IMG/VR virus record: IMGVR_UViG_3300025450_000020 | Coordinates: 1 to 64,000 of that record | Length of the DNA: 64,000 nucleotides | Source: a virus | Reading direction: 5' to 3' (one strand) | In this document: in pieces, positions 1-64,000 of the stretch | Layout of the letters: each line of letters starts with the position of its first letter | Position numbering within the stretch: the stretch's first letter is position 1 | The notes under the pieces: generated by a model | What the model was told of the DNA's origin: nothing | The model's database searches: none | The model's input: only the letters and a program-made list of their open reading frames with translations | Position numbers and translations under genes: made by a program

Positions 1-30
1 TCTACTCCTATGGTAGTGCTAAAAATAAAC

Positions 31-252
31 TTAGTCATTTAGTTCACTATCCAATCCGACATAAATTGTCGTGAAGAAATCTGGCTTAGGAAATCCTGTG
101 CCATTCCAATTTGGGCGAACCTTGACAGAATAGGCAAGGTAACCCTCTGGTGTAGAGTGTCGCATATTGTTACGAAACTCCGCATACTGAATTATGCCTT
201 GTCCTTGTGAGGACTTTACGAATTTGCCTTCTAGGGCTTCTGAGATTAGCAT
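31..252 (-). CDS. hypothetical early-type protein (73 aa)
   Basis: ORF track; SD-like GAAGGT upstream; promoter motif at 285-306. Confidence 0.7.
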   Translation of the reverse strand: MLISEALEGKFVKSSQGQGIIQYAEFRNNMRHSTPEGYLAYSVKVRPNWNGTGFPKPDFFTTIYVGLDSELND

Positions 253-253
253 A

Positions 254-361
254 TTATTTGCTACCTTCTTTCTTTGTTGCTTGTAGTATAACAGACACCG
301 CTGACAGCGTTTCTTTTTGGCGGGTGGCTAGGACATACGCCTTATATTCTTCTAGGTTCAC
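254..361 (-). CDS. small hypothetical protein MNLEEYKAYVLATRQKETLSAVSVILQATKKEGSK (35 aa, GTG start; not in ORF track)
   Basis: Translated by hand; AGAAGGT upstream, promoter at 391-412, stop abuts the next gene. Confidence 0.6.
   Translation of the reverse strand: MNLEEYKAYVLATRQKETLSAVSVILQATKKEGSK
285..306 (-). promoter_or_regulatory. early-type promoter TGTCAG-N10-TATACT (copy 1)
   Basis: Minus strand TGTCAG CGGTGTCTGT TATACT; one of six copies with identical spacing. Confidence 0.7.
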
Positions 362-390
362 TTTGTGACCTTCTTTCTCTTGATACCCCT

Positions 391-412
391 AGTATAACAG
401 AACGTACTGACA
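391..412 (-). promoter_or_regulatory. early-type promoter TGTCAG-N10-TATACT (copy 2)
   Basis: Minus strand TGTCAG TACGTTCTGT TATACT. Confidence 0.75.
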
Positions 413-461
413 TTATTCTACTTACCCACGAGTAATTTCATATTGTGAGACGCTCAAATAA

Positions 462-477
462 TGTGATAAAAATCATA
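462..477. promoter_or_regulatory. CRP/GlxR-like box TGTGA-N6-TCATA
   Basis: 1 mismatch to TGTGA-N6-TCACA; intergenic; same offset from its promoter as the box at 2159. Confidence 0.5.
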
Positions 478-550
478 CCGTAAACGACACGCCCGAGTGC
501 GGGTCGGCCCGCATCTGATAGTTGAACTTTCAATTATTTATTATGGATCA

Positions 551-579
551 TGAGCAGTTTTAATTCTTGCTCAGGAATT
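551..579 (-). ncRNA. putative H-type RNA pseudoknot, copy 1
   Basis: AAUUC C UGAGCA A GAAUU AAAAC UGCUCA; stem 1 covaries with copy 2. Confidence 0.65.
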
Positions 580-583
580 TTAT

Positions 584-766
584 TTAATTGTGATTTACAG
601 TTTTAAAACATTCGTCCCAGAATCTATCTGAGTCAAATCTTTCGTTATCTTCTGCAAACATTTCTGCGAAATCATTTACCAAATCCTCAAATACTTCCAA
701 ACGCATTTCAGAACCATAAGAGTTTAGAATTTCTGCAGTTGCTACGTAGTCTTTACGTGTCATCAT
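584..766 (-). CDS. small acidic hypothetical protein (MMTRKDY family, paralog of 2238-2432)
   Basis: ORF track; AGGAG SD; clear paralogy. Confidence 0.8.
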   Translation of the reverse strand: MMTRKDYVATAEILNSYGSEMRLEVFEDLVNDFAEMFAEDNERFDSDRFWDECFKTVNHN

Positions 767-831
767 TTTTGATTTACTCTCCTTTTATTAGTAGGGCGGG
801 ACTACTAGAGCCCCGCCTAAAAATTATAGCA

Positions 832-1002
832 TTACTTTGAGGTTTTTACCATAGCGAAACGATATGAACCATTTGCAAGAACCAAACCTACACGAGTTAG
901 CTTTGAGTTAATTGGTGTGAAATCACGGATTCGTCCTGTGACACCTGTCTTGCTAGTTGTGAACAAATCTCCGATTTGATATGTGTATCCGTTGAGTGAC
1001 AT
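832..1002 (-). CDS. small beta-rich protein MSLNGYTYQIGDLFTTSKTGVTGRI... (56 aa; not in ORF track)
   Basis: Translated by hand; AAGGA SD; paralog of 1085-1246. Confidence 0.8.
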   Translation of the reverse strand: MSLNGYTYQIGDLFTTSKTGVTGRIRDFTPINSKLTRVGLVLANGSYRFAMVKTSK

Positions 1003-1036
1003 TAGTTTTCCTTTTCTTTTTTTCTTGTTGGGTTGT

Positions 1037-1065
1037 TGAGCAGTTTTACAACTTGCTCAGGTTGT
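1037..1065 (-). ncRNA. putative H-type RNA pseudoknot, copy 2
   Basis: ACAAC C UGAGCA A GUUGU AAAAC UGCUCA. Confidence 0.65.
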
Positions 1066-1084
1066 CTAGGGTATTTCCCTAAAC

Positions 1085-1246
1085 TTAGAAAGTAACGGTT
1101 GTGAAGCGTTCCTCGCCATTGACATCAAGAAGAACAAGAGTCGTGTTAGCGTCCTTTGGCTCTATTGCCTTGATTACGCCTGTGACCTTTGACTTCTGAG
1201 TGGTGAACAAATCGCCTACCTGATAAGTCTTGTTTGCTACTGTCAT
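1085..1246 (-). CDS. small beta-rich protein MTVANKTYQVGDLFTTQKSKVTGVI... (53 aa; not in ORF track)
   Basis: Translated by hand; AAGGA SD; promoter at 1284-1305; paralog of 832-1002. Confidence 0.8.
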   Translation of the reverse strand: MTVANKTYQVGDLFTTQKSKVTGVIKAIEPKDANTTLVLLDVNGEERFTTVTF

Positions 1247-1283
1247 GTTTCTTTTCCTTTTCTTGTTAGTTGGTTATGTCCCT

Positions 1284-1305
1284 AGTATAGCACTAGGGTC
1301 TGACA
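1284..1305 (-). promoter_or_regulatory. early-type promoter TGTCAG-N10-TATACT (copy 3)
   Basis: Minus strand TGTCAG ACCCTAGTGC TATACT. Confidence 0.75.
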
Positions 1306-1310
1306 TTGGT

Positions 1311-1517
1311 TTATGGGTGATAAACCAAAACTGTGCCTTTGCGGGCTACTTTGAGCCTTTGGTGTCTCATGCCCTTAAATGGATTAGCTGCATGAGTCTT
1401 TGATAGTTTAATTGTATGGACATGATAAACCCGTGCTTGGGCGGGACTTGTGATAATCAGGAGAAGAATTACCACTAGAGCGAATAGCATTTTTTTCATT
1501 AGTCTAAGTGCTTCCAT
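1311..1517 (-). CDS. small membrane/secreted protein (signal-peptide-like N-terminus, basic C-terminus)
   Basis: MKKMLFALVVILLLIITSPAQA resembles a Sec signal peptide. Confidence 0.6.
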   Translation of the reverse strand: MEALRLMKKMLFALVVILLLIITSPAQARVYHVHTIKLSKTHAANPFKGMRHQRLKVARKGTVLVYHP

Positions 1518-1534
1518 TTCTTATTGTTTAGGTA

Positions 1535-1556
1535 ATTATACACGAAGGCGCTGACA
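1535..1556 (-). promoter_or_regulatory. early-type promoter TGTCAG-N10-TATAAT (copy 4)
   Basis: Minus strand TGTCAG CGCCTTCGTG TATAAT. Confidence 0.7.
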
Positions 1557-1584
1557 AGCAGTGCTAGCATTATGAGAGTTTTCA

Positions 1585-1776
1585 TTAGATACACTCCACA
1601 CAGTAGCACTTAGGATTTACAGCGAATAACCATTTAATGATAATCGCACGATATAAGTTAGATAAACCATAAGCAGATTTTACTCCGCCATTATTGTATT
1701 CATGAATAATACGATTTTCTAATGCACCCGAAAGTCCGAGTTCAGCGAATATGTTTATTGTTTCTAGTGTAGTCAT
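1585..1776 (-). CDS. hypothetical protein with C-terminal CxCxxC
   Basis: ORF track; ATG at 1776 chosen for the AAAGGTGG SD. Confidence 0.65.
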   Translation of the reverse strand: MTTLETINIFAELGLSGALENRIIHEYNNGGVKSAYGLSNLYRAIIIKWLFAVNPKCYCVECI

Positions 1777-1810
1777 TTTGACCACCTTTCTTTAGTTTCT
1801 AATACTGAGT

Positions 1811-1839
1811 ATTCTAGCAGGTTGTTTGGGAAAAATCAA
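1811..1839 (-). promoter_or_regulatory. sigma70/SigA-type promoter TTGATT-N17-TAGAAT with extended -10
   Basis: Seen directly; GACAC (1843-1847) and a CRP-like box (1861-1876) lie upstream. Confidence 0.65.
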
Positions 1840-1871
1840 GGTGACACGCCGTTGTGTCTGTGTGTTTTATA

Positions 1872-2057
1872 TCACACTGAGAATTTGTGTAAATCACCAC
1901 AATTCGGGCAACCATACTCAATTTCATCACCTTCATTAAACTCTTGGTCTACATTGACATAAACGCCACAAGTTGTGCATTTATCCCATTCCATATAAAA
2001 CTCGTTTGGACAATTTTCGTGGCTTGTGCAACCACCCTTGATAATTAGTGAATTCAT
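1872..2057 (-). CDS. small zinc-ribbon protein (CxxC...CxxC)
   Basis: CTTC and CPNC motifs; AAAGGA SD. Confidence 0.65.
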   Translation of the reverse strand: MNSLIIKGGCTSHENCPNEFYMEWDKCTTCGVYVNVDQEFNEGDEIEYGCPNCGDLHKFSV

Positions 2058-2087
2058 TTGGAATTCCTTTCTTTTGTTTATACGAGT

Positions 2088-2109
2088 ATTATAGCAGGGG
2101 GGTCTGACA
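2088..2109 (-). promoter_or_regulatory. early-type promoter TGTCAG-N10-TATAAT (copy 5)
   Basis: Minus strand TGTCAG ACCCCCCTGC TATAAT. Confidence 0.75.
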
Positions 2110-2158
2110 TTACCCGCCAGTATATGTGTACAAATCGGACACGTAAAAAAACTATTTT

Positions 2159-2174
2159 TGTGAGCTTCGTCACA
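2159..2174. promoter_or_regulatory. perfect CRP/GlxR-like box TGTGA-GCTTCG-TCACA
   Basis: Exact match to the CRP-family consensus; intergenic. Confidence 0.55.
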
Positions 2175-2237
2175 CAGTATGCGACACGCCCGAGCGGGTC
2201 GGCCTTGGATCGGTGGGTCGGCCCAACAGCGGAGAAA

Positions 2238-2432
2238 TTAATCTCCGAAACACGCATCCCAAAATTTATTTTCATCAAAGTTAGGATTATCTTTTGCAAA
2301 CATTTTAATAAAAGGTTGAACCAACGAATCATCAAACTCTGCAACGAATGACGGGCGGGATTCAGAATTATATTCTGTCAAATATGAATTAAGAATCTTA
2401 GCGATAGAAACATAGTCTTTACGAGTCATCAT
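2238..2432 (-). CDS. small hypothetical protein (MMTRKDY family, paralog of 584-766)
   Basis: Shared MMTRKDYV..A.ILNSY and F..DN..FD...FWD.CF. Confidence 0.8.
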   Translation of the reverse strand: MMTRKDYVSIAKILNSYLTEYNSESRPSFVAEFDDSLVQPFIKMFAKDNPNFDENKFWDACFGD

Positions 2433-2436
2433 TTAT

Positions 2437-2538
2437 TTATTTCCAATCTTTAAAAATATCTTCAACAACTGTTAGTTGTTCATCGGTTAAGTGGTCTAGT
2501 TGTATCGCATCAGCGAAACCAAAAATATCTTTTTCCAT
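2437..2538 (-). CDS. tiny acidic protein MEKDIFGFADAIQLDHLTDEQLTVVEDIFKDWK (33 aa)
   Basis: Translated by hand; GAGGTG SD; tightly packed operon. Confidence 0.65.
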   Translation of the reverse strand: MEKDIFGFADAIQLDHLTDEQLTVVEDIFKDWK

Positions 2539-2539
2539 A

Positions 2540-2683
2540 TTACAACACCTCATCAGGGTCAAAGTGTGCAACGGGGATAAAGACATCTTCCATATCCTCA
2601 GAAGCCAATTCATCTAGCATAGATTGGTAATCGTCTGCTAGTTCAGACCAACGGTCATTAGTTTTATCAAATGAGTATGACAT
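2540..2683 (-). CDS. tiny, very acidic protein MSYSFDKTNDRWSELADDY... (47 aa)
   Basis: Translated by hand; AAAGGTGG SD; TAATG coupling to the upstream gene. Confidence 0.65.
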   Translation of the reverse strand: MSYSFDKTNDRWSELADDYQSMLDELASEDMEDVFIPVAHFDPDEVL

Positions 2684-2844
2684 TATTCTGCCACCTTTCC
2701 TGTGCAGTAGATACCTGAATCAGTAGCCATCCATGTAGATAGCGGGCTACCTCGCCAATAGCGGATAGTCTTGCCACACGAGCAGGTTGTAGACTCTTTA
2801 ACATTGTAGCCTGATTGGGCTGGGAAGTGTAGTTTCATTTTCAT
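2683..2844 (-). CDS. small protein with H/CxC/C residues, possibly Zn-binding (53 aa)
   Basis: Translated by hand (MKMKLHFPAQSG...TCSCGK...YCTGK); AAAGGA SD. Confidence 0.6.
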   Translation of the reverse strand: MKMKLHFPAQSGYNVKESTTCSCGKTIRYWRGSPLSTWMATDSGIYCTGKVAE

Positions 2845-2901
2845 TTAGTTATCCTTTCAAGATACTTTCGTTTGATTGGGTTTCTCCCTTTCAATAAGAT
2901 A

Positions 2902-2930
2902 AATATAACAGAGGGGTCTGACATTTTCAA
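2902..2930 (-). promoter_or_regulatory. promoter TTGAAA-N17-TATATT containing TGTCAG in the spacer (copy 6)
   Basis: Minus strand TTGAAA A TGTCAG ACCCCTCTGT TATATT. Confidence 0.7.
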
Positions 2931-3138
2931 GTCCAAAATGCATACAATTCGGACATCTTTTAAAAATAGTTTGTGATGTGCGCCACATTTTGGTAGGACA
3001 CTCCAGACAATTCGGACATTTCGGGCGCACTATTCTGAAAATCGTTTTTGGCTTTCCAATGCGAATCATACATGGAAAATTGGGAATCACATTTTTGTTC
3101 ATTTTAAAATGTTATTAAAAGTATGGTATGATACAGTT

Positions 3139-3582
3139 ATGAGATACAATAAAGGAAATTCAGCAACACATAAAAGATGTCCAAAATGCGGGGAGCGTAA
3201 AGAAAGATCAGAATACTGGAATGATGCTTCAAGACCTGATGGAATAACAGCATATTGTAAGCCATGTAAGGCAGAGGTTACAAATATGCATGTTAGTAAA
3301 AATATGGGATATTATAAAAATTCTTGGAAAGCTTATGCTCTTAAAAGAAAATATGATTTAAGCATGGAAGAATTTGAAAACATGCTTAAAAATCAAGATT
3401 ATAAGTGTGATATATGTCACAAAGAGATAAAAAACTATTCTGCTGTAGATCATGATCATAAAACAGGTAAAATTAGAAGCCTTTTATGCAGAAAGTGCAA
3501 TCTTGGTTTAGGTGCTGCAAAAGATAGCGTGGAAATTTTAGAAAATATGGTCAAATACTTGGAGATTCATGAAAACATGTAA
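3139..3582 (+). CDS. endonuclease VII-like (His-Me finger) endonuclease with N-terminal Zn finger; probably leaderless
   Basis: CxxC motifs, Q..KCDIC, VDHDHKTGKIRSLLCRKCN; TGG-TATGAT ends 6 nt before ATG 3139. Confidence 0.85.
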   Translation: MRYNKGNSATHKRCPKCGERKERSEYWNDASRPDGITAYCKPCKAEVTNMHVSKNMGYYKNSWKAYALKRKYDLSMEEFENMLKNQDYKCDICHKEIKNYSAVDHDHKTGKIRSLLCRKCNLGLGAAKDSVEILENMVKYLEIHENM

Positions 3583-3970
3583 AAATTGCGGGACAATAGG
3601 AGAATCTTCTTTATTTTTAAAAGATAGAAGTAAATGTAGAGAATGTCATAAAAAATATTTAAAAGATCGTAGAGCAAATAACGAAGAATTACGTTTAAAG
3701 GAAAATGAAGATATGACCTGGAGACGTAGATTACGGGAATATGGTGTTACAAAAGAAGAATTTTATGCTATTTTTGAAAAACAGGGCGGTAAGTGTGCAA
3801 TTTGCCTAGATGCCATTACAGATAAGGATTCTATGGATCATTGTCACAATAAAAATAAGGCTAGAGGTATCTTGTGTACTGGATGCAATATTTCTTTAGG
3901 TCAATTTGAAGACAATATAAGTACATTAAAATCTGCTATTGAGTATTTGGAAAAATATGGAAACATGTGA
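3569..3970 (+). CDS. endonuclease VII-like endonuclease, second tandem copy
   Basis: QGGKCAIC...MDHCH..NKARGILCTGCN. Confidence 0.85.
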   Translation: MKTCKNCGTIGESSLFLKDRSKCRECHKKYLKDRRANNEELRLKENEDMTWRRRLREYGVTKEEFYAIFEKQGGKCAICLDAITDKDSMDHCHNKNKARGILCTGCNISLGQFEDNISTLKSAIEYLEKYGNM

Positions 3971-4091
3971 CAAATGTTGGCGGGAATTCAAAGAGACAAT
4001 TCATACCAATGATGGCATATTTCACTATTGCGGATTACATGCAAAAGAACTGAAAGAATCCCTAGAAGCAGAAAATAAGGATTTTTACTAG
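3957..4091 (+). CDS. small Zn-finger protein METCDKC...YCGLH (44 aa; not in ORF track)
   Basis: Translated by hand; same 14-nt overlap as the preceding gene pair. Confidence 0.6.
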   Translation: METCDKCWREFKETIHTNDGIFHYCGLHAKELKESLEAENKDFY

Positions 4092-4879
4092 ATATCTAGA
4101 TCAATATCTGTTATAAAATAAGTTTGGTAGAAATTTTGAGCAATTCTACGAGTCAAAATGTGATAAAAAATTTGGCGGGAGATAGAAAGATCATGAAAAT
4201 CAAAGGTGTCTAGATAATCTAGGGCTATTTGAGCATCATTTTCATTTATAGCATGCTTTCCAGCTAGTGGAGATGATGAAATTTTATCAAAACACTTATT
4301 TACAATGCTCAAATCACGTAAAATTTTGTCGGGAGTCCAAGAATCTTCTCCTCTATCCTTTTTAACTGGATAAATATGACATGGAGAGATAGAAAATGTA
4401 CCTTTTGTCCAATGTACATCAGGAAATTTAGTGCGAATATAGGATTCTTCTTCTTCAAACCATTCTATGAGTCTCAAAACCTTGGGATTTTCATTTCTGA
4501 TAGCATTTTTCCATCTGGAATCAGCAATATTCTGTTTTCCATTGCGATTTCTAGATTGAGACATATAAGGAAGGCGGGAAATCAGATCAGAAGGAGCTAT
4601 AACCTCTCCATTATAAGACTTTCTCTCTATCTGATAGTTAATTTCATCAATAGCAGATCTTTTAGGACGTTTTTTCTGCAAGATGGTCAATTCTTCATCT
4701 GTAAATCCAAAAAGTAGCTCGGTATGCTTATAATGAGCATTTAGACCATATTGTAGATTATGTAATCCAGATCTAGGAATGATGAAAAAATACTTATCAG
4801 TATAAATGTGATAGGTATCTTCTCCAGGAGTAAGCGTAAATTTTATATCGTGACATGTGTCACTCAGATTGAACATCAT
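4088..4879 (-). CDS. hypothetical protein
   Basis: Long ORF; start moved to ATG 4879 after GAGGA. Confidence 0.7.
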   Translation of the reverse strand: MMFNLSDTCHDIKFTLTPGEDTYHIYTDKYFFIIPRSGLHNLQYGLNAHYKHTELLFGFTDEELTILQKKRPKRSAIDEINYQIERKSYNGEVIAPSDLISRLPYMSQSRNRNGKQNIADSRWKNAIRNENPKVLRLIEWFEEEESYIRTKFPDVHWTKGTFSISPCHIYPVKKDRGEDSWTPDKILRDLSIVNKCFDKISSSPLAGKHAINENDAQIALDYLDTFDFHDLSISRQIFYHILTRRIAQNFYQTYFITDIDLDI

Positions 4880-5105
4880 TTTCTTCATCCTCAAATATAA
4901 AAGATGGGGCGGGAGCAAGCACAGAACCTTGTTCGTGCAAAGATATCATCTTATCAGTATCAGCACCTAGCTTATCTGCAATCATTACTAGCATATCATA
5001 GTTACGCTGCTCTTGGATGAATATTGCACCTAGAAGCTCACGGATATTTTCAAATATTGCCTGGAATTCAGCAAGAGACTCCATGCTTTCCCCTAGATTC
5101 CCCAT
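4860..5105 (-). CDS. hypothetical protein
   Basis: ORF track; GAGGAG SD. Confidence 0.75.
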   Translation of the reverse strand: MGNLGESMESLAEFQAIFENIRELLGAIFIQEQRNYDMLVMIADKLGADTDKMISLHEQGSVLAPAPSFIFEDEENDVQSE

Positions 5106-5161
5106 ATTATCTCCTCAAATACTCCCATACAAATATAGTACCCAATACTATAAATACATAC

Positions 5162-5428
5162 TTAGCCATTGTCTATTATCTCCCTTGTTAAATAATCCCA
5201 CTTATTGGCTTCCATTCCCGCCGAGTTATTGATTACCAGATCTCCATTTTCGGCGGTATAGGTATGAAGCCATTGTATATTGTGGGTAAGCTCTACTTTT
5301 CCTGCAAATATGTGGTCAATCTGACCCTTATCATTACCTTGTTTCACGTGAATCAAAATTTGAAAGGATTGGGGGTCTTCCTCCTCAAACGGCTCAATAT
5401 ACGCTCTTTCAATGTGTATCTTTGCCAT
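5162..5428 (-). CDS. hypothetical protein
   Basis: ORF track; packed in operon. Confidence 0.65.
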   Translation of the reverse strand: MAKIHIERAYIEPFEEEDPQSFQILIHVKQGNDKGQIDHIFAGKVELTHNIQWLHTYTAENGDLVINNSAGMEANKWDYLTREIIDNG

Positions 5429-5921
5429 GAGAGGTTTCTGTGAGTAATGGGTAATCTTCTGCCATCATATTGTTGAAGGGTTCATCACCTATCCAGAAAA
5501 TATTCTCCAATACTCTCCATGCGAAGTTTGTTCCTTCTTCTAAATGCTTTGATATTGCCCAAGATAGGACTTCTGAATCCAGTTTCCGTCCCGCCTCAAT
5601 CAGCATCGTATATTCAATACCCTTAATTGTGCGGGTGGTGAAGATTGCATTACTTCTTGAGGGTTTAAAACTATCAGGCATTGTCGGATCTGTCAAGTAG
5701 TCACACTTAAATAGCTTACAGGGCAACATTGGTCTTTCCTCATATGCCCCGCATCCAAAACCTTGCTGCACAAATGAACATGGGCTTAAAGACATATCAT
5801 CTTTCATTCCCATGAATGACTCACGACCATCAGATAGCTTGATATCAGCCCTTAAATGCCCCTCACAGCATTTTGTGCATCCTTCACATGATCTTCCATC
5901 AACAATTGGCAAAAGGTCCAT
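5409..5921 (-). CDS. YkgJ-like cysteine-cluster (putative Zn/Fe-chelating) protein
   Basis: CxxCxxCC and C..YEERP..C..F.C signature. Confidence 0.75.
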   Translation of the reverse strand: MDLLPIVDGRSCEGCTKCCEGHLRADIKLSDGRESFMGMKDDMSLSPCSFVQQGFGCGAYEERPMLPCKLFKCDYLTDPTMPDSFKPSRSNAIFTTRTIKGIEYTMLIEAGRKLDSEVLSWAISKHLEEGTNFAWRVLENIFWIGDEPFNNMMAEDYPLLTETSHGKDTH

Positions 5922-5927
5922 TAAATC

Positions 5928-6407
5928 TTACTTTCGGCTCAATCGCTCTGCTAAGTCTTTCGGGGTAACTAATGCATGACGCTTATGTGTTAGCTTTACT
6001 CCAACATGAGAATATGACCATGCTACGAGTTGTGAGCAGATTACTCTGTTTTCTTTTTCCGCCAGCCAGTTGACAGGAAATATAGAAAGTCCCAGGCATT
6101 TGAATCCAAGAGCAAGAATTGACCAGACGCCGTATCCATCTCCACAGAATCCTGTGGCAAATAATACGAGCTTATTCCGATCAGCCTCAGTAAGCGAGTT
6201 TTCATCAGTATTCCAGATAATCTGATTATTCGCATATTTGGAAAGTGGAGAAACTGATACTCCTGTCGGGCGAGCCTCAACGACTTGCCCATGACCAATA
6301 TAAATTCCAGCATGGTTCCATTTTGACCAAGTTCCCAGTTGAATTAGTCTTGCTGCAATTCCTGTAGTTCTAACTACAAAGTAATCTCCTAAATTAGGCT
6401 CCTGCAT
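5928..6407 (-). CDS. permuted papain-like amidase (YaeF/YiiX, NlpC/P60 superfamily)
   Basis: GD...V, S.W.HAGIY.G...VVEA, Y, ICSQLV, VTP.DL motif order. Confidence 0.8.
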   Translation of the reverse strand: MQEPNLGDYFVVRTTGIAARLIQLGTWSKWNHAGIYIGHGQVVEARPTGVSVSPLSKYANNQIIWNTDENSLTEADRNKLVLFATGFCGDGYGVWSILALGFKCLGLSIFPVNWLAEKENRVICSQLVAWSYSHVGVKLTHKRHALVTPKDLAERLSRK

Positions 6408-6639
6408 TTTCTATCCTCTTAATCTGCTCAATTAAATTTTCATATAGTTGTAGGCCAGCTATTTGCTCATACCCACACGCTGTACAGTATAGCACGACTT
6501 TATCGTCTTGTTCTTTATGTACTAGCCAGTAAGTTATCTCATGAATTACGTAATCGTTCTTATGATTAGGACAGGCGAGAGGTTTTACCCTACCCGCCTG
6601 CGCTAAGTTGTAATACTGTGAAAAAATTTTAATTTTCAT
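6394..6639 (-). CDS. small Zn-binding protein (CxxH...CxxC)
   Basis: Start moved to ATG 6639, coupled (TGATG) to the upstream gene. Confidence 0.7.
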   Translation of the reverse strand: MKIKIFSQYYNLAQAGRVKPLACPNHKNDYVIHEITYWLVHKEQDDKVVLYCTACGYEQIAGLQLYENLIEQIKRIENAGA

Positions 6640-7319
6640 CAGTACGCTATGTTCGCCTTCTGAAATACAGATGAGACATATTGGAAGACAGTAGGATTCC
6701 CTGGAACTGGTTTGTTCCAAGTTGCCGTATTGCCTGCTCTTGATGGGTAAAGATGAGCTGCCACAGCCTTTGCCCAGTTATGGTAGGTAGCATAAGATGA
6801 TTTTAGTTCATTAATCATGCGTTGGTCCTGAACCCATTCTGGTGCTTGGCAAGCACTCTTGTAACCCATAAAGTTATTCCATGATGTTGACATGTATTGG
6901 AAAGCTCCACATGCACTACTGGAATAAGACTTGCGATAGTAAGCGTCAACCCCGCCAGTTTCTTGGCTAAGGATTGCATTTGCAAGTCTTGAGATTATTA
7001 CCCTTGAATCTACTCTTTGATTTAAATTTAGCATTTTGCTATAAGCGGGCATTTCAAAAGTTTTTCCAGTAGAAAGATCATTAATTAAATAAACTTCCTC
7101 ATTGGAATTGCTTTTATTATTATTTATATCTATATTAATAATATTTTTAATATTAACTAAATTAGTATATTTATTAATATATAATATATTTTTATTATAC
7201 ACGATAGTTTGTGCTGTTAAAGCGTGAACACTGGAATTAATCCCAGAAATTAGTGTGAGAATAGTCACACCAACCATAGTCCACACTGTTCTTATCCTTG
7301 CTTTGTTCATATTATTCAT
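6639..7319 (-). CDS. secreted lytic transglycosylase-like (Rpf/SLT-type) protein
   Basis: Signal/TM N-terminus; AILSQETGG, SSACGAFQYM..SW, APEWVQD motifs; AGGAGG SD. Confidence 0.75.
   Translation of the reverse strand: MNNMNKARIRTVWTMVGVTILTLISGINSSVHALTAQTIVYNKNILYINKYTNLVNIKNIINIDINNNKSNSNEEVYLINDLSTGKTFEMPAYSKMLNLNQRVDSRVIISRLANAILSQETGGVDAYYRKSYSSSACGAFQYMSTSWNNFMGYKSACQAPEWVQDQRMINELKSSYATYHNWAKAVAAHLYPSRAGNTATWNKPVPGNPTVFQYVSSVFQKANIAY
7112..7199. other. extreme AT island (3 G/C in 88 nt); candidate replication-origin unwinding element
   Basis: Counted directly; next to the divergent transcription point. Confidence 0.4.
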
Positions 7320-7351
7320 ATGTACCTCCTAGGGAAAGAGTAGTGTCTTCA

Positions 7352-7369
7352 ATCGTATCATGATATACT
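7352..7369. promoter_or_regulatory. back-to-back divergent extended -10 promoters
   Basis: ATCGTA-TCA|TGA-TATACT gives TGA-TACGAT (minus) and TGA-TATACT (plus). Confidence 0.55.
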
Positions 7370-7393
7370 AAGAAAAACAAGTCAGGAGCGTAA

Positions 7394-8392
7394 ATGAAGG
7401 TATCTTGGACGGGTGCTCCAGAGTATATGGATCGCAACGTTGGATATGGCGAAGCATCATATCATATCTTTCAAGAATTAAATAAGCAAGGAATTGAATG
7501 TGTAATTGGAGACCCACAGTCTAAAATTTCCGTTTCATTCATTCAGCCAAATATGTACAAGTTTGGCAAGCATCAATATAAAATTGGATATACACCTTGG
7601 GAATCTACTTGGATTCCAGAATCCTGGGAGCAACCTTTAAAAACTGGCATTGATGAGATGTGGACAACTTCTCCATGGTGTGCAGATGTATTTAGAAAAT
7701 ATACTGATAAGCCTGTATTTGTTTATGAGCATGGTGTAGAGGATGAATGGATTCCTTTAAAGAGAACTCGTAACGAATCCCGCCCTTTTAGATTTTTGCA
7801 TGTCGGAGAACCCTACTTTAGAAAAGATGCTCAGATGGTTGTTAGAGCATTTACTGAAATCTTTGGTAAAGATCCAAACTTTGAGCTTGTGTTAAAAGCA
7901 AGTCGCATAAACACTACTAGAATTTTTGATCCAGATACTGGAGAAGTCCGTGGTTCTCCTGGAGCATTTTATCCAAATATTAAAACCATTGAAGCACTTT
8001 TGTCAAACGAGCAAATGAATGGCTTGTATGACTTGTGCGACGTTTTTGTTTATCCGTCATGGGGCGAGGGGTTTGGATTAAATCCTCTCCAAGCAATGGC
8101 TAAAGGAATACCTACTATTTGCACAGAAGCCTGGGCTACATATGCAAGATATATCACAATGCCTTTAGGTTCAGAAAAAGTTGGTTCTCCATGGCCTACA
8201 ATTCATCCTGGCGAAATGTACAGACCTAACTATGAGCATTTAATTAACTACATGAAAGATGTTGCAGAGAACTATGATAAATATAGTGACCTAGCTTACA
8301 AAAATGCTTTCCTAATCCATAAAGACTACAACTGGGAAAAGGTAACAAAGCCAGCTGTTCAAAGACTAAGAGAAATAAACGAAAATCTTTAA
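7394..8392 (+). CDS. glycosyltransferase, GT-B fold (GT4-like)
   Basis: GYG, TPWES, FLHVG...RK, DVFVYPSWGEGFGLNPLQAMAKGIPTI. Confidence 0.9.
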   Translation: MKVSWTGAPEYMDRNVGYGEASYHIFQELNKQGIECVIGDPQSKISVSFIQPNMYKFGKHQYKIGYTPWESTWIPESWEQPLKTGIDEMWTTSPWCADVFRKYTDKPVFVYEHGVEDEWIPLKRTRNESRPFRFLHVGEPYFRKDAQMVVRAFTEIFGKDPNFELVLKASRINTTRIFDPDTGEVRGSPGAFYPNIKTIEALLSNEQMNGLYDLCDVFVYPSWGEGFGLNPLQAMAKGIPTICTEAWATYARYITMPLGSEKVGSPWPTIHPGEMYRPNYEHLINYMKDVAENYDKYSDLAYKNAFLIHKDYNWEKVTKPAVQRLREINENL

Positions 8393-8396
8393 AATC

Positions 8397-8426
8397 TTGA
8401 TTTTAAAAGACTGAGTGTGATACACT
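8397..8426 (+). promoter_or_regulatory. promoter TTGATT-N18-TACACT upstream of the RNR gene
   Basis: Extended -10 TGA-TACACT. Confidence 0.5.
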
Positions 8427-8459
8427 TAATCTCTAATTCAAATCCAACCTAGGAGTAAC

Positions 8460-10391
8460 ATGTCTAATACAATTGAAAACCCATATGAAAATTTTATCGC
8501 ACTGTCTCGTTATGCGAGATGGCTAGAAGATGAAAATCGTCGTGAGACATGGGGTGAAACTGTAGACCGTTACTTTAAGTTTATGGTAATTCAATTGCGT
8601 GAGAAGCATGGGTATGTTCCAGACGATAAGATTCTTGCAGAACTTCGTGATGCAGTATTTAATCGTAATGTTATGCCATCAATGCGTTCTGTCATGACTG
8701 CAGGACCTGCACTTGAAAGAGAAAATGTTTCTGGATACAATTGTGCATTTCTTCCTGTAGACAATGCTCGTTCATTTGATGAAGCAATGTATATCCTTAT
8801 GTGTGGAACAGGTGTTGGATTCTCTGTTGAGTATAAGTACATTAATAAGATCCCCGCACTTCCAGAAACACTTGAGAAATCATCAACTACAGTCATTGTT
8901 GGAGATTCAAAAGAGGGTTGGGCAAAAGCTTATCGTGAGTTGCTGGGACTTCTTTGGGCTGGTCAGATTCCACAAATTGATATCAGCAAGGTTCGTCCTT
9001 CAGGTGCTCGCCTAAAGACAATGGGTGGGCGTTCATCAGGACCTCAACCACTTGTAAATCTATTTGATTTTACTATTCAAGTATTTAAGGGAGCACTTGG
9101 TCGTCAGCTAAAGCCAATTGAAGCTCATGACATTATGTGTAAGATTGGTGAAGTAGTTGTAGTTGGTGGAGTTCGCCGTTCTGCTATGATTTCACTTTCT
9201 AACATTAATGATATTGAAATGGCACAAGCAAAGGCTGGTAACTGGTGGGAGAAGAACTCTCAACGTGCTTTGTCAAACAACTCTGTTGCATATTCCCGCA
9301 AACCAGAGATGCAACAGTTTATTGCAGAGTGGAAATCACTTTATGATTCTAAGTCTGGAGAAAGAGGAATTTACAATGTGGCAGCAGCGCAAGCACAAGC
9401 GGCTAAATACGGCCGCAGATCATCGGAGATTCATTATGGGACAAACCCATGCTCAGAAATCATTCTCAGACCTTATCAGTTTTGTAATCTATCAGAAGTC
9501 GTATTACGTGAAAAGGATACAGTTGAAGATGTTAAGAATAAGGTTCGCCTTGCGTCAATTCTTGGAACGTGGCAATCAACCCTAACTGATTTCAAGTATA
9601 TCCGAAAGATTTGGAAGGATAATACAGAAGAAGAACGTCTACTTGGAGTTTCATTAACTGGACAATTTGGGCACAAGTTCTTCTCTGGACAAGAAGGAAC
9701 AGAAAAACTTGCAAAGGTACTTGACGATCTTCGTGAGTATGCAGTTTCAACAAACGTAATTGAAGCAGAGAAAATTGGGATTCCTGCATCAGCAGCAGTA
9801 ACTTGCGTGAAGCCTTCAGGAACAGTTTCCCAATTGGTCGGGGTGTCTTCAGGAATGCATCCATGGCATTCACAATATTATATTCGCACAGTTCGTGGTG
9901 ATAAGAAAGATCCAATTACACAGTTCTTACAGGATTCAGGTATTCCTACAGAAGACGATGTAATGAAGCCAAATGATACTTCGGTATTTTCATTTCCAGT
10001 AAAAGCACCATCACATGCTATTACTAGAGATAAGCTTACCGCTATTCAACAACTTGAAATTTGGCTAACATATCAACGTCACTGGTGTGAGCATAAGCCA
10101 TCTATTACAGTTTCTGTAAAGGAAGATGAATGGATGGAAGTTGGAGCATGGGTATACAAGCACTTTGATGAGGTATCTGGAATTTCATTCTTGCCATATT
10201 CAGAGCATACATATGTTCAGGCTCCGTATCAAGAGATTGATGAAACAGCATTTAAAGAGCTTTCAGCAAAGATGCCTAAGAAGATTGACTGGACAGCTTT
10301 GTCATTGTACGAGCTGGAAGATTCAACAACAGGAACTCAAGCACTTGCATGTGTTTCTGGAGAATGTGAAATAGTAGATATCAATTCATAA
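8460..10391 (+). CDS. nrdJ: class II (adenosylcobalamin-dependent) ribonucleotide reductase
   Basis: YNC, GTGVGF, GGVRRSA, TNPCSEI, FCNLSE, CVKPSGTVS, EH.PSITV, C-terminal C...C; no beta subunit adjacent. Confidence 0.92.
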   Translation: MSNTIENPYENFIALSRYARWLEDENRRETWGETVDRYFKFMVIQLREKHGYVPDDKILAELRDAVFNRNVMPSMRSVMTAGPALERENVSGYNCAFLPVDNARSFDEAMYILMCGTGVGFSVEYKYINKIPALPETLEKSSTTVIVGDSKEGWAKAYRELLGLLWAGQIPQIDISKVRPSGARLKTMGGRSSGPQPLVNLFDFTIQVFKGALGRQLKPIEAHDIMCKIGEVVVVGGVRRSAMISLSNINDIEMAQAKAGNWWEKNSQRALSNNSVAYSRKPEMQQFIAEWKSLYDSKSGERGIYNVAAAQAQAAKYGRRSSEIHYGTNPCSEIILRPYQFCNLSEVVLREKDTVEDVKNKVRLASILGTWQSTLTDFKYIRKIWKDNTEEERLLGVSLTGQFGHKFFSGQEGTEKLAKVLDDLREYAVSTNVIEAEKIGIPASAAVTCVKPSGTVSQLVGVSSGMHPWHSQYYIRTVRGDKKDPITQFLQDSGIPTEDDVMKPNDTSVFSFPVKAPSHAITRDKLTAIQQLEIWLTYQRHWCEHKPSITVSVKEDEWMEVGAWVYKHFDEVSGISFLPYSEHTYVQAPYQEIDETAFKELSAKMPKKIDWTALSLYELEDSTTGTQALACVSGECEIVDINS

Positions 10392-11404
10392 TGAATCTTG
10401 TTCAAAGAGCCGTAAGTGCTGGGGGCAAACTAGCACCCATTGTAATCCCTAAAGATATTACATTTGGCACGGGCTTGATGAATCCTTCTGTAATGATAGA
10501 TGATGACGGAGATATCTTAGTTAATCTTCGTCATACAAACTACACGCTATTTCATTCAGAAAATACTCAAAAGTTTCCTTCAAGATGGGGACCACTTGCA
10601 TATCTTCATCCAGAAAAAGATGCAAAGCTAGGCACAACAAACTATCTTGTTAGAATGAATAATGATCTTGAGGTTACAGATTATTGTTTAATTGATACAA
10701 GCAAAAATGATATCCCGCCCGTTTGGGAGTTTGTTGGGTTAGAAGATGCCCGTCTTGTTAAGTGGGATAATAAATATTATATGGTTGGTGTCAGAAGAGA
10801 TGTAAAGCCTTCGGGTGAAGGTCGCATGGAACTAGTTGAAATTAAAATCAATAAGAAAAAGTGGGAAGCCAAAGAAAAGTCAAGAATTAGAATACCTGCT
10901 CCAGGCAAAGATAATTCTTATTGTGAAAAGAACTGGTATCCAATCCTTGACAAGCCTTACTATTTTATTAAATGGACTTCTCCAGTTGAAGTTGTTAAGA
11001 CTTATCCAGATCTTCCCGCAAGATGTGAGCAAGTTGTTGTAAATCCAGGATTGCCTGTAAAGTTTGATTTACGGGGCGGATCTCAGATGATTCGTTGGAA
11101 CGAAAACACCTATATATCAATAACACATGAGACAGAGTTGTTCTGGAACTACTTGGGACAAAAAGATGGAATATATCGTCATAGATTGTGTGTCTGGGAT
11201 AACGAGTTTAATCTGATAGGTGTTTCTCCAGACAAGTTTTCATTTCTAGATGCCAGAATTGAATTTTGTGCAGGTGCAGCAAAGCTTAAAAATGATTTGC
11301 TCATATCGTTTGGTTTTCAAGATAATGCTGCTTTTATTTTAAAGGTAACAGAAGATGTTGTTGAAGAAATGATACAGGAGGCTTTGACAAATGAAATCAA
11401 TTGA
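10391..11404 (+). CDS. predicted glycosylase/phosphorylase, five-bladed beta-propeller (GH130/GH43-like)
   Basis: NPS, GLEDARL, CEKNW, RGGS, IEFCAG, SFG.QD motifs. Confidence 0.7.
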   Translation: MNLVQRAVSAGGKLAPIVIPKDITFGTGLMNPSVMIDDDGDILVNLRHTNYTLFHSENTQKFPSRWGPLAYLHPEKDAKLGTTNYLVRMNNDLEVTDYCLIDTSKNDIPPVWEFVGLEDARLVKWDNKYYMVGVRRDVKPSGEGRMELVEIKINKKKWEAKEKSRIRIPAPGKDNSYCEKNWYPILDKPYYFIKWTSPVEVVKTYPDLPARCEQVVVNPGLPVKFDLRGGSQMIRWNENTYISITHETELFWNYLGQKDGIYRHRLCVWDNEFNLIGVSPDKFSFLDARIEFCAGAAKLKNDLLISFGFQDNAAFILKVTEDVVEEMIQEALTNEIN

Positions 11405-11948
11405 AGAATTAGTTGAAAACGCTTCTCATGATATGTTTAATCCTCAACTTAACTTTGATATTGCAAAGAAGTACGACGAGCTGGGCCAAAATGCTGCAGC
11501 AATTTCTTTTTATTTGAGAGCTGCAGAATATGGCTATGAGTCTTCACCTATTATTGTTTATACTTCATTAATAAGAATTTCTTTCTGTCTAGAAAGTCAG
11601 ACTGGGCGGGAGCACACTGTAAGTAGCACATTATTACAAGCAATTGAATATATGCCTAGCAGACCTGAAGCATACTTTTTACTGTCACGTTTTTATGAGA
11701 GAACACAAAAATGGCAAGAGTGTTATACATGGGCAGAAATAGGTTTAAGATTTGCTACAAGACATGATCCATTACCAGCAGATGTTGAGTACCCAGGTTC
11801 ATATGGATTTATGTTTGAAAAAGCCGTAAGCGGTTGGTGGCTTGGAAGAAAAGAAGATTCTTTTAAAATCTTCAAGGATATGCTTGAAGAAAACATATGG
11901 GATAACTATCGCTCAACCATTGAATACAACCTTAAAAACTACGTCTAA
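11391..11948 (+). CDS. tetratricopeptide-repeat protein
   Basis: AISFYLRA, P.RPEAYF.LSRFY helical repeats. Confidence 0.7.
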   Translation: MKSIEELVENASHDMFNPQLNFDIAKKYDELGQNAAAISFYLRAAEYGYESSPIIVYTSLIRISFCLESQTGREHTVSSTLLQAIEYMPSRPEAYFLLSRFYERTQKWQECYTWAEIGLRFATRHDPLPADVEYPGSYGFMFEKAVSGWWLGRKEDSFKIFKDMLEENIWDNYRSTIEYNLKNYV

Positions 11949-11988
11949 AAAATAGCCTTTTTTAACTATTTTGGTATACTTGTAGCAT

Positions 11989-14900
11989 ATGAGCCTGCAA
12001 TACACCTATACTAGTAATCTTCAGACTACTCAGGGCGGTAATTTTAACTACCCTGCCTATACAGACACGCCTGACGTGCCTAGAGATATTTATCGTTTAG
12101 CAACAGAGCTTGACGCATATCTTTCTGTTAATAAAGGTCCAGGATATTTAGTATTTTCTAGCTCATCAAATACATTTTCAACAGGTTCAAAAACTTTTTC
12201 AGTTATCATAGGATCGGGCAATCCAAATGGTAGCGGAGCTTATGCAGCAGGTGATCGTGTAAGAATAATCAATACGGCAAATACATCTCAATTTATAGAA
12301 GGAACAATTTCTTCTGTAACAACAAATTCAAGTATAGTAGTAAGCATTGATACGGTCCAAGGCTCAGGAACGATTACAACGTGGCAATTTAGCCTTACTG
12401 GTATACAAGGATTGCAGGGTCCACAAGGACCACAAGGCACACAAGGTGTGCAAGGCCCACAAGGTGTTCAGGGTCCACAAGGTACTCAGGGTGTACAAGG
12501 TCCGCAAGGCACACAAGGTGTGCAAGGCACTCAAGGGCCTCAAGGCACCCAGGGTATTCAAGGCGTTCAGGGTCCACAGGGAACACAAGGCGTACAAGGC
12601 ACACAGGGTGTGCAAGGAACTCAAGGAACACAAGGAGTCCAAGGTTCAGGTTACAATGTAACAACTTCAACAACTTCAAACACACTCACCACTGGTTCAA
12701 AAACATTTACTGTTACAAACTCTGGTGCATTTTTAAATGGTGATCGTGTAAGAGTAATTAATACATCAAGTCCTTCACAGTTTATTGAAGGTAATATTAC
12801 TTCTTTAACTGTAAACTCAAGTATTACAATTAACGCAGACATAGTTTCTGGAACTGGAACTGTAACAACATGGCAATTTAGCGTTGCTGGAGTTCAAGGT
12901 ACACAAGGTGTCCAGGGTCCACAAGGAACCCAAGGTGTACAAGGTATTCAAGGCTTGCAAGGTATTCAGGGTACACAAGGAACACAAGGTGTGCAAGGCA
13001 CACAGGGAATACAAGGATCTCAAGGACCACAAGGTACCCAAGGAATCCAGGGTATTCAGGGAATACAAGGACCTCAAGGAACGCAGGGAACACAAGGCAT
13101 TCAAGGTCTTCAAGGTGTTCAGGGACCAGTATCTTCATTAAATGCACACCAATCTGTAGAAGCAATCCAGGTGTCACCCCTAGGAAACGGTGCAACATAT
13201 TTTGCGGGATCTGCAGATGCAGAAAACGGAACTGGTGTGGGTGCATATATTCAAGCATCAACAAATGGAACTTTATCTGTAGATGGATATACTACTCCAA
13301 ATCTTGCAGTAGGAGATCGCCTATTAATTGTAGGTCAGGCAAATAAAACTCAAAATGGTGTCTATACAGTTACATCAATTGGATCTGTATCTTCAACATG
13401 GAAGATAACTCGTGCAACAGATTACGATAATCATACGGTTGGACAAGTTGAAGAAGGCGACTATATTTTTGTAACTGATGGAACAGTTTATGGCGGTACA
13501 GTCTGGATAGAAGTTGGAAATGGTTCTAATGCTGACGGAACCATTAGAATTGGCACAGATAATATTCAGTTTGCACAAACATCTGGCTTGGGTGCTCAGG
13601 GAACAACTGGCGCACAAGGTGCGGGTGGAACAACGGCATACTGGGGTTCATTCTGGGATGTAACAAATCAAACAGCGGCAGCAACAAATACCGCATATGC
13701 CGTAAATATTGGTAATACAGATTCAAATTCACTTGGTGTATCAATAGCAAGTAACAATCAAATAACATTTGCAAACCCTGGCGTATACAATATTCAATTT
13801 TCTTTTCAATTCCAAAATACTGATAACTCAGTACATAATGCATATATTTGGTTACGTAAAAATGGTTCAGATGTTGCAGAAACTGCATCTGATCAAGCAA
13901 TTCCAGCAAGTCACGCTGGAACAACAGGATCAACAATTGCTGCATGGAACTTTGTAGAAAAAATAAATGCTGGAGATTATCTACAGCTTATGTGGTCTAC
14001 AGATAATACTTCTGTATCTATTGCAAGTTATAATGCTTCTTCCCCAGTCCCGTCCGTTCCTGGCGTAATTGTTACTGCAACACAGGTTGCATATGCAATT
14101 CAAGGCACACAGGGTTTACAAGGTCCACAAGGTGTACAGGGTCCACAAGGTGTACAGGGTGTGCAAGGAACACAGGGTGTTCAAGGAGTACAAGGCGTAC
14201 AGGGTATACAAGGAAATCAGGGAACACAAGGAATACAAGGTTTTGGATATGCACAGCTTCAAGGTGTGCAAGGATCAATAGGTTCGCAAGGTACTGCAGG
14301 ATTTGTAGGGTCTAATGGATCTCAAGGAACCCAAGGTATCCAAGGAAGCACAGGATTCCAAGGAACTGCTGGCTTTATAGGCTCTAATGGTGCACAAGGC
14401 GTGCAGGGACTTCAAGGAATTATTGGAGCATCTGGAACATATACAGTGTCATCAACAATTCCTTCAAACCCTACAAATGGTTCAGCTTGGTTAAATACTA
14501 ATGATGGATCGCTTTATATCTGGGATGGAACTGAATGGTTTGAGCCAGGTAGCAATTATAATGGTTTGCAGGGAATTCAAGGAACTACTGGTATACAAGG
14601 ACCGCAGGGAACATTAACATTAACTCCCGCCCGTACTGTAACAGAATTTGCATCTCCAACATCAGGACAAACTTCATTCTCAGTAAACTATACACCAGGA
14701 TATATAGATGTATTCTTAAATGGTGTTCGTCTTGCATCATCAGACTATACTGCAACAAGTGGAACTGCTGTAGTTCTTGCTTATGGAGTAAGTTCAACAG
14801 ATGTTCTTGATGTTGTATCTTATTCGCTTGGAATGGGTGCACAAGGATTAAGTGGTTTACAAGGTGTTCAAGGTTTACAAGGAATTTCAGTTCAAGGAAT

Positions 14901-15387
14901 TCAAGGACCACAAGGAACTACTGGAATTCAAGGTTTGACGGGAGTTCAGGGAACCTCAGGTGCTGGATCAATGCAAATGTGGCGTTATACAGCTACAGGT
15001 GGAGAAACAACGTTATCAGGAAATGACGGATTCTCAACAAGCCTTGCATATACAGTAAATTACGAGCAAGTATTTGTAAATGGTGTTTTGCTAGAGCGTG
15101 GAGTTGACTATACAGCAAGTACAGGAACATCTGTAGTTTTGAACACAGCCCTAGTCGCTAATGATATTGCTACGGTTATATCATATAGTTCATGGTCTCT
15201 TGCAAATGCTATTCCGCTTACCGCATATAGTGCACAAGGAGTTTTGGTTGCAGGTACAGGAACCAATACATACACATCTCTACAACAAGGAACAAAAGGA
15301 TGGACTTTGGTTTCTGACCCAACGCAAGCGGCGGGAGTCCGTTGGTCTAACGACGTTCAAATCATGAACATCATGGGTGCCTATTAA
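11989..15387 (+). CDS. collagen-like fibre/appendage protein (G-X-Q repeats with several globular domains)
   Basis: Multiple QGxQGx blocks; duplicated TGSKTF..GDRVR domain; fibre motif GDRLL..GQ....NGVY...RATD; two VF.NGV.L...DYTA domains. Confidence 0.85.
12400..12645 (+). repeat. collagen-like 9-nt (CAA/CAG GGN NNN) tandem repeats
   Basis: Further blocks at about 12890-13125, 14100-14420, 14560-14610, 14840-14955 and 21475-21610. Confidence 0.9.
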
Positions 15388-15444
15388 ATAGCTCCTCTGG
15401 TATAATGGTTTTATATTGAATAAAGCAGTGAAAGGTAGTAATTA

Positions 15445-15753
15445 ATGGCTACAACTTCTAAGCAAATGTATAACGGTGCAGCAAGCACTAGTTCTACAAC
15501 CCTTTATACCGCCCCATCTTCAGCGGGTGCCGTTGCAGTTGTTACAAACATTATAGTTGCCAATACAGCAGGAACTTCTGCTACCTACACATTAAATTTG
15601 GGCGGGAATGCAATAGCTACTACAGTTACAGTAGGAGCATATGACTCTGCTATCATTGATCTAAAACAAGTTTTAACAGCATCTCAAACAATCACAGGTC
15701 TAGCATCTGCCACTACAGTTAATTTCTTTATCAGCGGTGTGGAGATTGTTTAA
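15445..15753 (+). CDS. small virion protein, class S (paralog of 22658-23023)
   Basis: TLYTAPS...VVTNI.VAN...F.ISG.E. Confidence 0.8.
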   Translation: MATTSKQMYNGAASTSSTTLYTAPSSAGAVAVVTNIIVANTAGTSATYTLNLGGNAIATTVTVGAYDSAIIDLKQVLTASQTITGLASATTVNFFISGVEIV

Positions 15754-16364
15754 TGTCCCCAATCTATAAATTATCTGCAAACTCCCTAGCACTTGGAAGA
15801 ACAGCCTATAGAGATTTTCTTATGGGTAATACAGTATTTAATCCATGGGCTCCACAAGGAGCTATGGATGCTTTAGGAAGTGTTACTGTTCCAAGTGGTG
15901 GGCTATCGTCTATTACCTTCTCGGCTATTCCAAATACCTATACTGATTTGGAAATTCGCACACTAGGAAGAACAGTTTACGCTGCCAATTCCAATTCCAA
16001 TGTATCCATTTTTTATAATGGAGATACAACTGCAACGAATTACTATTCCCATTATCTTTATGGAACAGGCTCAGCCGCAGGTGCAGCAGCAAACAACTCT
16101 GCCTTATACTCTTTTCAAACCCCTGATGACAGCGTGACAACAAATGTCTTTGGTGCTGCAATTTCTGTGGTGAAGGACTATGCCAACCCAAATAAAAACA
16201 CTACTCTTCGCTCACTTTCTGGATATGATGGAAATGGCTCTGGAGTAATTGCTTTTACTTCAACTGGTTGGACTAATACAACTCCAGTAAATTCATTGAC
16301 GATTACTGCTCAAGATGGAAGTTGGAAAGCAGGAACTACTATTTCTCTTTATGGAGTGCGCTAA
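15753..16364 (+). CDS. virion protein, class A copy 1
   Basis: ITFS.IP.TYTDL...DY.N.NK.TTLR...SLYG. Confidence 0.8.
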   Translation: MSPIYKLSANSLALGRTAYRDFLMGNTVFNPWAPQGAMDALGSVTVPSGGLSSITFSAIPNTYTDLEIRTLGRTVYAANSNSNVSIFYNGDTTATNYYSHYLYGTGSAAGAAANNSALYSFQTPDDSVTTNVFGAAISVVKDYANPNKNTTLRSLSGYDGNGSGVIAFTSTGWTNTTPVNSLTITAQDGSWKAGTTISLYGVR

Positions 16365-16462
16365 TGGCTACTAATACAATGGCTGCAATTAACACAATCG
16401 TTTTAACCTCTGGCACAAACTTTGCAACAGGTACTAACTTCTCTCTTTACGGCATACGGTAG
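16364..16462 (+). pseudogene. internally deleted remnant of a class B/A paralog (32 aa)
   Basis: MATNTMAAINTIVLTSGTNFATGTNFSLYGIR: family N-terminus fused to family C-terminus. Confidence 0.7.
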
Positions 16463-16471
16463 GCGGGCATT

Positions 16472-17842
16472 ATGACAACTAATACTATGGTGGCGATTCA
16501 GACAATTACTGCATCATCTCAATCAGCAGTTTCGTTTACCTCAATTCCTTCCACTTACACCGACCTTCATATTGTTGCGGTAGGCACCAGCAGTACTGCT
16601 GGTTCTTCTGTCAACTATTGGCGTATGACTTTCAATGGCGATAGTAGTAGTGGGTTGTATTCAGATACTTATTTATACGGAAATGGTTCGTCTGCTGCGT
16701 CTAGCCGCGATACTGGCGGCAATTTTATGTACCTTGGCTATGTTGGACAAACATCTAATACGGCTCAACCTATTAGCACTTTTGACATTATGAACTATGC
16801 CAACAGCACGACATATAAAACTGTTCTTGCTCGTGGAAGTGCCGCATCAGACAATGTTGGCGCAATGGTCGGACTTTGGCGAAATACAAACGCTATCAAC
16901 CGCGTAGATTTGTTTATGTCTAGTGCAACAGTTAGCGGAACCTTTACCCTTTACGGTATAGCTAACGCTGACATTGGCGCTTACGCTACTGGTGGAATTA
17001 TTACCCAAGATTCTACTTATTACTATCACGCGTTTGGTAGCTCAGGCACATTCACTCCTTCCCGCAATTTGACGGCTGATATTTTGGTTGTTGCAGGTGG
17101 TGGTGCAGGTGGAGCAGCTGCAGCTGCTGGTGGAGGAGGTGCTGGTGGCATATGGATGGCTAGTTCACAATCTTTATCAAGTGGAACTAACTATACCTGC
17201 ACCGTGGGTGCAGGCGGGGCTGGCGCAAGTAATACTGTAGGTGGAAATGGAGGCAATTCAACCTTCGGAGCTATTTCTGGAACTATATATGGTGGTGGTG
17301 GCGGCGCAGGCCAAAGTGTTGTTGCATCTTCTGGAGGTTCTGGTGGTGGAGCAGCCTATACAAATCCTTCTTCTGTAGGTTCTGGAACATCAGGACAAGG
17401 AAATGCTGGAGGCACTGGGCATAATTTTAGTCTTGGCGCAGGCGGCGGCGGCGGAGGCGGCGCAGGTGGTGTAGGACAAAACTCTGCAACTAATGACCCA
17501 GGACCAGCTGGAGCTGGAGGCGTAGGCGCTGGAGGTACATCATGGTCATACACAGGCATTGCAAACCCATACCTATATCTTGATGCAATGGGAGCTGCAA
17601 CTTCTACAGGTCAAATTTATTCTGGCCATTACTACTACGCAGGCGGCGGTGGTGGCGGAGTTGATCAAGCTGGATCAGATATTCCTGGCTCCGCTGGTAT
17701 AGGCGGCGGCGCAGCTGGAAGTAACGCTGCTGGAATTGCTGCAACCCAGTTTACAGGTGGCGGCGGCGGAGGCGGCGGTCATCAGGTGGGATCAGGCGGT
17801 AATGGCGGTTCAGGAATAGTAATTGTGAGGTATGCAAAATGA
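16472..17842 (+). CDS. glycine-rich virion protein, class B copy 1
   Basis: IP.TYTDL N-domain + ATGG..YH.F + VVAGGG Gly-rich domain ending GSGIVIVRY. Confidence 0.85.
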   Translation: MTTNTMVAIQTITASSQSAVSFTSIPSTYTDLHIVAVGTSSTAGSSVNYWRMTFNGDSSSGLYSDTYLYGNGSSAASSRDTGGNFMYLGYVGQTSNTAQPISTFDIMNYANSTTYKTVLARGSAASDNVGAMVGLWRNTNAINRVDLFMSSATVSGTFTLYGIANADIGAYATGGIITQDSTYYYHAFGSSGTFTPSRNLTADILVVAGGGAGGAAAAAGGGGAGGIWMASSQSLSSGTNYTCTVGAGGAGASNTVGGNGGNSTFGAISGTIYGGGGGAGQSVVASSGGSGGGAAYTNPSSVGSGTSGQGNAGGTGHNFSLGAGGGGGGGAGGVGQNSATNDPGPAGAGGVGAGGTSWSYTGIANPYLYLDAMGAATSTGQIYSGHYYYAGGGGGGVDQAGSDIPGSAGIGGGAAGSNAAGIAATQFTGGGGGGGGHQVGSGGNGGSGIVIVRYAK

Positions 17843-19269
17843 CAACAGCGGGTAATTATGTTTTGTTAGAAAGAGTGACAGTAGGAGCTGCTGGCGCATC
17901 TAGCGTCACCTTCAACAACATACCTCAGACTGGTTATACGGATTTGAAAATCGTATTATCCGCTCGCTCTACCGCTAATGGTGGACAAAATGTTAACCTT
18001 AATTTTAATGGCATAACTTCGGGATATAGCGATAAAATTTTAGGTGGAACTGGTTCGGCTGCATCTTCTTTTCCTTCTGGAAATACCACCAAAGGCGGTT
18101 CTTGCGTAATTCCTGGAGCCGATTTTACTCTCAACACTTTTGGCAATGGTGAAATTTATATTCCTAATGCTTTTGGAAATACGGCAAAAAGTTATTCTTC
18201 TGACTCGGTAAGCGAAAATAATGCAACTCTTTCGTATGCCCAAATGCAAGCAACCTTATGGAGCTATACAGGCAATCCAGCCATTACAAGTATTTTAATT
18301 ACTTTATCAAGCGGTAACTTTGCCCAATACTCCACCTTCTCTCTCTACGCCCTAGCCGCAGTAGGCACTACTCCTACTAAAGCTCCGAAGGCATCAGGTG
18401 GAGATATTGTTCAATATGACGGTACATATTGGTATCATGCATTTATTAATTCGGGAAGTTTTATTCCACAGATCCCGCTTTCTTGTGATGTGCTAGTCGT
18501 TGCTGGTGGTGGTTCGGGTGGCGCTGGAACTGGTGGCGGTGGTGGAGCTGGTGGTTTGCGTTTATTAGCTAGCCAAGGTTTTGCACCAAATACTGCTTAC
18601 ACTTGCACGACTGGCGCTGGCGCTGCTTCTGTTACTGGAAGCGCACACGGTAATAATGGAACTAACTCCAGCCTTATTGGAGGTTCTATTTCTATCAGCG
18701 CAACTGGTGGTGGCGGTGGAGCTGCCGAAAATACGAACAACGCTCAAACAGGTGGTTCTGGTGGTGGCGGAAGCTACAACGGTTACAACGGAGCTGCTGG
18801 TAACGCTGGTTCATATTCGCCAGTTGAAGGTTATGCAGGTGGTGTTGCTTCCGCAACCTACAACGGCTCTGGTGGTGGTGGAGCTGGTGGAACTGGTTTT
18901 GCATCAACAACATCAGGCTCTACTGGAGTTGGTGGTGTGGGCGGTGTAGGTGCTGGCGGAACTTCATACACTAATTACGCAATTCTTGATGCTATGGGCG
19001 CGGCTACTACAACTGGCGTACTTTCGTCATCTCACTATTACTATGCAGGTGGCGGCGGTGGTGGTGGACAGTATTCAACTTCGCCATATACAGGACAAGG
19101 TGGAGCTGGCGGAACTGGTGGTGGCGGAACTGGCGGTGCTTACAATCCAGCAACCGCAGGAACCTCAGCACTTGCCAATACAGGCGGTGGCGGTGGCGGA
19201 GGCGGAACAAACTCAAACACCTCTGGAGCTGGCGGTTCAGGTGTAGTTATAGTACGCTATCTAGCTTAA
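17839..19269 (+). CDS. glycine-rich virion protein, class C copy 1
   Basis: TFGNGEIYIPN...DSV.EN N-domain + Gly-rich domain. Confidence 0.85.
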   Translation: MTTAGNYVLLERVTVGAAGASSVTFNNIPQTGYTDLKIVLSARSTANGGQNVNLNFNGITSGYSDKILGGTGSAASSFPSGNTTKGGSCVIPGADFTLNTFGNGEIYIPNAFGNTAKSYSSDSVSENNATLSYAQMQATLWSYTGNPAITSILITLSSGNFAQYSTFSLYALAAVGTTPTKAPKASGGDIVQYDGTYWYHAFINSGSFIPQIPLSCDVLVVAGGGSGGAGTGGGGGAGGLRLLASQGFAPNTAYTCTTGAGAASVTGSAHGNNGTNSSLIGGSISISATGGGGGAAENTNNAQTGGSGGGGSYNGYNGAAGNAGSYSPVEGYAGGVASATYNGSGGGGAGGTGFASTTSGSTGVGGVGGVGAGGTSYTNYAILDAMGAATTTGVLSSSHYYYAGGGGGGGQYSTSPYTGQGGAGGTGGGGTGGAYNPATAGTSALANTGGGGGGGGTNSNTSGAGGSGVVIVRYLA

Positions 19270-19320
19270 ATTAAAATATGATTATATTAATTAACTTGAT
19301 ATAATTAGCAGGGAGATAAA

Positions 19321-20334
19321 ATGACAAAATCTAGAGATTTATCTAATTCGGGACGTAGCATTGGAACAACATCCAATCGTCCCGCTTCTCCCTTTGTTGG
19401 ACAAGAGTATTATGATACAACTTTAGGTCAATTATTAAATTATACAGTTCAAGGAACTTGGGTTGCAGTTGGAACAGCTGCACCAAATGCAGTATCTGTA
19501 AACTATCTTGTAGTAGCAGGTGGCGGCGGTGGTGGTTACAACCGTGGTGGCGGAGGTGGAGCTGGTGGATTACGTTCAACCGTTACTGCAACTGGAGGCG
19601 GAGGCTCTTTAGAATCAGCACTTCCTTTAACTATTGGCACTTCATACACAGTAACTGTAGGCGCAGGAGGTGCTGGAGCAATTCAAGTTTCTCCATATAC
19701 ACCAGCGCAAAATGGTTCTAACTCTGTATTAGCAACAGTTACTTCCACTGGAGGCGGCGCTGCTGGTGCTGGCACTACTGCTGGTTCTAACGGAGGCTCT
19801 GGAGGTGGCGGCGGTGGTAATGGTGCCCCAGGTGCTTCAACAGCATACGTTTCTGCTGGAACAGGAACAAACAATCAAGGTTATGCTGGAGGACAAGGCG
19901 CAAACTCTGGTGGCGGTGGCGGTGGTGCAGGTCAAGCAGGATATTCGGTATCTAGTCAAACAACAACAGTGGGCGCTAATGGAGGTAGCGGTGTAGCAGT
20001 TTCAATTACTGGTTCATCTGTAACCTATGCGGGCGGCGGAGCGGGCGGCGGAGAATCTGGCTCACCAACAGGTGGTTCAGGCGGCGGCGGAAATGGCGGA
20101 AACAATAACGGTACTAATTCTTATGGATCTGCTGGAACTGCTAATTTGGGTGGCGGTGGCGGCGGTGGTTCTGATGGTCAATCAACAAACTATTATGGTG
20201 GAAATGGCGGCTCTGGAGTTGTTATTATTTCTGCACCTCAAGCTGCTGCATCTACAACAGGTTCACCAACTGTAACAACATCAGGTTCTAATACGATTTA
20301 CAAATTCACTGGTTCAGGGAGTATAACCTTCTAA
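19321..20334 (+). CDS. glycine-rich virion protein with MTKSRDL / RP.SP.VGQEYYDTT head
   Basis: ORF track; paralogous Gly-rich domain. Confidence 0.85.
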   Translation: MTKSRDLSNSGRSIGTTSNRPASPFVGQEYYDTTLGQLLNYTVQGTWVAVGTAAPNAVSVNYLVVAGGGGGGYNRGGGGGAGGLRSTVTATGGGGSLESALPLTIGTSYTVTVGAGGAGAIQVSPYTPAQNGSNSVLATVTSTGGGAAGAGTTAGSNGGSGGGGGGNGAPGASTAYVSAGTGTNNQGYAGGQGANSGGGGGGAGQAGYSVSSQTTTVGANGGSGVAVSITGSSVTYAGGGAGGGESGSPTGGSGGGGNGGNNNGTNSYGSAGTANLGGGGGGGSDGQSTNYYGGNGGSGVVIISAPQAAASTTGSPTVTTSGSNTIYKFTGSGSITF

Positions 20335-21374
20335 TGTCTAACGCTAGAAATATTGCTAATAATGGGGGAGTTGGATCAACATCTAACCGTCCCGCCAATC
20401 CATATGTAGGACAAGAATATTACGATACCACAGTTAATGCAATTGTGGTTTGGAATGGAACTACTTGGGGCGGATTATTTCCAGCTTTTTATCCAGTCGT
20501 TACTGGCGGCACTATTTTTTCAGATGCAACTTATTATTACCGTGCTTTTACTTCTACTGGTACTTTATCTGTTTCTAACGTAGCTTTAGCTGCCGATGTT
20601 TTAGTAATTGCTGGTGGCGCAAGCGGTGGTTATAACATAAATCAAGCCAATGGTGGTGGCGGAGCTGGTGGTCTTAGATTATTAGCTTCTCAATCATTGC
20701 CTGTTAACACTTATACTTGTTCAGTTGGTGCGGGTGGCGCTTCGGTTTCATCAAGTCCATCTATGGGTAATAACGGAACTAACTCATACATTAGTGCAAG
20801 CGGTTTCTCTACTATTACCGCTTCAGGTGGTGGCGCAGGTGGTTACGGAACTACCAACAACGGTTTATCTGGTGGTTCAGGCGGTGGTGCTGGTTCTGGT
20901 GGACACAGTGGCGGAGCAGGAAACACTGGTGGTTATACCCCCGTTGAAGGATATGCGGGCGGTACATCTTCAGCAGTTCAAGCTGGTGGTGGTGGTGGTG
21001 GCGCAGGCGGAGTTGGCGGCAACGGTGGTTCAGGCGGCGGTGCATACGGCGGCAACGGTGGCGTAGGTGCTGGAGGAACTGGATACACAAATTACGCAAT
21101 TCTTGACACTATAGGTGCTGCAACATCAACAGGCGTTCTTTCATCTTCGCATTATTATTATGCAGGTGGTGGCGGAGCTTCTGCTGATAGCGGTTCAACT
21201 GGTGGACTTGGCGGTGGCGGCAATGGCCCTAGCGGTTCTGTTACATCAGCAAACGCAGGTTTAACTAATACAGGCGGCGGCGGTTCTGGTGCTTTTGGTA
21301 ATTCAACACCATCGGGTGCTGGCGGTTCTGGTTTAATTGTTGTTCGTTACACTAGAACTCAGGTAGGTGGATAA
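20334..21374 (+). CDS. glycine-rich virion protein with MSNARNI / RP.NP.VGQEYYDTT head
   Basis: ORF track; TAATG coupling. Confidence 0.85.
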   Translation: MSNARNIANNGGVGSTSNRPANPYVGQEYYDTTVNAIVVWNGTTWGGLFPAFYPVVTGGTIFSDATYYYRAFTSTGTLSVSNVALAADVLVIAGGASGGYNINQANGGGGAGGLRLLASQSLPVNTYTCSVGAGGASVSSSPSMGNNGTNSYISASGFSTITASGGGAGGYGTTNNGLSGGSGGGAGSGGHSGGAGNTGGYTPVEGYAGGTSSAVQAGGGGGGAGGVGGNGGSGGGAYGGNGGVGAGGTGYTNYAILDTIGAATSTGVLSSSHYYYAGGGGASADSGSTGGLGGGGNGPSGSVTSANAGLTNTGGGGSGAFGNSTPSGAGGSGLIVVRYTRTQVGG

Positions 21375-21802
21375 TGGCTATTAATTTTCCTTCATCTCCA
21401 ACAGTAAACCAACAATATACGTATAATGGTTTAACTTGGTATTGGACTGGACAAGTTTGGAAATCTCTAGGAACTGTTCAGGGCGTACAAGGCACACAGG
21501 GTGTGCAAGGTTTTGGATATGCCCAACTTCAAGGTGTTCAAGGACTTCAGGGTTCTGCAGGATATGTTGGAACAAATGGAGCACAGGGTACACAAGGTAT
21601 ATCAGGATTAACTGGTAATTATCAATCAATTCAGGGATCGGGAATTTCTGTTACAGCCCGCCCAGTTATAAACTTTTTAAATGCAACAGTAACTGATGAT
21701 TCTGCCAATAACCGAACAAATGTTACAATTGCAACAGCGATAGATGGCGGAAGTTCCAATAGTACATATGGAGGAGCCATAAGCGGAGGTAATGCAATAT
21801 AA
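21374..21802 (+). CDS. short collagen-containing virion adaptor protein
   Basis: MAINFPSSP..W.W.G.VW head, QGxQG block, IDGG tail. Confidence 0.75.
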   Translation: MAINFPSSPTVNQQYTYNGLTWYWTGQVWKSLGTVQGVQGTQGVQGFGYAQLQGVQGLQGSAGYVGTNGAQGTQGISGLTGNYQSIQGSGISVTARPVINFLNATVTDDSANNRTNVTIATAIDGGSSNSTYGGAISGGNAI

Positions 21803-22626
21803 TGGCAGTCTTACAGATTCAACTACGTCGTGACACAGCATCTAACTGGACCACTAACAACCCAACCCTTGCTCAGGGCGAGTTTGGATATGAGACTGAT
21901 ACTGGTTTGCTAAAACTTGGAAATGGCGGTACTGCCTGGAACTCCCTAGCATATTTTGGCGGTAGTTCAGGATATTCATCTACAGCTACAGCAGCAGGTA
22001 CAACAACACTTACTGTTAATAGCAATTCAAATCAATTTTTTACAGGTTCTACAACCCAAACAGTTGTTTTGCCAGCTGTAAGTACTTTGCCTTTAGGTAA
22101 GCAATATACAATTTATAATGCAAGTACAGGTGTTGTAACTGTTCAATCATCAGGTGCAAATACTATTTTTGCACAACCAGCAGGAACTGCATTTACATAT
22201 ACAAGCATAGCAACATCTGGAACTGGAACATCTTCATGGTCAGCATATTATGACGGTAACTTTTCAGGAGTAACGGGAACGGGAGCAGAAGTTCTTGCTA
22301 CAAACCCAGTACTTACTGGAACAACACTTACTGGTGCATATTCTGGAGCATATACCGATGGTGTAGTTGTAGATTATGTCACGGGTAATGGACGCATATC
22401 TGTAGGTACTGGCGATGGAGTAACTTTTTATAATAATACAGACAGCTCTCGTTCACAAATTTTTGGAATTAGCTCTACTGGAGGATTAACAATTCTTGGT
22501 AGCGTAACGGCAAATAGCTCAACTGGAACTAGTGGACAAGTTCTTACATCAACTGGAACTGGTGTTCAATGGGCAGCAGTTGCAGCAGACCCTACACCTA
22601 CAGTATTTATGTTAATGGGTGCATAA
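21802..22626 (+). CDS. tail-fibre-like protein with Mtd/hyaluronidase-type N-terminal domain
   Basis: IQLRRDTASNW...NP.LAQGE.GYETDT...K.G.G...W..L.Y. Confidence 0.8.
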   Translation: MAVLQIQLRRDTASNWTTNNPTLAQGEFGYETDTGLLKLGNGGTAWNSLAYFGGSSGYSSTATAAGTTTLTVNSNSNQFFTGSTTQTVVLPAVSTLPLGKQYTIYNASTGVVTVQSSGANTIFAQPAGTAFTYTSIATSGTGTSSWSAYYDGNFSGVTGTGAEVLATNPVLTGTTLTGAYSGAYTDGVVVDYVTGNGRISVGTGDGVTFYNNTDSSRSQIFGISSTGGLTILGSVTANSSTGTSGQVLTSTGTGVQWAAVAADPTPTVFMLMGA

Positions 22627-22657
22627 TGAATTTAAATTTTAGAAAAGGAGATAAATA

Positions 22658-23023
22658 ATGGCAACAGCATACAAGGTATTAGGCATGACAGGTGCGGCTG
22701 GAGCAACAGGAAATGGTGCCCAGCAATTAGCAGCAGCAAATACAAACTATAATCTTTATACAGTACCTTCAGCAACATCTACTGTAGTTTCAACTATAAC
22801 TGTTTGTAATCAAGCTTCAACTGCAGCTACATTTAATATATTGGTAAGACCTGCAGGTGCAACTGCAGATACCCGCCACTATATTGCATATGGTACACCA
22901 ATTGCGGGGAATGACACAATAGCCCTCACATTAGGTATTACCCTAGCTACAACAGATGTAATTACAATCAATTCATCAACAACTACTCTTTCATTTGCAG
23001 CATTTGGATCAGAGCTATCATAA
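22658..23023 (+). CDS. small virion protein, class S copy 2
   Basis: LYTVPS...VVSTITVCN...SF.AFGSE. Confidence 0.8.
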   Translation: MATAYKVLGMTGAAGATGNGAQQLAAANTNYNLYTVPSATSTVVSTITVCNQASTAATFNILVRPAGATADTRHYIAYGTPIAGNDTIALTLGITLATTDVITINSSTTTLSFAAFGSELS

Positions 23024-23034
23024 AGGAGTAATTA

Positions 23035-23598
23035 ATGTCAGTTAGTAGATTCTCCAGACAGAGTGTTCAAGCGGGTTTTCCAAAACAGCAAAATGTTTGG
23101 GATGGGTTAACACAGCCGTCTGCTATGGATGCTTTAAGCGCTATTACCCTTGGTTCGTCTCAAAACAGCATCAACTTTAACAACATACCGCAAACATACA
23201 CCCATTTACAGTTGCGTGGAATTGTTCAAATCTCAAGCGGAGCAGCACAAATAACCTCTAACTTTAACAACGATTTTTCTTCCAGCTACTTTTGGCACGA
23301 GTTAGTGGGCGACGGTGGCAGTACTTCAGCAGGATATTCAGCAGACACATCTATGAGAACAGTCTATTGCAACTCATCAAGTAACGTATACTCTGTTTTC
23401 ATCATTGACATACTAGACTATTCAAATGTAAACAAAAATACAACACTAAGAACATTAACTGGGATAGATACAAACGGCGGTGGTCAAGTAAAGCTCTTGA
23501 GTGGTTTGTGGAATAACACTGCTGCTGTCACTTCCTTTACTATGGCAGGAGCCACGTTTATACAGTATTCTTCCTTTTCTTTGTATGGGATTAAATAA
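23035..23598 (+). CDS. virion protein, class A copy 2
   Basis: MDAL, IPQTYTHLQLR, IIDILDYSN.NKNTTLR. Confidence 0.8.
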   Translation: MSVSRFSRQSVQAGFPKQQNVWDGLTQPSAMDALSAITLGSSQNSINFNNIPQTYTHLQLRGIVQISSGAAQITSNFNNDFSSSYFWHELVGDGGSTSAGYSADTSMRTVYCNSSSNVYSVFIIDILDYSNVNKNTTLRTLTGIDTNGGGQVKLLSGLWNNTAAVTSFTMAGATFIQYSSFSLYGIK

Positions 23599-24984
23599 AT
23601 GGCTAATTATGTACCTTTACAGTCAGTATCATTAGCCAGTTCTGCAGCAAGTGTTACGTTTAACAACATTGACCAAACATACACGGATTTAATTTTGACT
23701 ATCAACGCTTCCGTAGTTACTGGCAATGGTTACACGATTCGTTTTCAAGTAGGTAATGGAAGCATTGATAGTGGTGCAAACTACTCTTGGACACAACTTA
23801 TTGGTGATGGCTCTTCAATATCTTCAGGACGTAACAGCTCCTCCAATCCGCAAAACCAGTACATGTATGGTGGCAGAGCTGATAACCTTCCTAACTTTGG
23901 AACCACAACTGCACACTTTATGAGCTATACCAACCCGAACATCTACAAATCTGCTCTCATTAGAGGTGGAGTGGGAACCGTAAGAGGCGGAGTTACAGTG
24001 AATTTATGGCGTTCAACTTCTGCCATTAATACCATAACGGTGTCTAACGAAGCAGCAGTCAACTTTGCTGCAGGTTCTACTTTTTCTCTGTACGGTGTCA
24101 GTCCAGTGAACGCTAAAATCGCTCAAGCATCTGGCGGTACTAGCATCTATTACGACTCCTCGTATGTTTACCACGTGTTTGCTGGTACTGGAGTATTTGT
24201 TCCAAATAAAAACCTTACTGCTGACATTTTAGTTGTCGCTGGTGGTGGCGGAGGAGCTGGTGGTGGCGGTGGCGCAGGCGGATTAGTTGGTTCTGGTTCA
24301 TACTCTCTTACTTCGGGAACAAGCTATTCTTGCATTGTAGGTGCAGGAGGCTCCTTGGGTGGTAACGGAAACAACATCGGTTCAAGCGGAACTAACTCTC
24401 AATTTGGGTCCATAACTGCCGCTGTTGGCGGCGGAGCTGGTGGAGTTAACGGGTCAACTGCCGTTGCTGGAGGCTCAGGTGGTGGAGCTGGACTAAACGG
24501 AGACTACAGCGGTCACCCAGGAGGAACTGGTACTGCTAATCAAGGTTACGCTGGTGGAACCGACTTGAACACTACCTACGTACCTGGTGGTGGTGGCGGT
24601 GGTGCTGGCGGATTAGGCGGTAACGCTATAAGTGGTGTTGGCGGAGGACTTGGCGGTGTTGGAGCTACGTACAACACTCTTATTGGGGGTACAGCAGGTC
24701 CTTACTCGTTTATTGACCCCATGGGTGCTGCAACTGGTTACGGACAACCTTCTTCTTCTCACTACTATTTTGCAGGTGGTGGAGGAGGTGGAAGCAATGG
24801 AGGAGCTTCCGCAGCAGGTGGGCTAGGAGGCGGAGGAACTGGCTACGGAGCTAGCAACGTCAACGGACTTCCTGGAACCACCAACAGTGGAGGTGGAGGT
24901 GGAGGAGCTAATAACAATGGTTCAGGCCAAGGTTGGGGAGGCTCTGGAGGCTCTGGAGTTATTATTGTGAGGTATGCACGCTAA
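23599..24984 (+). CDS. glycine-rich virion protein, class B copy 2
   Basis: Paralogy with 16472 and 27049. Confidence 0.85.
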   Translation: MANYVPLQSVSLASSAASVTFNNIDQTYTDLILTINASVVTGNGYTIRFQVGNGSIDSGANYSWTQLIGDGSSISSGRNSSSNPQNQYMYGGRADNLPNFGTTTAHFMSYTNPNIYKSALIRGGVGTVRGGVTVNLWRSTSAINTITVSNEAAVNFAAGSTFSLYGVSPVNAKIAQASGGTSIYYDSSYVYHVFAGTGVFVPNKNLTADILVVAGGGGGAGGGGGAGGLVGSGSYSLTSGTSYSCIVGAGGSLGGNGNNIGSSGTNSQFGSITAAVGGGAGGVNGSTAVAGGSGGGAGLNGDYSGHPGGTGTANQGYAGGTDLNTTYVPGGGGGGAGGLGGNAISGVGGGLGGVGATYNTLIGGTAGPYSFIDPMGAATGYGQPSSSHYYFAGGGGGGSNGGASAAGGLGGGGTGYGASNVNGLPGTTNSGGGGGGANNNGSGQGWGGSGGSGVIIVRYAR

Positions 24985-26366
24985 TGAACGAGACACTAAC
25001 TAAGCTACAGACTATTACCGTTGGTTCTGGTGGTGCTTCATCCGTTACTTTTTCAAACATACCTCAAAACTACACAGATTTAGTCATTAAGTATTCTGCT
25101 CGTTCAAACGGAACATCCAACTACTGTGATGGCTTTTTGCTAAGTTTAAATGGGATAAGCACTGGACAAACTGGGAATGCTCTTTACCAATGGTGGGGCT
25201 CACATACTGCAAGTGACCCTTCATTTGAAGCGTATCTCGCTAACGCAAATACTACTGCGGGTACTTTTGGAAATGGAGAAATTTATTTTTCAAACTACTC
25301 AGGTAGTAATTACAAAGCTTATTCTGCAGATTCAGTCACAGAAAATGGTGCAACATACAGCTTTAATGTACTATCAAGTGGGATTTGGGCAAACACCTCT
25401 CCAATTACCTCTATAACCTTAACTGTTTCCAATTCATTCCAACTTGTTCAGTATTCCACGCTTACTCTATACGGCGTAAAAAATATGGCAACAGTACTTG
25501 GAAACTCTATTAAAGCTACTGGTGGAACTATTACAACAGATGGTACTTATGTTTACCACACGTTTTTATCTACTGCCACATTTCAACCTACTACAAAACT
25601 TGTAGCAGACGCTCTAGTTATTGGTGGTGGCGGAGGAGTAGAAAACAGCGCACGTTTTGGTGGCGGAGGTGGTGCTGGTGGCCTTGTTTATCTGCCTTTT
25701 AGTACTTTTACTTCAGGAACATCTTATGTTTGCACTATAGGTGCTGGAGGAGCAACTAGTTCTACAATCTCTGCTACAAACGGAACATACTCTCAAATCG
25801 GCTCCTTGTTACAGGCTGCAGGAGGAGGCGGAGGCTCCACTGTAGGTGTTGGTCAAAATGGAGGTTCTGGTGGCGGTGGTGCTCAGGGGTCTGCTGGAGG
25901 CTCCGCTTCCCCAGCAGGACAAGGAAATGCTGGTGGAGCTGGTTGGTCAAGCACAAACAGAACTGGTGGAGCAGGCGGTGGCGCAGGCGCAGTAGGTGGA
26001 GCAGCAACTGCTAGTTATGGTGGCGCTGGTGGAAATGGCTCCTCTGCATATAGCACATGGGGTTACGCAACTAACACGGGACAAAACGTAAATGGTGTCT
26101 ATTACTATGCTGGTGGCGGAGGTGGCTCTGCTTACGAGTACAGCGATTCTCCTGGAGCTGTTATAGACGCAGGCGGCGGCGGATACGGTGGCGGCGGAAA
26201 AGGCGCCTATTACAGAACGGATTCTGGAGGAAACCCCACATCTAATGCTATTGCAGGAACTGCGAACACTGGAGGTGGTGGCGGAGGAAATGCTTGGGGA
26301 GGCGCAAACGGTGCCGCTGGATCTGCTGGTGGTTCTGGACTTATCATTGTTCGTTATAAGGCTTAA
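24984..26366 (+). CDS. glycine-rich virion protein, class C copy 2
   Basis: Start moved to ATG 24984 (TAATG); TFGNGEIY...DSVTEN. Confidence 0.85.
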   Translation: MNETLTKLQTITVGSGGASSVTFSNIPQNYTDLVIKYSARSNGTSNYCDGFLLSLNGISTGQTGNALYQWWGSHTASDPSFEAYLANANTTAGTFGNGEIYFSNYSGSNYKAYSADSVTENGATYSFNVLSSGIWANTSPITSITLTVSNSFQLVQYSTLTLYGVKNMATVLGNSIKATGGTITTDGTYVYHTFLSTATFQPTTKLVADALVIGGGGGVENSARFGGGGGAGGLVYLPFSTFTSGTSYVCTIGAGGATSSTISATNGTYSQIGSLLQAAGGGGGSTVGVGQNGGSGGGGAQGSAGGSASPAGQGNAGGAGWSSTNRTGGAGGGAGAVGGAATASYGGAGGNGSSAYSTWGYATNTGQNVNGVYYYAGGGGGSAYEYSDSPGAVIDAGGGGYGGGGKGAYYRTDSGGNPTSNAIAGTANTGGGGGGNAWGGANGAAGSAGGSGLIIVRYKA

Positions 26367-26407
26367 TATAATTAAAATGGTAAAATTAAAGGGCGGGAGG
26401 TAGAAAA

Positions 26408-27049
26408 ATGTCATTTAAACATCTAAATGGTGCAGGTATATATGGATCTAAGTCTTTAAAGCTATGGGATCAAACTACCGTACAGAACGATTTTCAGTCT
26501 ATTGCTACTGTTGTAGTTCCTGCTGCTGGTCAAGCAAACATTACGTTTAGCAATATTCCGCAAAACTTTACACACTTGCATCTACGCATCAGTGCACGAA
26601 GTGATAACGCATCTGGTACAGATGCTTGTTCTATTTATATGCAGCTAGGTAACGCTGGAACTATTGACTCTTCAGGGAGTCACTACTCTCAACATCAATA
26701 CACTGCATATACGGGCGCAGGAAATGGCTGGCAAGCGGGTGGCTCTGGAAGCTTAAACGCTTCATATATTGGACTTGCAACTTCTGCTGGGCAAGGGGCA
26801 AACATTTTTGGAGCCAATATAATTGATATTTTAGACTACTCAAACACTAGCAAATTTAAAACTATGCGCTCTCAATTTGGAGTAGAAACAAATAGCTCTA
26901 GTTATTGGAATTACACAGGCGTAGATACAGGCTCTTGGCAAAGCAATAATGCAATTACCGACATCAAGCTTTATCTTAATGACGGCTCTGCAAGAAACTT
27001 TACTCAGTATTCCCAAGTAGCTTTGTACGGAATAAAGGTATCTTCATAA
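26408..27049 (+). CDS. virion protein, class A copy 3
   Basis: IPQNFTHLHLR, IIDILDYSNTSKFKT.R. Confidence 0.8.
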   Translation: MSFKHLNGAGIYGSKSLKLWDQTTVQNDFQSIATVVVPAAGQANITFSNIPQNFTHLHLRISARSDNASGTDACSIYMQLGNAGTIDSSGSHYSQHQYTAYTGAGNGWQAGGSGSLNASYIGLATSAGQGANIFGANIIDILDYSNTSKFKTMRSQFGVETNSSSYWNYTGVDTGSWQSNNAITDIKLYLNDGSARNFTQYSQVALYGIKVSS

Positions 27050-28431
27050 TGGCTGGTCAAAGCGCATCCACATATAATTTTATTGCTAACCAAACTTTGG
27101 CTTCAGCAACTGCCTCAGTAACATTTAGCAATATTCCGCAGAACTTTACTGACCTAGTGCTTGTAGCAGCACACAATGAAAACGCTAGTGGCGCTGGTGG
27201 ATATATGCAATTTAACGGCGATACGGCAACTAACTACAGCTCTAACTATGGGTATGGCAGTGGAAGCGGTACTGGACAAGGACGAGGTAATAGCCAAACT
27301 TTTTTCAGCTTTTCTTACGATACTAATACAACTTATCTAGCGCCTCAAATTTTGCACATAATGAATTACTCAAGCAGCAATATGTACAAAACAATTATAG
27401 AAACTCAAATGAGTAGTGCGTCTACTCAGACAAGTCCCCAAACAGCGTTATGGAGAGGCTTGAACCCAATAACTAGCATATACATGTATGCTGGTACAGG
27501 TAGCTTTATTGCTGGTTCTTCTTTTACTCTTTATGGAATTAAAGCCGCAGATGTAGCGTCCATTATTCCTACAAAAGCTATTGGTGGAGACCTTATTACC
27601 TCTGATGGTACTTATACTTATCATGCTTTTAAATCAACAGGTAATTTTATTCCCGCACAAGCACTTACTTGCGATATTTTGATGATTGCTGGTGGTGGCG
27701 GTGGCGGACCAACTTATGTTGGTGGCGGCGGCGGTGCTGGTGGATTGCGCCTTTTAACTTCTCAAAGTTTTTCTACTAGCCAAACAGTTACTATCGGTGC
27801 TGGGGGTACTGGCGGAAGTGGTTATGGCAACCAAGGAACAAATGGTGGAACTTCATCACTAGGTTCTATTTCTGCATCTGGTGGTGGCGCAGGTTCTACA
27901 AATGATGGAACTAATCCTAAAGCGGCGGCATCTGGAGGTTCTGGCGGTGGAGCAAACTACACAACTTTAACTGCTGGTTCAGGTAACGCTGGCTCATATT
28001 CTCCAGTTGAAGGTTACGCTGGAGGTACTGCTTTTAACGGTGGCGCTTATGGCTCAGGTGGCGGTGGCGGCGCGGGTGGAGCAGGTAATGCTGGAACAAC
28101 ATCTATCGGCGGTGCTGGTGGTGTAGGTGCTGGCGGAACTGGTTATACAAATTATGCAATTTTGAATGCAATGGGTACAGCAACATCTACTGGAGTTTTA
28201 TCATCTGGTAATTATTATTATGCAGGCGGTGGTGGCGGTTCTTCTTATGGCGCTGGCGGTGGTTCAACTTCATCTGGTGGTTTAGGTGGAGGTGGAACTG
28301 GCTCAACAGGTCAAGGAGGAAATGCCACATCTAATACTGGTGGCGGTGGCGGTGGTTCAGAGCGAGCAAGTGGCGCTTTGGCGGGCGGCAATGGCGGTTC
28401 AGGAATTGTTATTGTGAGGTATTTATCCTAA
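27049..28431 (+). CDS. glycine-rich virion protein, class B copy 3
   Basis: HIMNYS...YKT...LWR + Gly-rich domain. Confidence 0.85.
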   Translation: MAGQSASTYNFIANQTLASATASVTFSNIPQNFTDLVLVAAHNENASGAGGYMQFNGDTATNYSSNYGYGSGSGTGQGRGNSQTFFSFSYDTNTTYLAPQILHIMNYSSSNMYKTIIETQMSSASTQTSPQTALWRGLNPITSIYMYAGTGSFIAGSSFTLYGIKAADVASIIPTKAIGGDLITSDGTYTYHAFKSTGNFIPAQALTCDILMIAGGGGGGPTYVGGGGGAGGLRLLTSQSFSTSQTVTIGAGGTGGSGYGNQGTNGGTSSLGSISASGGGAGSTNDGTNPKAAASGGSGGGANYTTLTAGSGNAGSYSPVEGYAGGTAFNGGAYGSGGGGGAGGAGNAGTTSIGGAGGVGAGGTGYTNYAILNAMGTATSTGVLSSGNYYYAGGGGGSSYGAGGGSTSSGGLGGGGTGSTGQGGNATSNTGGGGGGSERASGALAGGNGGSGIVIVRYLS

Positions 28432-29795
28432 TGGCTAAAACATACTCTGCTATTCAGACTATTACACTGTCTGCAACTACATCGTCTGTTACTTTTGCAA
28501 ATATCCCTCAAAACTATACAGATTTACGACTTCTTGTTAGCGCACGTACTACAGACTCAAATACTGTTAGCTCTACCGCTATGCGTGTAGGTAACGGTAA
28601 CGTTGATGCTGGAGCAAACTACACGCAAAAAGACGTACAGTATGCAAACGGCTCTGCTTCTTCTGGTAATACTAGCGGAACCAACCAATGGTATTTTGTT
28701 CACGATGCGGCAAGTAACACATCGGGAATATTTGGAAATGCAGAAATTTACATACCTAGCTACACCAATGGAATACAAAAATCTGCTCAATTAAACAGTG
28801 TAACTGAGGACAACTCTAGCACCAGCATACAAAGCAGAACAACCTCTGCATTATGGACTGGAACGTCTGCAATTAATATTATTACACTTACTGGAAGCGG
28901 TACCAGTTATGCGGCTGGTTCTACTTTTACTCTTTACGGTATTGGTCAAGGAGCTAAAGCTACTGGTGGAACTGTAGTGGGTGCTGGTAACTATATTTAT
29001 CATACCTTTACTTCTTCTGGAACATTTACACCAACAGAGTATATTAAGAACGCAGAAGTTCTTGTTATCGCTGGTGGTGGTGGCGGAGGTTCTCAGGATG
29101 GAGCTGGAGCTGGAGCTGGTGGAGTGCTATACGCCCCACCAAATTACCCGTTTAATGCAGGAACAAACTACGGAATTACAGTAGGAGCTGGTGGCGCTGG
29201 AGGTACTTCTAGCGGAGCTGGTTCACAAGGAAACAACTCAGTTGTAAATGCGCTTGTATCCATTGGTGGCGGTGGTGGTGCTGGAAGAAACACTGTAGGA
29301 ACTACAGGAGGTTCTGGCGCTGGTGGAAATACAAACGGTGGCTCTCAAGGACCTACGTCTGCACTACAAGCTAGCGTTGGTGGAGGAATAGGTTATGGTA
29401 ATGCGGGTGGAGCTAGTGGTAACTCTGGTAGCGGCGCTTCTGGTGGTGGCGGAGGTGCTGGTGCAGCAGGTGGCGCTGGAGTAGGAGCCACACCTAAAGG
29501 TGGAGACGGCGGAATTGGATTAACAACCTGGTCAAGCTGGGGCTACGCCACGGGAACAGGACAAAACATTGGTGGAACTTACTACTACGCAGGTGGCGGT
29601 GGCGGCGGGGCCGAGCCTACTGGCTCTCAAACTCAAGGTGTTGGTGGTTATGGTGGCGGAGGAACAGCAACTGCCTCTGGCACGGGTGGAAGTGGGACAT
29701 CCAATACTGGCGGTGGAGGCGGAGCAGCCTCTGCAAGTGCGGCTGGTGGAGCTGGTGGTTCTGGTTTAGTAATCATTCGTTACCCAGTTAACTAA
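28431..29795 (+). CDS. glycine-rich virion protein, class C copy 3
   Basis: FGNAEIYIPSY...SVTEDN + Gly-rich domain. Confidence 0.85.
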   Translation: MAKTYSAIQTITLSATTSSVTFANIPQNYTDLRLLVSARTTDSNTVSSTAMRVGNGNVDAGANYTQKDVQYANGSASSGNTSGTNQWYFVHDAASNTSGIFGNAEIYIPSYTNGIQKSAQLNSVTEDNSSTSIQSRTTSALWTGTSAINIITLTGSGTSYAAGSTFTLYGIGQGAKATGGTVVGAGNYIYHTFTSSGTFTPTEYIKNAEVLVIAGGGGGGSQDGAGAGAGGVLYAPPNYPFNAGTNYGITVGAGGAGGTSSGAGSQGNNSVVNALVSIGGGGGAGRNTVGTTGGSGAGGNTNGGSQGPTSALQASVGGGIGYGNAGGASGNSGSGASGGGGGAGAAGGAGVGATPKGGDGGIGLTTWSSWGYATGTGQNIGGTYYYAGGGGGGAEPTGSQTQGVGGYGGGGTATASGTGGSGTSNTGGGGGAASASAAGGAGGSGLVIIRYPVN

Positions 29796-29851
29796 CAATA
29801 TGCTAAATAAACAAATAATGCTATAATATAAAAAGTAACAGGAGGTATAAA

Positions 29852-30085
29852 ATGTCAGATACACCAACAAAGATTATTGTTGATTGCTCTACAGGAGAAC
29901 AAAAGATTGTTCCTTTGACTCCCGCCGAGATTGCAGCTAACGATCAAGCAGCAGCAGCGGCAGCTACAGCAGCTCAAGAAAAGGCAGCAGCAGATGCTGC
30001 GGCAGCAGCAGCAAAAGCAAGTGCGGTAGCAAAGCTATCTTCACTTGGACTTACAGCAGAAGAAATTGCAGCATTAACTGCATAA
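29852..30085 (+). CDS. small Ala-rich protein, putative fibre assembly chaperone
   Basis: VDCSTGE...LT..E...KL..LGLT.EE; AGGAGG SD; promoter 29819-29827. Confidence 0.65.
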   Translation: MSDTPTKIIVDCSTGEQKIVPLTPAEIAANDQAAAAAATAAQEKAAADAAAAAAKASAVAKLSSLGLTAEEIAALTA

Positions 30086-30109
30086 TTTAAAATAACTAAG
30101 GAGAAATAA

Positions 30110-30502
30110 ATGGCACATATGGCCGAAATTGATTCAGATAATAAGGTGGTTCGTGTTCTTGTTGTCTCTGACGCAGACGCAGCAGATGGCCATAACTTCC
30201 TTGCAAACACATTAGGACTTGGTGGAACGTGGATCGCTACATCATACAACACTCGTGGTGGAGTACACTACGGTCCAGATGGTCAGCCAGACGGTAAGCC
30301 ACAAGTTGGATTCAACTATGCTGGAATTGGATATTCATGGGACGGTACAGGATTTGCTGCACCACAACCATTTCCATCATGGACTCTAGATAAGACAACC
30401 TACACATGGACTGCACCTGTTGCATATCCTACAGATGGCAAGCTTTATACCTGGGACGAAGATAAGAAGTCTTGGGATGAAGTTCCAGCCCCTCAAGCAT
30501 AA
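30110..30502 (+). CDS. putative fibre assembly protein (MAH.AE family)
   Basis: TSYNT.GG.H...NYAGIGY...F..PQPFPSW.L...W.AP..YP.DG..Y.WDE. Confidence 0.7.
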   Translation: MAHMAEIDSDNKVVRVLVVSDADAADGHNFLANTLGLGGTWIATSYNTRGGVHYGPDGQPDGKPQVGFNYAGIGYSWDGTGFAAPQPFPSWTLDKTTYTWTAPVAYPTDGKLYTWDEDKKSWDEVPAPQA

Positions 30503-30521
30503 TAAATAAAATAATAATGTG

Positions 30522-30560
30522 ATATTTAGCCGCTATTTTACATAGCGGTTAAATATTTTT
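30522..30560 (+). terminator. intrinsic terminator
   Basis: 15-bp stem ATATTTAGCCGCTAT / ATAGCGGTTAAATAT followed by TTTT. Confidence 0.7.
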
Positions 30561-30585
30561 GTAGCAAAATAACATAGGAGAATAA

Positions 30586-30792
30586 ATGGCTAAAGTAACA
30601 CCAAAAGAAGATGAAAAAGTTATGAAGTGCTTTACATTTAATGTAAATATGATGATTCACATTTTTGCAGAAGATGAAACTTCAGCAAGAGAGAAATTGG
30701 ATAAAGAAGGCGGATTTGTAGGAAAAAGAGACGTAACTCTAGAAGACTCTATTATTCTCCATCCTAATAAAAGAAATTTGAAGTCAATCTGA
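30586..30792 (+). CDS. hypothetical protein
   Basis: AGGAG SD. Confidence 0.7.
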   Translation: MAKVTPKEDEKVMKCFTFNVNMMIHIFAEDETSAREKLDKEGGFVGKRDVTLEDSIILHPNKRNLKSI

Positions 30793-30797
30793 TTCCA

Positions 30798-30821
30798 TCC
30801 CGCCTTTTTAGGCGGGACTTT
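30798..30821 (+). terminator. hairpin TCCCGCC-N6-GGCGGGA, probable terminator
   Basis: Perfect 7-bp GC stem with a short T run. Confidence 0.5.
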
Positions 30822-30853
30822 CAAATAACCCGATTACATAGTAAAATAGTCTT

Positions 30854-33478
30854 ATGTCATATAAACAAGTAGTTCTCAGGGATAATCCAATAGCATTTTG
30901 GCCTTTAAATGGCACATCTAGCTTGAGAACCTATGCAACAATTTTGCTGGAGTATAAGACATATCAAGATTGGCTAGATGCTGAGCCTAACTATGGGGCA
31001 GATCCAATTACATTTACATTGCAGGATATATCACAAGGTGGGAACCATGCAGCATATACTTTAGGTTCCCCCAACTTTTTGGACATCTTGCCACTTGCAA
31101 CACTTTCAAATTATGACACACAACTTGCAGGATGCAAGATAAATTCAACTTCTGAGATTGGCATACAAAACCAATACAGTCCAACAGGAACTGGATCAAC
31201 ACCTCTTTACAACATGTTCTATACAGGAACAGAGAATTTAACTTTTGGTATTGAAATGTGGTTGGCTTTTGATTCAAACCCGCCAACAGACAATGTTGTT
31301 TTCCAAGTACAATCGGGCGGGAGTAGCCCAGAAGTTATTGCTAAAGCCTATATAAACAACGATAAGATTTACTTTACAGTTAATGGAAAAGATAAAGTAG
31401 CTGGAACTAATCTTTCATATACAACATATAAGCAGGTATCCTCATGGGATTCACAGATGCATATATTCTTTTACTACTCAAAGGGATCAATTAATATTGG
31501 CGTTAACTCGTTGTTTGGACAAGCAACACAAGTTAGCCAGAACTTTATTTGGCACAATTCATATTCATCATCTCCAGAGTATTTTTATAAGATTGGTCCA
31601 TCAGGATCAAACAATAAGTTTACAATAAATGATCTATCATTCTATGATTATGTTTTGTCAGATAATCAAATCAAGTCTCACATGGTTTGGGGAACTTATG
31701 ATTCATCCCCGCAAAATTATGTAAAGCAGTCAAGTGGTTTCTTCTTTGATATTAAAGATGACCCCAATATGCTTGCTTATCAAAAAGACTTTACAAATCC
31801 AGCAAATTATAGAAGTGGTGTCATTAACAATTTAATTGTTGATAAAACTGGAATGACTTTGCAGACTATTCCATCTTTAACAAAAAGTGGATCAGGCACA
31901 TTAACAGCATCTAATGGTCTGTCAGTAACATCAACAGCTGGAGCTATGTTTTCAAATCTATCAAAGTATTATTCTTTGGGCGGGATTTCAATACTAGGTC
32001 AAATAAATTGGACCCTTAACGGAGGTTCATCCCCAGCAACTATACTGGCTATAGATGGAATTAACAACAACGAATCCCTATATCTAGCTCAAAGCACAGA
32101 TAACAAACTAACGCTTTACTATCATAGCGTAGCTAACTACTACCCATATGCCTCTACAGACACTATAATTGCTCAAGTTCCAACCGCTGTTGCTTCAAAC
32201 GGAAACTATAATTTTGGACTATCAATAAATAACAATATTGCAACAATTTATTTATCGGGTAACAGCTCAGTATCAGGCAATCTTCCAAGCTATACTTATT
32301 CTAATTTAAATCTTTATTTTGGTAATCAGTATTCATCTGCAACAACTCTCCCATTATCGGGCAGCATAAGCAATGTTTCAATATTGAACTCATACATTAA
32401 TCCATCTACATATTCTTTGTACGGATCAAACGATATGCTAACAATACCTTTTATAAGCAGTCTTGCAGTTTCACAGATTGGAACATGGACATACGGAGTT
32501 CTATCTTCTCAACTTAACAAGATATTTGGGTCAAGAGTAACTTGGGAAACTGGAACTTCCGATAATTCTGTAATAAGCTTAAATGAAAGTGTAGTGTTCC
32601 AGTACTCCATGGACAACGGCACTACTTGGAATCAAATAACAAATGGCTATCCAGTAACAAAGTTTGCAGATAATTCACAAGTAGCATATCCAGATATAAC
32701 ATTCAGAGCTATCTTATCGGTTCAAGATTCCTCATCCCTACAGTTACCTAGAGTAGATAAAGTTTTGATTAATTTTTATAAGAACCTAGAAATTTTCTCA
32801 GATGCGGGAGCTTTCGTATTGGCGCCAAGACAAGGCAGCTACATTGGAGACACTTATTCAATTAAGAATAATTTCTTTAATATTCTTTCACGTACAAGCA
32901 ATTTTGGCATCAAGGTGGCACAAGTTCAGAATAGTAATTCTGTGGCTACAATTAATACTGTTAATGGAACTGCCACATATCAAACGATAGAGTTCTGGTT
33001 TAGATATGATTCTGTAAGCTCAAGTATTGCTCAAACGATATTGGACACAGTAGGTCTATCTGCAAAGCTATATATTGACCCCGCCACAAACATTGTTTAT
33101 TCAAATGGTTTTTCAAATGTATTTATAAACGGCGTATCTTTAGCTGCAGGTCGTGTATTAAGCCAGGGCGAGGCATATCATTTTGTTTGCGTATATCCAA
33201 ACCAAACAAACGCACAGATATATTTGGGCGGGGATCAAAGACTACAGACCTTCTCATACGGCACATTTGGCTATATAAGCCTATATCCTTCAGCATTTGC
33301 CCAAGGGGATGCACAGACAAGGTACCTAGAATTCCTGTCTAGCAATGTTGCACAAGTTACAGTATCATCTAATACTGACAGCATAGGTACAATTGGAGAA
33401 TATTCAAGCACTGTGACTGGATATAACGGTGGGCAACCAGTTCTGGCATACCCTCATCCCATAAGTATTACCGTATAA
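30854..33478 (+). CDS. large virion protein with LamG/concanavalin-like domains
   Basis: MSY...VLRDNPIAFWPL, IEMW, I.DL.FYDY.LS..QI..H, TIEFWFR motifs. Confidence 0.7.
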   Translation: MSYKQVVLRDNPIAFWPLNGTSSLRTYATILLEYKTYQDWLDAEPNYGADPITFTLQDISQGGNHAAYTLGSPNFLDILPLATLSNYDTQLAGCKINSTSEIGIQNQYSPTGTGSTPLYNMFYTGTENLTFGIEMWLAFDSNPPTDNVVFQVQSGGSSPEVIAKAYINNDKIYFTVNGKDKVAGTNLSYTTYKQVSSWDSQMHIFFYYSKGSINIGVNSLFGQATQVSQNFIWHNSYSSSPEYFYKIGPSGSNNKFTINDLSFYDYVLSDNQIKSHMVWGTYDSSPQNYVKQSSGFFFDIKDDPNMLAYQKDFTNPANYRSGVINNLIVDKTGMTLQTIPSLTKSGSGTLTASNGLSVTSTAGAMFSNLSKYYSLGGISILGQINWTLNGGSSPATILAIDGINNNESLYLAQSTDNKLTLYYHSVANYYPYASTDTIIAQVPTAVASNGNYNFGLSINNNIATIYLSGNSSVSGNLPSYTYSNLNLYFGNQYSSATTLPLSGSISNVSILNSYINPSTYSLYGSNDMLTIPFISSLAVSQIGTWTYGVLSSQLNKIFGSRVTWETGTSDNSVISLNESVVFQYSMDNGTTWNQITNGYPVTKFADNSQVAYPDITFRAILSVQDSSSLQLPRVDKVLINFYKNLEIFSDAGAFVLAPRQGSYIGDTYSIKNNFFNILSRTSNFGIKVAQVQNSNSVATINTVNGTATYQTIEFWFRYDSVSSSIAQTILDTVGLSAKLYIDPATNIVYSNGFSNVFINGVSLAAGRVLSQGEAYHFVCVYPNQTNAQIYLGGDQRLQTFSYGTFGYISLYPSAFAQGDAQTRYLEFLSSNVAQVTVSSNTDSIGTIGEYSSTVTGYNGGQPVLAYPHPISITV

Positions 33479-33534
33479 CACATTTTTGGCAGCCATATGT
33501 TCCGTTTTTAAGACTTAGGTGGTATTATTGGCAT

Positions 33535-33873
33535 ATGAGCAAGATGCGTACAACCGTCGTAGAAGAAGTTAATTGGGGCCTTTATGTTTGGCAGATGCCA
33601 GATGGTAAGGTTGTTATGGATGAAGAGGGTGCATATTTGAGTATCCCGTCCCTAAAAGGCGATATTCGCCAGATTAAAAAGCTAAAGGATGCAGCAAAGC
33701 ACTACGGCCTAGAAGATGGAACACCATTATTTATGTCTGGTCACAGACCCGTTACAGATGAAGAGCTTGAAATGCAAAAGCAAAGATTGGAAATGGGGCT
33801 TGTTCCAGACGAGCATGACCTTCCAGCTATGATGGATTATGTTAAAGAAATGAGGGACATGAAGCTTGGTTAA
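33535..33873 (+). CDS. hypothetical protein preceding portal (probably leaderless)
   Basis: TGG-TATTAT ends 6 nt before the ATG. Confidence 0.75.
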   Translation: MSKMRTTVVEEVNWGLYVWQMPDGKVVMDEEGAYLSIPSLKGDIRQIKKLKDAAKHYGLEDGTPLFMSGHRPVTDEELEMQKQRLEMGLVPDEHDLPAMMDYVKEMRDMKLG

Positions 33874-33888
33874 AGCTTTATAAAAAAT

Positions 33889-35466
33889 ATGGCTAATTTA
33901 AGAATTGATGACAGTATTGATGAAGATGAGGGTGGGATCACAGTAAAGCTGGATGCCCCATCACATACTATAGAGCACGATTTTGGTGACCCGTTTAATG
34001 CAACTTGGTCAGATATTAAGAAGGCAGATGGCCTAAGTCCTAATTTCCGTCGTCAAGTAAATAGAATGGAAAAGTCATTTACTGGTGTTGGTGATGCAAA
34101 GTCTAAGAAGTTAGATCCGCTTGACCTTACAGGATATTCTCTTTTCCAGATTGTTCAACCTCCTTACAACGTACTATATTTGGCACAGCTTTATGATATC
34201 TCCCCATATCATCACTCTGCTGTAAATGCTAAAGCTGCCAACGTTGTCGGGCTCGGTTATAAATTTGAAAACACATGGGCAACAACTGCAAAGATTGAAG
34301 AAGTAATGGATCAGCCTAAAAAGCTTGACAAGTTGCGTTCAAAGCTTGAAGGCCTTAAAGAAGAGATGCGGGAGTTCCTAGAATCTCTTAACTCTGATGA
34401 TTCATTTACAGAGACAATGAAAAAGATCTTCATTGACCTAGAATCAACAGGAAATGCTTATCTTGAAGTTGGTCGTACATCAACTGGTAAGATTGGCTAC
34501 ATTGGTCATATTCCTACAACAACAATGCGTATTCGCCGTCACCGTGACGGATTTGTTCAAGTTGTTTATAACCGCTACACATTTTTTAGAAACTTCGGTG
34601 ATACCGAGACCCCAGATCAGATAGGTACTGATCCCCAGCCAAACGAAGTAATTCACTTTAAAGTATTTACTCCGTCAAATACCTACTATGGCATTCCAGA
34701 TGTTTTGTCTGCTAAGAATGCAGTTGCTGGTGATGAATTCGCACAGCGATTTAACTTGGACTACTTTGAAAACAAAGCTGTGCCTCGTTACATTATTACC
34801 GTAAAGGGAGCAAAGCTTACAGCAGAATCAGAGCGTAAGTTACTAGAGTTCTTCCAGACGGGGCTTAAAGGAAGAAATCACAGAACCCTTTATATCCCTC
34901 TTCCATCAGATGGCGAGCAAGGTCGTGTTGAGTTTAACATGGAGCCAATTGAAGCGGGAATTCAAGATTCTTCGTTTAGGAACTATGCGGTAGAAAACAG
35001 AGATCGTATTCTTTTGTCTCACCGTGTTCCAGTATCAAAGCTTGGAATGCCTGCAAACGTTTCGTTGGCTAATGCTAAAGATGCTGACAAGACATTTAAA
35101 GAGCAAGTATGTCGTCCACGTCAAGAAGAACTTGAGTTTAAGATTAATTTAATTATCAAGGAATTTACTGATGCGTTCAAACTTCAATTTAACGAACTTG
35201 CACTTACAGATGAAGAGACTCAATCTCGTATTGATGACCGTTATCTGAAGGATCAAGTTATTACTCCTAACGAAGTTCGTGCACGTCGTGGAATGGCTCC
35301 ACTTGAAGGCGGTGATGCAGTGTTGGTTATTAATCCTAAAGCAGCACAAGATGCAGCATCAGATGCAAGTGGTAATAAAGCCAGAAGCCAAGACCGTGTT
35401 TTAAATGCACCTGATAAAATGGGCACGGGTCGTGCTCCAAAGGGTGAGGGAAGACAACAGGCATAA
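33889..35466 (+). CDS. portal protein
   Basis: D.ESTGNAY.E, NEVIHF...YYGIP, YFENKAVP, HRVP..KLG, TPNEVR...G..P..GGD. Confidence 0.92.
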   Translation: MANLRIDDSIDEDEGGITVKLDAPSHTIEHDFGDPFNATWSDIKKADGLSPNFRRQVNRMEKSFTGVGDAKSKKLDPLDLTGYSLFQIVQPPYNVLYLAQLYDISPYHHSAVNAKAANVVGLGYKFENTWATTAKIEEVMDQPKKLDKLRSKLEGLKEEMREFLESLNSDDSFTETMKKIFIDLESTGNAYLEVGRTSTGKIGYIGHIPTTTMRIRRHRDGFVQVVYNRYTFFRNFGDTETPDQIGTDPQPNEVIHFKVFTPSNTYYGIPDVLSAKNAVAGDEFAQRFNLDYFENKAVPRYIITVKGAKLTAESERKLLEFFQTGLKGRNHRTLYIPLPSDGEQGRVEFNMEPIEAGIQDSSFRNYAVENRDRILLSHRVPVSKLGMPANVSLANAKDADKTFKEQVCRPRQEELEFKINLIIKEFTDAFKLQFNELALTDEETQSRIDDRYLKDQVITPNEVRARRGMAPLEGGDAVLVINPKAAQDAASDASGNKARSQDRVLNAPDKMGTGRAPKGEGRQQA

Positions 35467-35469
35467 CAA

Positions 35470-36333
35470 ATGTCTACAGCATTAGACGTTTTAAATGTTG
35501 CTAGAAGTCAAATAGGTTTTGTTGAAGGACCAGTAAATGAAAACCCATATGGAATTTGGTATGGGGTTCCAAATGCAAGTTATTGTGCTATGGGTATAAG
35601 TTGGTGCTTTGCACAAGTTGGACTTTCATCTTTAGTTGCAGCACAAACTCCAAAAGGTTTTGCATATTGCCCTGCAGGTCTTGCATGGTTTCAAAGACAA
35701 GGTTTAGTTGTAAATAAATATCAAGCACAACCAGGTGACCTTGTTTTCTTTTCATGGGGTACTGGTGTTGCAGAGCATGTTGAAATTGTTGAAGCTGCAT
35801 CTGCAGACGGATTAACAACAATTGGTTTCAATACAACTGATAAAAATACAAAAGAAGCAGCAAATGGCGGAGGGTGCTACAGAGAACACCGTCCATATCT
35901 TTATGTTATGGCAATTGTAAGACCTAAGTATCCAGTGCCTCTAAAACCTGTTTCAAAGGGTGTTACAAGTAAAAAAGCTACGGCAGGTGTAGCAGCTACT
36001 GGAACAGCCGCAGCAGGCGTTGCAGCAGCTTTACATGGCACTCCAATCACAACCTCGGGAACAACACCAACACCCACTCCATCACCTACAGTATTTGTAG
36101 CACCACCTTTTCCTACTAGTGCAACAGCTTTTAATTTAGGGCAAAAAAGTGATGCTGTTATGGCTGTAGAAAAAGCACTGTTAAAGGCGGGACTGCTTCC
36201 AAGTAACTATGTAACTGGAATAATGAATAAACAAACACAAGCGGCATTAGTAAAGTATGAGGCAAAGCAAGGAATTAAAGTTACAGGTACGCTGCCACAA
36301 ATTATATATGATGAATTAAAGGGATCACTATGA
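35470..36333 (+). CDS. endolysin: CHAP-type amidase + Pro/Thr linker + peptidoglycan-binding domain
   Basis: YG.WYG....YCAMG.SW, PGDLVFF, HVEIV, GFNT; C-terminal G.....V..V...L...G......G....T..A...Y. Confidence 0.8.
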   Translation: MSTALDVLNVARSQIGFVEGPVNENPYGIWYGVPNASYCAMGISWCFAQVGLSSLVAAQTPKGFAYCPAGLAWFQRQGLVVNKYQAQPGDLVFFSWGTGVAEHVEIVEAASADGLTTIGFNTTDKNTKEAANGGGCYREHRPYLYVMAIVRPKYPVPLKPVSKGVTSKKATAGVAATGTAAAGVAAALHGTPITTSGTTPTPTPSPTVFVAPPFPTSATAFNLGQKSDAVMAVEKALLKAGLLPSNYVTGIMNKQTQAALVKYEAKQGIKVTGTLPQIIYDELKGSL

Positions 36334-36665
36334 GCCTAAAACACCATTTTAAGTTCAGTGTTGCAGATGCTAAACAGCTAGGTATAGCCTTTGTAGGTGC
36401 AATTTCAGCCTGGGCAGCCACGGGATTTCAGAGGGATATAGCCCATCTAATGTATCCAATTGTTGGTTTTATAACAGGAGGCCTGGCATCCCACAACTCT
36501 ATGGCTAACCCAAATGTCACTCCAGACTCACACATAGTAACTCCTTATGTCTCTAACATAGAAGATCACAATCCTGGGGTTCCTACCCCAGTTGAACAAA
36601 ACTATAAACCAGAGGGGGCGGATGTCAAAAAAGTCATCCAAATCAATAGCGGAATTATAAAATAA
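36330..36665 (+). CDS. putative holin/membrane protein
   Basis: Two hydrophobic segments; overlaps the endolysin stop. Confidence 0.5.
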   Translation: MSLKHHFKFSVADAKQLGIAFVGAISAWAATGFQRDIAHLMYPIVGFITGGLASHNSMANPNVTPDSHIVTPYVSNIEDHNPGVPTPVEQNYKPEGADVKKVIQINSGIIK

Positions 36666-36717
36666 TTTTTACCGAAATTATGACTTATTTATAAAACTTG
36701 CTATTATTTATTTACAT

Positions 36718-38148
36718 ATGGACATTCAAAAAACTTATTGGCAAAACAGCGAATCTTCAACAGCCTTGCATTTTCCTATTACCAAGGTTGACAAGGAGAA
36801 GCGTCTTGTATCAGGATTTGCGTCACTAGATAACGTTGACCGCCACGGAGATATTGTAACGGCGGATGCAAATAAGAAAGCCTTTGAAAGATTCAGAGGA
36901 AATATCCGTGAGATGCACGGGCCAACAGCAGTTGGTAAGATGGTTAAGTTTAAGCATGACACATTTTTTGATCCAGAGACTCAGAAGAAGTACAACGGCG
37001 TATATGTAACTGCCTATATTTCAAAGGGTGCACAGGATGCATGGGAGAAGTGCCTAGATGGTACTTATTCAGGTTTTTCTATTGGTGGAAACATCAATGA
37101 TGCAAAGATGGAAAAAGTTGACGGGGAGAACGAAACTCGTCGTGTTATCCATGATTATGATTTGCACGAATTGTCATTAGTTGATTCACCAGCAAACCAG
37201 CTTGCAAACTTTTTTTCTATTGAAAAGAATGTAGATGGAAGCACATTTGTTAAAGGAATGGTTGCAGACATCACACTAGAAAATGTATTCTGGTGCAAGC
37301 AAGATGAAGTTGCATCAACATCAGAAGCTATGTCAAAGGATTGCGTTGTATGTGATGCACCTATGACAAATATTGGTTGGGTTGAGCAAAAGGATTCAGA
37401 GAAGTTTGAAGCAATTGAAAAGGTAATTGATTCTTATTTCAAGAAAGATGATGCACCAACATCCGCACACGAAGCTGGCGAGACAGCTGCACCAGGTTTG
37501 GCAGGTAATGTCATTGATAGCAACGCTACCATTAATCTTTATCCTGATCAAAATAGCAAGAAAAAAGTCACGTTTGAAGACGGACTTAAAAAGAGTGAAG
37601 AGATTTCGCTCAACGAAGGAGGTAACAAAATGACAGAAAATACAGATGCAACAATTGAGAAGTCAATTGATGTTGAGACTCCTGCCGAAGAAGTTTCATC
37701 TGTTTCGGAGATTGCAGATACTACAGTTGAAAAGGCTGCAGAGATTTCTGAAGTTGAAGATACACTTGATTTTGAGAAGATGGTTTCAGACCTTAAAGCC
37801 TTCTTTGGTGAGTCACTAGAAAAGTCCAACACTAACTATGCTACACACGCAGCAACAGTAGCGGACATGTATAACATTGTTAACGAGACCAGAGCTGAAA
37901 TGGCTCGTTTGTCCAAGGCATATGAGGATATCCAGAAGGCAAATGAAGATCTCGCTACAAAGTACGAAACCTTGAGTAAGTCAGTAACAGATATGTTCGG
38001 AAAGATTGAGTATGTTGATCATCAACTCAAGAATTTTGAATCTGCTACTGCAGTTCAGAAGTCCATTGGGGTAGAAGCTCCAATGGGTCAAACAAAACCA
38101 AAACAAAGTATATGGCAAGGTGCTTTCCTCAGTGCTTCTAGCATATAA
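36718..38148 (+). CDS. prohead protease (HK97-type) fused to scaffold domain
   Basis: R.V.GFAS.D.VD..GD, REMH...AVG, GFSIGG, ELSLVD.PAN; acidic coiled-coil C-terminus. Confidence 0.9.
   Translation: MDIQKTYWQNSESSTALHFPITKVDKEKRLVSGFASLDNVDRHGDIVTADANKKAFERFRGNIREMHGPTAVGKMVKFKHDTFFDPETQKKYNGVYVTAYISKGAQDAWEKCLDGTYSGFSIGGNINDAKMEKVDGENETRRVIHDYDLHELSLVDSPANQLANFFSIEKNVDGSTFVKGMVADITLENVFWCKQDEVASTSEAMSKDCVVCDAPMTNIGWVEQKDSEKFEAIEKVIDSYFKKDDAPTSAHEAGETAAPGLAGNVIDSNATINLYPDQNSKKKVTFEDGLKKSEEISLNEGGNKMTENTDATIEKSIDVETPAEEVSSVSEIADTTVEKAAEISEVEDTLDFEKMVSDLKAFFGESLEKSNTNYATHAATVADMYNIVNETRAEMARLSKAYEDIQKANEDLATKYETLSKSVTDMFGKIEYVDHQLKNFESATAVQKSIGVEAPMGQTKPKQSIWQGAFLSASSI
37630..38148 (+). CDS. 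putative nested scaffolding protein from an internal in-frame start
   Basis: GAAGGAGGT SD 6 nt before in-frame ATG 37630. Confidence 0.6.
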   Translation: MTENTDATIEKSIDVETPAEEVSSVSEIADTTVEKAAEISEVEDTLDFEKMVSDLKAFFGESLEKSNTNYATHAATVADMYNIVNETRAEMARLSKAYEDIQKANEDLATKYETLSKSVTDMFGKIEYVDHQLKNFESATAVQKSIGVEAPMGQTKPKQSIWQGAFLSASSI

Positions 38149-38182
38149 AAAAATACAGAAAAAATAAGGTGGTGAAATAAAA

Positions 38183-39325
38183 ATGAGTAATGAACTTCTA
38201 CAAAAAGTAATTGATACTACGGACCTCGGTTCTTCAGCAGTCAATGCATCTACAGACTCTGCTACCCTTTCAGGTAACGGTCTCCTATATCCAGATCAAG
38301 CTAACCGCTTCTTGGATTACATGTGGGATGCAACAATCTTGGCTAAGACAGCCCGTACAATCCGTATGCGTTCAAACACAACCGAGATTGATCGTGTTGC
38401 TGTTGGACAACGTATCATGACCGTCGCACAGGAAGATAACCCACGTAACTTCGTGGCAAGTGGTGATAGCTATACAAACGCTAATACTACTACTTTCTCT
38501 GCACAAAATGCTACATTTAACAAGGTATCTCTTACAACACGCAAGCTCCGTCTTGACTGGGAACTTTCAGCAGAGTCTCTTGAAGACAATATTGAAGGTC
38601 CAGATCTAGAGGATCACATTGCACGTCTTATGGCTACCCAGGCTGGTAACGATATTGAGGATACCCTTATTAACGGTACTGGAACTGGTTCAGGTTTGAT
38701 GTCAGCATTCGCAGGCTTCCGTACATTGGCACTTAACAACGCACACGTTGTTGACGCTGCTGGTTATGGACTTGACAAGACCGTATTCAACCAAGCTATC
38801 AAGACCCTTCCACGTAAGTACAAGCAACGCAGAAACCAACTTCGCTTCTTCACAGGATCAAACTTGGTTCAGGATTACCTATTCAACCTAACAGCTAACG
38901 CTGGTAACGGCAACCCATTTGATATCGCTTCAGGTATCATCCGTGGAGATGTCGCTGCTAACGATGGCGGTCCAGGTTCAGTAACTCCTTTTGCGTTTGG
39001 AATTCCAGTTATCAACGTTCCGTTGATCAGCGAAACCCAGACTTACAATGGATCAGCTAACACAGGTGATGTTCACTTGACATTCCCGCAAAACTTCATT
39101 ATTGGTATCAAGCGTGACGTAACCGTCTATCGTTTGTTCCAGCCAAAGAAGGACACAATTGAATATACACTATTCATTCGTGTTGGTTGCGTAATGGAAA
39201 ACTACGATGCACACGTCATCGTTAAGAACATTGCAGTAGCAGGCTCAGTAATGTCTACCCCATCATTTGGATCAGCATACAATGGTTCAAACGTTACAGG
39301 TGGATTGAACGGCGAGACATTCTAA
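38183..39325 (+). CDS. major capsid protein (HK97 fold)
   Basis: Position after protease; G.L.P.Q..RF, E.LEDNIEG, D.E...INGTG, LP.KY. Confidence 0.92.
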   Translation: MSNELLQKVIDTTDLGSSAVNASTDSATLSGNGLLYPDQANRFLDYMWDATILAKTARTIRMRSNTTEIDRVAVGQRIMTVAQEDNPRNFVASGDSYTNANTTTFSAQNATFNKVSLTTRKLRLDWELSAESLEDNIEGPDLEDHIARLMATQAGNDIEDTLINGTGTGSGLMSAFAGFRTLALNNAHVVDAAGYGLDKTVFNQAIKTLPRKYKQRRNQLRFFTGSNLVQDYLFNLTANAGNGNPFDIASGIIRGDVAANDGGPGSVTPFAFGIPVINVPLISETQTYNGSANTGDVHLTFPQNFIIGIKRDVTVYRLFQPKKDTIEYTLFIRVGCVMENYDAHVIVKNIAVAGSVMSTPSFGSAYNGSNVTGGLNGETF

Positions 39326-39341
39326 TTTTAATTAGATGCAA

Positions 39342-39377
39342 GGCGGGGAGTTACTTCGGTAGCTCCCTTAGCCATTT
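39342..39377 (+). terminator. hairpin with cUUCGg loop after the capsid gene
   Basis: GGGAGTTAC-TTCG-GTAGCTCCC. Confidence 0.65.
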
Positions 39378-39411
39378 AATGCTATAATAAACAATGACGA
39401 GAGGAAGTCAA

Positions 39412-39813
39412 ATGTCATTTACAGATTTAAAAATTACAGAACTAAGAAAAGTCGCAGATTCTTTTGCTATTGATGCATCAGAATTAAAGACAAAACAAGA
39501 AATCATTGCAGCCCTTGAAGAAGAGGGCATCAGCTATCAAATGTATGCTAAGTTTGATAATGCTGAAAAGCAAGATATTGAAGTACCAGAGTTTGAAAAG
39601 CAGAAGAGAGAAAAGAAGATCATGTCAAAGACAGCAAATCAAGTGCTTGTAAAGATGGAAAGAAATAACCATTCATATCAAGTTGGCGTTTTCCAGTTTA
39701 CACAAGAGCATCCATTTTTGGCTATGTCAGAAGCAGACGCTCAAAAGATTTTTGATACAGAGCAGGGTTTCCGTCTTGCGACTCCTCGTGAGGCTCAAGA
39801 GTACTACGCTTAA
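39412..39813 (+). CDS. protein with Rho-N/HeH-like N-terminal domain
   Basis: L.ITELRK.A....I......K.EII.AL; GAGGA SD. Confidence 0.6.
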   Translation: MSFTDLKITELRKVADSFAIDASELKTKQEIIAALEEEGISYQMYAKFDNAEKQDIEVPEFEKQKREKKIMSKTANQVLVKMERNNHSYQVGVFQFTQEHPFLAMSEADAQKIFDTEQGFRLATPREAQEYYA

Positions 39814-39836
39814 AAATTAAATAGGGGGTGTTCTGA

Positions 39837-40808
39837 TTGCAAACAATCAACACAAACAGCCAGGAAAAGATTTACCTAGAGGTATATAGTAATGGAGTAT
39901 TATCGCAGGCAGATTCACTGCCAACATTGTCAATATACAATGCGGACAGCGATATTTACAATCCTGGAGGTACAATCAGTCAGACACCCCTCTATACCAA
40001 TTTAAATGCTTACGATGAGCCCGCAACTGGAGTTTATTCATATCAACTAACACCAAACATTACAAGTGTAAATATGGTGCTTGAAGTAGTTTGGTCTTAT
40101 ACCCAAGGCGGGGTAGCGGTGAAGACAACAGATTACTATAGTATTGAAACTCCATATGCTTCAATACCAGAAACAATGGATTTTCTAGGATACACGGGAG
40201 ACTCTTCTAAGCCTAACTATATTGATCCGAACACAATTATTAAGACCGAAAAAATGGCAAGAACCATTATTGAAGGTTATGCGGGAATTAAATTTTATAA
40301 GTATTATGGTTTTCAAGAAATTTACGGAATTGGTGCAAATACAATTCAGCTAACAGAGAAGATGCTCTCGTTGGATCAGATTTGGGAAAATCAAATTTTA
40401 GTATTTGATGGAACAACCAGTCCAGTCTATAATACTTTTGGATATAACACAGAGATTAGCCCTACTGGTTATCAGCTTCGCATTTGGTACCCAGCCTGGC
40501 CAGACGGCTGGAACAACGAAATGGATCCAACCATTTACGAATCGGGTCGTTTTAGAGATACCTACCTATATCGTTTTGTTGGAGAAATTGGTTACAATTA
40601 TGTTCCAGAAGATATTAAGCTTGCTTCAATGCTTTTGCAACAGGATATTATGTCAAACGACTACAACTGGAGGAACAAGTATTTGTCACAAGTTAACTTG
40701 AGTGAAATTTCATTCAAGATGGCAGGCGGGGCATTTAATGGTACAGGCAATGTTATGGTTGATAACATCCTAGATCAATACCGCAAGGCAAATATTGTAA
40801 TTATCTAA
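39837..40808 (+). CDS. head-tail adaptor/connector (TTG start)
   Basis: AR.IIE.Y, GY..VP.DI..A..LL, VD.IL..YR; position. Confidence 0.75.
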   Translation: MQTINTNSQEKIYLEVYSNGVLSQADSLPTLSIYNADSDIYNPGGTISQTPLYTNLNAYDEPATGVYSYQLTPNITSVNMVLEVVWSYTQGGVAVKTTDYYSIETPYASIPETMDFLGYTGDSSKPNYIDPNTIIKTEKMARTIIEGYAGIKFYKYYGFQEIYGIGANTIQLTEKMLSLDQIWENQILVFDGTTSPVYNTFGYNTEISPTGYQLRIWYPAWPDGWNNEMDPTIYESGRFRDTYLYRFVGEIGYNYVPEDIKLASMLLQQDIMSNDYNWRNKYLSQVNLSEISFKMAGGAFNGTGNVMVDNILDQYRKANIVII

Positions 40809-41260
40809 TGTTAAATAACCTAGTCTCATTTGCAGGATCAATCATGAATATGAACGCAGATGTTTATATTCAAGAAAATACTCAGGATGCCAATACTGGA
40901 GAGATTACCCGTCAATGGGTATATTCTCAAACTATTCAGTGTCGTATTGAGCCTGTTAAATCACGTGGTGCTTCTACAAGAACAGACAATAAGACGTTCG
41001 GAACAACTGGAGACGAGTTATATAACGAAAAATTTCAATTAAAGATGTACGGAACCTCCTTGCTTAGTAAGCGTTGGCGTATTCAAAATATCAGAACAAA
41101 TAAAGGTAAGTCAGTATTTGTTGAAATTGATAGAACAGGAACACCAGATACAATTTTTGAAGTAATGTCTTCACATGCGGTTGTTGATCCTTTTGGATCA
41201 ATTTCCTATTATGTGTCAGTACTTCTAAGGACTGAGCTACAAGATGACTCTGAAGCTTGA
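40808..41260 (+). CDS. head closure/stopper protein
   Basis: Position and size. Confidence 0.6.
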   Translation: MLNNLVSFAGSIMNMNADVYIQENTQDANTGEITRQWVYSQTIQCRIEPVKSRGASTRTDNKTFGTTGDELYNEKFQLKMYGTSLLSKRWRIQNIRTNKGKSVFVEIDRTGTPDTIFEVMSSHAVVDPFGSISYYVSVLLRTELQDDSEA

Positions 41261-41963
41261 GATTGACACAAAACAACTAGTTCAAGGCTTGGATGATTTA
41301 GTTATAGGAATTGATCAACTTGTAAAGCCAAAAGCACTTGAGCAAATATCAAGAGCCGTATTCTCCATAACAGGAGAAAGATTTATGGTTGATATTGATA
41401 ACTACTCAAGAGCTAATCCTAAAAAAATGCACCACGTTTATGAGTGGGGTCAAATAGGAGAAAAAACAGCAAGGCTATTTGTTTTAGAAAGAACCTCTGT
41501 TCTTGATGGAAGTCTTTTAATAACAACAAATTTTTTGCAATCAAAAATGCCAGTTCCAATAAGCCCAGAGCTTTTAAGACCAGGTAAGACTGGCAAGGTT
41601 GTAACTGCAAGAAATATTTTTGCTAATAAAGCACAAGTTATGGAGCAAGGAAATCCAGTGTCTTTTCAAGCAAAAAGAATACTTGCCATGACTTCTGGAA
41701 ACGGCATCGCTTTCGTAGCACCTGGCACACAGATTAATATTCTTCACCCAGGAGGAATTCAGACAAGAAATGCTTTTGCTGAGTATTTGCTTGAATGGTA
41801 CAGCAAAAATGGTAATGTAATTATGGAATCATCTGGGGTGTATGAGAGAATAGCTAGTGACGTTGCAAAAGTTTTAAGCACTAAGGGTGGAAATGCGACG
41901 GGAGTACAAAAAGCAGTTACTTTAATTGCTGATGCAGTAGATACAGGGAGTGTAATAAGATGA
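41244..41963 (+). CDS. neck/tail completion protein
   Basis: Position; HHVYEW and KA.VME.G motifs. Confidence 0.55.
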   Translation: MTLKLEIDTKQLVQGLDDLVIGIDQLVKPKALEQISRAVFSITGERFMVDIDNYSRANPKKMHHVYEWGQIGEKTARLFVLERTSVLDGSLLITTNFLQSKMPVPISPELLRPGKTGKVVTARNIFANKAQVMEQGNPVSFQAKRILAMTSGNGIAFVAPGTQINILHPGGIQTRNAFAEYLLEWYSKNGNVIMESSGVYERIASDVAKVLSTKGGNATGVQKAVTLIADAVDTGSVIR

Positions 41964-42499
41964 CGGTAGATTATTCAAGAGTGGCAGCCACAGATGTCAG
42001 AAATGCTATTTGGGCTCAGTTGCAAAGCTATGGCATACTTCATGCTAATGACTATATTCCACAAGGCTCTAATGGCCTTACAACCGCTCTTTGCCCTATT
42101 ATTCCATCACAGCAGGTGCCAGAATTTAACAATTTGCTGCCAGGTAAAACCTATATAACCTATGACATTATTCAAAAAAATTACGGGGTTCAATGGTGGC
42201 TTTCACAAGAAACTATGGTTCTCCAGATTATTTCAAGAAGCAATGCTCAGATCCTGACCATATCAAACTTCCTGACAGACTTTGTCAGACGCTATGAGTA
42301 TTCAGCTGCTGATATAAATGACGTGGCTCATACAGCAAATAGCCCATTTAAGTTCTTATATTGCAGACTAGAGGCAGCCAACCCAATCCAGCCATTCCAA
42401 GATGAAGGCGGGTTCATGAGTGGTGACTTCTCATTCATGTATACCTATACCCGTTCGGTAGATGAGGGTACAAACTCCAATACTGGAAGATATATCTAA
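41960..42499 (+). CDS. tail terminator protein
   Basis: Position immediately before the major tail gene. Confidence 0.55.
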   Translation: MTVDYSRVAATDVRNAIWAQLQSYGILHANDYIPQGSNGLTTALCPIIPSQQVPEFNNLLPGKTYITYDIIQKNYGVQWWLSQETMVLQIISRSNAQILTISNFLTDFVRRYEYSAADINDVAHTANSPFKFLYCRLEAANPIQPFQDEGGFMSGDFSFMYTYTRSVDEGTNSNTGRYI

Positions 42500-42601
42500 A
42501 GTTTGAATTATTTCCAACAAATGCTATGATTTTCTATGAGGAAGCAAGTTGTCGTCTTTTTTGTTTTAAATTTAAAATAAATAAGGTGGTGAAATAAATA
42601 A

Positions 42602-43411
42602 ATGGCTCTAAACACTAAAAATGTAATCGTAGGTGCAGCAGCACTTTTTACTAGCGTTGGAAACAACACTAATACTTTTGGTCGTCCAGCAACAGACTCT
42701 ACAACTCTTGGTACTTTGTTCCCAGCTGGTGTTCCAGCTCGTCAAGGTCTCCTTGCATCTAATGGAGCATCTAACGGTGGATACCGTGAAGTAGGATTTA
42801 CAAACACAGGACTTGAGATTTCATACGAACCAGTATATGGTGAGATTATGGTTGATCAACTTTTGGACGCAGCTCGTATCTTTAAGCAAACTCTCAAGGT
42901 TTTGCTAAAGACCGAACTTACAGAAGCAACTCTTGAGAACCTTACATTCTCATGGGGACAAATGGACTCTTACTATGTTGCAAATACTGCAAGCACAGTA
43001 ACAGCAGTCCCATCATTGGTTAACAATGATACAGCTTTGGGTAACTCAGACTCTCCAGCAGCAACATTGAACTTGGCTGCAGGTGCTCTTGGTGATACAC
43101 CAGTAGAGCGTGTACTTATTGCAGTTGGACAAGCTCCAGCTCAGATTGGTACATCTCAGTCATACGCAGATCCAAGCGGTGCATCAGGATCAACAGTAAT
43201 CGGCGCAGGTGCAAATACAAACGCACTTCGTAGCCGTGAGCGTGTCTATGTGGCACGTCGTGTTGTTTCAATTGATACAACAATGCATGCTTTGAAGCGT
43301 GATGCAGCAACAGTATTCCCAGTGAATTTCCGTTGCTTGCCTGATACTTCATATGCTTATGCAGGATCAGAATACGGTGTAGTTATTGACCGTGTATACG
43401 GAACTAACTAA
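42602..43411 (+). CDS. major tail (tube) protein
   Basis: NVIVGAA.LF, VG.T..G....Y.P....I.VDQ, T.L.EATLENL; strong codon bias. Confidence 0.88.
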   Translation: MALNTKNVIVGAAALFTSVGNNTNTFGRPATDSTTLGTLFPAGVPARQGLLASNGASNGGYREVGFTNTGLEISYEPVYGEIMVDQLLDAARIFKQTLKVLLKTELTEATLENLTFSWGQMDSYYVANTASTVTAVPSLVNNDTALGNSDSPAATLNLAAGALGDTPVERVLIAVGQAPAQIGTSQSYADPSGASGSTVIGAGANTNALRSRERVYVARRVVSIDTTMHALKRDAATVFPVNFRCLPDTSYAYAGSEYGVVIDRVYGTN

Positions 43412-43434
43412 GCTGTAAACTACAACTTAATATA

Positions 43435-43475
43435 GAATTTCAGGCCCCGTCAGAAATGGCGGGGTTCTGAATTTG
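43435..43475 (+). terminator. terminator-like hairpin after the major tail gene
   Basis: CAGGCCCCGTC-loop-GGCGGGGTTCTG with flanking AATT arms. Confidence 0.65.
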
Positions 43476-43524
43476 TCTTGACTAATTATATTGGTATAAT
43501 TTAACTAAACAAAGGAGCTATAAA

Positions 43525-43863
43525 TTGGCAACAACCGTATATGATATAGTAGAAATTGAATTAAGTGATGGAACATCCATTACTCTCAAGCCGCTGCCTA
43601 TTAAGCAGTTGAAGAAGTTCATGGATATTATTAACGCCATGCAAAAGGATGAGAATCAATCAGAAACCGCCGCAATGGATATATTTGCGGATGCAGCAAT
43701 GATTTGTTTAAATGCTTTGGGTAGAACAGATCTCGGAACAAACAAAGATAAGTTTGAAGAGACAATTGAAGTTCCTACTATGATGAAGATTTTGGAAGTC
43801 GCAGGAGGTCTAAAGCTTACAGACCCAAACCTTCTGGGAGCGGCTCTAGTTGGGACGAACTAG
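43525..43863 (+). CDS. tail assembly chaperone, G-like (TTG start)
   Basis: Between major tail and tape measure; AAGGAG SD. Confidence 0.85.
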   Translation: MATTVYDIVEIELSDGTSITLKPLPIKQLKKFMDIINAMQKDENQSETAAMDIFADAAMICLNALGRTDLGTNKDKFEETIEVPTMMKILEVAGGLKLTDPNLLGAALVGTN

Positions 43864-44141
43864 ATCTACGCTCCTTAGAGTCTGAAGTTTTCTTACTCGG
43901 TCATTGGAAAAACTTTGACGAGTTAGAAGAAAGTCTTTCTATCAATGAATTAGATGCAATTCTAAATTCAATGAGAGAGAAAGAACATCGTGAAATGAAG
44001 TTTATGGCTTCATTGCAGGGTGTGGACCTTGACGAAGCTTCCAAGGAACCAGAAGATGTTACTGCACTTAAAAATGCAAGAATTGCTTCTGACGAAGGTT
44101 TCGGAATTGGTGAAGGACTTGGATTCATGTCGCAGGAATGA
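43824..44141 (+). CDS. tail assembly chaperone GT extension via -1 frameshift (not in ORF track)
   Basis: Slippery C CCA AAC at 43824-43830; open -1 frame WDELDLRSLESEVFLLGHWKNFDELEE... to TGA 44141. Confidence 0.85.
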   Translation, partial: PKPSGSGSSWDELDLRSLESEVFLLGHWKNFDELEESLSINELDAILNSMREKEHREMKFMASLQGVDLDEASKEPEDVTALKNARIASDEGFGIGEGLGFMSQE

Positions 44142-44157
44142 TGGGGGTGTAAACTAA

Positions 44158-47100
44158 TTGGCTAATATAGAACTTAATATTGTTGCGTTAGGTGACTTCT
44201 CCTCAGTTAACGCACAAATTAAAGCTCTTCAAGCCCAAGTCGCATTGCTCCAACAGGGCATGGCGGGTGTTGGTGTAAACTCAACCCTTGCAAAAGATTT
44301 AAATAATATAGCCAATTCCTTTAAGCAGACAATGCTTTCAACTGGTCAATTTACTGCATCTACAGTTAAGATGGCCACTGAAACAGAAAAGTTTGGTCAA
44401 GCACTTCAAAAGGGTAGCTTAGGAATTGGTAACTATTTTAATATACTTACCAATAGAGCTTCTTCTGCAACGAGTAGTGTCAAAGCTTTAGCTGTAGAAC
44501 AAACAAAGCTTCAAAATTCTGTCATTATGTCAGACCCTACAAAACAGGGCTTTTATTCAGTATTTACTCCTACCACTATAAATGCAGTGGCGAATGCAAC
44601 AAAGATTGCTGCAAATGAACAAAATATTTACAATATCGCAGTTGAAAAAGGATCACAAGCTTTAATCAACTGGGGTAAGAATACACAATGGGCGGGACGT
44701 CAGCTAACAGTTGGTATGTCTATGCCATTAATCCTATTTGGACAACAGGCTATAGCATCTTTTGATAGTGTAAACAAGGCCATTACACAGCTTCAAAAAG
44801 TTTATGGAGAAGGATTGACTCCTCCAAGCCAAAATTCAATTAATCAAATTTCTCAACAGGTTTTGGACCTTGGAAGAAATATGGCTTCTACCCTAGGAAT
44901 TACCCAAGAATTTACTGTTCAAGTAGCATCATCATTTGCTGCTATGGGTAAAATGGGGACAGATTTAACCACTGCTACCGAGCAAACTGTAAGATTAGCA
45001 AAACTTGGCAACCTTGATCAACAGACAGCTACAAGTGCTGTTATTGCTCTTCAAAATGTTTATAAGCTAAATACAACCCAGTTGTCAGATGCAGTTAATT
45101 ACTTTGGTGCAATTCAGAAGCAAACATCCCTTTCTATGAATGACCTTGTTTCTGCAGAAAGTAGAGTCGGACCAATTATTGATCAGCTTGGCGGAAGTTA
45201 TAAAGATACTTCTGTTATGTTGCTTGCTATGAAAGAAGCAGGTGTTCCAGCAGCACAAGCTGCAAACGCATTAAAGTCAGCATTTGGCTCTATCATCGCT
45301 CCAACCGCTGCTGCAAATAAGGAATTCCAGTCGTTTGGTATTAATCTGGATTCAATTAAAAATGCTGGCGGACCAGTTCAAATGATTCAGGCTTTGCAAG
45401 CAAGCCTTCAAAATTTGTCTCCACTTGTTAGAGAACAGCTTATTGAAAAGCTATTTGGAAAATATCAGTTTGCAAGAATCTCAGCCCTTATTGAAAACTT
45501 TGGAAAAGTAGGAAGCCAGACTGCAAATGCTATTAAGGTTGCAAATGCTTCAAGCCAACAGATACAAAATCTTGCAAATCAAGAGCTTACACAAGCTACA
45601 TCAACTCCATCTGCACAGTGGACAAAAGCTATGGCTACTATTAAAGCAGATTTGTATCCTGTAGGACAAAAACTTCTTGAATTTGGAACTAAGATTCTTC
45701 AATTTGGCAATGGTATCGCAAAATTATTCCAGGGACTACCTGGTCCAGTTAAAGCTGTTATGGGAGCACTTGCAATAGGTGTGGCTTTATCAGGACCAAT
45801 AATTATGTTAACTGGTTTGTTTGCAAACTTTGTTGGATATGTAATTAAAGGAATATTTAATTTAAAGCAACTTGCCACGGGCGGCAAGACCTTAGGACAA
45901 CTATTAACTCCAGAAATGATTGCAGCCCAAAACGCTAGTAAATTGTTTGGTGATGGAATAGCTTCAGATGTAGAAGAAATTGATTTGTTAAATACTGCTA
46001 TTAAGCAATTGACGGTAAGTATGCAAGAGCTTATAGCAAGCATGAACCAAGGCGCAGGAATTTCAACTCTTACAGAAGCAGTAACAGCTCTTGATTCAGT
46101 TGCCACGGCCGAGGCGGGTATACCAGAAGCCATTAGAAACATTCCTTTCAAGGCACCAGGTATGGCTACAGGAGGATATGTTCCAGGATCAGGAAATTCA
46201 GATACATTCCCAGCAATGCTTACTCCAGGTGAAGCGGTAATTCCAAAGGATAAGGCTAGAAAGTATGGACCATTTATCAGTGCAATGATTGATGGTAATT
46301 TGCCAGGGTACGCTGTCGGAACACAATCAACATTCGGAGAAGCAACATTTGTTAAGCCAGGTTCAACAAGTGCTCCTTCAGAAATTGCGGGACTTGCAAA
46401 CTATATAATAGGTCCACAGCTTGAAGCAATAAGAGCAATAATAGAAAAATTAAATCTTACATTAAATCCAAAGCAAATTAATGATATGTTAACTGCAGAC
46501 GCAGCACACATAAATCATGCAACAACACCAGAGGGCTACAAGGCTTGGCAACTAAGCAATTTGACAGGTGCAACAGGAGCAGAGAATAAAGCTTTGGAAT
46601 ACATGTCTGGCGAGGGTGAAGCAAGAAAAAACATTAGACCACAATGGCAAGCTTCAACAGACAAAGTAATGGAAGCAATGCTTGAGGGAGTTAATGATCC
46701 AGCAGTAAGAGAGCAAATTAAAGCAACAGCAGCAAGAGTAAGAGTAGGCTCTCAACCTATTGATAGGTTTGAAGGCGAATTTATGAACGCCGTTTTGGCG
46801 GACATGATGGAAAAAGTAAAAAGTGGTCAAATTAAAGCATCTTCAGCTACAACCAATTATTTGCCCGTTGCAAAAGCAATTTCAGATGCAAGACTAAATG
46901 GAGATTTGCCAAGTTATGAGTCTTTAACTTATAAGGCAAATGAACCAGGAATCTTAGCTGCAATGACAAAGAGCGGAAAAGATGCAGAAATGGCTGCACG
47001 TGAAGCTGCAGCACAATATATTGCCGCATTAAAAGCAGGAATTCAAGCAGGTACAGTAACTGTTGAAGAAGCAGTTGCAGATCTTGTAGCAAAAGGATTA

Positions 47101-49503
47101 TCTGCAGGACAAGCAACAGCAGAAATTGCAAGCCCATCTGGTTTGTTTAGAAGAATGTTGGGATTGCCTCTTGCACAAGGGGCAGCACAAGGAGTTATTG
47201 AAGGCACACCAGAGTTAGAAGCAGCAGTAACACAATCTGTTGAAGCTGCAGTTACAACTGGAGAAGAAGTTGCAACCAAATCTGGAGGAGTTTTAGGCAG
47301 GGCTAGAAACTTTATGTCTGGCAATGCCATGGGTGGCGGAGTTGCTGGAGGTATGGGTGCAGGAATGACTGCAATGATGATGGGCCAGATGGCTTCCCCA
47401 TTGTTAAAAAAGATTCCAGGTGTTGGTGGAGCAGCTTCAGCAGGCGTTGGCGATGCGTCAAGTGCATTCGGTTTAGCAATGATGGTTCCAGGTCTTCAAG
47501 AACTTGCACCAGCAATCGCTGGCGTGGCGGGAGCCTTGGGAATAGCTAAATCTGGAATAGATTCATTGATGGCATCAGAAAAACAACATCAAGCTGAAGC
47601 CACATCTTCATTTACTGCAAGTTCAGATGCAATTACAATGTTTGGCAGTGCAGTAAATAATTCATCTACTAATATAATAGCTTTTACAAATGGAGTAAAA
47701 GAAACTGCTCCAGAGTTAACAGCTTTACAACAAAATGTTCAAGCTATAAGTAAACTTGCAAAAGATAATCCATTTAAATTGATGACTGAAGATATTAAAG
47801 GTTTAAATACGCCTTCATCAATAATTGGAACATTAAAGCAATTTGCAGCAACACAAGTGATGAACGGGCTAGACCCTTCTAAAGTTAAAGATATGGTTAC
47901 AGCTATATTGTCATATACTGGTCAGACACAATATCTTAATGCCGCCCTTAAAGAAATTGTTCCTTCTACAGAAAGTGCAGCTGCAGCAACTCAAACTTGG
48001 TTTGATAAGATAAATAAAGGTGTTGGAATAATTGATTCTAATGCTACAAGCTTTTCTCAATTAAGTAAAATACAGCAACAGTATGCTCAAGGATTACTTC
48101 AAGTTGTAACAACTCAGGTTGAATCAGGTTCAACTGCACAACAAATTAAAAGTACTTATGATATTCTTACAAATAGCATTAAAGATCAAGTAGGAGCTTA
48201 TCAGTCTTTAATTTTAGCTGCAGAGCAAGCAGGACAGACGGGCTTAGCAACCAGTTTACAACTTTCTCAAGCTAATGGTCTATCAATAGCACAAGCTACT
48301 ACTTTGGCTCAAGTAACACAAGCAAGTGGTTCAAACGTACCTATGGACGCAAAGTCCTTAGCTGAAGCTTTATCAACAACTAACGGTATAACTGCTATTG
48401 CTCAAAAATATGAAGACAGTGTACATTCAACAGCTCAACAAGCATTAAATGTTCAAAAAACAGCAGTAGGACAAGCTCAAACATTGCAATCACTACAACA
48501 ACAAAAAAAGGTTGTAGATGCACAACTTAAAGACGAAAAAGATAAAGAAGCTGCTATTAAAGCACAAAATCAATTTTTACTTTCACAAACAGATATTGAC
48601 AATCAAATTCGTACAGCAACAGCTTCAGGAAATTTCTTACAAGCTTCCCTACTTAGACAACAAAAAGCTTCAAATGCTTATGATTATGCAACATCTCAAA
48701 ACGTAAGTCCGCTTCAAGCAAAATCAGATGCTCTTGCACAAAAAATAGCAGACATGCAAGATGCTGCTGCAACAACACAAACTCAAGCAGCAGGTATACA
48801 GCTTAAAGCTGCACAAACTGCTGTTGATGCAAGCGCAAAAGGAACTGCAGGATATGCTGCTGCTGTACAAGCACTTGTTCCAATTCTTCAGGCAATTGCT
48901 CAAAAACTTGGTAATCCAAATGCTAAACAAGGTGATTACTCAAATCCTATTAATGCAACAAATTCAATACCAAAAACTACAGAAGGCGATGCATCATTTG
49001 ATCCAAATTACAATGGCGGAAGATTAAGTCAAGAAGCAGTATTTAATTATGTAAATAAAAATAAATTAAAAAAGGGACAATATTTTACTTATAATAATCA
49101 AAAATATAGAGTTACATCAGGATATAATGACAATGCTGGAGGAGCAGCTATACATGTAAAAGCTGCAGGAGGTTTAATTTCTGGCCCAGGAACCTGGACG
49201 TCTGATTCAATACCCGCAATGCTTTCAAATGGAGAGTATATAACAAAGGCTGCATCAGTTGCTAAATATGGCGTAAGTTTTATGAATTCAATTAATAATG
49301 GTTCTTACCGCCCATCAATTCCAAATATGGCGGGAGCTTCAAGTTTGGCTTTAGCCAATTCTGGAACAGTAGGCGGTTCAGTATATAATATTACAGTGAA
49401 CGCACAAACAAGTGCCAATACTGATGAAATAGTAAAGGCAGTAGTAAATAGCGTAAAGAGACTAGAAGGAATGTCTAGCTCAAATAGAACTGTGAGGGTA
49501 TAA
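44158..49503 (+). CDS. tape measure protein (1781 aa, TTG start)
   Basis: NWGKNTQWAGRQLTVG, Ala/Gly helical repeats, two GG...G...D..PAML..GE motifs. Confidence 0.92.
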   Translation: MANIELNIVALGDFSSVNAQIKALQAQVALLQQGMAGVGVNSTLAKDLNNIANSFKQTMLSTGQFTASTVKMATETEKFGQALQKGSLGIGNYFNILTNRASSATSSVKALAVEQTKLQNSVIMSDPTKQGFYSVFTPTTINAVANATKIAANEQNIYNIAVEKGSQALINWGKNTQWAGRQLTVGMSMPLILFGQQAIASFDSVNKAITQLQKVYGEGLTPPSQNSINQISQQVLDLGRNMASTLGITQEFTVQVASSFAAMGKMGTDLTTATEQTVRLAKLGNLDQQTATSAVIALQNVYKLNTTQLSDAVNYFGAIQKQTSLSMNDLVSAESRVGPIIDQLGGSYKDTSVMLLAMKEAGVPAAQAANALKSAFGSIIAPTAAANKEFQSFGINLDSIKNAGGPVQMIQALQASLQNLSPLVREQLIEKLFGKYQFARISALIENFGKVGSQTANAIKVANASSQQIQNLANQELTQATSTPSAQWTKAMATIKADLYPVGQKLLEFGTKILQFGNGIAKLFQGLPGPVKAVMGALAIGVALSGPIIMLTGLFANFVGYVIKGIFNLKQLATGGKTLGQLLTPEMIAAQNASKLFGDGIASDVEEIDLLNTAIKQLTVSMQELIASMNQGAGISTLTEAVTALDSVATAEAGIPEAIRNIPFKAPGMATGGYVPGSGNSDTFPAMLTPGEAVIPKDKARKYGPFISAMIDGNLPGYAVGTQSTFGEATFVKPGSTSAPSEIAGLANYIIGPQLEAIRAIIEKLNLTLNPKQINDMLTADAAHINHATTPEGYKAWQLSNLTGATGAENKALEYMSGEGEARKNIRPQWQASTDKVMEAMLEGVNDPAVREQIKATAARVRVGSQPIDRFEGEFMNAVLADMMEKVKSGQIKASSATTNYLPVAKAISDARLNGDLPSYESLTYKANEPGILAAMTKSGKDAEMAAREAAAQYIAALKAGIQAGTVTVEEAVADLVAKGLSAGQATAEIASPSGLFRRMLGLPLAQGAAQGVIEGTPELEAAVTQSVEAAVTTGEEVATKSGGVLGRARNFMSGNAMGGGVAGGMGAGMTAMMMGQMASPLLKKIPGVGGAASAGVGDASSAFGLAMMVPGLQELAPAIAGVAGALGIAKSGIDSLMASEKQHQAEATSSFTASSDAITMFGSAVNNSSTNIIAFTNGVKETAPELTALQQNVQAISKLAKDNPFKLMTEDIKGLNTPSSIIGTLKQFAATQVMNGLDPSKVKDMVTAILSYTGQTQYLNAALKEIVPSTESAAAATQTWFDKINKGVGIIDSNATSFSQLSKIQQQYAQGLLQVVTTQVESGSTAQQIKSTYDILTNSIKDQVGAYQSLILAAEQAGQTGLATSLQLSQANGLSIAQATTLAQVTQASGSNVPMDAKSLAEALSTTNGITAIAQKYEDSVHSTAQQALNVQKTAVGQAQTLQSLQQQKKVVDAQLKDEKDKEAAIKAQNQFLLSQTDIDNQIRTATASGNFLQASLLRQQKASNAYDYATSQNVSPLQAKSDALAQKIADMQDAAATTQTQAAGIQLKAAQTAVDASAKGTAGYAAAVQALVPILQAIAQKLGNPNAKQGDYSNPINATNSIPKTTEGDASFDPNYNGGRLSQEAVFNYVNKNKLKKGQYFTYNNQKYRVTSGYNDNAGGAAIHVKAAGGLISGPGTWTSDSIPAMLSNGEYITKAASVAKYGVSFMNSINNGSYRPSIPNMAGASSLALANSGTVGGSVYNITVNAQTSANTDEIVKAVVNSVKRLEGMSSSNRTVRV

Positions 49504-50075
49504 TGAATTTTCCAATAGCGGCGGGAATCCAAGTATCCTTAGACTACAATGAATCTACAAATACGGGTACATGGTATAAGCTAAGCGACCATGGAAGAAA
49601 CCCCATAGGCATTCAGTATGACCTAGTTCAACAACAGCAAAGAATGGCAAATGGAACAATGCGTCAATATGTTGTTGCAAGAAAGTTTAAGATTACCGCC
49701 GATTGGAAAGACTTGCCAACACTTGACTCAAATGTAGTTGACTACTCGGCAAGTCAGTATGGACCATTTGGTGCAGCATGGATAAGATCGTTTTATGAAA
49801 AGAATGCATTCTACCCTATTTGGGTTAAGCTAACTGTTGCACAAGATACAGGTTCTTTAAATTCAAATGCTTTGCTTCCAGATCCCGCCACATATCAAGA
49901 CTCGCTTGGAGTAACTAATAGCGGATTGCCAGGAGACAATAATACAAGCGGCACCACAATATATAATGCTTTTATGACTACTTTTACATATGATGTAACA
50001 AAAAGAATGAAGCCGTCAGGTTCAACACAAGGATACGATTACGTAAACGTTAAAATAGAATTTACGGAGATTTAA
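49503..50075 (+). CDS. distal tail-like protein
   Basis: LSDH.R, RMANGTMR.Y..A.K......W; position after TMP. Confidence 0.6.
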   Translation: MNFPIAAGIQVSLDYNESTNTGTWYKLSDHGRNPIGIQYDLVQQQQRMANGTMRQYVVARKFKITADWKDLPTLDSNVVDYSASQYGPFGAAWIRSFYEKNAFYPIWVKLTVAQDTGSLNSNALLPDPATYQDSLGVTNSGLPGDNNTSGTTIYNAFMTTFTYDVTKRMKPSGSTQGYDYVNVKIEFTEI

Positions 50076-53000
50076 TGCTATCCGTAACTACAGACATTCA
50101 GAATTATTTTAATTCAAATTCAATTCGTGTGCTCCCGCATGTATCTGGGGAATGGAACTATAATTTAATTTATTCTCCATATGCAACATATTCGGGAACT
50201 GGTAAAGGCCCAACAACTGCAAAAATTATGAACCCAGCATCTTGGAATTTTGCAGGTAAGACGAGCGTAGTATCTTCAACAGCAGGCAAAGTTACAAGCA
50301 CTTTTACAGGCAAGACAGCTCTAGAATTTTTAGTATCAACAACCACAAATGTAGCAGGAGCGCTGGATACAAGTGACACAACAAATTTTAATGGTTCTGC
50401 AAGCATAAACATATCAACGGGTGGTTCTGTAAATAAATGCTATAAGATTGTATTCCTTGCAAGATCACTTGATAATAACAGAATTAATCTTATTGCACAA
50501 GGTTCAAGTGCGGGTACACAATTAAGCGGTACAGCATCAGTAGAACTTGACAACCTAGATTGGCAAAAAGTAGAGTTTAAAATAGGTCAAAAGCCAACTG
50601 ATGGAAACTTTTCAAACTTTACATTGACCCTAGATATGGTTAACTCTACACTTAGTTCAACAGGAAACTGGGGGATACTTGTAGATCAGATACAGATTTA
50701 TGAAATTACATATTTTGATTATCTATACGGAAACTTATGGGATACAGATAGCGTGTTTCACTGGTTTAGACCAGGTGATAGCTTTGTAAGATCTGGAAAT
50801 TCTTCATTGCCAGATTCGGCAGTAGCAAGAACTATTGCTGCAACTCCGTCAGGATGGAATAACTCTGCACCATGTAGTGCAATGGTTTACTCGCCAAGAG
50901 TACTTTTTTCAGCTGCACAAAACGCAATATATAAAAACGGAGTTTTAAGCCCATTCTCACAATATAAGTATTTTGTTTCAGAATTGCCAAATGGCTCAAC
51001 TTCAATAGGAGCAACATATCAAGAGCTTCTTGCAACTAATAAGATTGTTTTAAAGTTTAACGTAAGTCAATCCATTCCAGACAACATTGTAGTAAATATT
51101 TCTAATAGCACTACTAATGTAACTACTGCAATAGCCGTACCCTCAAACTGGATTTCAAGCTCGGGTGTTTGCGTACTATATTGGAACGGATCAACATGGT
51201 CAAACACCAAGTGGACCTGGTCTCCGAATACAACTTCTGGGATGCCATTTATAGGCCCTCAAGGAGAGATTCAGGTATATTCGGGCGGGAGTTTAGTAAA
51301 TGGCTACCAATATATAGATAGTATCTCTGTAACCCAATTATCTTCAACCCCAGTAAATAACTATATAGGTCTAAAGACAAGCAATCCAAGTGCATATAAT
51401 GAACTTACTAGAATGCAGGTAATTGAAGTATCCCCTAGAATGGAGATTGATTTATCCTCGTTTGTTCTTGATTTTGATATAAAGAAAGAGCTAGATAACT
51501 CTGGTACCCCGCTTCCTATATCTTCAATGTCAGCAAATTCTGCTACGGTTTCTTTTTCTAACATACCGCTGATTGGCCCAAATAACTATCCACTTTCAGT
51601 ATTTTCTAATGATGCTAATTCATCACAATATATATCACCATTGCAAGGAATGATAGTTAAAAACATTAAGCTTTACTTAAACTATTATTTGCCAGAAAAA
51701 AGCAATTATGTAATTCCTTCTGGTGTAGTTTACGTTGATAGCTGGGATAACACAGATATCAAGGTTGCAAAAGCAAACTGCTATGACATTATAAAGTTCT
51801 TGCAAACATTACCTGTTGCTGACTATGTATCTCAATCTCAAAGCACAATTAATATCTTTACTAACTTAATGGATACCGCTGGGTTTACGGATTATGATTA
51901 CGATAGCTTGCTTTCAGTTCTTTCAGATTCAAATCAGCAAGTTGTAACGAACTACTTTTTTGCTGATAATGCAAACAAAACTGTTTATCAAATACTTCAA
52001 GAAGCCTTCTTAGCTTTTCAGGTTGGTTGTTTTATTGATGAATATGGAATTATGAGGTTCTTAAACCTTAACCAAATTATTTCAAATGATACACCATCAA
52101 AAAATGCTGATGGAACATCTCTTGCAATTGTTGATAAAGATGTAGTTATAGATACTTATAACGAAAACATTAAAACTAAAATTGGTAAAATATTAATGCG
52201 TTACCGTGCGCCACAAATTAAAAGAAGCATTGGGCTAGGATCTAGCACCACAACACCTACAAGCATTTTGCAGGTAGCGCCAGACATTATCTGGCAACAA
52301 GATTCCGAGGACCTGGTTCCATTTAACATTTTACAAAATGATATTTCAAGTGTTTCTCAAAATTATTATACAACACCACAAAGTTCTTTTGACAACTTGT
52401 TCCTTACAACCGTGCTGGGGCACAAAGGATATTGTGTCATTGAAGGCGAAGTAATCTCATATGGAGACATGGAAATTATTATTTCAGCAACTGACACAAA
52501 TGGAGTAGTTGTAGCATCAGAAACAGTTTATGTAAAAGATCAAAATGACTTAACTGCAAAAATAGCTCAGTTTTCTAACCAGTACGGGTTGGCAAATGTT
52601 ACTTCAAATTACACGGGCAGATTTGTAAATGTTTCAAGAGGTTTGTTTGGTACAGTAGCAAAAACACATAAGATTATGACAAATGCCAATAAAGAATATT
52701 CTAACAAATTCTATACAAGAGCGCTTTCTCCAAACTCTTCTACCATATCAGTAACTTCAGATCCATCAGTTTCAACGGTTATCAATGTTCCGACTTTGGG
52801 CGCAAATATTAAGACTATGGTTTTTGCAAATCAGCAAGATGCTGGATATTCAACATACTCTGCAAACTTTAGGTTGCCTCAATCATCAACAGATATAAGC
52901 GGAGGAATCTTCTTTAACTGCTCTGGAAACACTTCGCTATCGGGCAATACATATTTTATTGAAGTAGCGTCTAGCCCTTCATCTAAAAATAATGCAGAAA

Positions 53001-56000
53001 GAACTTATAAATTATATTTTTATGAGTTGGATTCTTCGGGCAATAAAACATCTTTGTTGACTAAAACAAGCTTAGATGTCACTTCAGCTATTACAAACTA
53101 TATGATTAATGAACCAGATGACTCTTTGTATCAAGGATATGTGGGGGGATTTGTAAATATAAAGTTTGTAAATACTCCAGGCAAAAGAGTTATTTATGTA
53201 AACAAAACAAGATTTATACTTGATCAACTAACATATACTGATCCTAAATCAAGTAAAACAACAATAACAAACCCAGGATACTTTAACGCTGCCGTATCTT
53301 TATTAATGCCTTCAAGTTTTCAAAATACTAACTTTGGCTTCTTTACAAATACTACAAGTTCTTCAACTACAACGGTAGAGTTATCTACAGTTTATGCAAC
53401 CGAAAGCCCAATTGATGATATTGTTGATTATTATTTTCAAACTAAAGATTTTCTTAATGCTATGGTTGCTGGTTACAATGTAACTGAAAAGAGCTTCTTT
53501 GCACAAGCAAGACCACAGATATTTGGAATTAACTTTTATGATGTACAACTAGCCTTAACACCATCCCTTGGAACAGATATATTTAAGGCAAACTATTTGT
53601 TTACATATTATCCTAACAACGATCAATCGCAACCTCCTATAACCTTAAATGTTCCAGACTATGCCCTTTCATATTCTAATGTTGCCTCAACAGGATTTAG
53701 AGCTAAGTTTGCTGTAGCCAACGCAAGCAATTACTCTGTGTATACAAAGACTGGGCCAGAATTAAAACAACTTGTAGATTCCGCCCTTCTGTTATCTTCA
53801 AGAGGTGTTACAGTTTTAACTCCACAATTAACAATTGAAAAAGTAATTAGTCCGCAAAATGTTAATGAAGTTGTAGAACTACAGTCAGACTGGATTCAAT
53901 CTGCAGATGCAGCAGATAGCATATTAAAATTATTATCATATTCTGCAGATTCTTTTAGTAGAGATATTGTTATAAATGTGTTTGGCAAACCACTTATACA
54001 GGTAGGCGACGTTTTGACTTTGCATTACAATTTAAAAAACATTGGTAATCCAAATGACAGTCTTGCAGACATAACATTTTTTGTTCAAGGTGTGGAGCAA
54101 GCCTGGGCAAACGGAGGTATTACAACAACTCTAACATTGAATCAGATAACTTATAATGGAGTAACAAGACAGTCTTTGAAAAATTATTATCCACAAACAA
54201 GCTATCTTGCACAACTTCCAAAGCCAGTTAAAGTCACTCCAACAACTGGCTCAGACTTAGGTGGAACAAACGTAACAATTACGGGAACAAACTTTCTTCC
54301 AAACTCTACAGTATATTTTGGTAAAAATGCAGCAACAAATGTTACATATGTAAATAGTACAACTATAACTGCTACAACTCCTGCCACAACAATTCCAGGA
54401 CCTACAACAATATCAGTTGTTGCAAACGGTGTCACGGGATCGTCTGGACCAATATTTACTTATACAGTTCCAGCACAACAAATACAGACGGTATCAAATC
54501 TATCAGCTACGCTTGGCACGTACAACTCATCAATTTTTGCATATCCTCTAAACATAACTTGGAATGTAAGTAGCACGGCGGGAAGTCAGTATAACGCCTT
54601 TAATCTAGAAATAGATGGTCCAGTATCTAAATATACATATTCAAATGTTGGAGATACTATAAAGAGTCAGAATACCTATACAACACCTGCCGCATTTTAT
54701 TTTGGAGATCAATTAACTATTACGCTAACTCCTTTATATATTGATGGTAATGGAAATGTAAATAAGGGTACTGCTGCAACATATGTTTTAAATACAATAC
54801 CTCAAAATATAGGACCTCAACAACCAGCGTTGGTTGCAGGGGATTTTACAGTAGCAGCAAGCCAAAATCAGTTCGGAAGCATACCATTGGTAGATGTAAC
54901 TATAGGTTATATATTAGGAGCTAATACTACTTATACTCATGGATATTTAACCAATCCATCAGGAGGAAGTGCAACTGTTGTTGCAACAGGAAACGCAAAT
55001 CAAATAACTTTCAGTGGTATATCCAGTAACCTGGGCAATGTTACATTTTATGTAACTGGTGTAGGTTCATCTTCTGAAAGTGCTGCAAGCTCAGAAACAA
55101 TTAATGTAACAAGTGGCACATCAACATCAACAAATAACGGTTTGCTTGCACCAGTTATTACAAATTTAACCACAAACATTATTAATGGTAAATCAGGAAC
55201 TGTTTCAGTAGAAATACAACCCACTAGCGGATCAAAACCTTTGCAATATTCGTTAAACCATATTTCTGGAACTGTGGCTTCTTCAAGCAATTTGCCAGTA
55301 ACTGATTTGTATCCAGTATCTCAACTAACCACATTACCTGATAATAATTTGCTAATAACAAGCTCTTTAATAACAAATTTGGTAGGGAGCACATATACAT
55401 TTTATGTAGATGCAATTGATTCAACGGGCGCAGTATCTTCGTCAAGCAATAATTTAACAGTATCGGTACCTGCTACATCTATAAGTGCTACAGGTGTTTC
55501 AAACACTGGATACCTAGACTGGACAGTTTCTTCAAATATATTTGATAAAATAACTATAGTAGCATCAGCAGTTATTGGCAACACTACGGTTAGCGATACA
55601 TTAACGAAATCGGGAAACAACTGGGTTTCTACAGCTGGAACAGTAATATCAACAGATGGATCAAATTTTGCTTACCCAGCCTCTAGTTTGTTCAGTTCTA
55701 GCTCGTATGTATCATACACCGTAACGGGATACACTTCTGGAAAATCGGGCGGTACTTCAAGCGGTTATGGATATATGCCAGGAACAGTATCTTCAAATAC
55801 CGTACAAGCTGCACCAAATATATTTTATACATATAATGCAGGTACTACCCTATGGAGCTGGCAAAAAGATGCAATGGTAGGCGGTGCTACATTTGTAAAC
55901 TATACTTGGAACCTGTATAGCTCTTATGCATTTGGTTCTAATCAACAACCTTATGGAACCGTTCTATATAGAAGTGGAACAGCTACCCAGCAATCTAATG

Positions 56001-56125
56001 GGTCATATGCGGTACAGACTGGTTATAAGAATTATTTGCTGGTAGTTTATATGCAATATACAGATGCGGGTAGCTCAACAGTTAAAAATGGACCTTCATC
56101 CTATAGTTTCTCCTCATCTGTCTAA
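50075..56125 (+). CDS. large tail tip/baseplate hub protein with IPT/TIG and FN3-like domains
   Basis: FIDEYG...F, G.PLIQVGD; P.TGS..GGT.VTITGTNF IPT motif. Confidence 0.75.
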   Translation: MLSVTTDIQNYFNSNSIRVLPHVSGEWNYNLIYSPYATYSGTGKGPTTAKIMNPASWNFAGKTSVVSSTAGKVTSTFTGKTALEFLVSTTTNVAGALDTSDTTNFNGSASINISTGGSVNKCYKIVFLARSLDNNRINLIAQGSSAGTQLSGTASVELDNLDWQKVEFKIGQKPTDGNFSNFTLTLDMVNSTLSSTGNWGILVDQIQIYEITYFDYLYGNLWDTDSVFHWFRPGDSFVRSGNSSLPDSAVARTIAATPSGWNNSAPCSAMVYSPRVLFSAAQNAIYKNGVLSPFSQYKYFVSELPNGSTSIGATYQELLATNKIVLKFNVSQSIPDNIVVNISNSTTNVTTAIAVPSNWISSSGVCVLYWNGSTWSNTKWTWSPNTTSGMPFIGPQGEIQVYSGGSLVNGYQYIDSISVTQLSSTPVNNYIGLKTSNPSAYNELTRMQVIEVSPRMEIDLSSFVLDFDIKKELDNSGTPLPISSMSANSATVSFSNIPLIGPNNYPLSVFSNDANSSQYISPLQGMIVKNIKLYLNYYLPEKSNYVIPSGVVYVDSWDNTDIKVAKANCYDIIKFLQTLPVADYVSQSQSTINIFTNLMDTAGFTDYDYDSLLSVLSDSNQQVVTNYFFADNANKTVYQILQEAFLAFQVGCFIDEYGIMRFLNLNQIISNDTPSKNADGTSLAIVDKDVVIDTYNENIKTKIGKILMRYRAPQIKRSIGLGSSTTTPTSILQVAPDIIWQQDSEDLVPFNILQNDISSVSQNYYTTPQSSFDNLFLTTVLGHKGYCVIEGEVISYGDMEIIISATDTNGVVVASETVYVKDQNDLTAKIAQFSNQYGLANVTSNYTGRFVNVSRGLFGTVAKTHKIMTNANKEYSNKFYTRALSPNSSTISVTSDPSVSTVINVPTLGANIKTMVFANQQDAGYSTYSANFRLPQSSTDISGGIFFNCSGNTSLSGNTYFIEVASSPSSKNNAERTYKLYFYELDSSGNKTSLLTKTSLDVTSAITNYMINEPDDSLYQGYVGGFVNIKFVNTPGKRVIYVNKTRFILDQLTYTDPKSSKTTITNPGYFNAAVSLLMPSSFQNTNFGFFTNTTSSSTTTVELSTVYATESPIDDIVDYYFQTKDFLNAMVAGYNVTEKSFFAQARPQIFGINFYDVQLALTPSLGTDIFKANYLFTYYPNNDQSQPPITLNVPDYALSYSNVASTGFRAKFAVANASNYSVYTKTGPELKQLVDSALLLSSRGVTVLTPQLTIEKVISPQNVNEVVELQSDWIQSADAADSILKLLSYSADSFSRDIVINVFGKPLIQVGDVLTLHYNLKNIGNPNDSLADITFFVQGVEQAWANGGITTTLTLNQITYNGVTRQSLKNYYPQTSYLAQLPKPVKVTPTTGSDLGGTNVTITGTNFLPNSTVYFGKNAATNVTYVNSTTITATTPATTIPGPTTISVVANGVTGSSGPIFTYTVPAQQIQTVSNLSATLGTYNSSIFAYPLNITWNVSSTAGSQYNAFNLEIDGPVSKYTYSNVGDTIKSQNTYTTPAAFYFGDQLTITLTPLYIDGNGNVNKGTAATYVLNTIPQNIGPQQPALVAGDFTVAASQNQFGSIPLVDVTIGYILGANTTYTHGYLTNPSGGSATVVATGNANQITFSGISSNLGNVTFYVTGVGSSSESAASSETINVTSGTSTSTNNGLLAPVITNLTTNIINGKSGTVSVEIQPTSGSKPLQYSLNHISGTVASSSNLPVTDLYPVSQLTTLPDNNLLITSSLITNLVGSTYTFYVDAIDSTGAVSSSSNNLTVSVPATSISATGVSNTGYLDWTVSSNIFDKITIVASAVIGNTTVSDTLTKSGNNWVSTAGTVISTDGSNFAYPASSLFSSSSYVSYTVTGYTSGKSGGTSSGYGYMPGTVSSNTVQAAPNIFYTYNAGTTLWSWQKDAMVGGATFVNYTWNLYSSYAFGSNQQPYGTVLYRSGTATQQSNGSYAVQTGYKNYLLVVYMQYTDAGSSTVKNGPSSYSFSSSV

Positions 56126-56154
56126 AATGATATAATTGGGTGTACTGGAGAAAA

Positions 56155-56853
56155 ATGACAAATCAACCAAAAAATAGTTATAATTATGAATTAACCACTA
56201 AACAGCGTGGTAAGATTTATATCTCCAAAACTGATGATAGATGGAAAGACCCTAAGAAAAGGGCAATACTTTATGCATATTATGGAGCTGCCAATGTAAT
56301 TCCAGTTGATCCCGCCACATTAACTCAGCTTGAAGGATCAGGCAGCACACTGGCAACATATGCACAAGAAAATTTTAGTCCACAAATAGCTGTAACTGAT
56401 TCTGTTATTTCAACAAACATACCAGGGCTTGGCGGGGGAGTAATAAATATTGATCCTCCAACAAATCTATCAGTGGTTAGTACTTCATTAAGTACAGGTT
56501 CAGACGGATCTGCATTGGTAAATATAAATGTTAGTTTTGATGGATCGCCAGGTTTTACATATGATGTAGTTGCAGTACCAGCCTCAGCCGCACTAGGCCC
56601 AGATACAGTAACAAACGTAAGCGCTACAACCTCTGGACTAACTTTTAATGTTAGTTGGACTGGTGTTTCAAATGCTTCAAATTATGTCATTTCTGCATCA
56701 TCAGGATTGTCAACTTATTATTCTGCAACCCCAGTCACTGGCACCTCGGGGACTGTAACGGTAGCAAGTCATGGATCGTATACAATTAGTGTTACTCCAT
56801 ACAACTCTATAGGTATTGGAGGGGGAGCAGGATCAACAACTGCTACAATATAA
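56155..56853 (+). CDS. minor tail protein with FN3-like domain
   Basis: VSWTGVSNASNY...Y.ISVTPYN..G.G. Confidence 0.65.
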   Translation: MTNQPKNSYNYELTTKQRGKIYISKTDDRWKDPKKRAILYAYYGAANVIPVDPATLTQLEGSGSTLATYAQENFSPQIAVTDSVISTNIPGLGGGVINIDPPTNLSVVSTSLSTGSDGSALVNINVSFDGSPGFTYDVVAVPASAALGPDTVTNVSATTSGLTFNVSWTGVSNASNYVISASSGLSTYYSATPVTGTSGTVTVASHGSYTISVTPYNSIGIGGGAGSTTATI

Positions 56854-56865
56854 TATGGGGGTAAA

Positions 56866-57735
56866 ATGTTAAAAGGTACTTATGTATTCAAGCAAGACGG
56901 TGTTGAGATAGGACGTTCTGAGAACGTAATTACAACAAACGGCAAAAACACCATAGTTCAATATTTGGCGGGAGCTGTAACAGATTGGGCATCAGCTATT
57001 TCAGTAGGTGCTATATCAACAGCTACATCTGTATCAGATACAAATCTATACTATGAGATTGCAAGAACTCCAGTAACTTTAAAGTCTTATATTTATGGAA
57101 CCCCAAATATTATTGTTGTAAAAGGCACTATTGATTCTACAGTTGCCGCAAATATTTATGAGATTGGCGTATACCCTTATAGCACAAGTCAAGTATTTGG
57201 AAAGAGAGATCAGTTAATTATAGATGATTTTTCTAATATAGCTAACTGGTCAGGAACATATACGACAAACGCTTACGCTGCACAAAGTCCTATATCTCCT
57301 AGAAGCGGTTTGTACAATGTAAATCTTACATCGGGCAATGCAATTACCAACAGTAGCCTAGTTTTAGATTTTTCTACATATAGTACTATTGATACGGTTG
57401 ATTTGCTTGTAAATGTACCGAGCGGATCTTCAGGAACGCTAACACTAACTTTTACAGATGTTAATGGATTGACATCTACAATATCTTATCCATATAGTTC
57501 AACAGGATATCAAGTATTATCTCAAGTATTTCCTTCAAGTGTATTTAATTTATCTACAGTATCTACAGTTTCTTTATCATCAACCTCAAATATTACGGTT
57601 GATGCAATGCGAGTTTCAGTAAATGCAGAACTTTCAAATAGTGCGGCCCTGGTTAGCCGTTCAGTATTAAGTACGCCTATTGCAAAAATTGCAGGCACAC
57701 CATTGGATATTGAATACTACGTTCAATTATCTTAA
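56866..57735 (+). CDS. minor tail protein
   Basis: N.ITT.GK..I..YLAG, L..EI.R, I.EIG.Y, K......IEY. Confidence 0.65.
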   Translation: MLKGTYVFKQDGVEIGRSENVITTNGKNTIVQYLAGAVTDWASAISVGAISTATSVSDTNLYYEIARTPVTLKSYIYGTPNIIVVKGTIDSTVAANIYEIGVYPYSTSQVFGKRDQLIIDDFSNIANWSGTYTTNAYAAQSPISPRSGLYNVNLTSGNAITNSSLVLDFSTYSTIDTVDLLVNVPSGSSGTLTLTFTDVNGLTSTISYPYSSTGYQVLSQVFPSSVFNLSTVSTVSLSSTSNITVDAMRVSVNAELSNSAALVSRSVLSTPIAKIAGTPLDIEYYVQLS

Positions 57736-57749
57736 AGGGAGGGAAGTAA

Positions 57750-58634
57750 ATGGTAACAACAGTTCCAGTAACACAACAGCAAAAAACTGTAACCGCCTCA
57801 CCAGGCGATAATGTTGTTATTCTTGTAAGAGCTAAACAAGGCAATTCTTATTCAGACTGGGCTTCACTGCCATATACCGTCCCATCAACTTCACAATCAG
57901 GTGCAAATCTTACTACTACAAACTCATCTACAGATATTAAATTAAATGGTGGATCATTATATGCAGGATCATTCCCAGGAACTACGGTAGGAACATTTAA
58001 TGTTGTTTCAGGTTCAACAACAGGCACGGGAATTATTTTAAACAGCACGGGCATAGCTGGATTTGCAAACGGATCTAAAAAGTTTTATATAGATGCCTCT
58101 ACTGGTAACGCATACTTTGGAGGTACTCTAAATGCAGCATCAGGAACTTTTACAGGTACTTTATCTGGAGCTTCGGGAACATTTACGGGTACTATTTCTG
58201 CTTCAACAATTACTGGTTCAACAATTTCTGGATCTATACTCAGCACAAATCCTGTAACTTATACAGGACAAACAATAAATAATTATATTTATATACATAA
58301 CGGACCCACAGCAGGACAAATAGATTTTTACAACAACGGTTCAGCAATAACCTCTATGTATGGTTTATCAAGTCAATTTTTTATAAGTGGGCCAGTTCCT
58401 ACCACTGTAGATTCTTATACAAACGCAAATATTACGCTTGCGGCATCAAATATTTCAATAGGATATATAGGAAGTTCAATTCTTAATAATTTAAATATAA
58501 GCGGAACTACAAAAACAGTTTCTCTAACATTTTCAACAGGTTCTTCTTACAATGGTTTAAGAAATATATCTGTTGTTTCTTCTTCATCCCCCGCCCCTTC
58601 AGGATATGATGGAGACATATATGTTACTTACTAG
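57750..58634 (+). CDS. minor tail/fibre protein
   Basis: FYIDA.TGNA.F.G and GTFTG repeats; P.G.DGDI.V.Y tail. Confidence 0.65.
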   Translation: MVTTVPVTQQQKTVTASPGDNVVILVRAKQGNSYSDWASLPYTVPSTSQSGANLTTTNSSTDIKLNGGSLYAGSFPGTTVGTFNVVSGSTTGTGIILNSTGIAGFANGSKKFYIDASTGNAYFGGTLNAASGTFTGTLSGASGTFTGTISASTITGSTISGSILSTNPVTYTGQTINNYIYIHNGPTAGQIDFYNNGSAITSMYGLSSQFFISGPVPTTVDSYTNANITLAASNISIGYIGSSILNNLNISGTTKTVSLTFSTGSSYNGLRNISVVSSSSPAPSGYDGDIYVTY

Positions 58635-58642
58635 GGAATAAA

Positions 58643-60298
58643 ATGGCAGCCAATATATTTTCAAATAATACATGGAATACTGTTAAGAATATTTATGTTT
58701 ATATTAAAAATTCAACGCTGGATGGTTGGCAAACTGTTAAAAAAGGTTATGTTTTTATTTCAAATCAATGGCAACTATTTTATACTTCTTATAATGGCCC
58801 AACACAATTAACAAAACCTACAATATCAGGAACAGGTGCATCACTTTCAAGCGTTACTGGCACAGCTGGAACTTATCAATCTGGAACATATATATCAAAA
58901 ACTTCTTATATAGGAGTTACCACATCTTCTTCTCCGCAAACAGATGGATTGACAACTTCCTCGCTTGGATCAGAATCTACAAACCCATATACAATTACAC
59001 AGTCTGATGCCACAACTCCATCGTATATTTTTTATTATGTTGACGCAGTAACTGGCAATGATTCTAAAACTTATTATTATTATAGTTCATCAATACCATC
59101 ATATATAGGTTCAATTTCTGACAACTATAATAGATCCGTGTCTGCTGGCCTAGGAACAGGTTCGGGTGGATATATATATAATCTTTCTAATTTAAATTCA
59201 ACATGGTCAACAGCACAGATTAGTGGAACAAATTATGCTGCTAATCATACAAGACCAGCATCGGGAGCAACTCCCGCAAACTACCCATTAGAAGCCATAG
59301 AATTAACTGGCAAAACTGATATTACAGCACAAATAGATATTCCATATGATGGATCTGGGCCAGGAATTTTATTTTGGGCGGCAAGTGGAACGCAATGGTG
59401 GGCTGCATCTTCAATTAATGGTACATATTCAACAACAACATACACTTGTAGCCCAGGTTCTTACACCTATTATAATTGTGGAACTTCGGGTTCAACAACA
59501 GTATCAGATTGCCTTGGGCCAGCTGTTAATTATTTTGGTACAACTCAATCTGCTGCCACTTCAAGCGCAACAACATATTGTCATGGATGCTCAGTAACTC
59601 CAGGAGGACTGTATTCTTCTCAAACAACTTATGCTTGTGGTCCTTCTCAAAGAGCTTATACTGGTTCTCAAACAGTTGTAACAACAATTGATTCTTCAAC
59701 TGTAGGTCAACCTTGCCAATTTGCTTCTTCAAATTATCCAACATTTTATTACTATATAGTTGTTGCAACTACAACAAATACTTATTCATCATCTTGTAAT
59801 TATGAATCATATTCAGTATCAACATGTAGCGGAAGTTCGGCGTATTCAAACAATACTACAAGTGGAACTTGCAATTGCAGTGCACCACAAACAGGAAGCA
59901 ACTGTTCGGGATCTACAATATATACAGATTCAGGAGGCACGGGATGCGGGTCTTGTGGAGTAACCACTGGAACTGGTACAGCATACTATACTGATTTAGT
60001 AATTTATTCAGCAAATGGTTCATCTGTTTCTTCTATGGCTACTTCGTCTAGCCACATAGCTACAAGTTTTTCAGGGTATAGTTCAATTGATGTCGGAAGA
60101 CTTAAAGTTGTTACATCAGGAAATAGTATTGTGGTTTCTGCATATGATAGCTCTCTTACAAATCAGCTTGGAACTTTAAGTTATACAGCGTCATCTCCAA
60201 CAAAAAAGTCTGCAAATGGTTCATCGTATGCTGGTATAATTATAACTCCAAGTTCAAATGACGGTTCAATTTGGGCAGATAATCTTTCAATACAGTAG
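58643..60298 (+). CDS. putative receptor-binding tail protein with a Cys-rich insert
   Basis: W..VK..YV.....W N-terminal repeats; 14 Cys within about 170 aa. Confidence 0.6.
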   Translation: MAANIFSNNTWNTVKNIYVYIKNSTLDGWQTVKKGYVFISNQWQLFYTSYNGPTQLTKPTISGTGASLSSVTGTAGTYQSGTYISKTSYIGVTTSSSPQTDGLTTSSLGSESTNPYTITQSDATTPSYIFYYVDAVTGNDSKTYYYYSSSIPSYIGSISDNYNRSVSAGLGTGSGGYIYNLSNLNSTWSTAQISGTNYAANHTRPASGATPANYPLEAIELTGKTDITAQIDIPYDGSGPGILFWAASGTQWWAASSINGTYSTTTYTCSPGSYTYYNCGTSGSTTVSDCLGPAVNYFGTTQSAATSSATTYCHGCSVTPGGLYSSQTTYACGPSQRAYTGSQTVVTTIDSSTVGQPCQFASSNYPTFYYYIVVATTTNTYSSSCNYESYSVSTCSGSSAYSNNTTSGTCNCSAPQTGSNCSGSTIYTDSGGTGCGSCGVTTGTGTAYYTDLVIYSANGSSVSSMATSSSHIATSFSGYSSIDVGRLKVVTSGNSIVVSAYDSSLTNQLGTLSYTASSPTKKSANGSSYAGIIITPSSNDGSIWADNLSIQ

Positions 60299-60343
60299 AC
60301 AGAAATACGCTAATAGTGTATAATGAATAAAAAGGAGAAATAA

Positions 60344-60577
60344 ATGGTTGATAATGTTACACAAAATAATTTAACACCTATTAAAATAGCTTATGTTTTG
60401 GATGGCAAGGTAGTTGATATTTTGCATACGGACGAAAGACTTTCTGCAATATTTATGAGTAATCCAATAATCATTGATGTCACCACTCAGTTTGATGCTG
60501 ATAATTCTTCTGTAAGAATTGGAATGTACTATGATCAAGCCACAGGAACCTTTTCTGAGCCTACAACAGGAGCTTAA
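60344..60577 (+). CDS. hypothetical protein (possible fibre chaperone)
   Basis: AAGGAG SD; promoter at about 60317-60324. Confidence 0.7.
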   Translation: MVDNVTQNNLTPIKIAYVLDGKVVDILHTDERLSAIFMSNPIIIDVTTQFDADNSSVRIGMYYDQATGTFSEPTTGA

Positions 60578-60580
60578 TTA

Positions 60581-60868
60581 ATGTCTGAAAAAACACCATG
60601 GCAATTATGGAAAGAAAAAAATGAAGGCGACTCTGTAAGACCTTGGGACTTAATAAATCCAAACATTGCTAATGTGCCAAATGATGTTTTTGAACATAGA
60701 TTTGAAATTTGCAAGAATTGTCCATCTTTAATTAAATTGACAAATCAATGCAAAAAATGTGGATGTTTTATGAATGCAAAAGCTAAGCTTCCACATGCTA
60801 CTTGTCCAATTGGAAAATGGGGAGCATTCCATGATGTTCCAGACATGATATCGGAGGAAGAAAACTAA
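60581..60868 (+). CDS. Cys-rich small protein (R..IC..C...C..CGC...K...CP..KW)
   Basis: Conserved Cys pattern. Confidence 0.7.
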   Translation: MSEKTPWQLWKEKNEGDSVRPWDLINPNIANVPNDVFEHRFEICKNCPSLIKLTNQCKKCGCFMNAKAKLPHATCPIGKWGAFHDVPDMISEEEN

Positions 60869-61083
60869 TGGAATTGACGAATCAAGAAAAGATAGATATA
60901 ATTAATCAGCACTACAAATCTTCTATGCAGAATGCTTTTGATATTCAACTAAGAATTATTGAAGAGAACGCACTAGAAAATCCAAATCAAGACACAATCA
61001 ATGCTTTGAATAACAATCTTAATGTTGAGATTGCAAAACAAAAAGCTCTTGATGAACAGCTTTTATCTTTACAAAATAACTAA
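60868..61083 (+). CDS. hypothetical coiled-coil protein
   Basis: GGAGG SD; TAATG coupling. Confidence 0.65.
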   Translation: MELTNQEKIDIINQHYKSSMQNAFDIQLRIIEENALENPNQDTINALNNNLNVEIAKQKALDEQLLSLQNN

Positions 61084-61090
61084 GGAAAAA

Positions 61091-61261
61091 ATGGAAAAAT
61101 CAGAATTGATTATCGCTGCTTTAAAAGAGCGTATATCTCAAATGGCTGGAGATCATGCTATTGAAATAGCATTATTAAGAGCAGAAATTACAGAGTTAAT
61201 GGATAAGCAAAAGGCTAAAGATGAATATTCCAAGACTATTTCAGAAATCACTTCCCAGTAA
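61091..61261 (+). CDS. hypothetical protein
   Basis: Start moved to ATG 61091 after AAGGA. Confidence 0.6.
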   Translation: MEKSELIIAALKERISQMAGDHAIEIALLRAEITELMDKQKAKDEYSKTISEITSQ

Positions 61262-61631
61262 AAATTATAATCCTTTGGTTCCAAGTGGGTTAATTGCCCA
61301 TACAGACAAGGGTTATTTTTATATTAAGGGTAATAAGAAGTTTAAGTTTGTGTCTGAGAGGGCCATGCTTTCTTGGTCCCTGCCCATTGTTAAAACAAAT
61401 GACAATATGTTAAGCAAGCTTATGACTGCAGGAACATTAGGATTCAGAGACGGCACTTTGGTCAAGGACATCTCAGATGGTAAAATATATCTTATAAGCG
61501 ATTCAAAAAGACGCCACATCATAGAACCAGATGTGCTAGAATGGATTGAAGCGAATATAATCAAGGCGGGACAAAAAGAGATTCTTGTCCATACAGAAGG
61601 AGAACCACTAGATGGCAGCAATAACAACTGA
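61221..61631 (+). CDS. hypothetical protein
   Basis: ORF track; GFRDG.L......G.IY.IS..K.RHI. Confidence 0.7.
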   Translation: MNIPRLFQKSLPSKNYNPLVPSGLIAHTDKGYFYIKGNKKFKFVSERAMLSWSLPIVKTNDNMLSKLMTAGTLGFRDGTLVKDISDGKIYLISDSKRRHIIEPDVLEWIEANIIKAGQKEILVHTEGEPLDGSNNN

Positions 61632-62049
61632 TAATGCAATTATTGACTATAATACTATTACCAACATTGTCAACACCTTAAATACCCATGAGGATGTATT
61701 TACAGCATTTCAGCAACAGGCACTTGTGGTATCAGCAGATCAAACAAGCAATACAATCAATAACCTTCTTGTAAGTGGAACACAAATTGCATGTGTAAGA
61801 ATACAGATTCCAGCGGGATTCACTGGAAAAGCAGTAACCCTTAATCAAGCATTTAGTAATCCACCTATTATTTCAATAGCTGTTGAAACAAGTTCAACAA
61901 CAGCAGTATATGTTCCACAATTTAGTTTTCAAGCAAATGCGGCAAACAGCTCATACAATATAATTAATGTATCTGTAGTTAATCCTCTTAGAACTTATGA
62001 TACAACCCCAGTTGTTCTCCACATAACTGCGATCGGACAAAAGCAGTAA
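61612..62049 (+). CDS. putative virion protein with H-type-lectin/gp53-like C-terminus
   Basis: AFSNPP.I....,V..IAIG-type ending. Confidence 0.5.
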   Translation: MAAITTDNAIIDYNTITNIVNTLNTHEDVFTAFQQQALVVSADQTSNTINNLLVSGTQIACVRIQIPAGFTGKAVTLNQAFSNPPIISIAVETSSTTAVYVPQFSFQANAANSSYNIINVSVVNPLRTYDTTPVVLHITAIGQKQ

Positions 62050-62050
62050 A

Positions 62051-62311
62051 ATGTACGAGCCTATCAAGTTTTGGACAAAACGAGATAGAAGAATTAGCAA
62101 AGAAGGTTATGTTTTGATTAAAGTTCCAGAGCACCCAAAGAATTTTAAGGGTTGGTATTATGAGCATCGCCTTATTATAGAAAAACAATTAAATAGAATA
62201 ATTAATGATTGGGAAACCATTCATCATATAAATAACGACAAGAAAGATAATAGATTAATTAATCTATTTTTATGTTCAAGATTGGAACATAACAAAGCAC
62301 ACGTTGCTTGA
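62051..62311 (+). CDS. HNH endonuclease
   Basis: EHRLI.E..L.R......IHHIN.DK.DNR..NL......H...H. Confidence 0.85.
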   Translation: MYEPIKFWTKRDRRISKEGYVLIKVPEHPKNFKGWYYEHRLIIEKQLNRIINDWETIHHINNDKKDNRLINLFLCSRLEHNKAHVA

Positions 62312-62337
62312 CAAAAAACAATAGCATACGCTACAAT
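62308..62337 (+). promoter_or_regulatory. promoter TTGACA-N18-TACAAT
   Basis: Near-consensus sigma70 promoter. Confidence 0.65.
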
Positions 62338-62362
62338 TAACTAAACCTAAACAAAGGATTAT

Positions 62363-63118
62363 ATGAACGATTTAAAATGGATGATGGTGTCGGATATTCA
62401 TTTCCCCCGCCACGATGCAAGAAAGGTAGAACTCTTCATGAAGGTTATGAAGTGGTTCAAACCAGATGCAGTTGACCTACTTGGCGACATTGATGATGCT
62501 GATTCAACATCTCGTTGGGCTGCAGAATACCCTGCAGAATTTTCTATTCCCGTATCTGACGGTGGAGTTACAGGCACAAGAGATTTTCTTGCTGACCTAA
62601 GACAAACGTCGGGAGCTAATGCAGAACTACATTTTCATGACGGTAACCACGGCTGGACAAGACATGGCGATTATCTTGCAAAGAAAGCTCCAGCATTCCT
62701 AGAATTCATTACGCCTGATTCACTCTATGAATATAAAAAGCATGGCATTCACTGGCACGAATATAACGAGCCTCCTGTGAAACGTTATGGTGATATGTAT
62801 GGTCATCATGGTGAGTCCATTTCCAAACACTCTGGAGAATCAGTACGTAATGACGTAAACAACTGGGGGGTATCCCTAGTACGTGGACATTCTCATCGTA
62901 TGGGTGCCTATTATCAAACATACAACATCACGGGGCAAGAGCTTCGTGGGTATGAGATAGGTCATCTTTGCGACGAGGACAAGATGGATTATTCCATCCA
63001 AAAGAATTGGCAGGCAGGATTTGCAGTGGCACACGTTGTCAATGATTATCCACATATGCAGCTAATTCAAATTCATGACTACACTTGTGTAGTTGACGGT
63101 AAAATTTTTACCGCATAA
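62363..63118 (+). CDS. calcineurin-like metallophosphoesterase
   Basis: SDIH, LGD..D, GNH, HHG, GHSH motifs. Confidence 0.88.
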   Translation: MNDLKWMMVSDIHFPRHDARKVELFMKVMKWFKPDAVDLLGDIDDADSTSRWAAEYPAEFSIPVSDGGVTGTRDFLADLRQTSGANAELHFHDGNHGWTRHGDYLAKKAPAFLEFITPDSLYEYKKHGIHWHEYNEPPVKRYGDMYGHHGESISKHSGESVRNDVNNWGVSLVRGHSHRMGAYYQTYNITGQELRGYEIGHLCDEDKMDYSIQKNWQAGFAVAHVVNDYPHMQLIQIHDYTCVVDGKIFTA

Positions 63119-63135
63119 CCTATAAGGAGAAATAA

Positions 63136-63315
63136 ATGAACGCAAAGCGTAAGGCTCTTGTAGAGCACTATGTATATGCAACAGCTGCAGCAGCAGTGGC
63201 AATTTGGCAGGGTGGAAATCACGATGTCAAGAAGGTAGCATGGGCAGCACTCGTTGGTGTACTTGGTCCAGTTTTGAAGGCTACCATTGATCACTTCAAC
63301 GCACCAGCAAAGTAA
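63136..63315 (+). CDS. small membrane protein, holin-like (59 aa; not in ORF track)
   Basis: MNAKRKALVEHYVYATAAAAVAIW...AWAALVGVLGPVLKA; AAGGAG SD. Confidence 0.65.
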   Translation: MNAKRKALVEHYVYATAAAAVAIWQGGNHDVKKVAWAALVGVLGPVLKATIDHFNAPAK

Positions 63316-63335
63316 GTAATATATACAACTAAATA

Positions 63336-63521
63336 ATGCTGAATTGTAAAAAATGTACAGGACGAGTATTCGTTGACAGAGTTTATTCCCAGAACCTGCG
63401 GGTTGAATTGTTCTGTGTAATGTGTGGGAAAAGATGGATGGTCAAGAGAGATAATAGGTTTGGTTCATGGGTAGCAAGACAAGAGGAAATTCTGCAACAC
63501 GGTTACGGTATTTCTATCTAA
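63336..63521 (+). CDS. zinc-ribbon protein
   Basis: CKKC.GR.F.DR...FCVMCGKR. Confidence 0.75.
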   Translation: MLNCKKCTGRVFVDRVYSQNLRVELFCVMCGKRWMVKRDNRFGSWVARQEEILQHGYGISI

Positions 63522-63982
63522 ACGATAAGTTGCATAAAGTTTTGCGTCGCTCACGTGCCGAGGACCTAGTTGTCGCTTGGGATTACCAGTTGGGTAAGCG
63601 TGTTGCTTATAGTTTGGCTGATGTCAACAAAAATAAACAATACGCTTACTCCATCAAAGAGGTATGCAAGTTAATAGGAAAGCATGAAGATACTATTAAG
63701 TGGCATTTGTATAGAGGTGATTTAAGATTCCCTCAAAGAATTTATTCTCTTAATGGTAAGAAAACTCCAGGGAAGTACTTTTGGAGCGAAGATAATATTA
63801 GAGAGATGCATGATTTTTTTAAGACGGTTCATAGAGGTAGACCACGCAACGATGGCGGGATTACCCCAGGAGACATGCCGTCTAGAGCAGAATTAGAAGC
63901 AATGATGAAACAAGAAAACATTTTATATGTTAAAAATAGCGATGGGGAATTTGTCCCAGTTTGGAAAGCACCAGAATGGTAA
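63467..63982 (+). CDS. MerR-like helix-turn-helix DNA-binding protein
   Basis: YS.KEV.KLIG.H..TI......G...P......W...I; GRPR AT-hook-like motif. Confidence 0.65.
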   Translation: MGSKTRGNSATRLRYFYLNDKLHKVLRRSRAEDLVVAWDYQLGKRVAYSLADVNKNKQYAYSIKEVCKLIGKHEDTIKWHLYRGDLRFPQRIYSLNGKKTPGKYFWSEDNIREMHDFFKTVHRGRPRNDGGITPGDMPSRAELEAMMKQENILYVKNSDGEFVPVWKAPEW

Positions 63983-64000
63983 ATAAGTCTGACAAAGATG

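Follow-up and report, generated by a model that had tools for sequence, protein, structure and literature searches.

GGCGGGA, a dispersed DNA word maintained by selection in a lake phage and, as GGCGGGT, in cultured Streptomyces phages

Chi-bearing phages offer a point of comparison for the case reported here: phage LLS carries Chi once per 1.86 kb (PMC12315714), and Chi-abundant lambdoid phages are those without a recombination module of their own (PMC3784561, PMC12315714). Here we report the analysis of the heptamer GGCGGGA (complement TCCCGCC) in 64,000 nucleotides of an uncultured lake actinophage (IMG/VR record IMGVR_UViG_3300025450_000020, positions 1 to 64,000; the window) and in the 82-kb contig of that phage. 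The word is Chi-like in being 7 nt long, G-rich and in containing GCGG, and its density of about one site per 2 kb (0.5/kb) equals that of Chi in phage LLS. Unlike every characterised Chi, it is unenriched and unskewed in candidate hosts, and unlike Chi-abundant lambdoid phages, the lake phage has its own recombination module.

An earlier note, made from the letters of the window, had listed 34 copies of the heptamer; exactly 34 are present, all at the starts given (24 on the + strand, 10 on the - strand), and the contig holds 42. The gene-internal share of sites is 86%. The sites are (window coordinates, strand):

795..801, +, intergenic; pairs with CCCCGCC at 812-818 as the 5' arm of a hairpin, then an A/T run (terminator-like)
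1440..1446, +, antisense in leftward small ORF 1311-1517
2354..2360, +, intergenic
3979..3985, +, intergenic; opens the dense convergent cluster 3979-5595
4174..4180, +, antisense in leftward gene 4088-4918; orthologous position kept in relative G306
4573..4579, +, antisense in 4088-4918
4908..4914, +, antisense, 5' end of 4088-4918; kept in G306 and G307
5216..5222, -, sense in leftward gene 5162-5428; kept in G306; first after the + to - switch
5589..5595, -, sense in leftward gene 5409-5921; kept in G306
7778..7784, -, antisense in glycosyltransferase gene 7394-8392; kept in G306
10713..10719, -, antisense in 10391-11404
11605..11611, +, sense in 11391-11948
14625..14631, -, antisense in tail-fibre gene 11989-15387
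15330..15336, +, sense in 11989-15387
15601..15607, +, sense in 15445-15753
20390..20396, -, antisense in Gly-rich gene 20334-21374
26392..26398, +, between genes 24933-26366 and 26408-27049
29920..29926, -, antisense in 29852-30085
30798..30817, inverted pair TCCCGCC-N6-GGCGGGA (sites 30798, -, and 30811, +), intergenic hairpin
31316..31322, +, sense in 30854-33478
31979..31985, +, sense in 30854-33478
36186..36192, +, sense in CHAP/PG-binding gene 35470-36333; not conserved in 39 aligned relatives
44691..44697, +, sense in tape-measure gene 44158-49503; kept in only 5 of 42 aligned relatives, the remaining ones having synonymous variants
47526..47532, +, sense in 44158-49503
49329..49335, +, sense in 44158-49503
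49520..49526, +, sense in 49503-50075
49883..49889, -, antisense in 49503-50075
51284..51290, +, sense in 50075-56125
54577..54583, +, sense in 50075-56125
56310..56316, -, antisense in 56140-56853
56967..56973, +, sense in 56866-57735
61565..61571, +, sense in 61221-61631
63854..63860, +, sense in 63467-63982 (conserved 171-aa protein, weak HTH_17 match)

The chance expectation of about two copies given earlier agrees with 100 dinucleotide-preserving shuffles (mean 2.14, maximum 9); the GC content of the window is 39.9%, not ~38%. The hexamer GGCGGG/CCCGCC has 24 further copies (58 in total) where about 23 had been estimated, and all nine positions cited as examples were correct. Enrichment persisted when synonymous codons were permuted within each gene, which leaves protein and codon usage unchanged: the contig has 42 copies against 8.3 ± 1.6, a figure that includes 6 copies lying between genes and so unaffected by the shuffle. 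Over the shuffle nulls z is 12-21, and overall the word is kept about 20-fold above the level allowed by chance or protein coding. It was the top heptamer in a de novo scan under the synonymous-codon null, and its single-substitution neighbours, with 0-16 copies each, fall far below it. Contrary to what the earlier note had expected of a signal, other heptamers with six G/C are commoner (GGTGGCG, 58; GTGGCGG, 52), but from a separate cause: they are confined to the fibre genes, where they fall in the sense frame of Gly codons. Control words of the same composition are raised only in sense Gly frames, and the amino-acid contexts able to carry GGCGGGA are used in 7.7% of sense and 11.1% of antisense cases. 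The reported use of rare codons (GCG, 7% of Ala; GGG, 5% of Gly; CCC, 8% of Pro) and the scarcity in Gly-rich genes (2 of 226 possible sense positions used in the fibre genes) were both borne out. Because the enrichment survives codon-preserving shuffles, extends to sense and antisense frames alike, and is matched by relatives that keep the density while positions turn over, with GGCGGGT recurring in cultured ones, the core proposal of a selected, dispersed DNA-level signal, not a by-product of coding, is well supported; selection maintains GGCGGGA across the whole phage genome even though this imposes rare codons.

The comparison with related phages that had been suggested yielded 206 sites in 80 related loci against 15 expected, and whole lake relatives have 16-38 sites each, compared with 2-8 for the reversed word. 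Orthologous site positions mostly differ among the relatives; in the early region, five of six aligned sites are positionally conserved (flank identity 0.61-0.86). The Loccivirinae Streptomyces phages Faust, Phredrick, Gilson and TunaTartare are syntenic with the lake phage and match its density with GGCGGGT (48-62 per 130 kb, vs 9-12 for the reversed word). Faust has 48 + and 14 - sites (0.47/kb) against 9 for the reversed word; under the codon null, GGCGGGT ranks third among its strand-specific and second among its strand-collapsed heptamers, with the overlapping extension CGGCGGG just above, and GCGGG is the top pentamer. Phredrick, TunaTartare and Gilson, which grow on three other Streptomyces species, have 48-53 sites. 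LukeCage and Daubenski, isolated on the S. griseus strain of Phredrick, have 4 each, and the sister subfamily with this strain as host is without GGCGGGT enrichment. The word is a trait of the phage lineage, common to the lake phage and, as GGCGGGT, to the Loccivirinae. The cultured relatives are soil phages of 47% GC and carry the same core.

The bare heptamer proposed as the unit stands as a consensus, but the recognised unit is a degenerate, asymmetric motif with the core GCGGG, G > T > A at -1 and A > G at +1, flanked by A-rich, C-poor positions at -6 to -4 and +6. These flanks are not present around other heptamers of six G/C followed by A, recur in Faust and show almost no dependence on the core. 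Lineages differ in the 3' base, which is A or T, and in the -1 base, which is G but A/T in the G307/G314 lineage.

The raw strand bias of the contig (30:12) tracks coding opportunity, not transcription; the first description of the sites as orientation-independent holds relative to transcription but fails for genome position. Between 5 and 30.8 kb of the window, 7 of 31 opportunities for - sites and 3 of 237 for + sites are used, vs 4 of 57 and 18 of 114 beyond. In the lake phage and in Faust alike, the polarity changes immediately upstream of the portal gene; in the window, the inverted pair at 30798..30817 is the turning point from mostly - to mostly +, directly upstream of the gp22-like and portal genes. 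Faust has 2 + and 8 - sites in its left 12.3 kb, among them three antisense sites in rightward genes, and 46 + and 6 - in the remainder; the corresponding values are 0:6 vs 36:8 for Phredrick and 1:5 vs 35:7 for Gilson, both of which have terminal clusters in that orientation, with four - sites in the leftmost 1.9 kb and four + sites in the rightmost 2.8 kb. Read 5' to 3', the word therefore runs towards whichever genome end is closer, the orientation in which Chi is active on entry from either end. This polarity rests on few independent sites, the near-lack of + sites in 12-30.8 kb may reflect the codon habits of Gly-repeat genes, and sites in the first 5 kb at the left of the contig are + oriented, which is 'wrong' for this polarity unless the contig is permuted such that the genome ends fall within it.

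Small acI-like and Streptomyces-like genomes, compared as candidate hosts as the earlier note had advised, have neither enrichment nor strand skew. The word exceeds the reversed-word control in none of 300 Actinomycetia genomes and is not enriched over it in five 9-10-Mb genomes; a 71% GC genome has 0.38-0.41 sites/kb by composition alone, without skew (79:73). Four complete acI-like genomes (1.3-1.4 Mb, 45-47% GC) contain GCGGGA at 0.4-1.2 times expectation, GCGGG at or below it (0.57-0.90 times) and about one unskewed GGCGGGA per 25-31 kb, too sparse to serve such a chromosome. Enrichment in 250 Bacteroidota genomes reaches at most 5-7-fold, at low density and with no polarity. The word is not a copy of host composition, and its sustained excess in the phage, not in likely hosts, implies that something reads it on phage DNA.

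We favour, with a probability of roughly 0.35, the reading that it is a polar, Chi-like word controlling an enzyme that acts at DNA ends or in replication. A processive enzyme would travel the phage DNA from an end or fork and, on meeting the word, would switch from degradation to recombination or replication restart; word-dense phage DNA would survive and recombine, and word-poor host DNA would not. That the reader tracks ends or forks, and which protein it is, we infer; candidates are a host helicase-nuclease such as AdnAB or a phage-encoded partner of the Cas4-type nuclease and the UvsX/RecA recombinase. The reading gains support because machinery exists: an AdnA/AdnB-like gene pair is present in the candidate hosts, which lack RecC, and the phage has genes for its own replisome and for a RecA/UvsX-like protein, a Cas4-type nuclease and RuvC-like and EndoVII proteins. 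CCGG, TCGA and CGCG are almost eliminated from the lake phage, which is clearly exposed to DNA breakage and under very strong restriction pressure. We know of no Chi for AdnAB, and a literature search found none; the sister subfamily without the word on the same host strain also counts against a Chi-like role. The earlier shortlist of functions (Chi-like word, site for a protective or coating protein, self-mark) is still the right one, each entry standing as a candidate.

The main rival, possible if somewhat doubtful, is that the sites bind a lineage-specific phage-encoded, or a conserved actinobacterial, duplex-DNA-binding protein with a role other than nuclease control, such as genome organisation or condensation, countering Lsr2-type silencing of AT-rich DNA, or global transcription modulation. 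The A-rich flanks on both sides of the core, as minor-groove or shape read-out predicts, fit such a protein at least as well as they fit a Chi-like word; the equal enrichment of sense and antisense frames, the lineage-variable 3' and -1 bases (as if co-evolving with a phage protein), the sister subfamily without the motif and the conserved early-region sites agree with it too. Conserved small candidates exist, namely the 171-aa HTH-like protein (63467-63982; 50% identical to Faust gp52), a putative TerS and a Zn-ribbon protein, but none is linked to the motif, and the Zn-ribbon lead failed at database scale. Moreover, most sites lie within genes and most turn over between close relatives, which would be atypical of regulatory operators; weak flanks surround a core of just 7 bp, and a duplex binder needs no positional polarity.

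It is unlikely that the sites mark where the phage DnaG-type primase preferentially initiates, or where the replisome loads, on the lagging-strand template; on this reading they would be maintained at the spacing of Okazaki fragments because chance yields too few in so AT-rich a genome. DnaB, a CHC2-zinc-finger/Toprim primase, SSB and DnaE are encoded by the phage and all relatives, favoured-strand spacing is Okazaki-like (~2-2.7 kb), the variants of individual lineages could have co-evolved with the zinc finger of the primase, and, given the polarity, the word lies on the lagging-strand template to either side of a point 10-25% of the way in from the left end, where the T7 origin is located. 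To our knowledge, however, DnaG and T7-type primases read trinucleotides, and a 7-nt requirement would be unprecedented; the primase of the Boydwoodruffvirinae is orthologous (42% identical to that of the window), yet they have no comparably enriched word, and the minority orientation is also well above controls.

A self-mark for a phage sequence-specific modification (methylation, glycosylation or similar) or nicking system is improbable. An asymmetric 7-nt word resembles Type IIG, Type III and BREX-type targets, the contig has several glycosyltransferases and EndoVII/HNH nucleases, and restriction pressure is strong; against this, modification targets are not expected to be enriched, and the polarity would be unexplained. 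Pfam and PHROG searches covering about 50 of 102 ORFs found no DNA methyltransferase on the contig, nor was a hydroxymethylase or deazaguanine gene found there (about 25% of the genome lies outside it). A tblastn search with the methylase of Faust, a member of a common actinophage family that the lake phages lack, gave no match to the contig. No packaging-signal features were seen either, which leaves the self-mark and ejection/packaging options of the earlier note unsupported.

Equally improbable, and weak as a reading, is a non-adaptive by-product of a VSP-like mutation or repair bias, of recombination-driven molecular drive, or of the few tolerated CpGs collecting in a single context as CCGG, TCGA and CGCG are removed. 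CpG is indeed depleted (rho 0.52-0.60) in every NCGN context but GCGG/CCGC (1.7-2.1-fold), sub-words of the heptamer absorb part of its excess (an order-5 Markov model expects 27.9 copies vs 34 observed), and the near-independence of flanks and core would fit. The one-step precursors GGTGGGA (0.96 of expectation) and GGCAGGA (0.92) are not depleted, however, and other 'safe' CpG contexts are depleted, not enriched; the specific A-rich flanks, the polarity and the early-region conservation favour selection on the word, and the soil phages share its core without avoiding CCGG or TCGA (349 and 360 copies in Faust).

That the phage copies a host-abundant word (a classical host Chi, KOPS, an uptake sequence or compositional mimicry) is very improbable and largely refuted for the taxa sampled. 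The density in Faust is near that of the 71% GC genome, but the Actinomycetia, acI-like and 9-10-Mb genomes show no enrichment over the reversed word, the 71% GC and acI-like genomes no skew and the Bacteroidota no polarity, and two phage subfamilies on one host strain differ in the word.

The heptamer GGCGGGA/TCCCGCC is a real and selected DNA-level signal, which is specific to a phage lineage and absent from candidate hosts. A pattern search of the window returned exactly the 34 starts that the earlier note had listed by eye (24+ / 10−), and all of its cited examples of GGCGGG hexamers, of which there are 58 in the window, were correct; the measured GC content of the window is 39.9% rather than ~38%. 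In 100 dinucleotide-preserving shuffles of the window, the heptamer had a mean of 2.1 copies and never exceeded 9. The window makes up the initial 64 kb of a phage contig of 82,185 bp with 42 sites (30+ / 12−), on which 102 open reading frames were called (95% coverage). The enrichment survived a codon null model, in which the synonymous codons of each gene were shuffled such that the proteins and the codon usage of each gene were preserved, with 42 copies observed and 8.3 ± 1.6 expected on the contig; 6 of the 8.3 copies are intergenic and cannot be moved by codon shuffling. When all heptamers were scanned de novo under the codon null, GGCGGGA came first, both in this genome and in the related lake-phage contig G305. 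The sites are not regularly spaced; the intervals between them are 13 bp to 8.5 kb long and are by inspection Poisson-like or clustered.

The sites employ codons that had been described as rare, namely GCG (7% of Ala codons), GGG (5% of Gly codons) and CCC (8% of Pro codons). The raw strand bias of 30:12 arises because Ala-Gly and Gly-Gly are more common than Pro-Ala. Pooled over three genomes, GGCGGGA was used in 69 of 892 possible amino-acid contexts in sense (7.7%) and in 30 of 270 in antisense (11.1%); antisense sites constitute half of the opportunity-normalised enrichment. Overall, the word is enriched 5- to 20-fold on both strands. Once coding opportunity is counted, the transcribed strand is not preferred, in agreement with the earlier claim that the sites are not oriented with transcription, and the word is nearly missing from Gly-rich genes, where it had been described as sparse. 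An equal frequency of other heptamers with six G or C had been named as evidence against the signal; GGTGGCG, GTGGCGG and similar words do reach such frequencies, but their cause is separate, as they come from runs of GGT, GGC and GGA codons in Gly-rich fibre genes and are elevated in sense frames only.

What is enriched is a degenerate motif with the core GCGGG (138 copies of the pentamer observed vs. 56 expected), of which the heptamer is the peak, and every single-substitution neighbour of GGCGGGA is far rarer. At position −1, the preference is G > T > A, and C never occurs; at position +1, A is followed by G, T and C. These two positions vary almost independently. Outside the heptamer, A makes up 53, 51 and 47% at positions −6 to −4 and 52% at +6, compared to ~30% and 35%, respectively, around all other [GC]6A heptamers, and C is depleted at the same positions. 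Inverted pairs are found at only two loci in the window, 795/812 and 30798/30811, where they form GC-rich, terminator-like hairpins between genes (795–818 and 30798–30817); an arrangement of GGCGGGT, a gap of 7–15 nt and ACCCGCC recurs in the cultured Streptomyces phages TunaTartare (9467/9482 and 11992/12006), Phredrick and Gilson. A role of the motif as a hairpin half-site was rejected, as no other sites in the window pair up.

CpG is depleted genome-wide (rho 0.52–0.60). CCGG is missing entirely from 82 kb (~90 copies expected) and also from four related lake-phage contigs (G305, G306, G307 and G314), and the contig has only 7 copies of TCGA (126 expected) and 5 of CGCG (48 expected); GCGG/CCGC is the sole enriched CpG context. 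This near-elimination of CpG palindromes indicates heavy restriction pressure, yet the CpG-containing GGCGGGA is retained. The contrast that had been drawn with restriction and BREX sites is borne out, since avoidance falls on CCGG, TCGA and CGCG; unlike the targets of restriction, BREX or Type III systems, GGCGGGA is neither avoided nor confined to a single orientation. In G305, GCGC is reduced to 7 copies. Faust, a cultured Streptomyces phage, avoids other palindromes (0 GATC, 0 CTGCAG, 1 CAGCTG).

A search with the capsid protein yielded hundreds of related contigs from freshwater viromes. The 80 related loci that were fetched contain 206 GGCGGGA sites (15 expected), and whole related contigs have 16–38 copies of the word vs. 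2–8 of the reversed word. Alignment showed that site positions in structural genes are mostly unconserved; site 44691 is kept in 5 of 42 relatives, and the others have synonymous variants. Among the early-region sites (4174, 4908, 5216, 5589, 7778), five of six alignable sites are kept in G306 at a flank identity of 61–86%. The sub-lineage of G307 and G314 has almost no GGCGGGA and carries AGCGGGA and TGCGGGA instead (21 copies of the core GCGGGA vs. 7 expected). GGCGGGA-type sites were not found in more distant marine relatives. A different word, GGCGCAC/GTGCGCC, is present in the G307/G314 sub-lineage (L098–L104) in 16 copies (3.1 expected under the codon null).

The contig is syntenic with Faust (Stanwilliamsviridae, Loccivirinae) between 7.4 and 80 kb, with a common order of genes for glycosyltransferase, ribonucleotide reductase (RNR), portal, protease, capsid, tape measure, metallophosphoesterase, DnaB, primase, SSB, DnaE, UvsX/RecA-like protein, Cas4-type nuclease, RuvC-like protein, TerS and TerL. 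Under the codon null, GCGGG is the top pentamer of Faust, and GGCGGGT is among its top three heptamers, with the overlapping CGGCGGG just above. The complete genome of Faust (130,666 bp) has 48+ / 14− copies of GGCGGGT vs. 9 of the reversed word, and the ratio is 36:14 in Phredrick (Streptomyces griseus), 42:11 in TunaTartare (S. mirabilis) and 36:12 in Gilson (S. griseofuscus). In LukeCage and Daubenski of the sister subfamily Boydwoodruffvirinae, which share the S. griseus strain of Phredrick, it is only 3:1 and 2:2. Since the two subfamilies differ on one host strain, the trait goes with phage lineage rather than with host species. A separate polar word of Boydwoodruffvirinae, CCCGGC, was rejected (only 1.35-fold over the control in Daubenski and unenriched in LukeCage). 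A search for the reader protein by presence and absence failed, as the Faust-shared genes missing from Daubenski (22–72 kb) are only two tiny ORFs; a Zn-ribbon protein was not significant at database scale, and no DNA-binding candidate was found among the genes missing from the G307/G314 lineage. Literature searches with the bare word and with Stanwilliamsviridae found no description of the motif.

The synteny with Faust and the presence of collagen-like minor tail proteins make an actinobacterial host of the lake phage likely, and the following host comparisons concern candidate taxa. In an even draw of 300 Actinomycetia genomes, GGCGGGA never outnumbers its reversed word; the sample includes eight unpublished genomes (G266, G010, G039, G033, G046, G035, G027 and G018), about which no individual claim is made. 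In four complete genomes of acI-like appearance (1.34–1.44 Mb, 45–47% GC), GCGGGA occurs at 0.4–1.2 times and GCGGG at 0.57–0.90 times the zero-order expectation. GGCGGGA is present at about one copy per 25–31 kb in acI-like genomes, and the two genomes examined have no replichore skew. In the acI-like genomes, an AdnA/AdnB-like gene pair is present and RecC is missing. Five genomes of 9–10 Mb have GGCGGGT at 0.8 times the reversed word, and a 400-kb stretch of one of them (71% GC) is unskewed (79:73). In 250 Bacteroidota genomes, the maximum was ~7-fold, at low density. An apparent strand polarity in Bacteroidota and Streptomyces-like genomes was an artefact of listing order (+ rows first), and one genome that was listed again had mixed strands. 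A scan of genome contigs with the RNR protein recovered contigs of the phage group (L082–L097) inside public metagenome-assembled genomes (MAGs) labelled as a cyanobacterium, Saccharibacteria, Bacteroidia (four contigs, one MAG), Brevundimonas, Aquiluna, Maricaulis, Patescibacteria and an archaeon; these were evidently mis-binned by low GC and coverage, and the scan is therefore uninformative on the host. The four acI-like complete genomes show none of the CpG-palindrome avoidance of the phage, with neither CpG depletion nor TCGA avoidance.

The enrichment had been described as orientation-independent, which holds for transcription (sites lie in sense and antisense frames) but not for genome position, where a polarity is present. 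In the left 12.3 kb of Faust, eight of the ten sites are on the minus strand and two on the plus strand, with three of the minus sites within rightward genes; elsewhere the ratio is 46+ / 6−. The ratio changes from 0+:6− to 36+:8− in Phredrick, from 1+:5− to 35+:7− in Gilson and from 3+:5− to 39+:6− in TunaTartare, and the switch in Loccivirinae phages lies immediately upstream of the portal gene. In Phredrick and Gilson, sites are clustered at both termini, with four minus sites in the first 1.9 kb and four plus sites in the last 2.8 kb. In the window, the switch coincides with the hairpin at 30798–30817, just upstream of the gp22-like and portal genes.

GGCGGGA sites used per coding opportunities in three zones of the window
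0–5 kb: plus strand 4 of 7, minus strand 0 of 2
5.0–30.8 kb: plus strand 3 of 237, minus strand 7 of 31
Beyond 30.8 kb: plus strand 18 of 114, minus strand 4 of 57

The 5′→3′ direction of the word thus appears to run from the switch towards the genome ends. This is how Chi is oriented when it acts on an enzyme that enters at either end, with the word on the strand whose 3′ terminus is at the entry end; equally, it is the orientation of the lagging-strand template, if the origin is at the switch. Since the Loccivirinae share ancestry, the polarity rests on few independent events; in rightward genes alone it has p values of ~0.02–0.07 per genome (Fisher tests), and the signal is confounded with gene direction and with codon use in Gly repeats. 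The scarcity of plus sites in the fibre genes may result from their codon habits. The first 5 kb of the window have the opposite (plus) orientation, which can be reconciled only with a contig permuted across the genome ends; the convergent, dense cluster of four plus sites at 3979–4908 and two minus sites at 5216–5589 would then mark where the right and left ends join.

Molecule ends were not seen in the assembled contigs of public runs, and a ~2–3-fold depth over 1–3.2 kb was rejected as a sign of a genome end, since the co-occurrence of strain variants and deletions accounts for it. The public metagenome runs do reveal a mosaic early region, in which deletions are specific to strains. In three of four freshwater metagenome runs, position 3034 of the window was joined directly to 4878 in contigs of 3–4-fold higher depth, omitting two tandem Endonuclease-VII/HNH genes (3109–3970) and most of a gene encoding 276 amino acids; further joints connect 473 to 3007 and 1026 to 2658. 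The contig appears to represent about three quarters of a ~107-kb genome. CheckV rated relatives of similar length as 66–81% complete and one 108-kb relative as complete, and compared to Faust, the contig lacks the section on the right-hand side of the tRNA cluster. Beyond the window, at 77817–80181 (L081 15632–17996), the contig encodes TerL (613 amino acids) and a putative small subunit (176 amino acids, phrog_9507); these terminase genes are located at the far right of the contig and adjoin nine tRNA genes. Five copies of the motif are clustered at 76713–78663, two of them within the putative TerS gene.

In Chi-abundant phages (the lambdoid LLS and relatives, and Pseudomonas aeruginosa MD8), the word is the known Chi of the host, whose chromosome carries it in excess and with a strand skew, and the phages have neither a recombination nor an anti-RecBCD module of their own (PMC12315714, PMC3784561). 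Like Chi in these phages, GGCGGGA is a short, G-rich, asymmetric word that runs through coding DNA at about one copy per 2 kb under the threat of breakage, seems to be biased in orientation with respect to the genome ends and, as GGCGGGT in Phredrick and Gilson, is clustered at the termini (PMC12315714, PMC3784561). At 7 nt with a core of GCGGG, it matches the format of Chi, a short (5–8 nt), asymmetric and usually G-rich sequence. Chi is read by a helicase-nuclease of the RecBCD/AddAB class, whose activity it turns from degradation to the loading of RecA. The classical features of host enrichment and skew and of a phage deficit of own recombination genes are absent: unlike in Chi-abundant phages, candidate hosts have few copies of the word and no skew, the lake phage has genes for RecA/UvsX-like protein, Cas4-type nuclease, RuvC-like protein and Endonuclease VII, and the bias is weaker (~70–80%) and switches part-way along the genome. 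The lifestyle of the phage is recombination-dependent and exposed to heavy breakage pressure. We therefore favour, with a probability of roughly 0.35, the reading that GGCGGGA is a Chi-like control word, which a putative end- or fork-tracking enzyme would read; it resembles Chi-type signals by being short, G-rich and dense, by clustering near termini and by an orientation that appears to be directed at the ends, and Chi-abundant lambdoid phages provide a precedent (PMC12315714). A similar G-rich 7–8-mer whose orientation flips at a defined genomic point is found in KOPS/SRS (FtsK/SpoIIIE), but KOPS are chromosomal, are read by the gamma domain of FtsK and converge on dif, whereas the phage words diverge from the switch, and no FtsK-like translocase was found in the phage.

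A site for a phage duplex-binding protein with another role, in favour of which are the symmetric A-rich flanks, is the main rival and only slightly less probable. The stoperators of cluster A mycobacteriophages likewise comprise dozens of one asymmetric site across an actinophage genome, many of them intragenic. Stoperators span 13–14 bp, follow the direction of transcription and serve as binding sites for a temperate phage's immunity repressor; the lake-phage word differs in its 7-bp core with weak flanks and in its antisense use, and neither a repressor nor an integrase was found among the lake-phage proteins scanned. Neisseria DUS and Pasteurellaceae USS resemble the word in density (~0.5–1/kb), use of several reading frames, turnover of positions and inverted-pair terminator hairpins. 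These uptake sequences are 9–12-nt signals of host chromosomes for the competence machinery; unlike them, the word resides in a phage and is unenriched in the sampled host candidates, and the uptake process is inapplicable.

Within the Chi-like reading, it is rather doubtful that the word is a phage-owned 'self' signal, i.e., the virus's own analogue of Chi, read by a phage factor or by a host AdnAB that the phage has re-programmed. Such an analogue would spare and recombine phage DNA, with one word per 2 kb, and word-poor host DNA, with one per 25–31 kb in acI-like genomes, would be destroyed; the specificity of the reader would drift by lineage, from GGCGGGA in lake phages to GGCGGGT in Loccivirinae and [A/T]GCGGGA in the G307 lineage. 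We know of no Chi-like signal for Actinobacteria or AdnAB. If the phage-owned analogue were real, these would be the first to be described, and the virus would have a new way to tell its own DNA from that of the host without base modification.

A primase or replisome initiation signal is improbable. The polarity alone is compatible with it: as with T7-type primase sites, the lagging-strand template would carry the word, in a phage that has its own helicase-primase and a putative origin near the left end. At 7 nt, the word is longer than what known primases recognise. T7-type sites have a 3-nt core, with 5 nt in efficient sites, and no need for enrichment is known. The chances of a modification or nicking self-mark are slim; a link to a methylase was rejected, as the family of Faust gp6 occurs widely among actinophages and is missing from lake contigs. 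They are just as slim for a non-adaptive by-product. Gly-codon usage was rejected as its source because control words of the same composition are elevated in sense Gly frames only, whereas GGCGGGA is elevated also in antisense and scarce in Gly-rich genes; a VSP-like repair drive was rejected as unlikely, given that its one-step precursors, GGTGGGA and GGCAGGA, show no depletion. Host mimicry or a host Chi is very unlikely, since neither enrichment nor skew was found in the sampled genomes, namely the 300 Actinomycetia, the 250 Bacteroidota, the four small complete genomes and the 71% GC genome.

Selected short words have earlier led to key machinery, such as Chi to RecBCD, KOPS to FtsK, and uptake sequences to competence. 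Here, one strongly selected word, which is not a host word, spans phages of soil Streptomyces and abundant uncultured actinophages of lakes. The presence of the GCGGG core in cultured phages of standard Streptomyces strains makes the question directly testable, and the word is a practical metagenomic marker of the phage lineage that also predicts the genome ends of the lake phage, which under the Chi-like reading would be near 4.9–5.2 kb of the window. Words containing GGAAC/GTTCC are over-represented as well: CTGGAAC/GTTCCAG has 49 copies vs. 18.9 expected (order-3 Markov model), GGAACA, GGAACT and TGGAAC are also elevated, and the GGAAC excess, which may be either a codon-pair effect or a second signal, recurs in the pooled relatives.

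What the first reader, a model, noticed from the sequence alone, without database searches (positions are those of the whole stretch)
551..1065. Two copies of a compact H-type RNA pseudoknot with compensatory base changes in the early-type operon
SEEN (minus strand): copy 1 (579-551) is AAUUC-C-UGAGCA-A-GAAUU-AAAAC-UGCUCA. Copy 2 (1065-1037) is ACAAC-C-UGAGCA-A-GUUGU-AAAAC-UGCUCA. Stem 2 and all loops are identical, while three of five stem-1 pairs change on both sides and keep Watson-Crick pairing. Both copies lie just 3' of a stop codon. KNOWN: the 5-bp S1 / 1-nt L1 / 6-bp S2 / A-rich L3 geometry matches classical compact pseudoknots such as the T-even gene 32 operator and frameshift pseudoknots, and type III antitoxin RNAs (ToxI) are also small pseudoknots. 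INFERENCE: an unannotated cis RNA element or processed small RNA, such as an exonuclease block, a protein-binding/antitermination site, or a decoy for a host RNA-sensing defence.
Basis: partly seen in the sequence, partly recalled or inferred. Interest (0 to 1): 0.75.

Follow-up and report, generated by a model that had tools for sequence, protein, structure and literature searches.

The report
Gene-end RNA pseudoknot family in phages
The two look-alike stretches are real copies of a tiny knotted RNA fold that hundreds of unrelated phages and some bacteria place a few bases after a gene's stop codon; it is in no RNA catalogue, shares its core with a plant-virus RNA that stops RNA-degrading enzymes and ribosomes, and probably acts as a roadblock between genes, though this is untested.

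Summary
Observation confirmed and extended. They belong to a very large family. No Rfam family matches.

Both stems covary. S1 pairs 3-5 are formed in essentially all copies, with dozens of different sequences. All 27 of 27 changes at internal S2 pairs keep pairing, in hits from a model that did not treat S2 as paired.

The element is anchored to stop codons. Among 534 copies, none starts 2-5 nt after the first base of the stop, 6 start at 6 nt and 93 at 7 nt.

Its core (C-G closing pair, one-C loop 1, AAAC-U at the same spacing) matches the plant-virus coremin / xrRNA-C pseudoknot. It lacks coremin's second hairpin.

Best reading: a cis-acting mechanical roadblock that insulates gene segments on phage messages (confidence 0.45). 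Function is untested. Earlier sessions of this scan noted the same family in at least seven other genomes.

The parts
551..579 (-). Pseudoknot copy 1 (29 nt). S1a 579-575, L1 C574, S2a 573-568, junction A567, S1b 566-562, L3 AAAAC 561-557, S2b 556-551.
   Evidence: Sequence read. Covariance model R1 scores it 50 bits, E 7e-10. It starts 7 nt after the first base of the TAA at 586-584.
1037..1065 (-). Pseudoknot copy 2 (29 nt). S1a 1065-1061, L1 C1060, S2a 1059-1054, junction A1053, S1b 1052-1048, L3 AAAAC 1047-1043, S2b 1042-1037.
   Evidence: 50 bits. Orthologous copies in L063/L106 carry ATATC/GATAT in place of ACAAC/GTTGT at the same position; L094 keeps ACAAC/GTTGT.
584..766 (-). Upstream 60-aa ORF whose stop codon (586-584) anchors copy 1. 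It is a paralogue of ORF 2238..2432.
   Evidence: ORF list and translations.
1085..1246 (-). Upstream 53-aa ORF (stop 1087-1085) preceding copy 2. It is a paralogue of the downstream ORF 832..1002.
1064..1084 (-). Extra hairpin between the stop codon and copy 2 (GUUUAGGG-AAAUA-CCCUAGAC). Its last two bases overlap the weak outer S1 positions.
   Evidence: MFE fold -20.9 kcal/mol, z = -4.9. The hairpin is conserved in L063, L094 and L106.
832..1002 (-). Next gene after copy 2. Its ATG lies 34 nt after the motif end, with an SD-like AAAGGAAAA in between, so the motif is intercistronic here.

Best explanation
The element is a cis-acting RNA made as part of the phage messenger. It folds into a compact H-type pseudoknot:
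- S1: 3-5 bp, closed by an almost invariant C-G pair.
- L1: a single C.
- S2: 6 bp.
- L3: N-AAA-C.

It sits just beyond the reach of the ribosome terminating on the upstream gene, so it stays folded while that gene is translated.

Its core resembles the coremin/xrRNA-C pseudoknot, which has been shown to stop the 5'-3' exonuclease Xrn1, stop scanning ribosomes and resist the elongating ribosome. By that analogy it most likely acts as a mechanical roadblock at gene boundaries. It would halt processive machines travelling along the RNA: an RNase J-type 5'-3' exonuclease, RNase E scanning, stray or read-through ribosomes, and possibly 3'-5' exonucleases coming from a downstream cut. The segments of a polycistronic phage message, or a downstream tRNA or structured RNA, would then have independent fates.

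Shown here: the fold (by covariation), the family size, the anchoring to stop codons, the intercistronic position, and the sequence and spacing match to coremin.

Inferred: that it blocks anything, which enzyme it blocks, and in which direction.
For: Fold:
- S1 covariation score is 0.318 against 0.078 in shuffles (0 of 500 reach it), and 0.025-0.059 with partners slid.
- S1 was left free in every retrieval pattern. Pairs 3 and 4 form in 49/50 and 50/50 copies, 93/93 and 93/93, and 88/89 and 89/89.
- For S2, 27 of 27 changes at the four internal pairs keep pairing, among 59 diverged hits of a model that treated S2 as plain sequence.
- A structure-only descriptor finds 325 hits against 7 in shuffled DNA. 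It recovers compensated S2 types such as TGGACA/TGTCCA, TAGGCA/TGCCTA and TGGCTA/TGGCCA.
- The single-side S2 changes give G.U on this strand. They would be A.C mismatches on the other strand, so the RNA is sense to the flanking genes.

Placement:
- In 534 non-redundant copies, the distance from the stop's first base to motif base 1 is 0 copies at 2-5 nt, 6 at 6 nt, then 93, 54, 35, 31 and 24 at 7-11 nt. The edge appeared in the first 296 copies and again in 238 independently retrieved copies.
- Only 9 of 296 lie inside a long sense ORF.
- Of 296 copies, the next ORF starts within 50 nt in 104, a tRNA within 20 nt in 50, and a terminator-like hairpin follows in 12.
- In a gut-phage subgroup the motif abuts Rfam DUF2800 RNA with no gap.
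- Upstream genes are diverse.

Coremin match:
- Coremin has a sequence-specific C-G closing pair, stem pairs rescued by compensatory swaps, a loop starting with Y and ending A-D, and essential A16, A17, C18, U19 (PMC6546385 Results).
- The coremin 20-mer is printed in PMC10520033 Methods. Many phage copies share its 11-mer GACGUUAAACU.
- Coremin is modelled as an H-type pseudoknot with a 1-nt L1 and has a natural Watson-Crick subtype. It stimulates -1 frameshifting (PMC10321173 sections 14-15 and abstract).
- It blocks scanning ribosomes (PMC10520033 abstract).
Against: - No experiment or RNA-end data exist for any phage copy.
- Coremin needs a second hairpin (hp2) for Xrn1 resistance. The phage motif has none: 123 of 525 copies have a hairpin right after it, against 155 at a control position and 135 in shuffled sequence.
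- The stems are often AU-rich and weak. The S2 hairpin of copy 1 folds at only -7.5 kcal/mol. A brute-force block is therefore not obvious.
- About a dozen near-invariant bases would suit a specific binding site equally well.
- The direction of protection (upstream or downstream RNA) is unresolved.
- The tight spacing to stop codons could partly reflect genome compaction rather than function.
- The resemblance to coremin could be convergent, and the bacterial enzymes differ from Xrn1.
- Much of the invariance I report at columns 6, 7, 12, 23 and 24 was imposed by my own search patterns. Only one search left L1 free, and it found C in 322 of 325.
Confidence: 0.45

Rival explanations
1. The main target is the ribosome, not a nuclease. 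A knot wedged at the mRNA entrance of the terminating ribosome would prevent read-through or post-termination sliding and re-initiation. This would uncouple translation of neighbouring genes and keep ribosomes off a downstream tRNA or structured RNA.
For: - There is a hard 7-nt edge, and the most common distance sits right at that edge.
- As recalled knowledge, position +11 from the P site is where the ribosomal helicase meets mRNA structure.
- Coremin blocks scanning ribosomes and stimulates frameshifting.
- The motif lies directly in front of tRNAs and DUF2800 RNA.
- In 12 of 534 copies the motif's own UGA serves as the stop codon.
Against: - About 40% of copies lie 12 nt or more from the stop, so contact with the ribosome is not obligatory.
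- Any spacer would keep ribosomes off a downstream RNA.
- There is no experimental data.
- This reading overlaps with the best explanation and does not exclude it.
Confidence: 0.2
2. It is a tRNA-acceptor mimic cut by RNase P (or RNase Z), acting as 'punctuation' for polycistronic RNA. U7 would be the -1 base, G8-C28 the first pair, A29 the discriminator, followed by CCA.
For: - CCA is the most common trinucleotide after the motif: 28 of 183 copies, and 16 of 32 tRNA-adjacent copies.
- Bacterial RNase P cleaves a small pseudoknot in loop 1 if a 3' RCCA is present, and prefers U at -1 (PMC12710915 abstract).
- One copy sits between two tRNAs like a member of the array (L052).
Against: - The CCA signal is not general. 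In the TGGACA set, +1 is C in 41 of 93 and T in 39 of 93, and +2 is T in 48 of 93.
- Most CCA cases come from one clade with a conserved DUF932-motif-tRNA-Asp locus.
- Avoidance of G at +1 (2/183, 2/93, 0/89) is explained more simply: a G there would pair with C6 and abolish loop 1.
Confidence: 0.07
3. It is a specific binding site for a small molecule (a riboswitch-like aptamer of preQ1-I size and topology), or for a host or phage protein. This includes acting as a decoy against an RNA-sensing defence.
For: - About a dozen near-invariant bases cluster at the helix junction and in L3.
- The size and H-type topology resemble the smallest riboswitch aptamers (recalled).
- The wide host range would fit a universal ligand or factor.
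Against: - The motif sits after stop codons, with no consistent downstream gene.
- No SD sequence is sequestered. The SD starts 5-25 nt downstream in most of the 91 copies that have a recognisable SD and start.
- There is no Rfam riboswitch hit even at E up to 10.
- Phages of very different kinds carry it, so a shared phage protein is unlikely. I did not test this directly.
Confidence: 0.1
4. It is a very small self-cleaving ribozyme.
For: - It has a conserved core plus covarying helices.
- Its distribution across phages and bacteria is patchy and multi-copy, and it lies next to tRNAs. These traits are shared with hammerhead, twister and pistol ribozymes (recalled).
Against: - At 29 nt with two plain helices and 1-nt linkers, it leaves no evident catalytic pocket.
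- No known ribozyme family matches.
- The near-identical coremin core has been studied extensively in vitro with no cleavage mentioned in the parts I read.
Confidence: 0.05
5. It acts at the DNA level, for example as a promoter part, a recombination hot-spot for shuffling gene cassettes, or a protein-binding site, and the RNA fold is incidental.
For: - Some copies overlap promoter-like hexamers: TTGAC[AT] within 14 nt upstream in 19 of 238, and TAnAAT within 16 nt upstream in 10 of 238.
- In the window's clade the TGTCAG promoter box often follows about 8 nt downstream.
- A 29-nt conserved block could mediate recombination.
Against: - Interleaved inverted repeats with compensatory changes in both make sense only for a folded single strand.
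- G.U pairs are tolerated but A.C pairs are not, which is strand-specific.
- The orientation follows the flanking genes, and the stop-codon spacing rule is a translation-level feature.
Confidence: 0.03

Closest known systems
Coremin motif / xrRNA-C of beny-, cucumo- and other RNA viruses, including its Watson-Crick subtype xrRNA-WCC (PMC6546385, PMC10520033, PMC10321173)
   Same: - Short S1 hairpin whose pairs covary or can be swapped.
- A sequence-specific C-G closing pair (phage C5-G14, coremin C4-G9).
- A single pyrimidine as loop 1 (phage C6, coremin C5).
- The loop ends in A followed by a non-pairing base (phage A12-H13, coremin A7-A8).
- AAA-C-U lies exactly 5 nt after the closing G (phage A20-U24, coremin A15-U19). 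These bases are essential in coremin and invariant here.
- Loop bases pair with the bases after AAA to give an H-type pseudoknot.
- Many phage copies contain the identical 11-mer GACGUUAAACU.
   Different: - S2 is 6 Watson-Crick pairs here, against 3 in coremin (non-canonical in the BNYVV type).
- The loop is 8 nt (C-U-R-N-N-Y-A-H), against YGAD or YGNNAD.
- There is no hp2 equivalent.
- The hosts are DNA phages and bacteria, not eukaryotic RNA viruses.
- It is placed right after stop codons between genes rather than mainly in 3' UTRs.
- The relevant nucleases would be bacterial, and no function has been tested.
Recoding pseudoknots (-1 frameshift stimulators; MuLV-type read-through pseudoknots)
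   Same: Compact H-type pseudoknot with an A-rich loop over S1. It is placed a few nucleotides downstream of the codon in the ribosomal A site.
   Different: - No slippery heptamers precede it (1 of 234 against 2.4 expected).
- It is not inside ORFs (9 of 296).
- There is no conserved open frame beyond the stop, and the distances show no 3-nt periodicity.
Intercistronic mRNA stabilisers and processing sites of phages and bacteria (T7 RNase III sites, REP or hairpin 3' stabilisers) and the MALAT1 triple helix next to an RNase P-cut tRNA-like RNA.
   Same: A structured element between cistrons, or just upstream of an RNase P cleavage site, that could leave a protected RNA end.
   Different: Those are plain hairpins or a long U-A.U triplex, and each is specific to one lineage. 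This is a 29-nt pseudoknot with a conserved core shared across phages of many phyla.
preQ1-I riboswitch aptamer and its engineered use as a 3' protective knot on pegRNAs (recalled; only a search listing was seen)
   Same: About 30 nt, H-type, with a 5-bp P1 and an A-rich 3' loop lying in the P1 groove.
   Different: No Rfam preQ1 match at E up to 10. There is no ligand pocket (1-nt L1 and 1-nt junction), it is not upstream of queuosine genes, and no SD is sequestered.

Membership tests
Coremin / xrRNA-C | hp1: a 3-4 bp stem whose pairs can be exchanged, with a sequence-specific C-G loop-closing pair | tested here: met
   C5-G14 in 50 of 50 and 529 of 534 copies, with a G-C swap in 5. S1 pairs 3 and 4 covary. 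Coremin requirement taken from PMC6546385 Results.
Coremin / xrRNA-C | Loop 1 consensus YGAD (4 nt) or YGNNAD (6 nt) | tested here: inconclusive
   The phage loop is 8 nt, C-U-R-N-N-Y-A-H. It starts with Y and ends in A plus a non-G base, but its second base is U and the middle bases pair with the 3' arm. The paper reports that 7-8-nt loops can still work in the BNYVV context.
Coremin / xrRNA-C | Conserved spacer with essential A16, A17, C18, U19, A20 at a fixed distance from hp1 | tested here: met
   AAA-C-U is invariant and starts 5 nt after the closing G, as in coremin. Caveat: my patterns fixed AAAC. The base equivalent to A20 is G or A and pairs with column 11. L3 insertions occur, but AAAC is kept.
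Coremin / xrRNA-C | A second hairpin (hp2) directly downstream, required for Xrn1 resistance | tested here: not met
   A hairpin with a stem of at least 4 bp starting 0-4 nt after the motif occurs in 123 of 525 copies, against 155 at a position 60 nt further on and 135 in shuffled sequence.
Coremin / xrRNA-C | Stalls a 5'-3' exoribonuclease, scanning ribosomes, or stimulates frameshifting | not testable with these tools
   Needs enzyme and translation assays.
Any Rfam 15 family | Match at the gathering score | tested here: not met
   0 matches in the 64-kb window. At E up to 10 over 400-1200 there were only 4 chance-level hits, with E from 3.9 to 9.5.
-1 PRF stimulatory pseudoknot | In-frame slippery heptamer 5-9 nt upstream, with the element inside overlapping ORFs | tested here: not met
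   1 of 234 ORFs against about 2.4 expected. 9 of 296 copies lie inside a long sense ORF.
Type III antitoxin RNA (ToxI-like) | Tandem array of repeats next to a toxin endoribonuclease gene | tested here: not met
   The two window copies are 486 nt apart with a gene between them. Copies elsewhere are dispersed singles. I did not search for a neighbouring toxin gene.
Intrinsic (Rho-independent) terminator | GC-rich hairpin directly followed by a U tract, at the end of a transcription unit | tested here: not met
   The next ORF starts within 50 nt in 104 of 296 copies and a tRNA follows within 20 nt in 50 of 296. The S2 stem is 6 bp with an 11-nt loop, and no U tract directly follows either window copy.
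T-even gene 32 translational operator pseudoknot | Sits in the 5' leader of the ssDNA-binding protein gene that it regulates | tested here: not met
   Flanking genes are diverse. Only one copy seen (Synechococcus phage S-EIVl) precedes an annotated ssDNA-binding protein gene.

The most novel reading that the evidence does not exclude
This is the first exoribonuclease- and ribosome-resistant RNA class of the prokaryotic world. A roughly 29-nt knot, whose core is shared with the coremin xrRNA of eukaryotic RNA viruses, would be used by DNA phages of most bacterial phyla (and by some bacteria and Microviridae) to cut long messages into independently stable segments. That would make the fold an enzyme-agnostic mechanical roadblock spanning bacterial and eukaryotic viruses. 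It would also explain the exact 7-nt stand-off from stop codons as the footprint of the terminating ribosome.
Probability: 0.35. Interest if true: 0.9.

Novelty: new variant of a known kind. Interest (0 to 1): 0.8.

Why it matters
- **Scale.** Phage messages are long and polycistronic, and how individual genes get different RNA lifetimes is poorly understood outside a few model phages. A single 29-nt module, reused after hundreds of unrelated genes in phages of actinobacteria, cyanobacteria, firmicutes, proteobacteria and candidate-phyla bacteria, would be a general answer.
- **Link to xrRNAs.** If it blocks bacterial nucleases or ribosomes, it connects phage biology to the xrRNA field. It would provide the smallest natural roadblock RNA and a compact stabilising or insulating part for synthetic operons and RNA tools.
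- **Measurement.** The sharp 7-nt rule gives an in-genome readout of how far a terminating bacterial ribosome reaches along its message.
- **Annotation.** The motif is absent from Rfam. Adding a model would mark gene ends in thousands of uncultured phage genomes.

Tried and rejected
- **Known RNA family.** Rfam at gathering score over the window gave nothing. At E up to 10 there were only chance hits to two CRISPR repeat models, a snoRNA and a frameshift element. I rejected a CRISPR-repeat mimic because S1 varies freely while the loop pairs downstream.
- **DNA similarity of the window's left end to isolated phages.** None in near or distant mode.
- **tRNA-Asp specificity.** This turned out to be a clade effect. 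41 of 121 upstream genes are DUF932. In the independently retrieved set only 8 of 238 copies precede a tRNA, of seven types.
- **RNase P / CCA mimic.** The CCA enrichment did not replicate in the other S2 sets.
- **tRNA D-stem mimic.** I considered that S2 (GAGC/GCUC) mimics a tRNA D-stem and dropped the idea once S2 proved to covary.
- **Frameshifting.** No slippery sites.
- **hp2 equivalent.** Absent.
- **Terminator.** Only 12 of 296 copies are followed by a terminator-like hairpin.
- **Gene-specific cis-regulator.** Upstream genes are diverse.
- **Tiny-ORF variant.** No Pfam or NCBIfam family, apart from one sub-threshold Pfam hit (zf-ChsH2, E 0.0064, below its cut-off). Neighbours are diverse.
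- **Literature.** The searches were: literal sequence strings; pseudoknot/phage/tRNA-Asp; exoribonuclease-resistant plus phage; H-type pseudoknot/intergenic/stop codon; stabiliser/PNPase; Patience RNA-seq; DUF2800; coremin plus phage/RNase J. None of them listed a paper describing this element in phages or bacteria.
- **What I could not see.** The supplementary tables of PMC10690425 (10,006 candidate viral RNAs) and of the paper that defined DUF2800 RNA could hold this motif.
- **Host pattern.** All cultured-phage hits are from hosts that (recalled) have RNase J. I did not test the correlation statistically, and BLAST with 36-40-nt queries is insensitive.
Full report
**What is in the window.**

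The layout is five bases, C, TGAGCA, A, five bases complementary to the first five, AAAAC, TGCTCA. With the two five-base arms left free, the pattern occurs twice in the window against 0.06 expected; 0 of 100 shuffles gave two matches. These are the only copies in the 82-kb virus record from which the window comes.

The record is an IMG/VR contig estimated 77% complete. Its portal protein is about 54% identical to those of the roughly 130-kb Streptomyces phages Wakanda and Mildred21, so an actinobacterial host is plausible but not shown.

Copy 1 starts 7 nt after the first base of the TAA of a 60-aa ORF. Copy 2 starts 22 nt after the TAA of a 53-aa ORF. It is separated from that stop by a stable hairpin and lies 34 nt before the ATG of the next gene.

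**It is a very large family.**

- Scans with two other S2 sequences stopped at 120 and 118 contigs.
- A scan of one genome per prokaryotic species stopped at 118 contigs from many phyla, including a complete Saccharibacteria chromosome.
- Verified copies occur in cultured phages:
  - Mycobacterium phage Labelle;
  - Paracoccus phage ParMal1 and Nostoc phage NMeng1, both Autographiviridae;
  - cyanophages S-RIM4 and S-EIVl;
  - Moorella phage MTATph1.

  They also occur in gut Heliusvirales phages and a Microviridae genome from pig faeces.
- No Rfam family matches.
- Eight literature searches listed no description of it in phages or bacteria.

**The pseudoknot is real.**

S1 was unconstrained in all retrieval patterns.

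- In 50 distinct copies, pairs 3, 4 and 5 form in 49, 50 and 50. Pair 2 forms in 38 and pair 1 in 21.
- The covariation score is 0.318 against 0.078 for shuffles (0 of 500 reach it), and 0.025-0.059 with partners slid.
- This replicated in the two other sets: 93/93 and 93/93, then 88/89 and 89/89, for pairs 3 and 4. Those sets had 34 and 41 distinct S1 sequences.

S2 was fixed by my first pattern, so I tested it in three other ways.

- A covariance model that treated S2 as plain sequence found about 90 diverged copies in the same loci. Among 59 distinct ones, all 27 changes at the four internal pairs keep pairing. Four are double changes and 23 are single changes giving G.U. Only the two terminal pairs are sometimes open.
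- A structure-only descriptor gave 325 hits against 7 in shuffled DNA, with C at loop 1 in 322. It revealed compensated S2 types.
- Those S2 types each proved to be abundant in IMG/VR.

The single changes give G.U but never A.C, so the folded strand is the sense strand of the flanking genes.

The flanks show negative design. G is almost absent at +1 (2/183, 2/93, 0/89). A G there would pair with C6 and delete loop 1 (my inference).

Covariation cannot tell a simultaneous pseudoknot from two alternative hairpins. However, the fixed 1-nt loop 1 over a 6-bp S2 is the classical minimal geometry for a pseudoknot (recalled rule).

**Where it sits.**

For 534 non-redundant copies I measured the distance from the first base of the nearest upstream same-strand ORF stop to motif base 1.

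| Distance (nt) | Copies |
|---|---|
| 0 | 1 |
| 1 | 2 |
| 2-5 | 0 |
| 6 | 6 |
| 7 | 93 |
| 8 | 54 |
| 9 | 35 |
| 10 | 31 |
| 11 | 24 |

Beyond 11 nt there is a decaying tail. In 12 further copies the motif's own UGA is the stop.

- The edge was seen in the first 296 copies and again in 238 copies retrieved with other S2 sequences.
- The 4-nt spacer has no sequence signal beyond being G-poor.
- The ORF calling was crude (ORFs of at least 40 aa).
- Seven nucleotides from the A-site codon corresponds to about +11 from the P site, where the ribosomal helicase meets structure (recalled, not checked). The motif therefore seems placed as close as possible to the stop without being unwound by the terminating ribosome.

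Downstream the spacing is looser.

- Among the first 296 copies, the next ORF starts within 50 nt in 104, a tRNA lies within 20 nt in 50, and a terminator-like hairpin follows in only 12.
- Where an SD and start codon are recognisable (91 copies), the SD begins mostly 5-25 nt after the motif.
- In a gut-phage subgroup the motif abuts the 5' end of Rfam DUF2800 RNA with no gap (7 of 7 loci tested, one truncated).
- Upstream genes are diverse. The only recurrent one, DUF932 (41 of 121), marks one clade's DUF932-motif-tRNA-Asp locus.

The element is therefore a generic intercistronic module attached to the end of whatever gene precedes it.

**Closest known thing.**

Earlier notes of this scan reported the same family in at least seven other genomes and pointed to the coremin motif (xrRNA-C). 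I treated this as a lead and read the papers.

- From PMC6546385 (Results) and PMC10520033 (abstract and passages):
  - coremin is a 3-4-bp hairpin whose pairs can be swapped;
  - the C-G closing pair is sequence-specific;
  - the loop consensus is YGAD or YGNNAD;
  - in the spacer, A16, A17, C18, U19 and A20 are each essential;
  - a second hairpin (hp2) is needed to stall Xrn1;
  - the motif also blocks scanning ribosomes.
- From PMC10321173 (abstract and sections 14-15):
  - coremin is modelled as an H-type pseudoknot, with loop nucleotides 6-8 pairing with 18-20 and nucleotide 5 as loop 1;
  - a Watson-Crick subtype exists;
  - it stimulates -1 frameshifting;
  - in the Watson-Crick subtype, hp2 is dispensable for frameshifting.

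The phage consensus maps onto this base for base.

| Phage | Coremin |
|---|---|
| C5-G14 | C4-G9 |
| C6 | C5 |
| A12-U24 | A7-U19 |
| H13 opposite C23 | A8 opposite C18 |
| A20-A22 | A15-A17 |

The 5-nt distance from the closing G to AAA is the same. Many copies contain the identical 11-mer GACGUUAAACU.

The differences are a 6-bp Watson-Crick S2, an 8-nt loop, and no hp2. A hairpin follows the motif in 123 of 525 copies, against 155 and 135 in the two controls. The hosts are also prokaryotic. I therefore do not file it as a coremin member. I read it as a new prokaryotic variant of the same core fold.

**How it most likely works.**

- *Shown:* the fold, the abundance, the anchoring to stop codons, the intercistronic position and the coremin-like core.
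- *Inferred:* like coremin, the knot resists being pulled apart from its 5' side. It would stop processive machines at gene boundaries: RNase J-type exonuclease, RNase E scanning, and read-through or sliding ribosomes. It might also protect the upstream message when RNase P or another endonuclease cuts just downstream, since tRNA 5' ends lie 1-12 nt after 37 of 115 copies.

I put 0.45 on this roadblock and insulator reading, with the direction open. Rivals are listed with their tests.
- A primarily ribosome-directed role: 0.2.
- A binding site or decoy: 0.1.
- An RNase P mimic: 0.07. The CCA signal did not generalise.
- A ribozyme: 0.05.
- A DNA-level role: 0.03.
- Programmed frameshifting is effectively excluded.

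**Weak points.**

- There is no functional data.
- The stems are weak in AT-rich phages.
- Several 'invariant' columns were fixed by my own patterns.
- The resemblance to coremin may be convergent.

**Verdict.**

The element is a new, very widespread variant of a known kind of RNA (a coremin-like pseudoknot). It is uncatalogued and directly testable in cultured phage-host pairs.

Noticed in passing
Bacterial loci, e.g. L145:7520-7579(-), L151:2139-2198(-), L176:1149-1208(+), L155:6385-6444(+), L190:5897-5965(+): A conserved tiny ORF of about 20 aa (M-K-R-F/Y-x-I/V-P-R-x-A-H-C-x-E/D-G-C-x-x-x-S, and a variant M-R-W-M-F-P-H-A-T-H-C-S-x-C-G-S) with its own SD. Its UGA stop is the motif's own UGA, so the ribosome must open the knot to terminate. 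It occurs in 17 loci from deltaproteobacterial, Aminicenantes, actinobacterial and Anaerolineae MAGs, and is often followed by a terminator. No Pfam or NCBIfam family reaches its cut-off, and neighbours are diverse (merA-like reductase, GATase, PNP, DUF6125, DUF3097).
   Followed up: partly
L004:285-445, L059:7694-7854, L148:5432-5592, L161:5051-5208(-), L194:912-1071, L197:1598-1754(-): In gut Firmicutes phages and prophages the pseudoknot ends exactly where Rfam DUF2800 RNA (RF02960, 140-160 bits) begins. The known motif may therefore have an unrecognised 5' pseudoknot module.
   Followed up: partly
window 485-510 (-) and 2182-2203 (-); also about 1841-1850 (-): A second recurrent box, GGCCGACCCGC(A)CTCGGGCGTGTCG, follows copy 1 and the paralogous gene at 2238..2432. 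Relatives of it (GGCCCGGCGTGTCGTCCACA and similar) follow the pseudoknot in many related contigs. Function unknown; it could be a terminator-like hairpin or an operator.
   Followed up: no
window 285-2923 (-); related loci: Promoters with a TGTCAG box 10 nt upstream of an extended -10 precede the small early genes. In related phages the TGTCAG box often lies about 8 nt after the pseudoknot.
   Followed up: partly
window 584..766 / 2238..2432 and 832..1002 / 1085..1246 (all -): Two pairs of paralogous small early genes (MMTRKDYV... and M..N..Y.(V/I)GDLFTT...). Copy 2 sits between the members of one pair.
   Followed up: no
Viral loci such as L010:79-1119, L020:2717-3763, L009:10185-11282: A conserved DUF932 gene - pseudoknot - tRNA-Asp(GUC) arrangement in one clade of roughly 100-kb freshwater phages (41 of 121 upstream genes). 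The tRNA starts 3-12 nt after the knot.
   Followed up: partly
L483 (Microviridae sp. MG945738.1, about 1063-1091) and L482 (Synechococcus phage S-EIVl): The motif also occurs in a 4.7-kb ssDNA Microviridae genome, directly before an SD and ATG. In S-EIVl it sits directly before the annotated ssDNA-binding protein gene.
   Followed up: no
window 11989..15387 (+), 16472..19269 (+): A 1132-aa protein with collagen triple-helix repeats and two adjacent glycine-rich-domain proteins, probably tail fibres.
   Followed up: no
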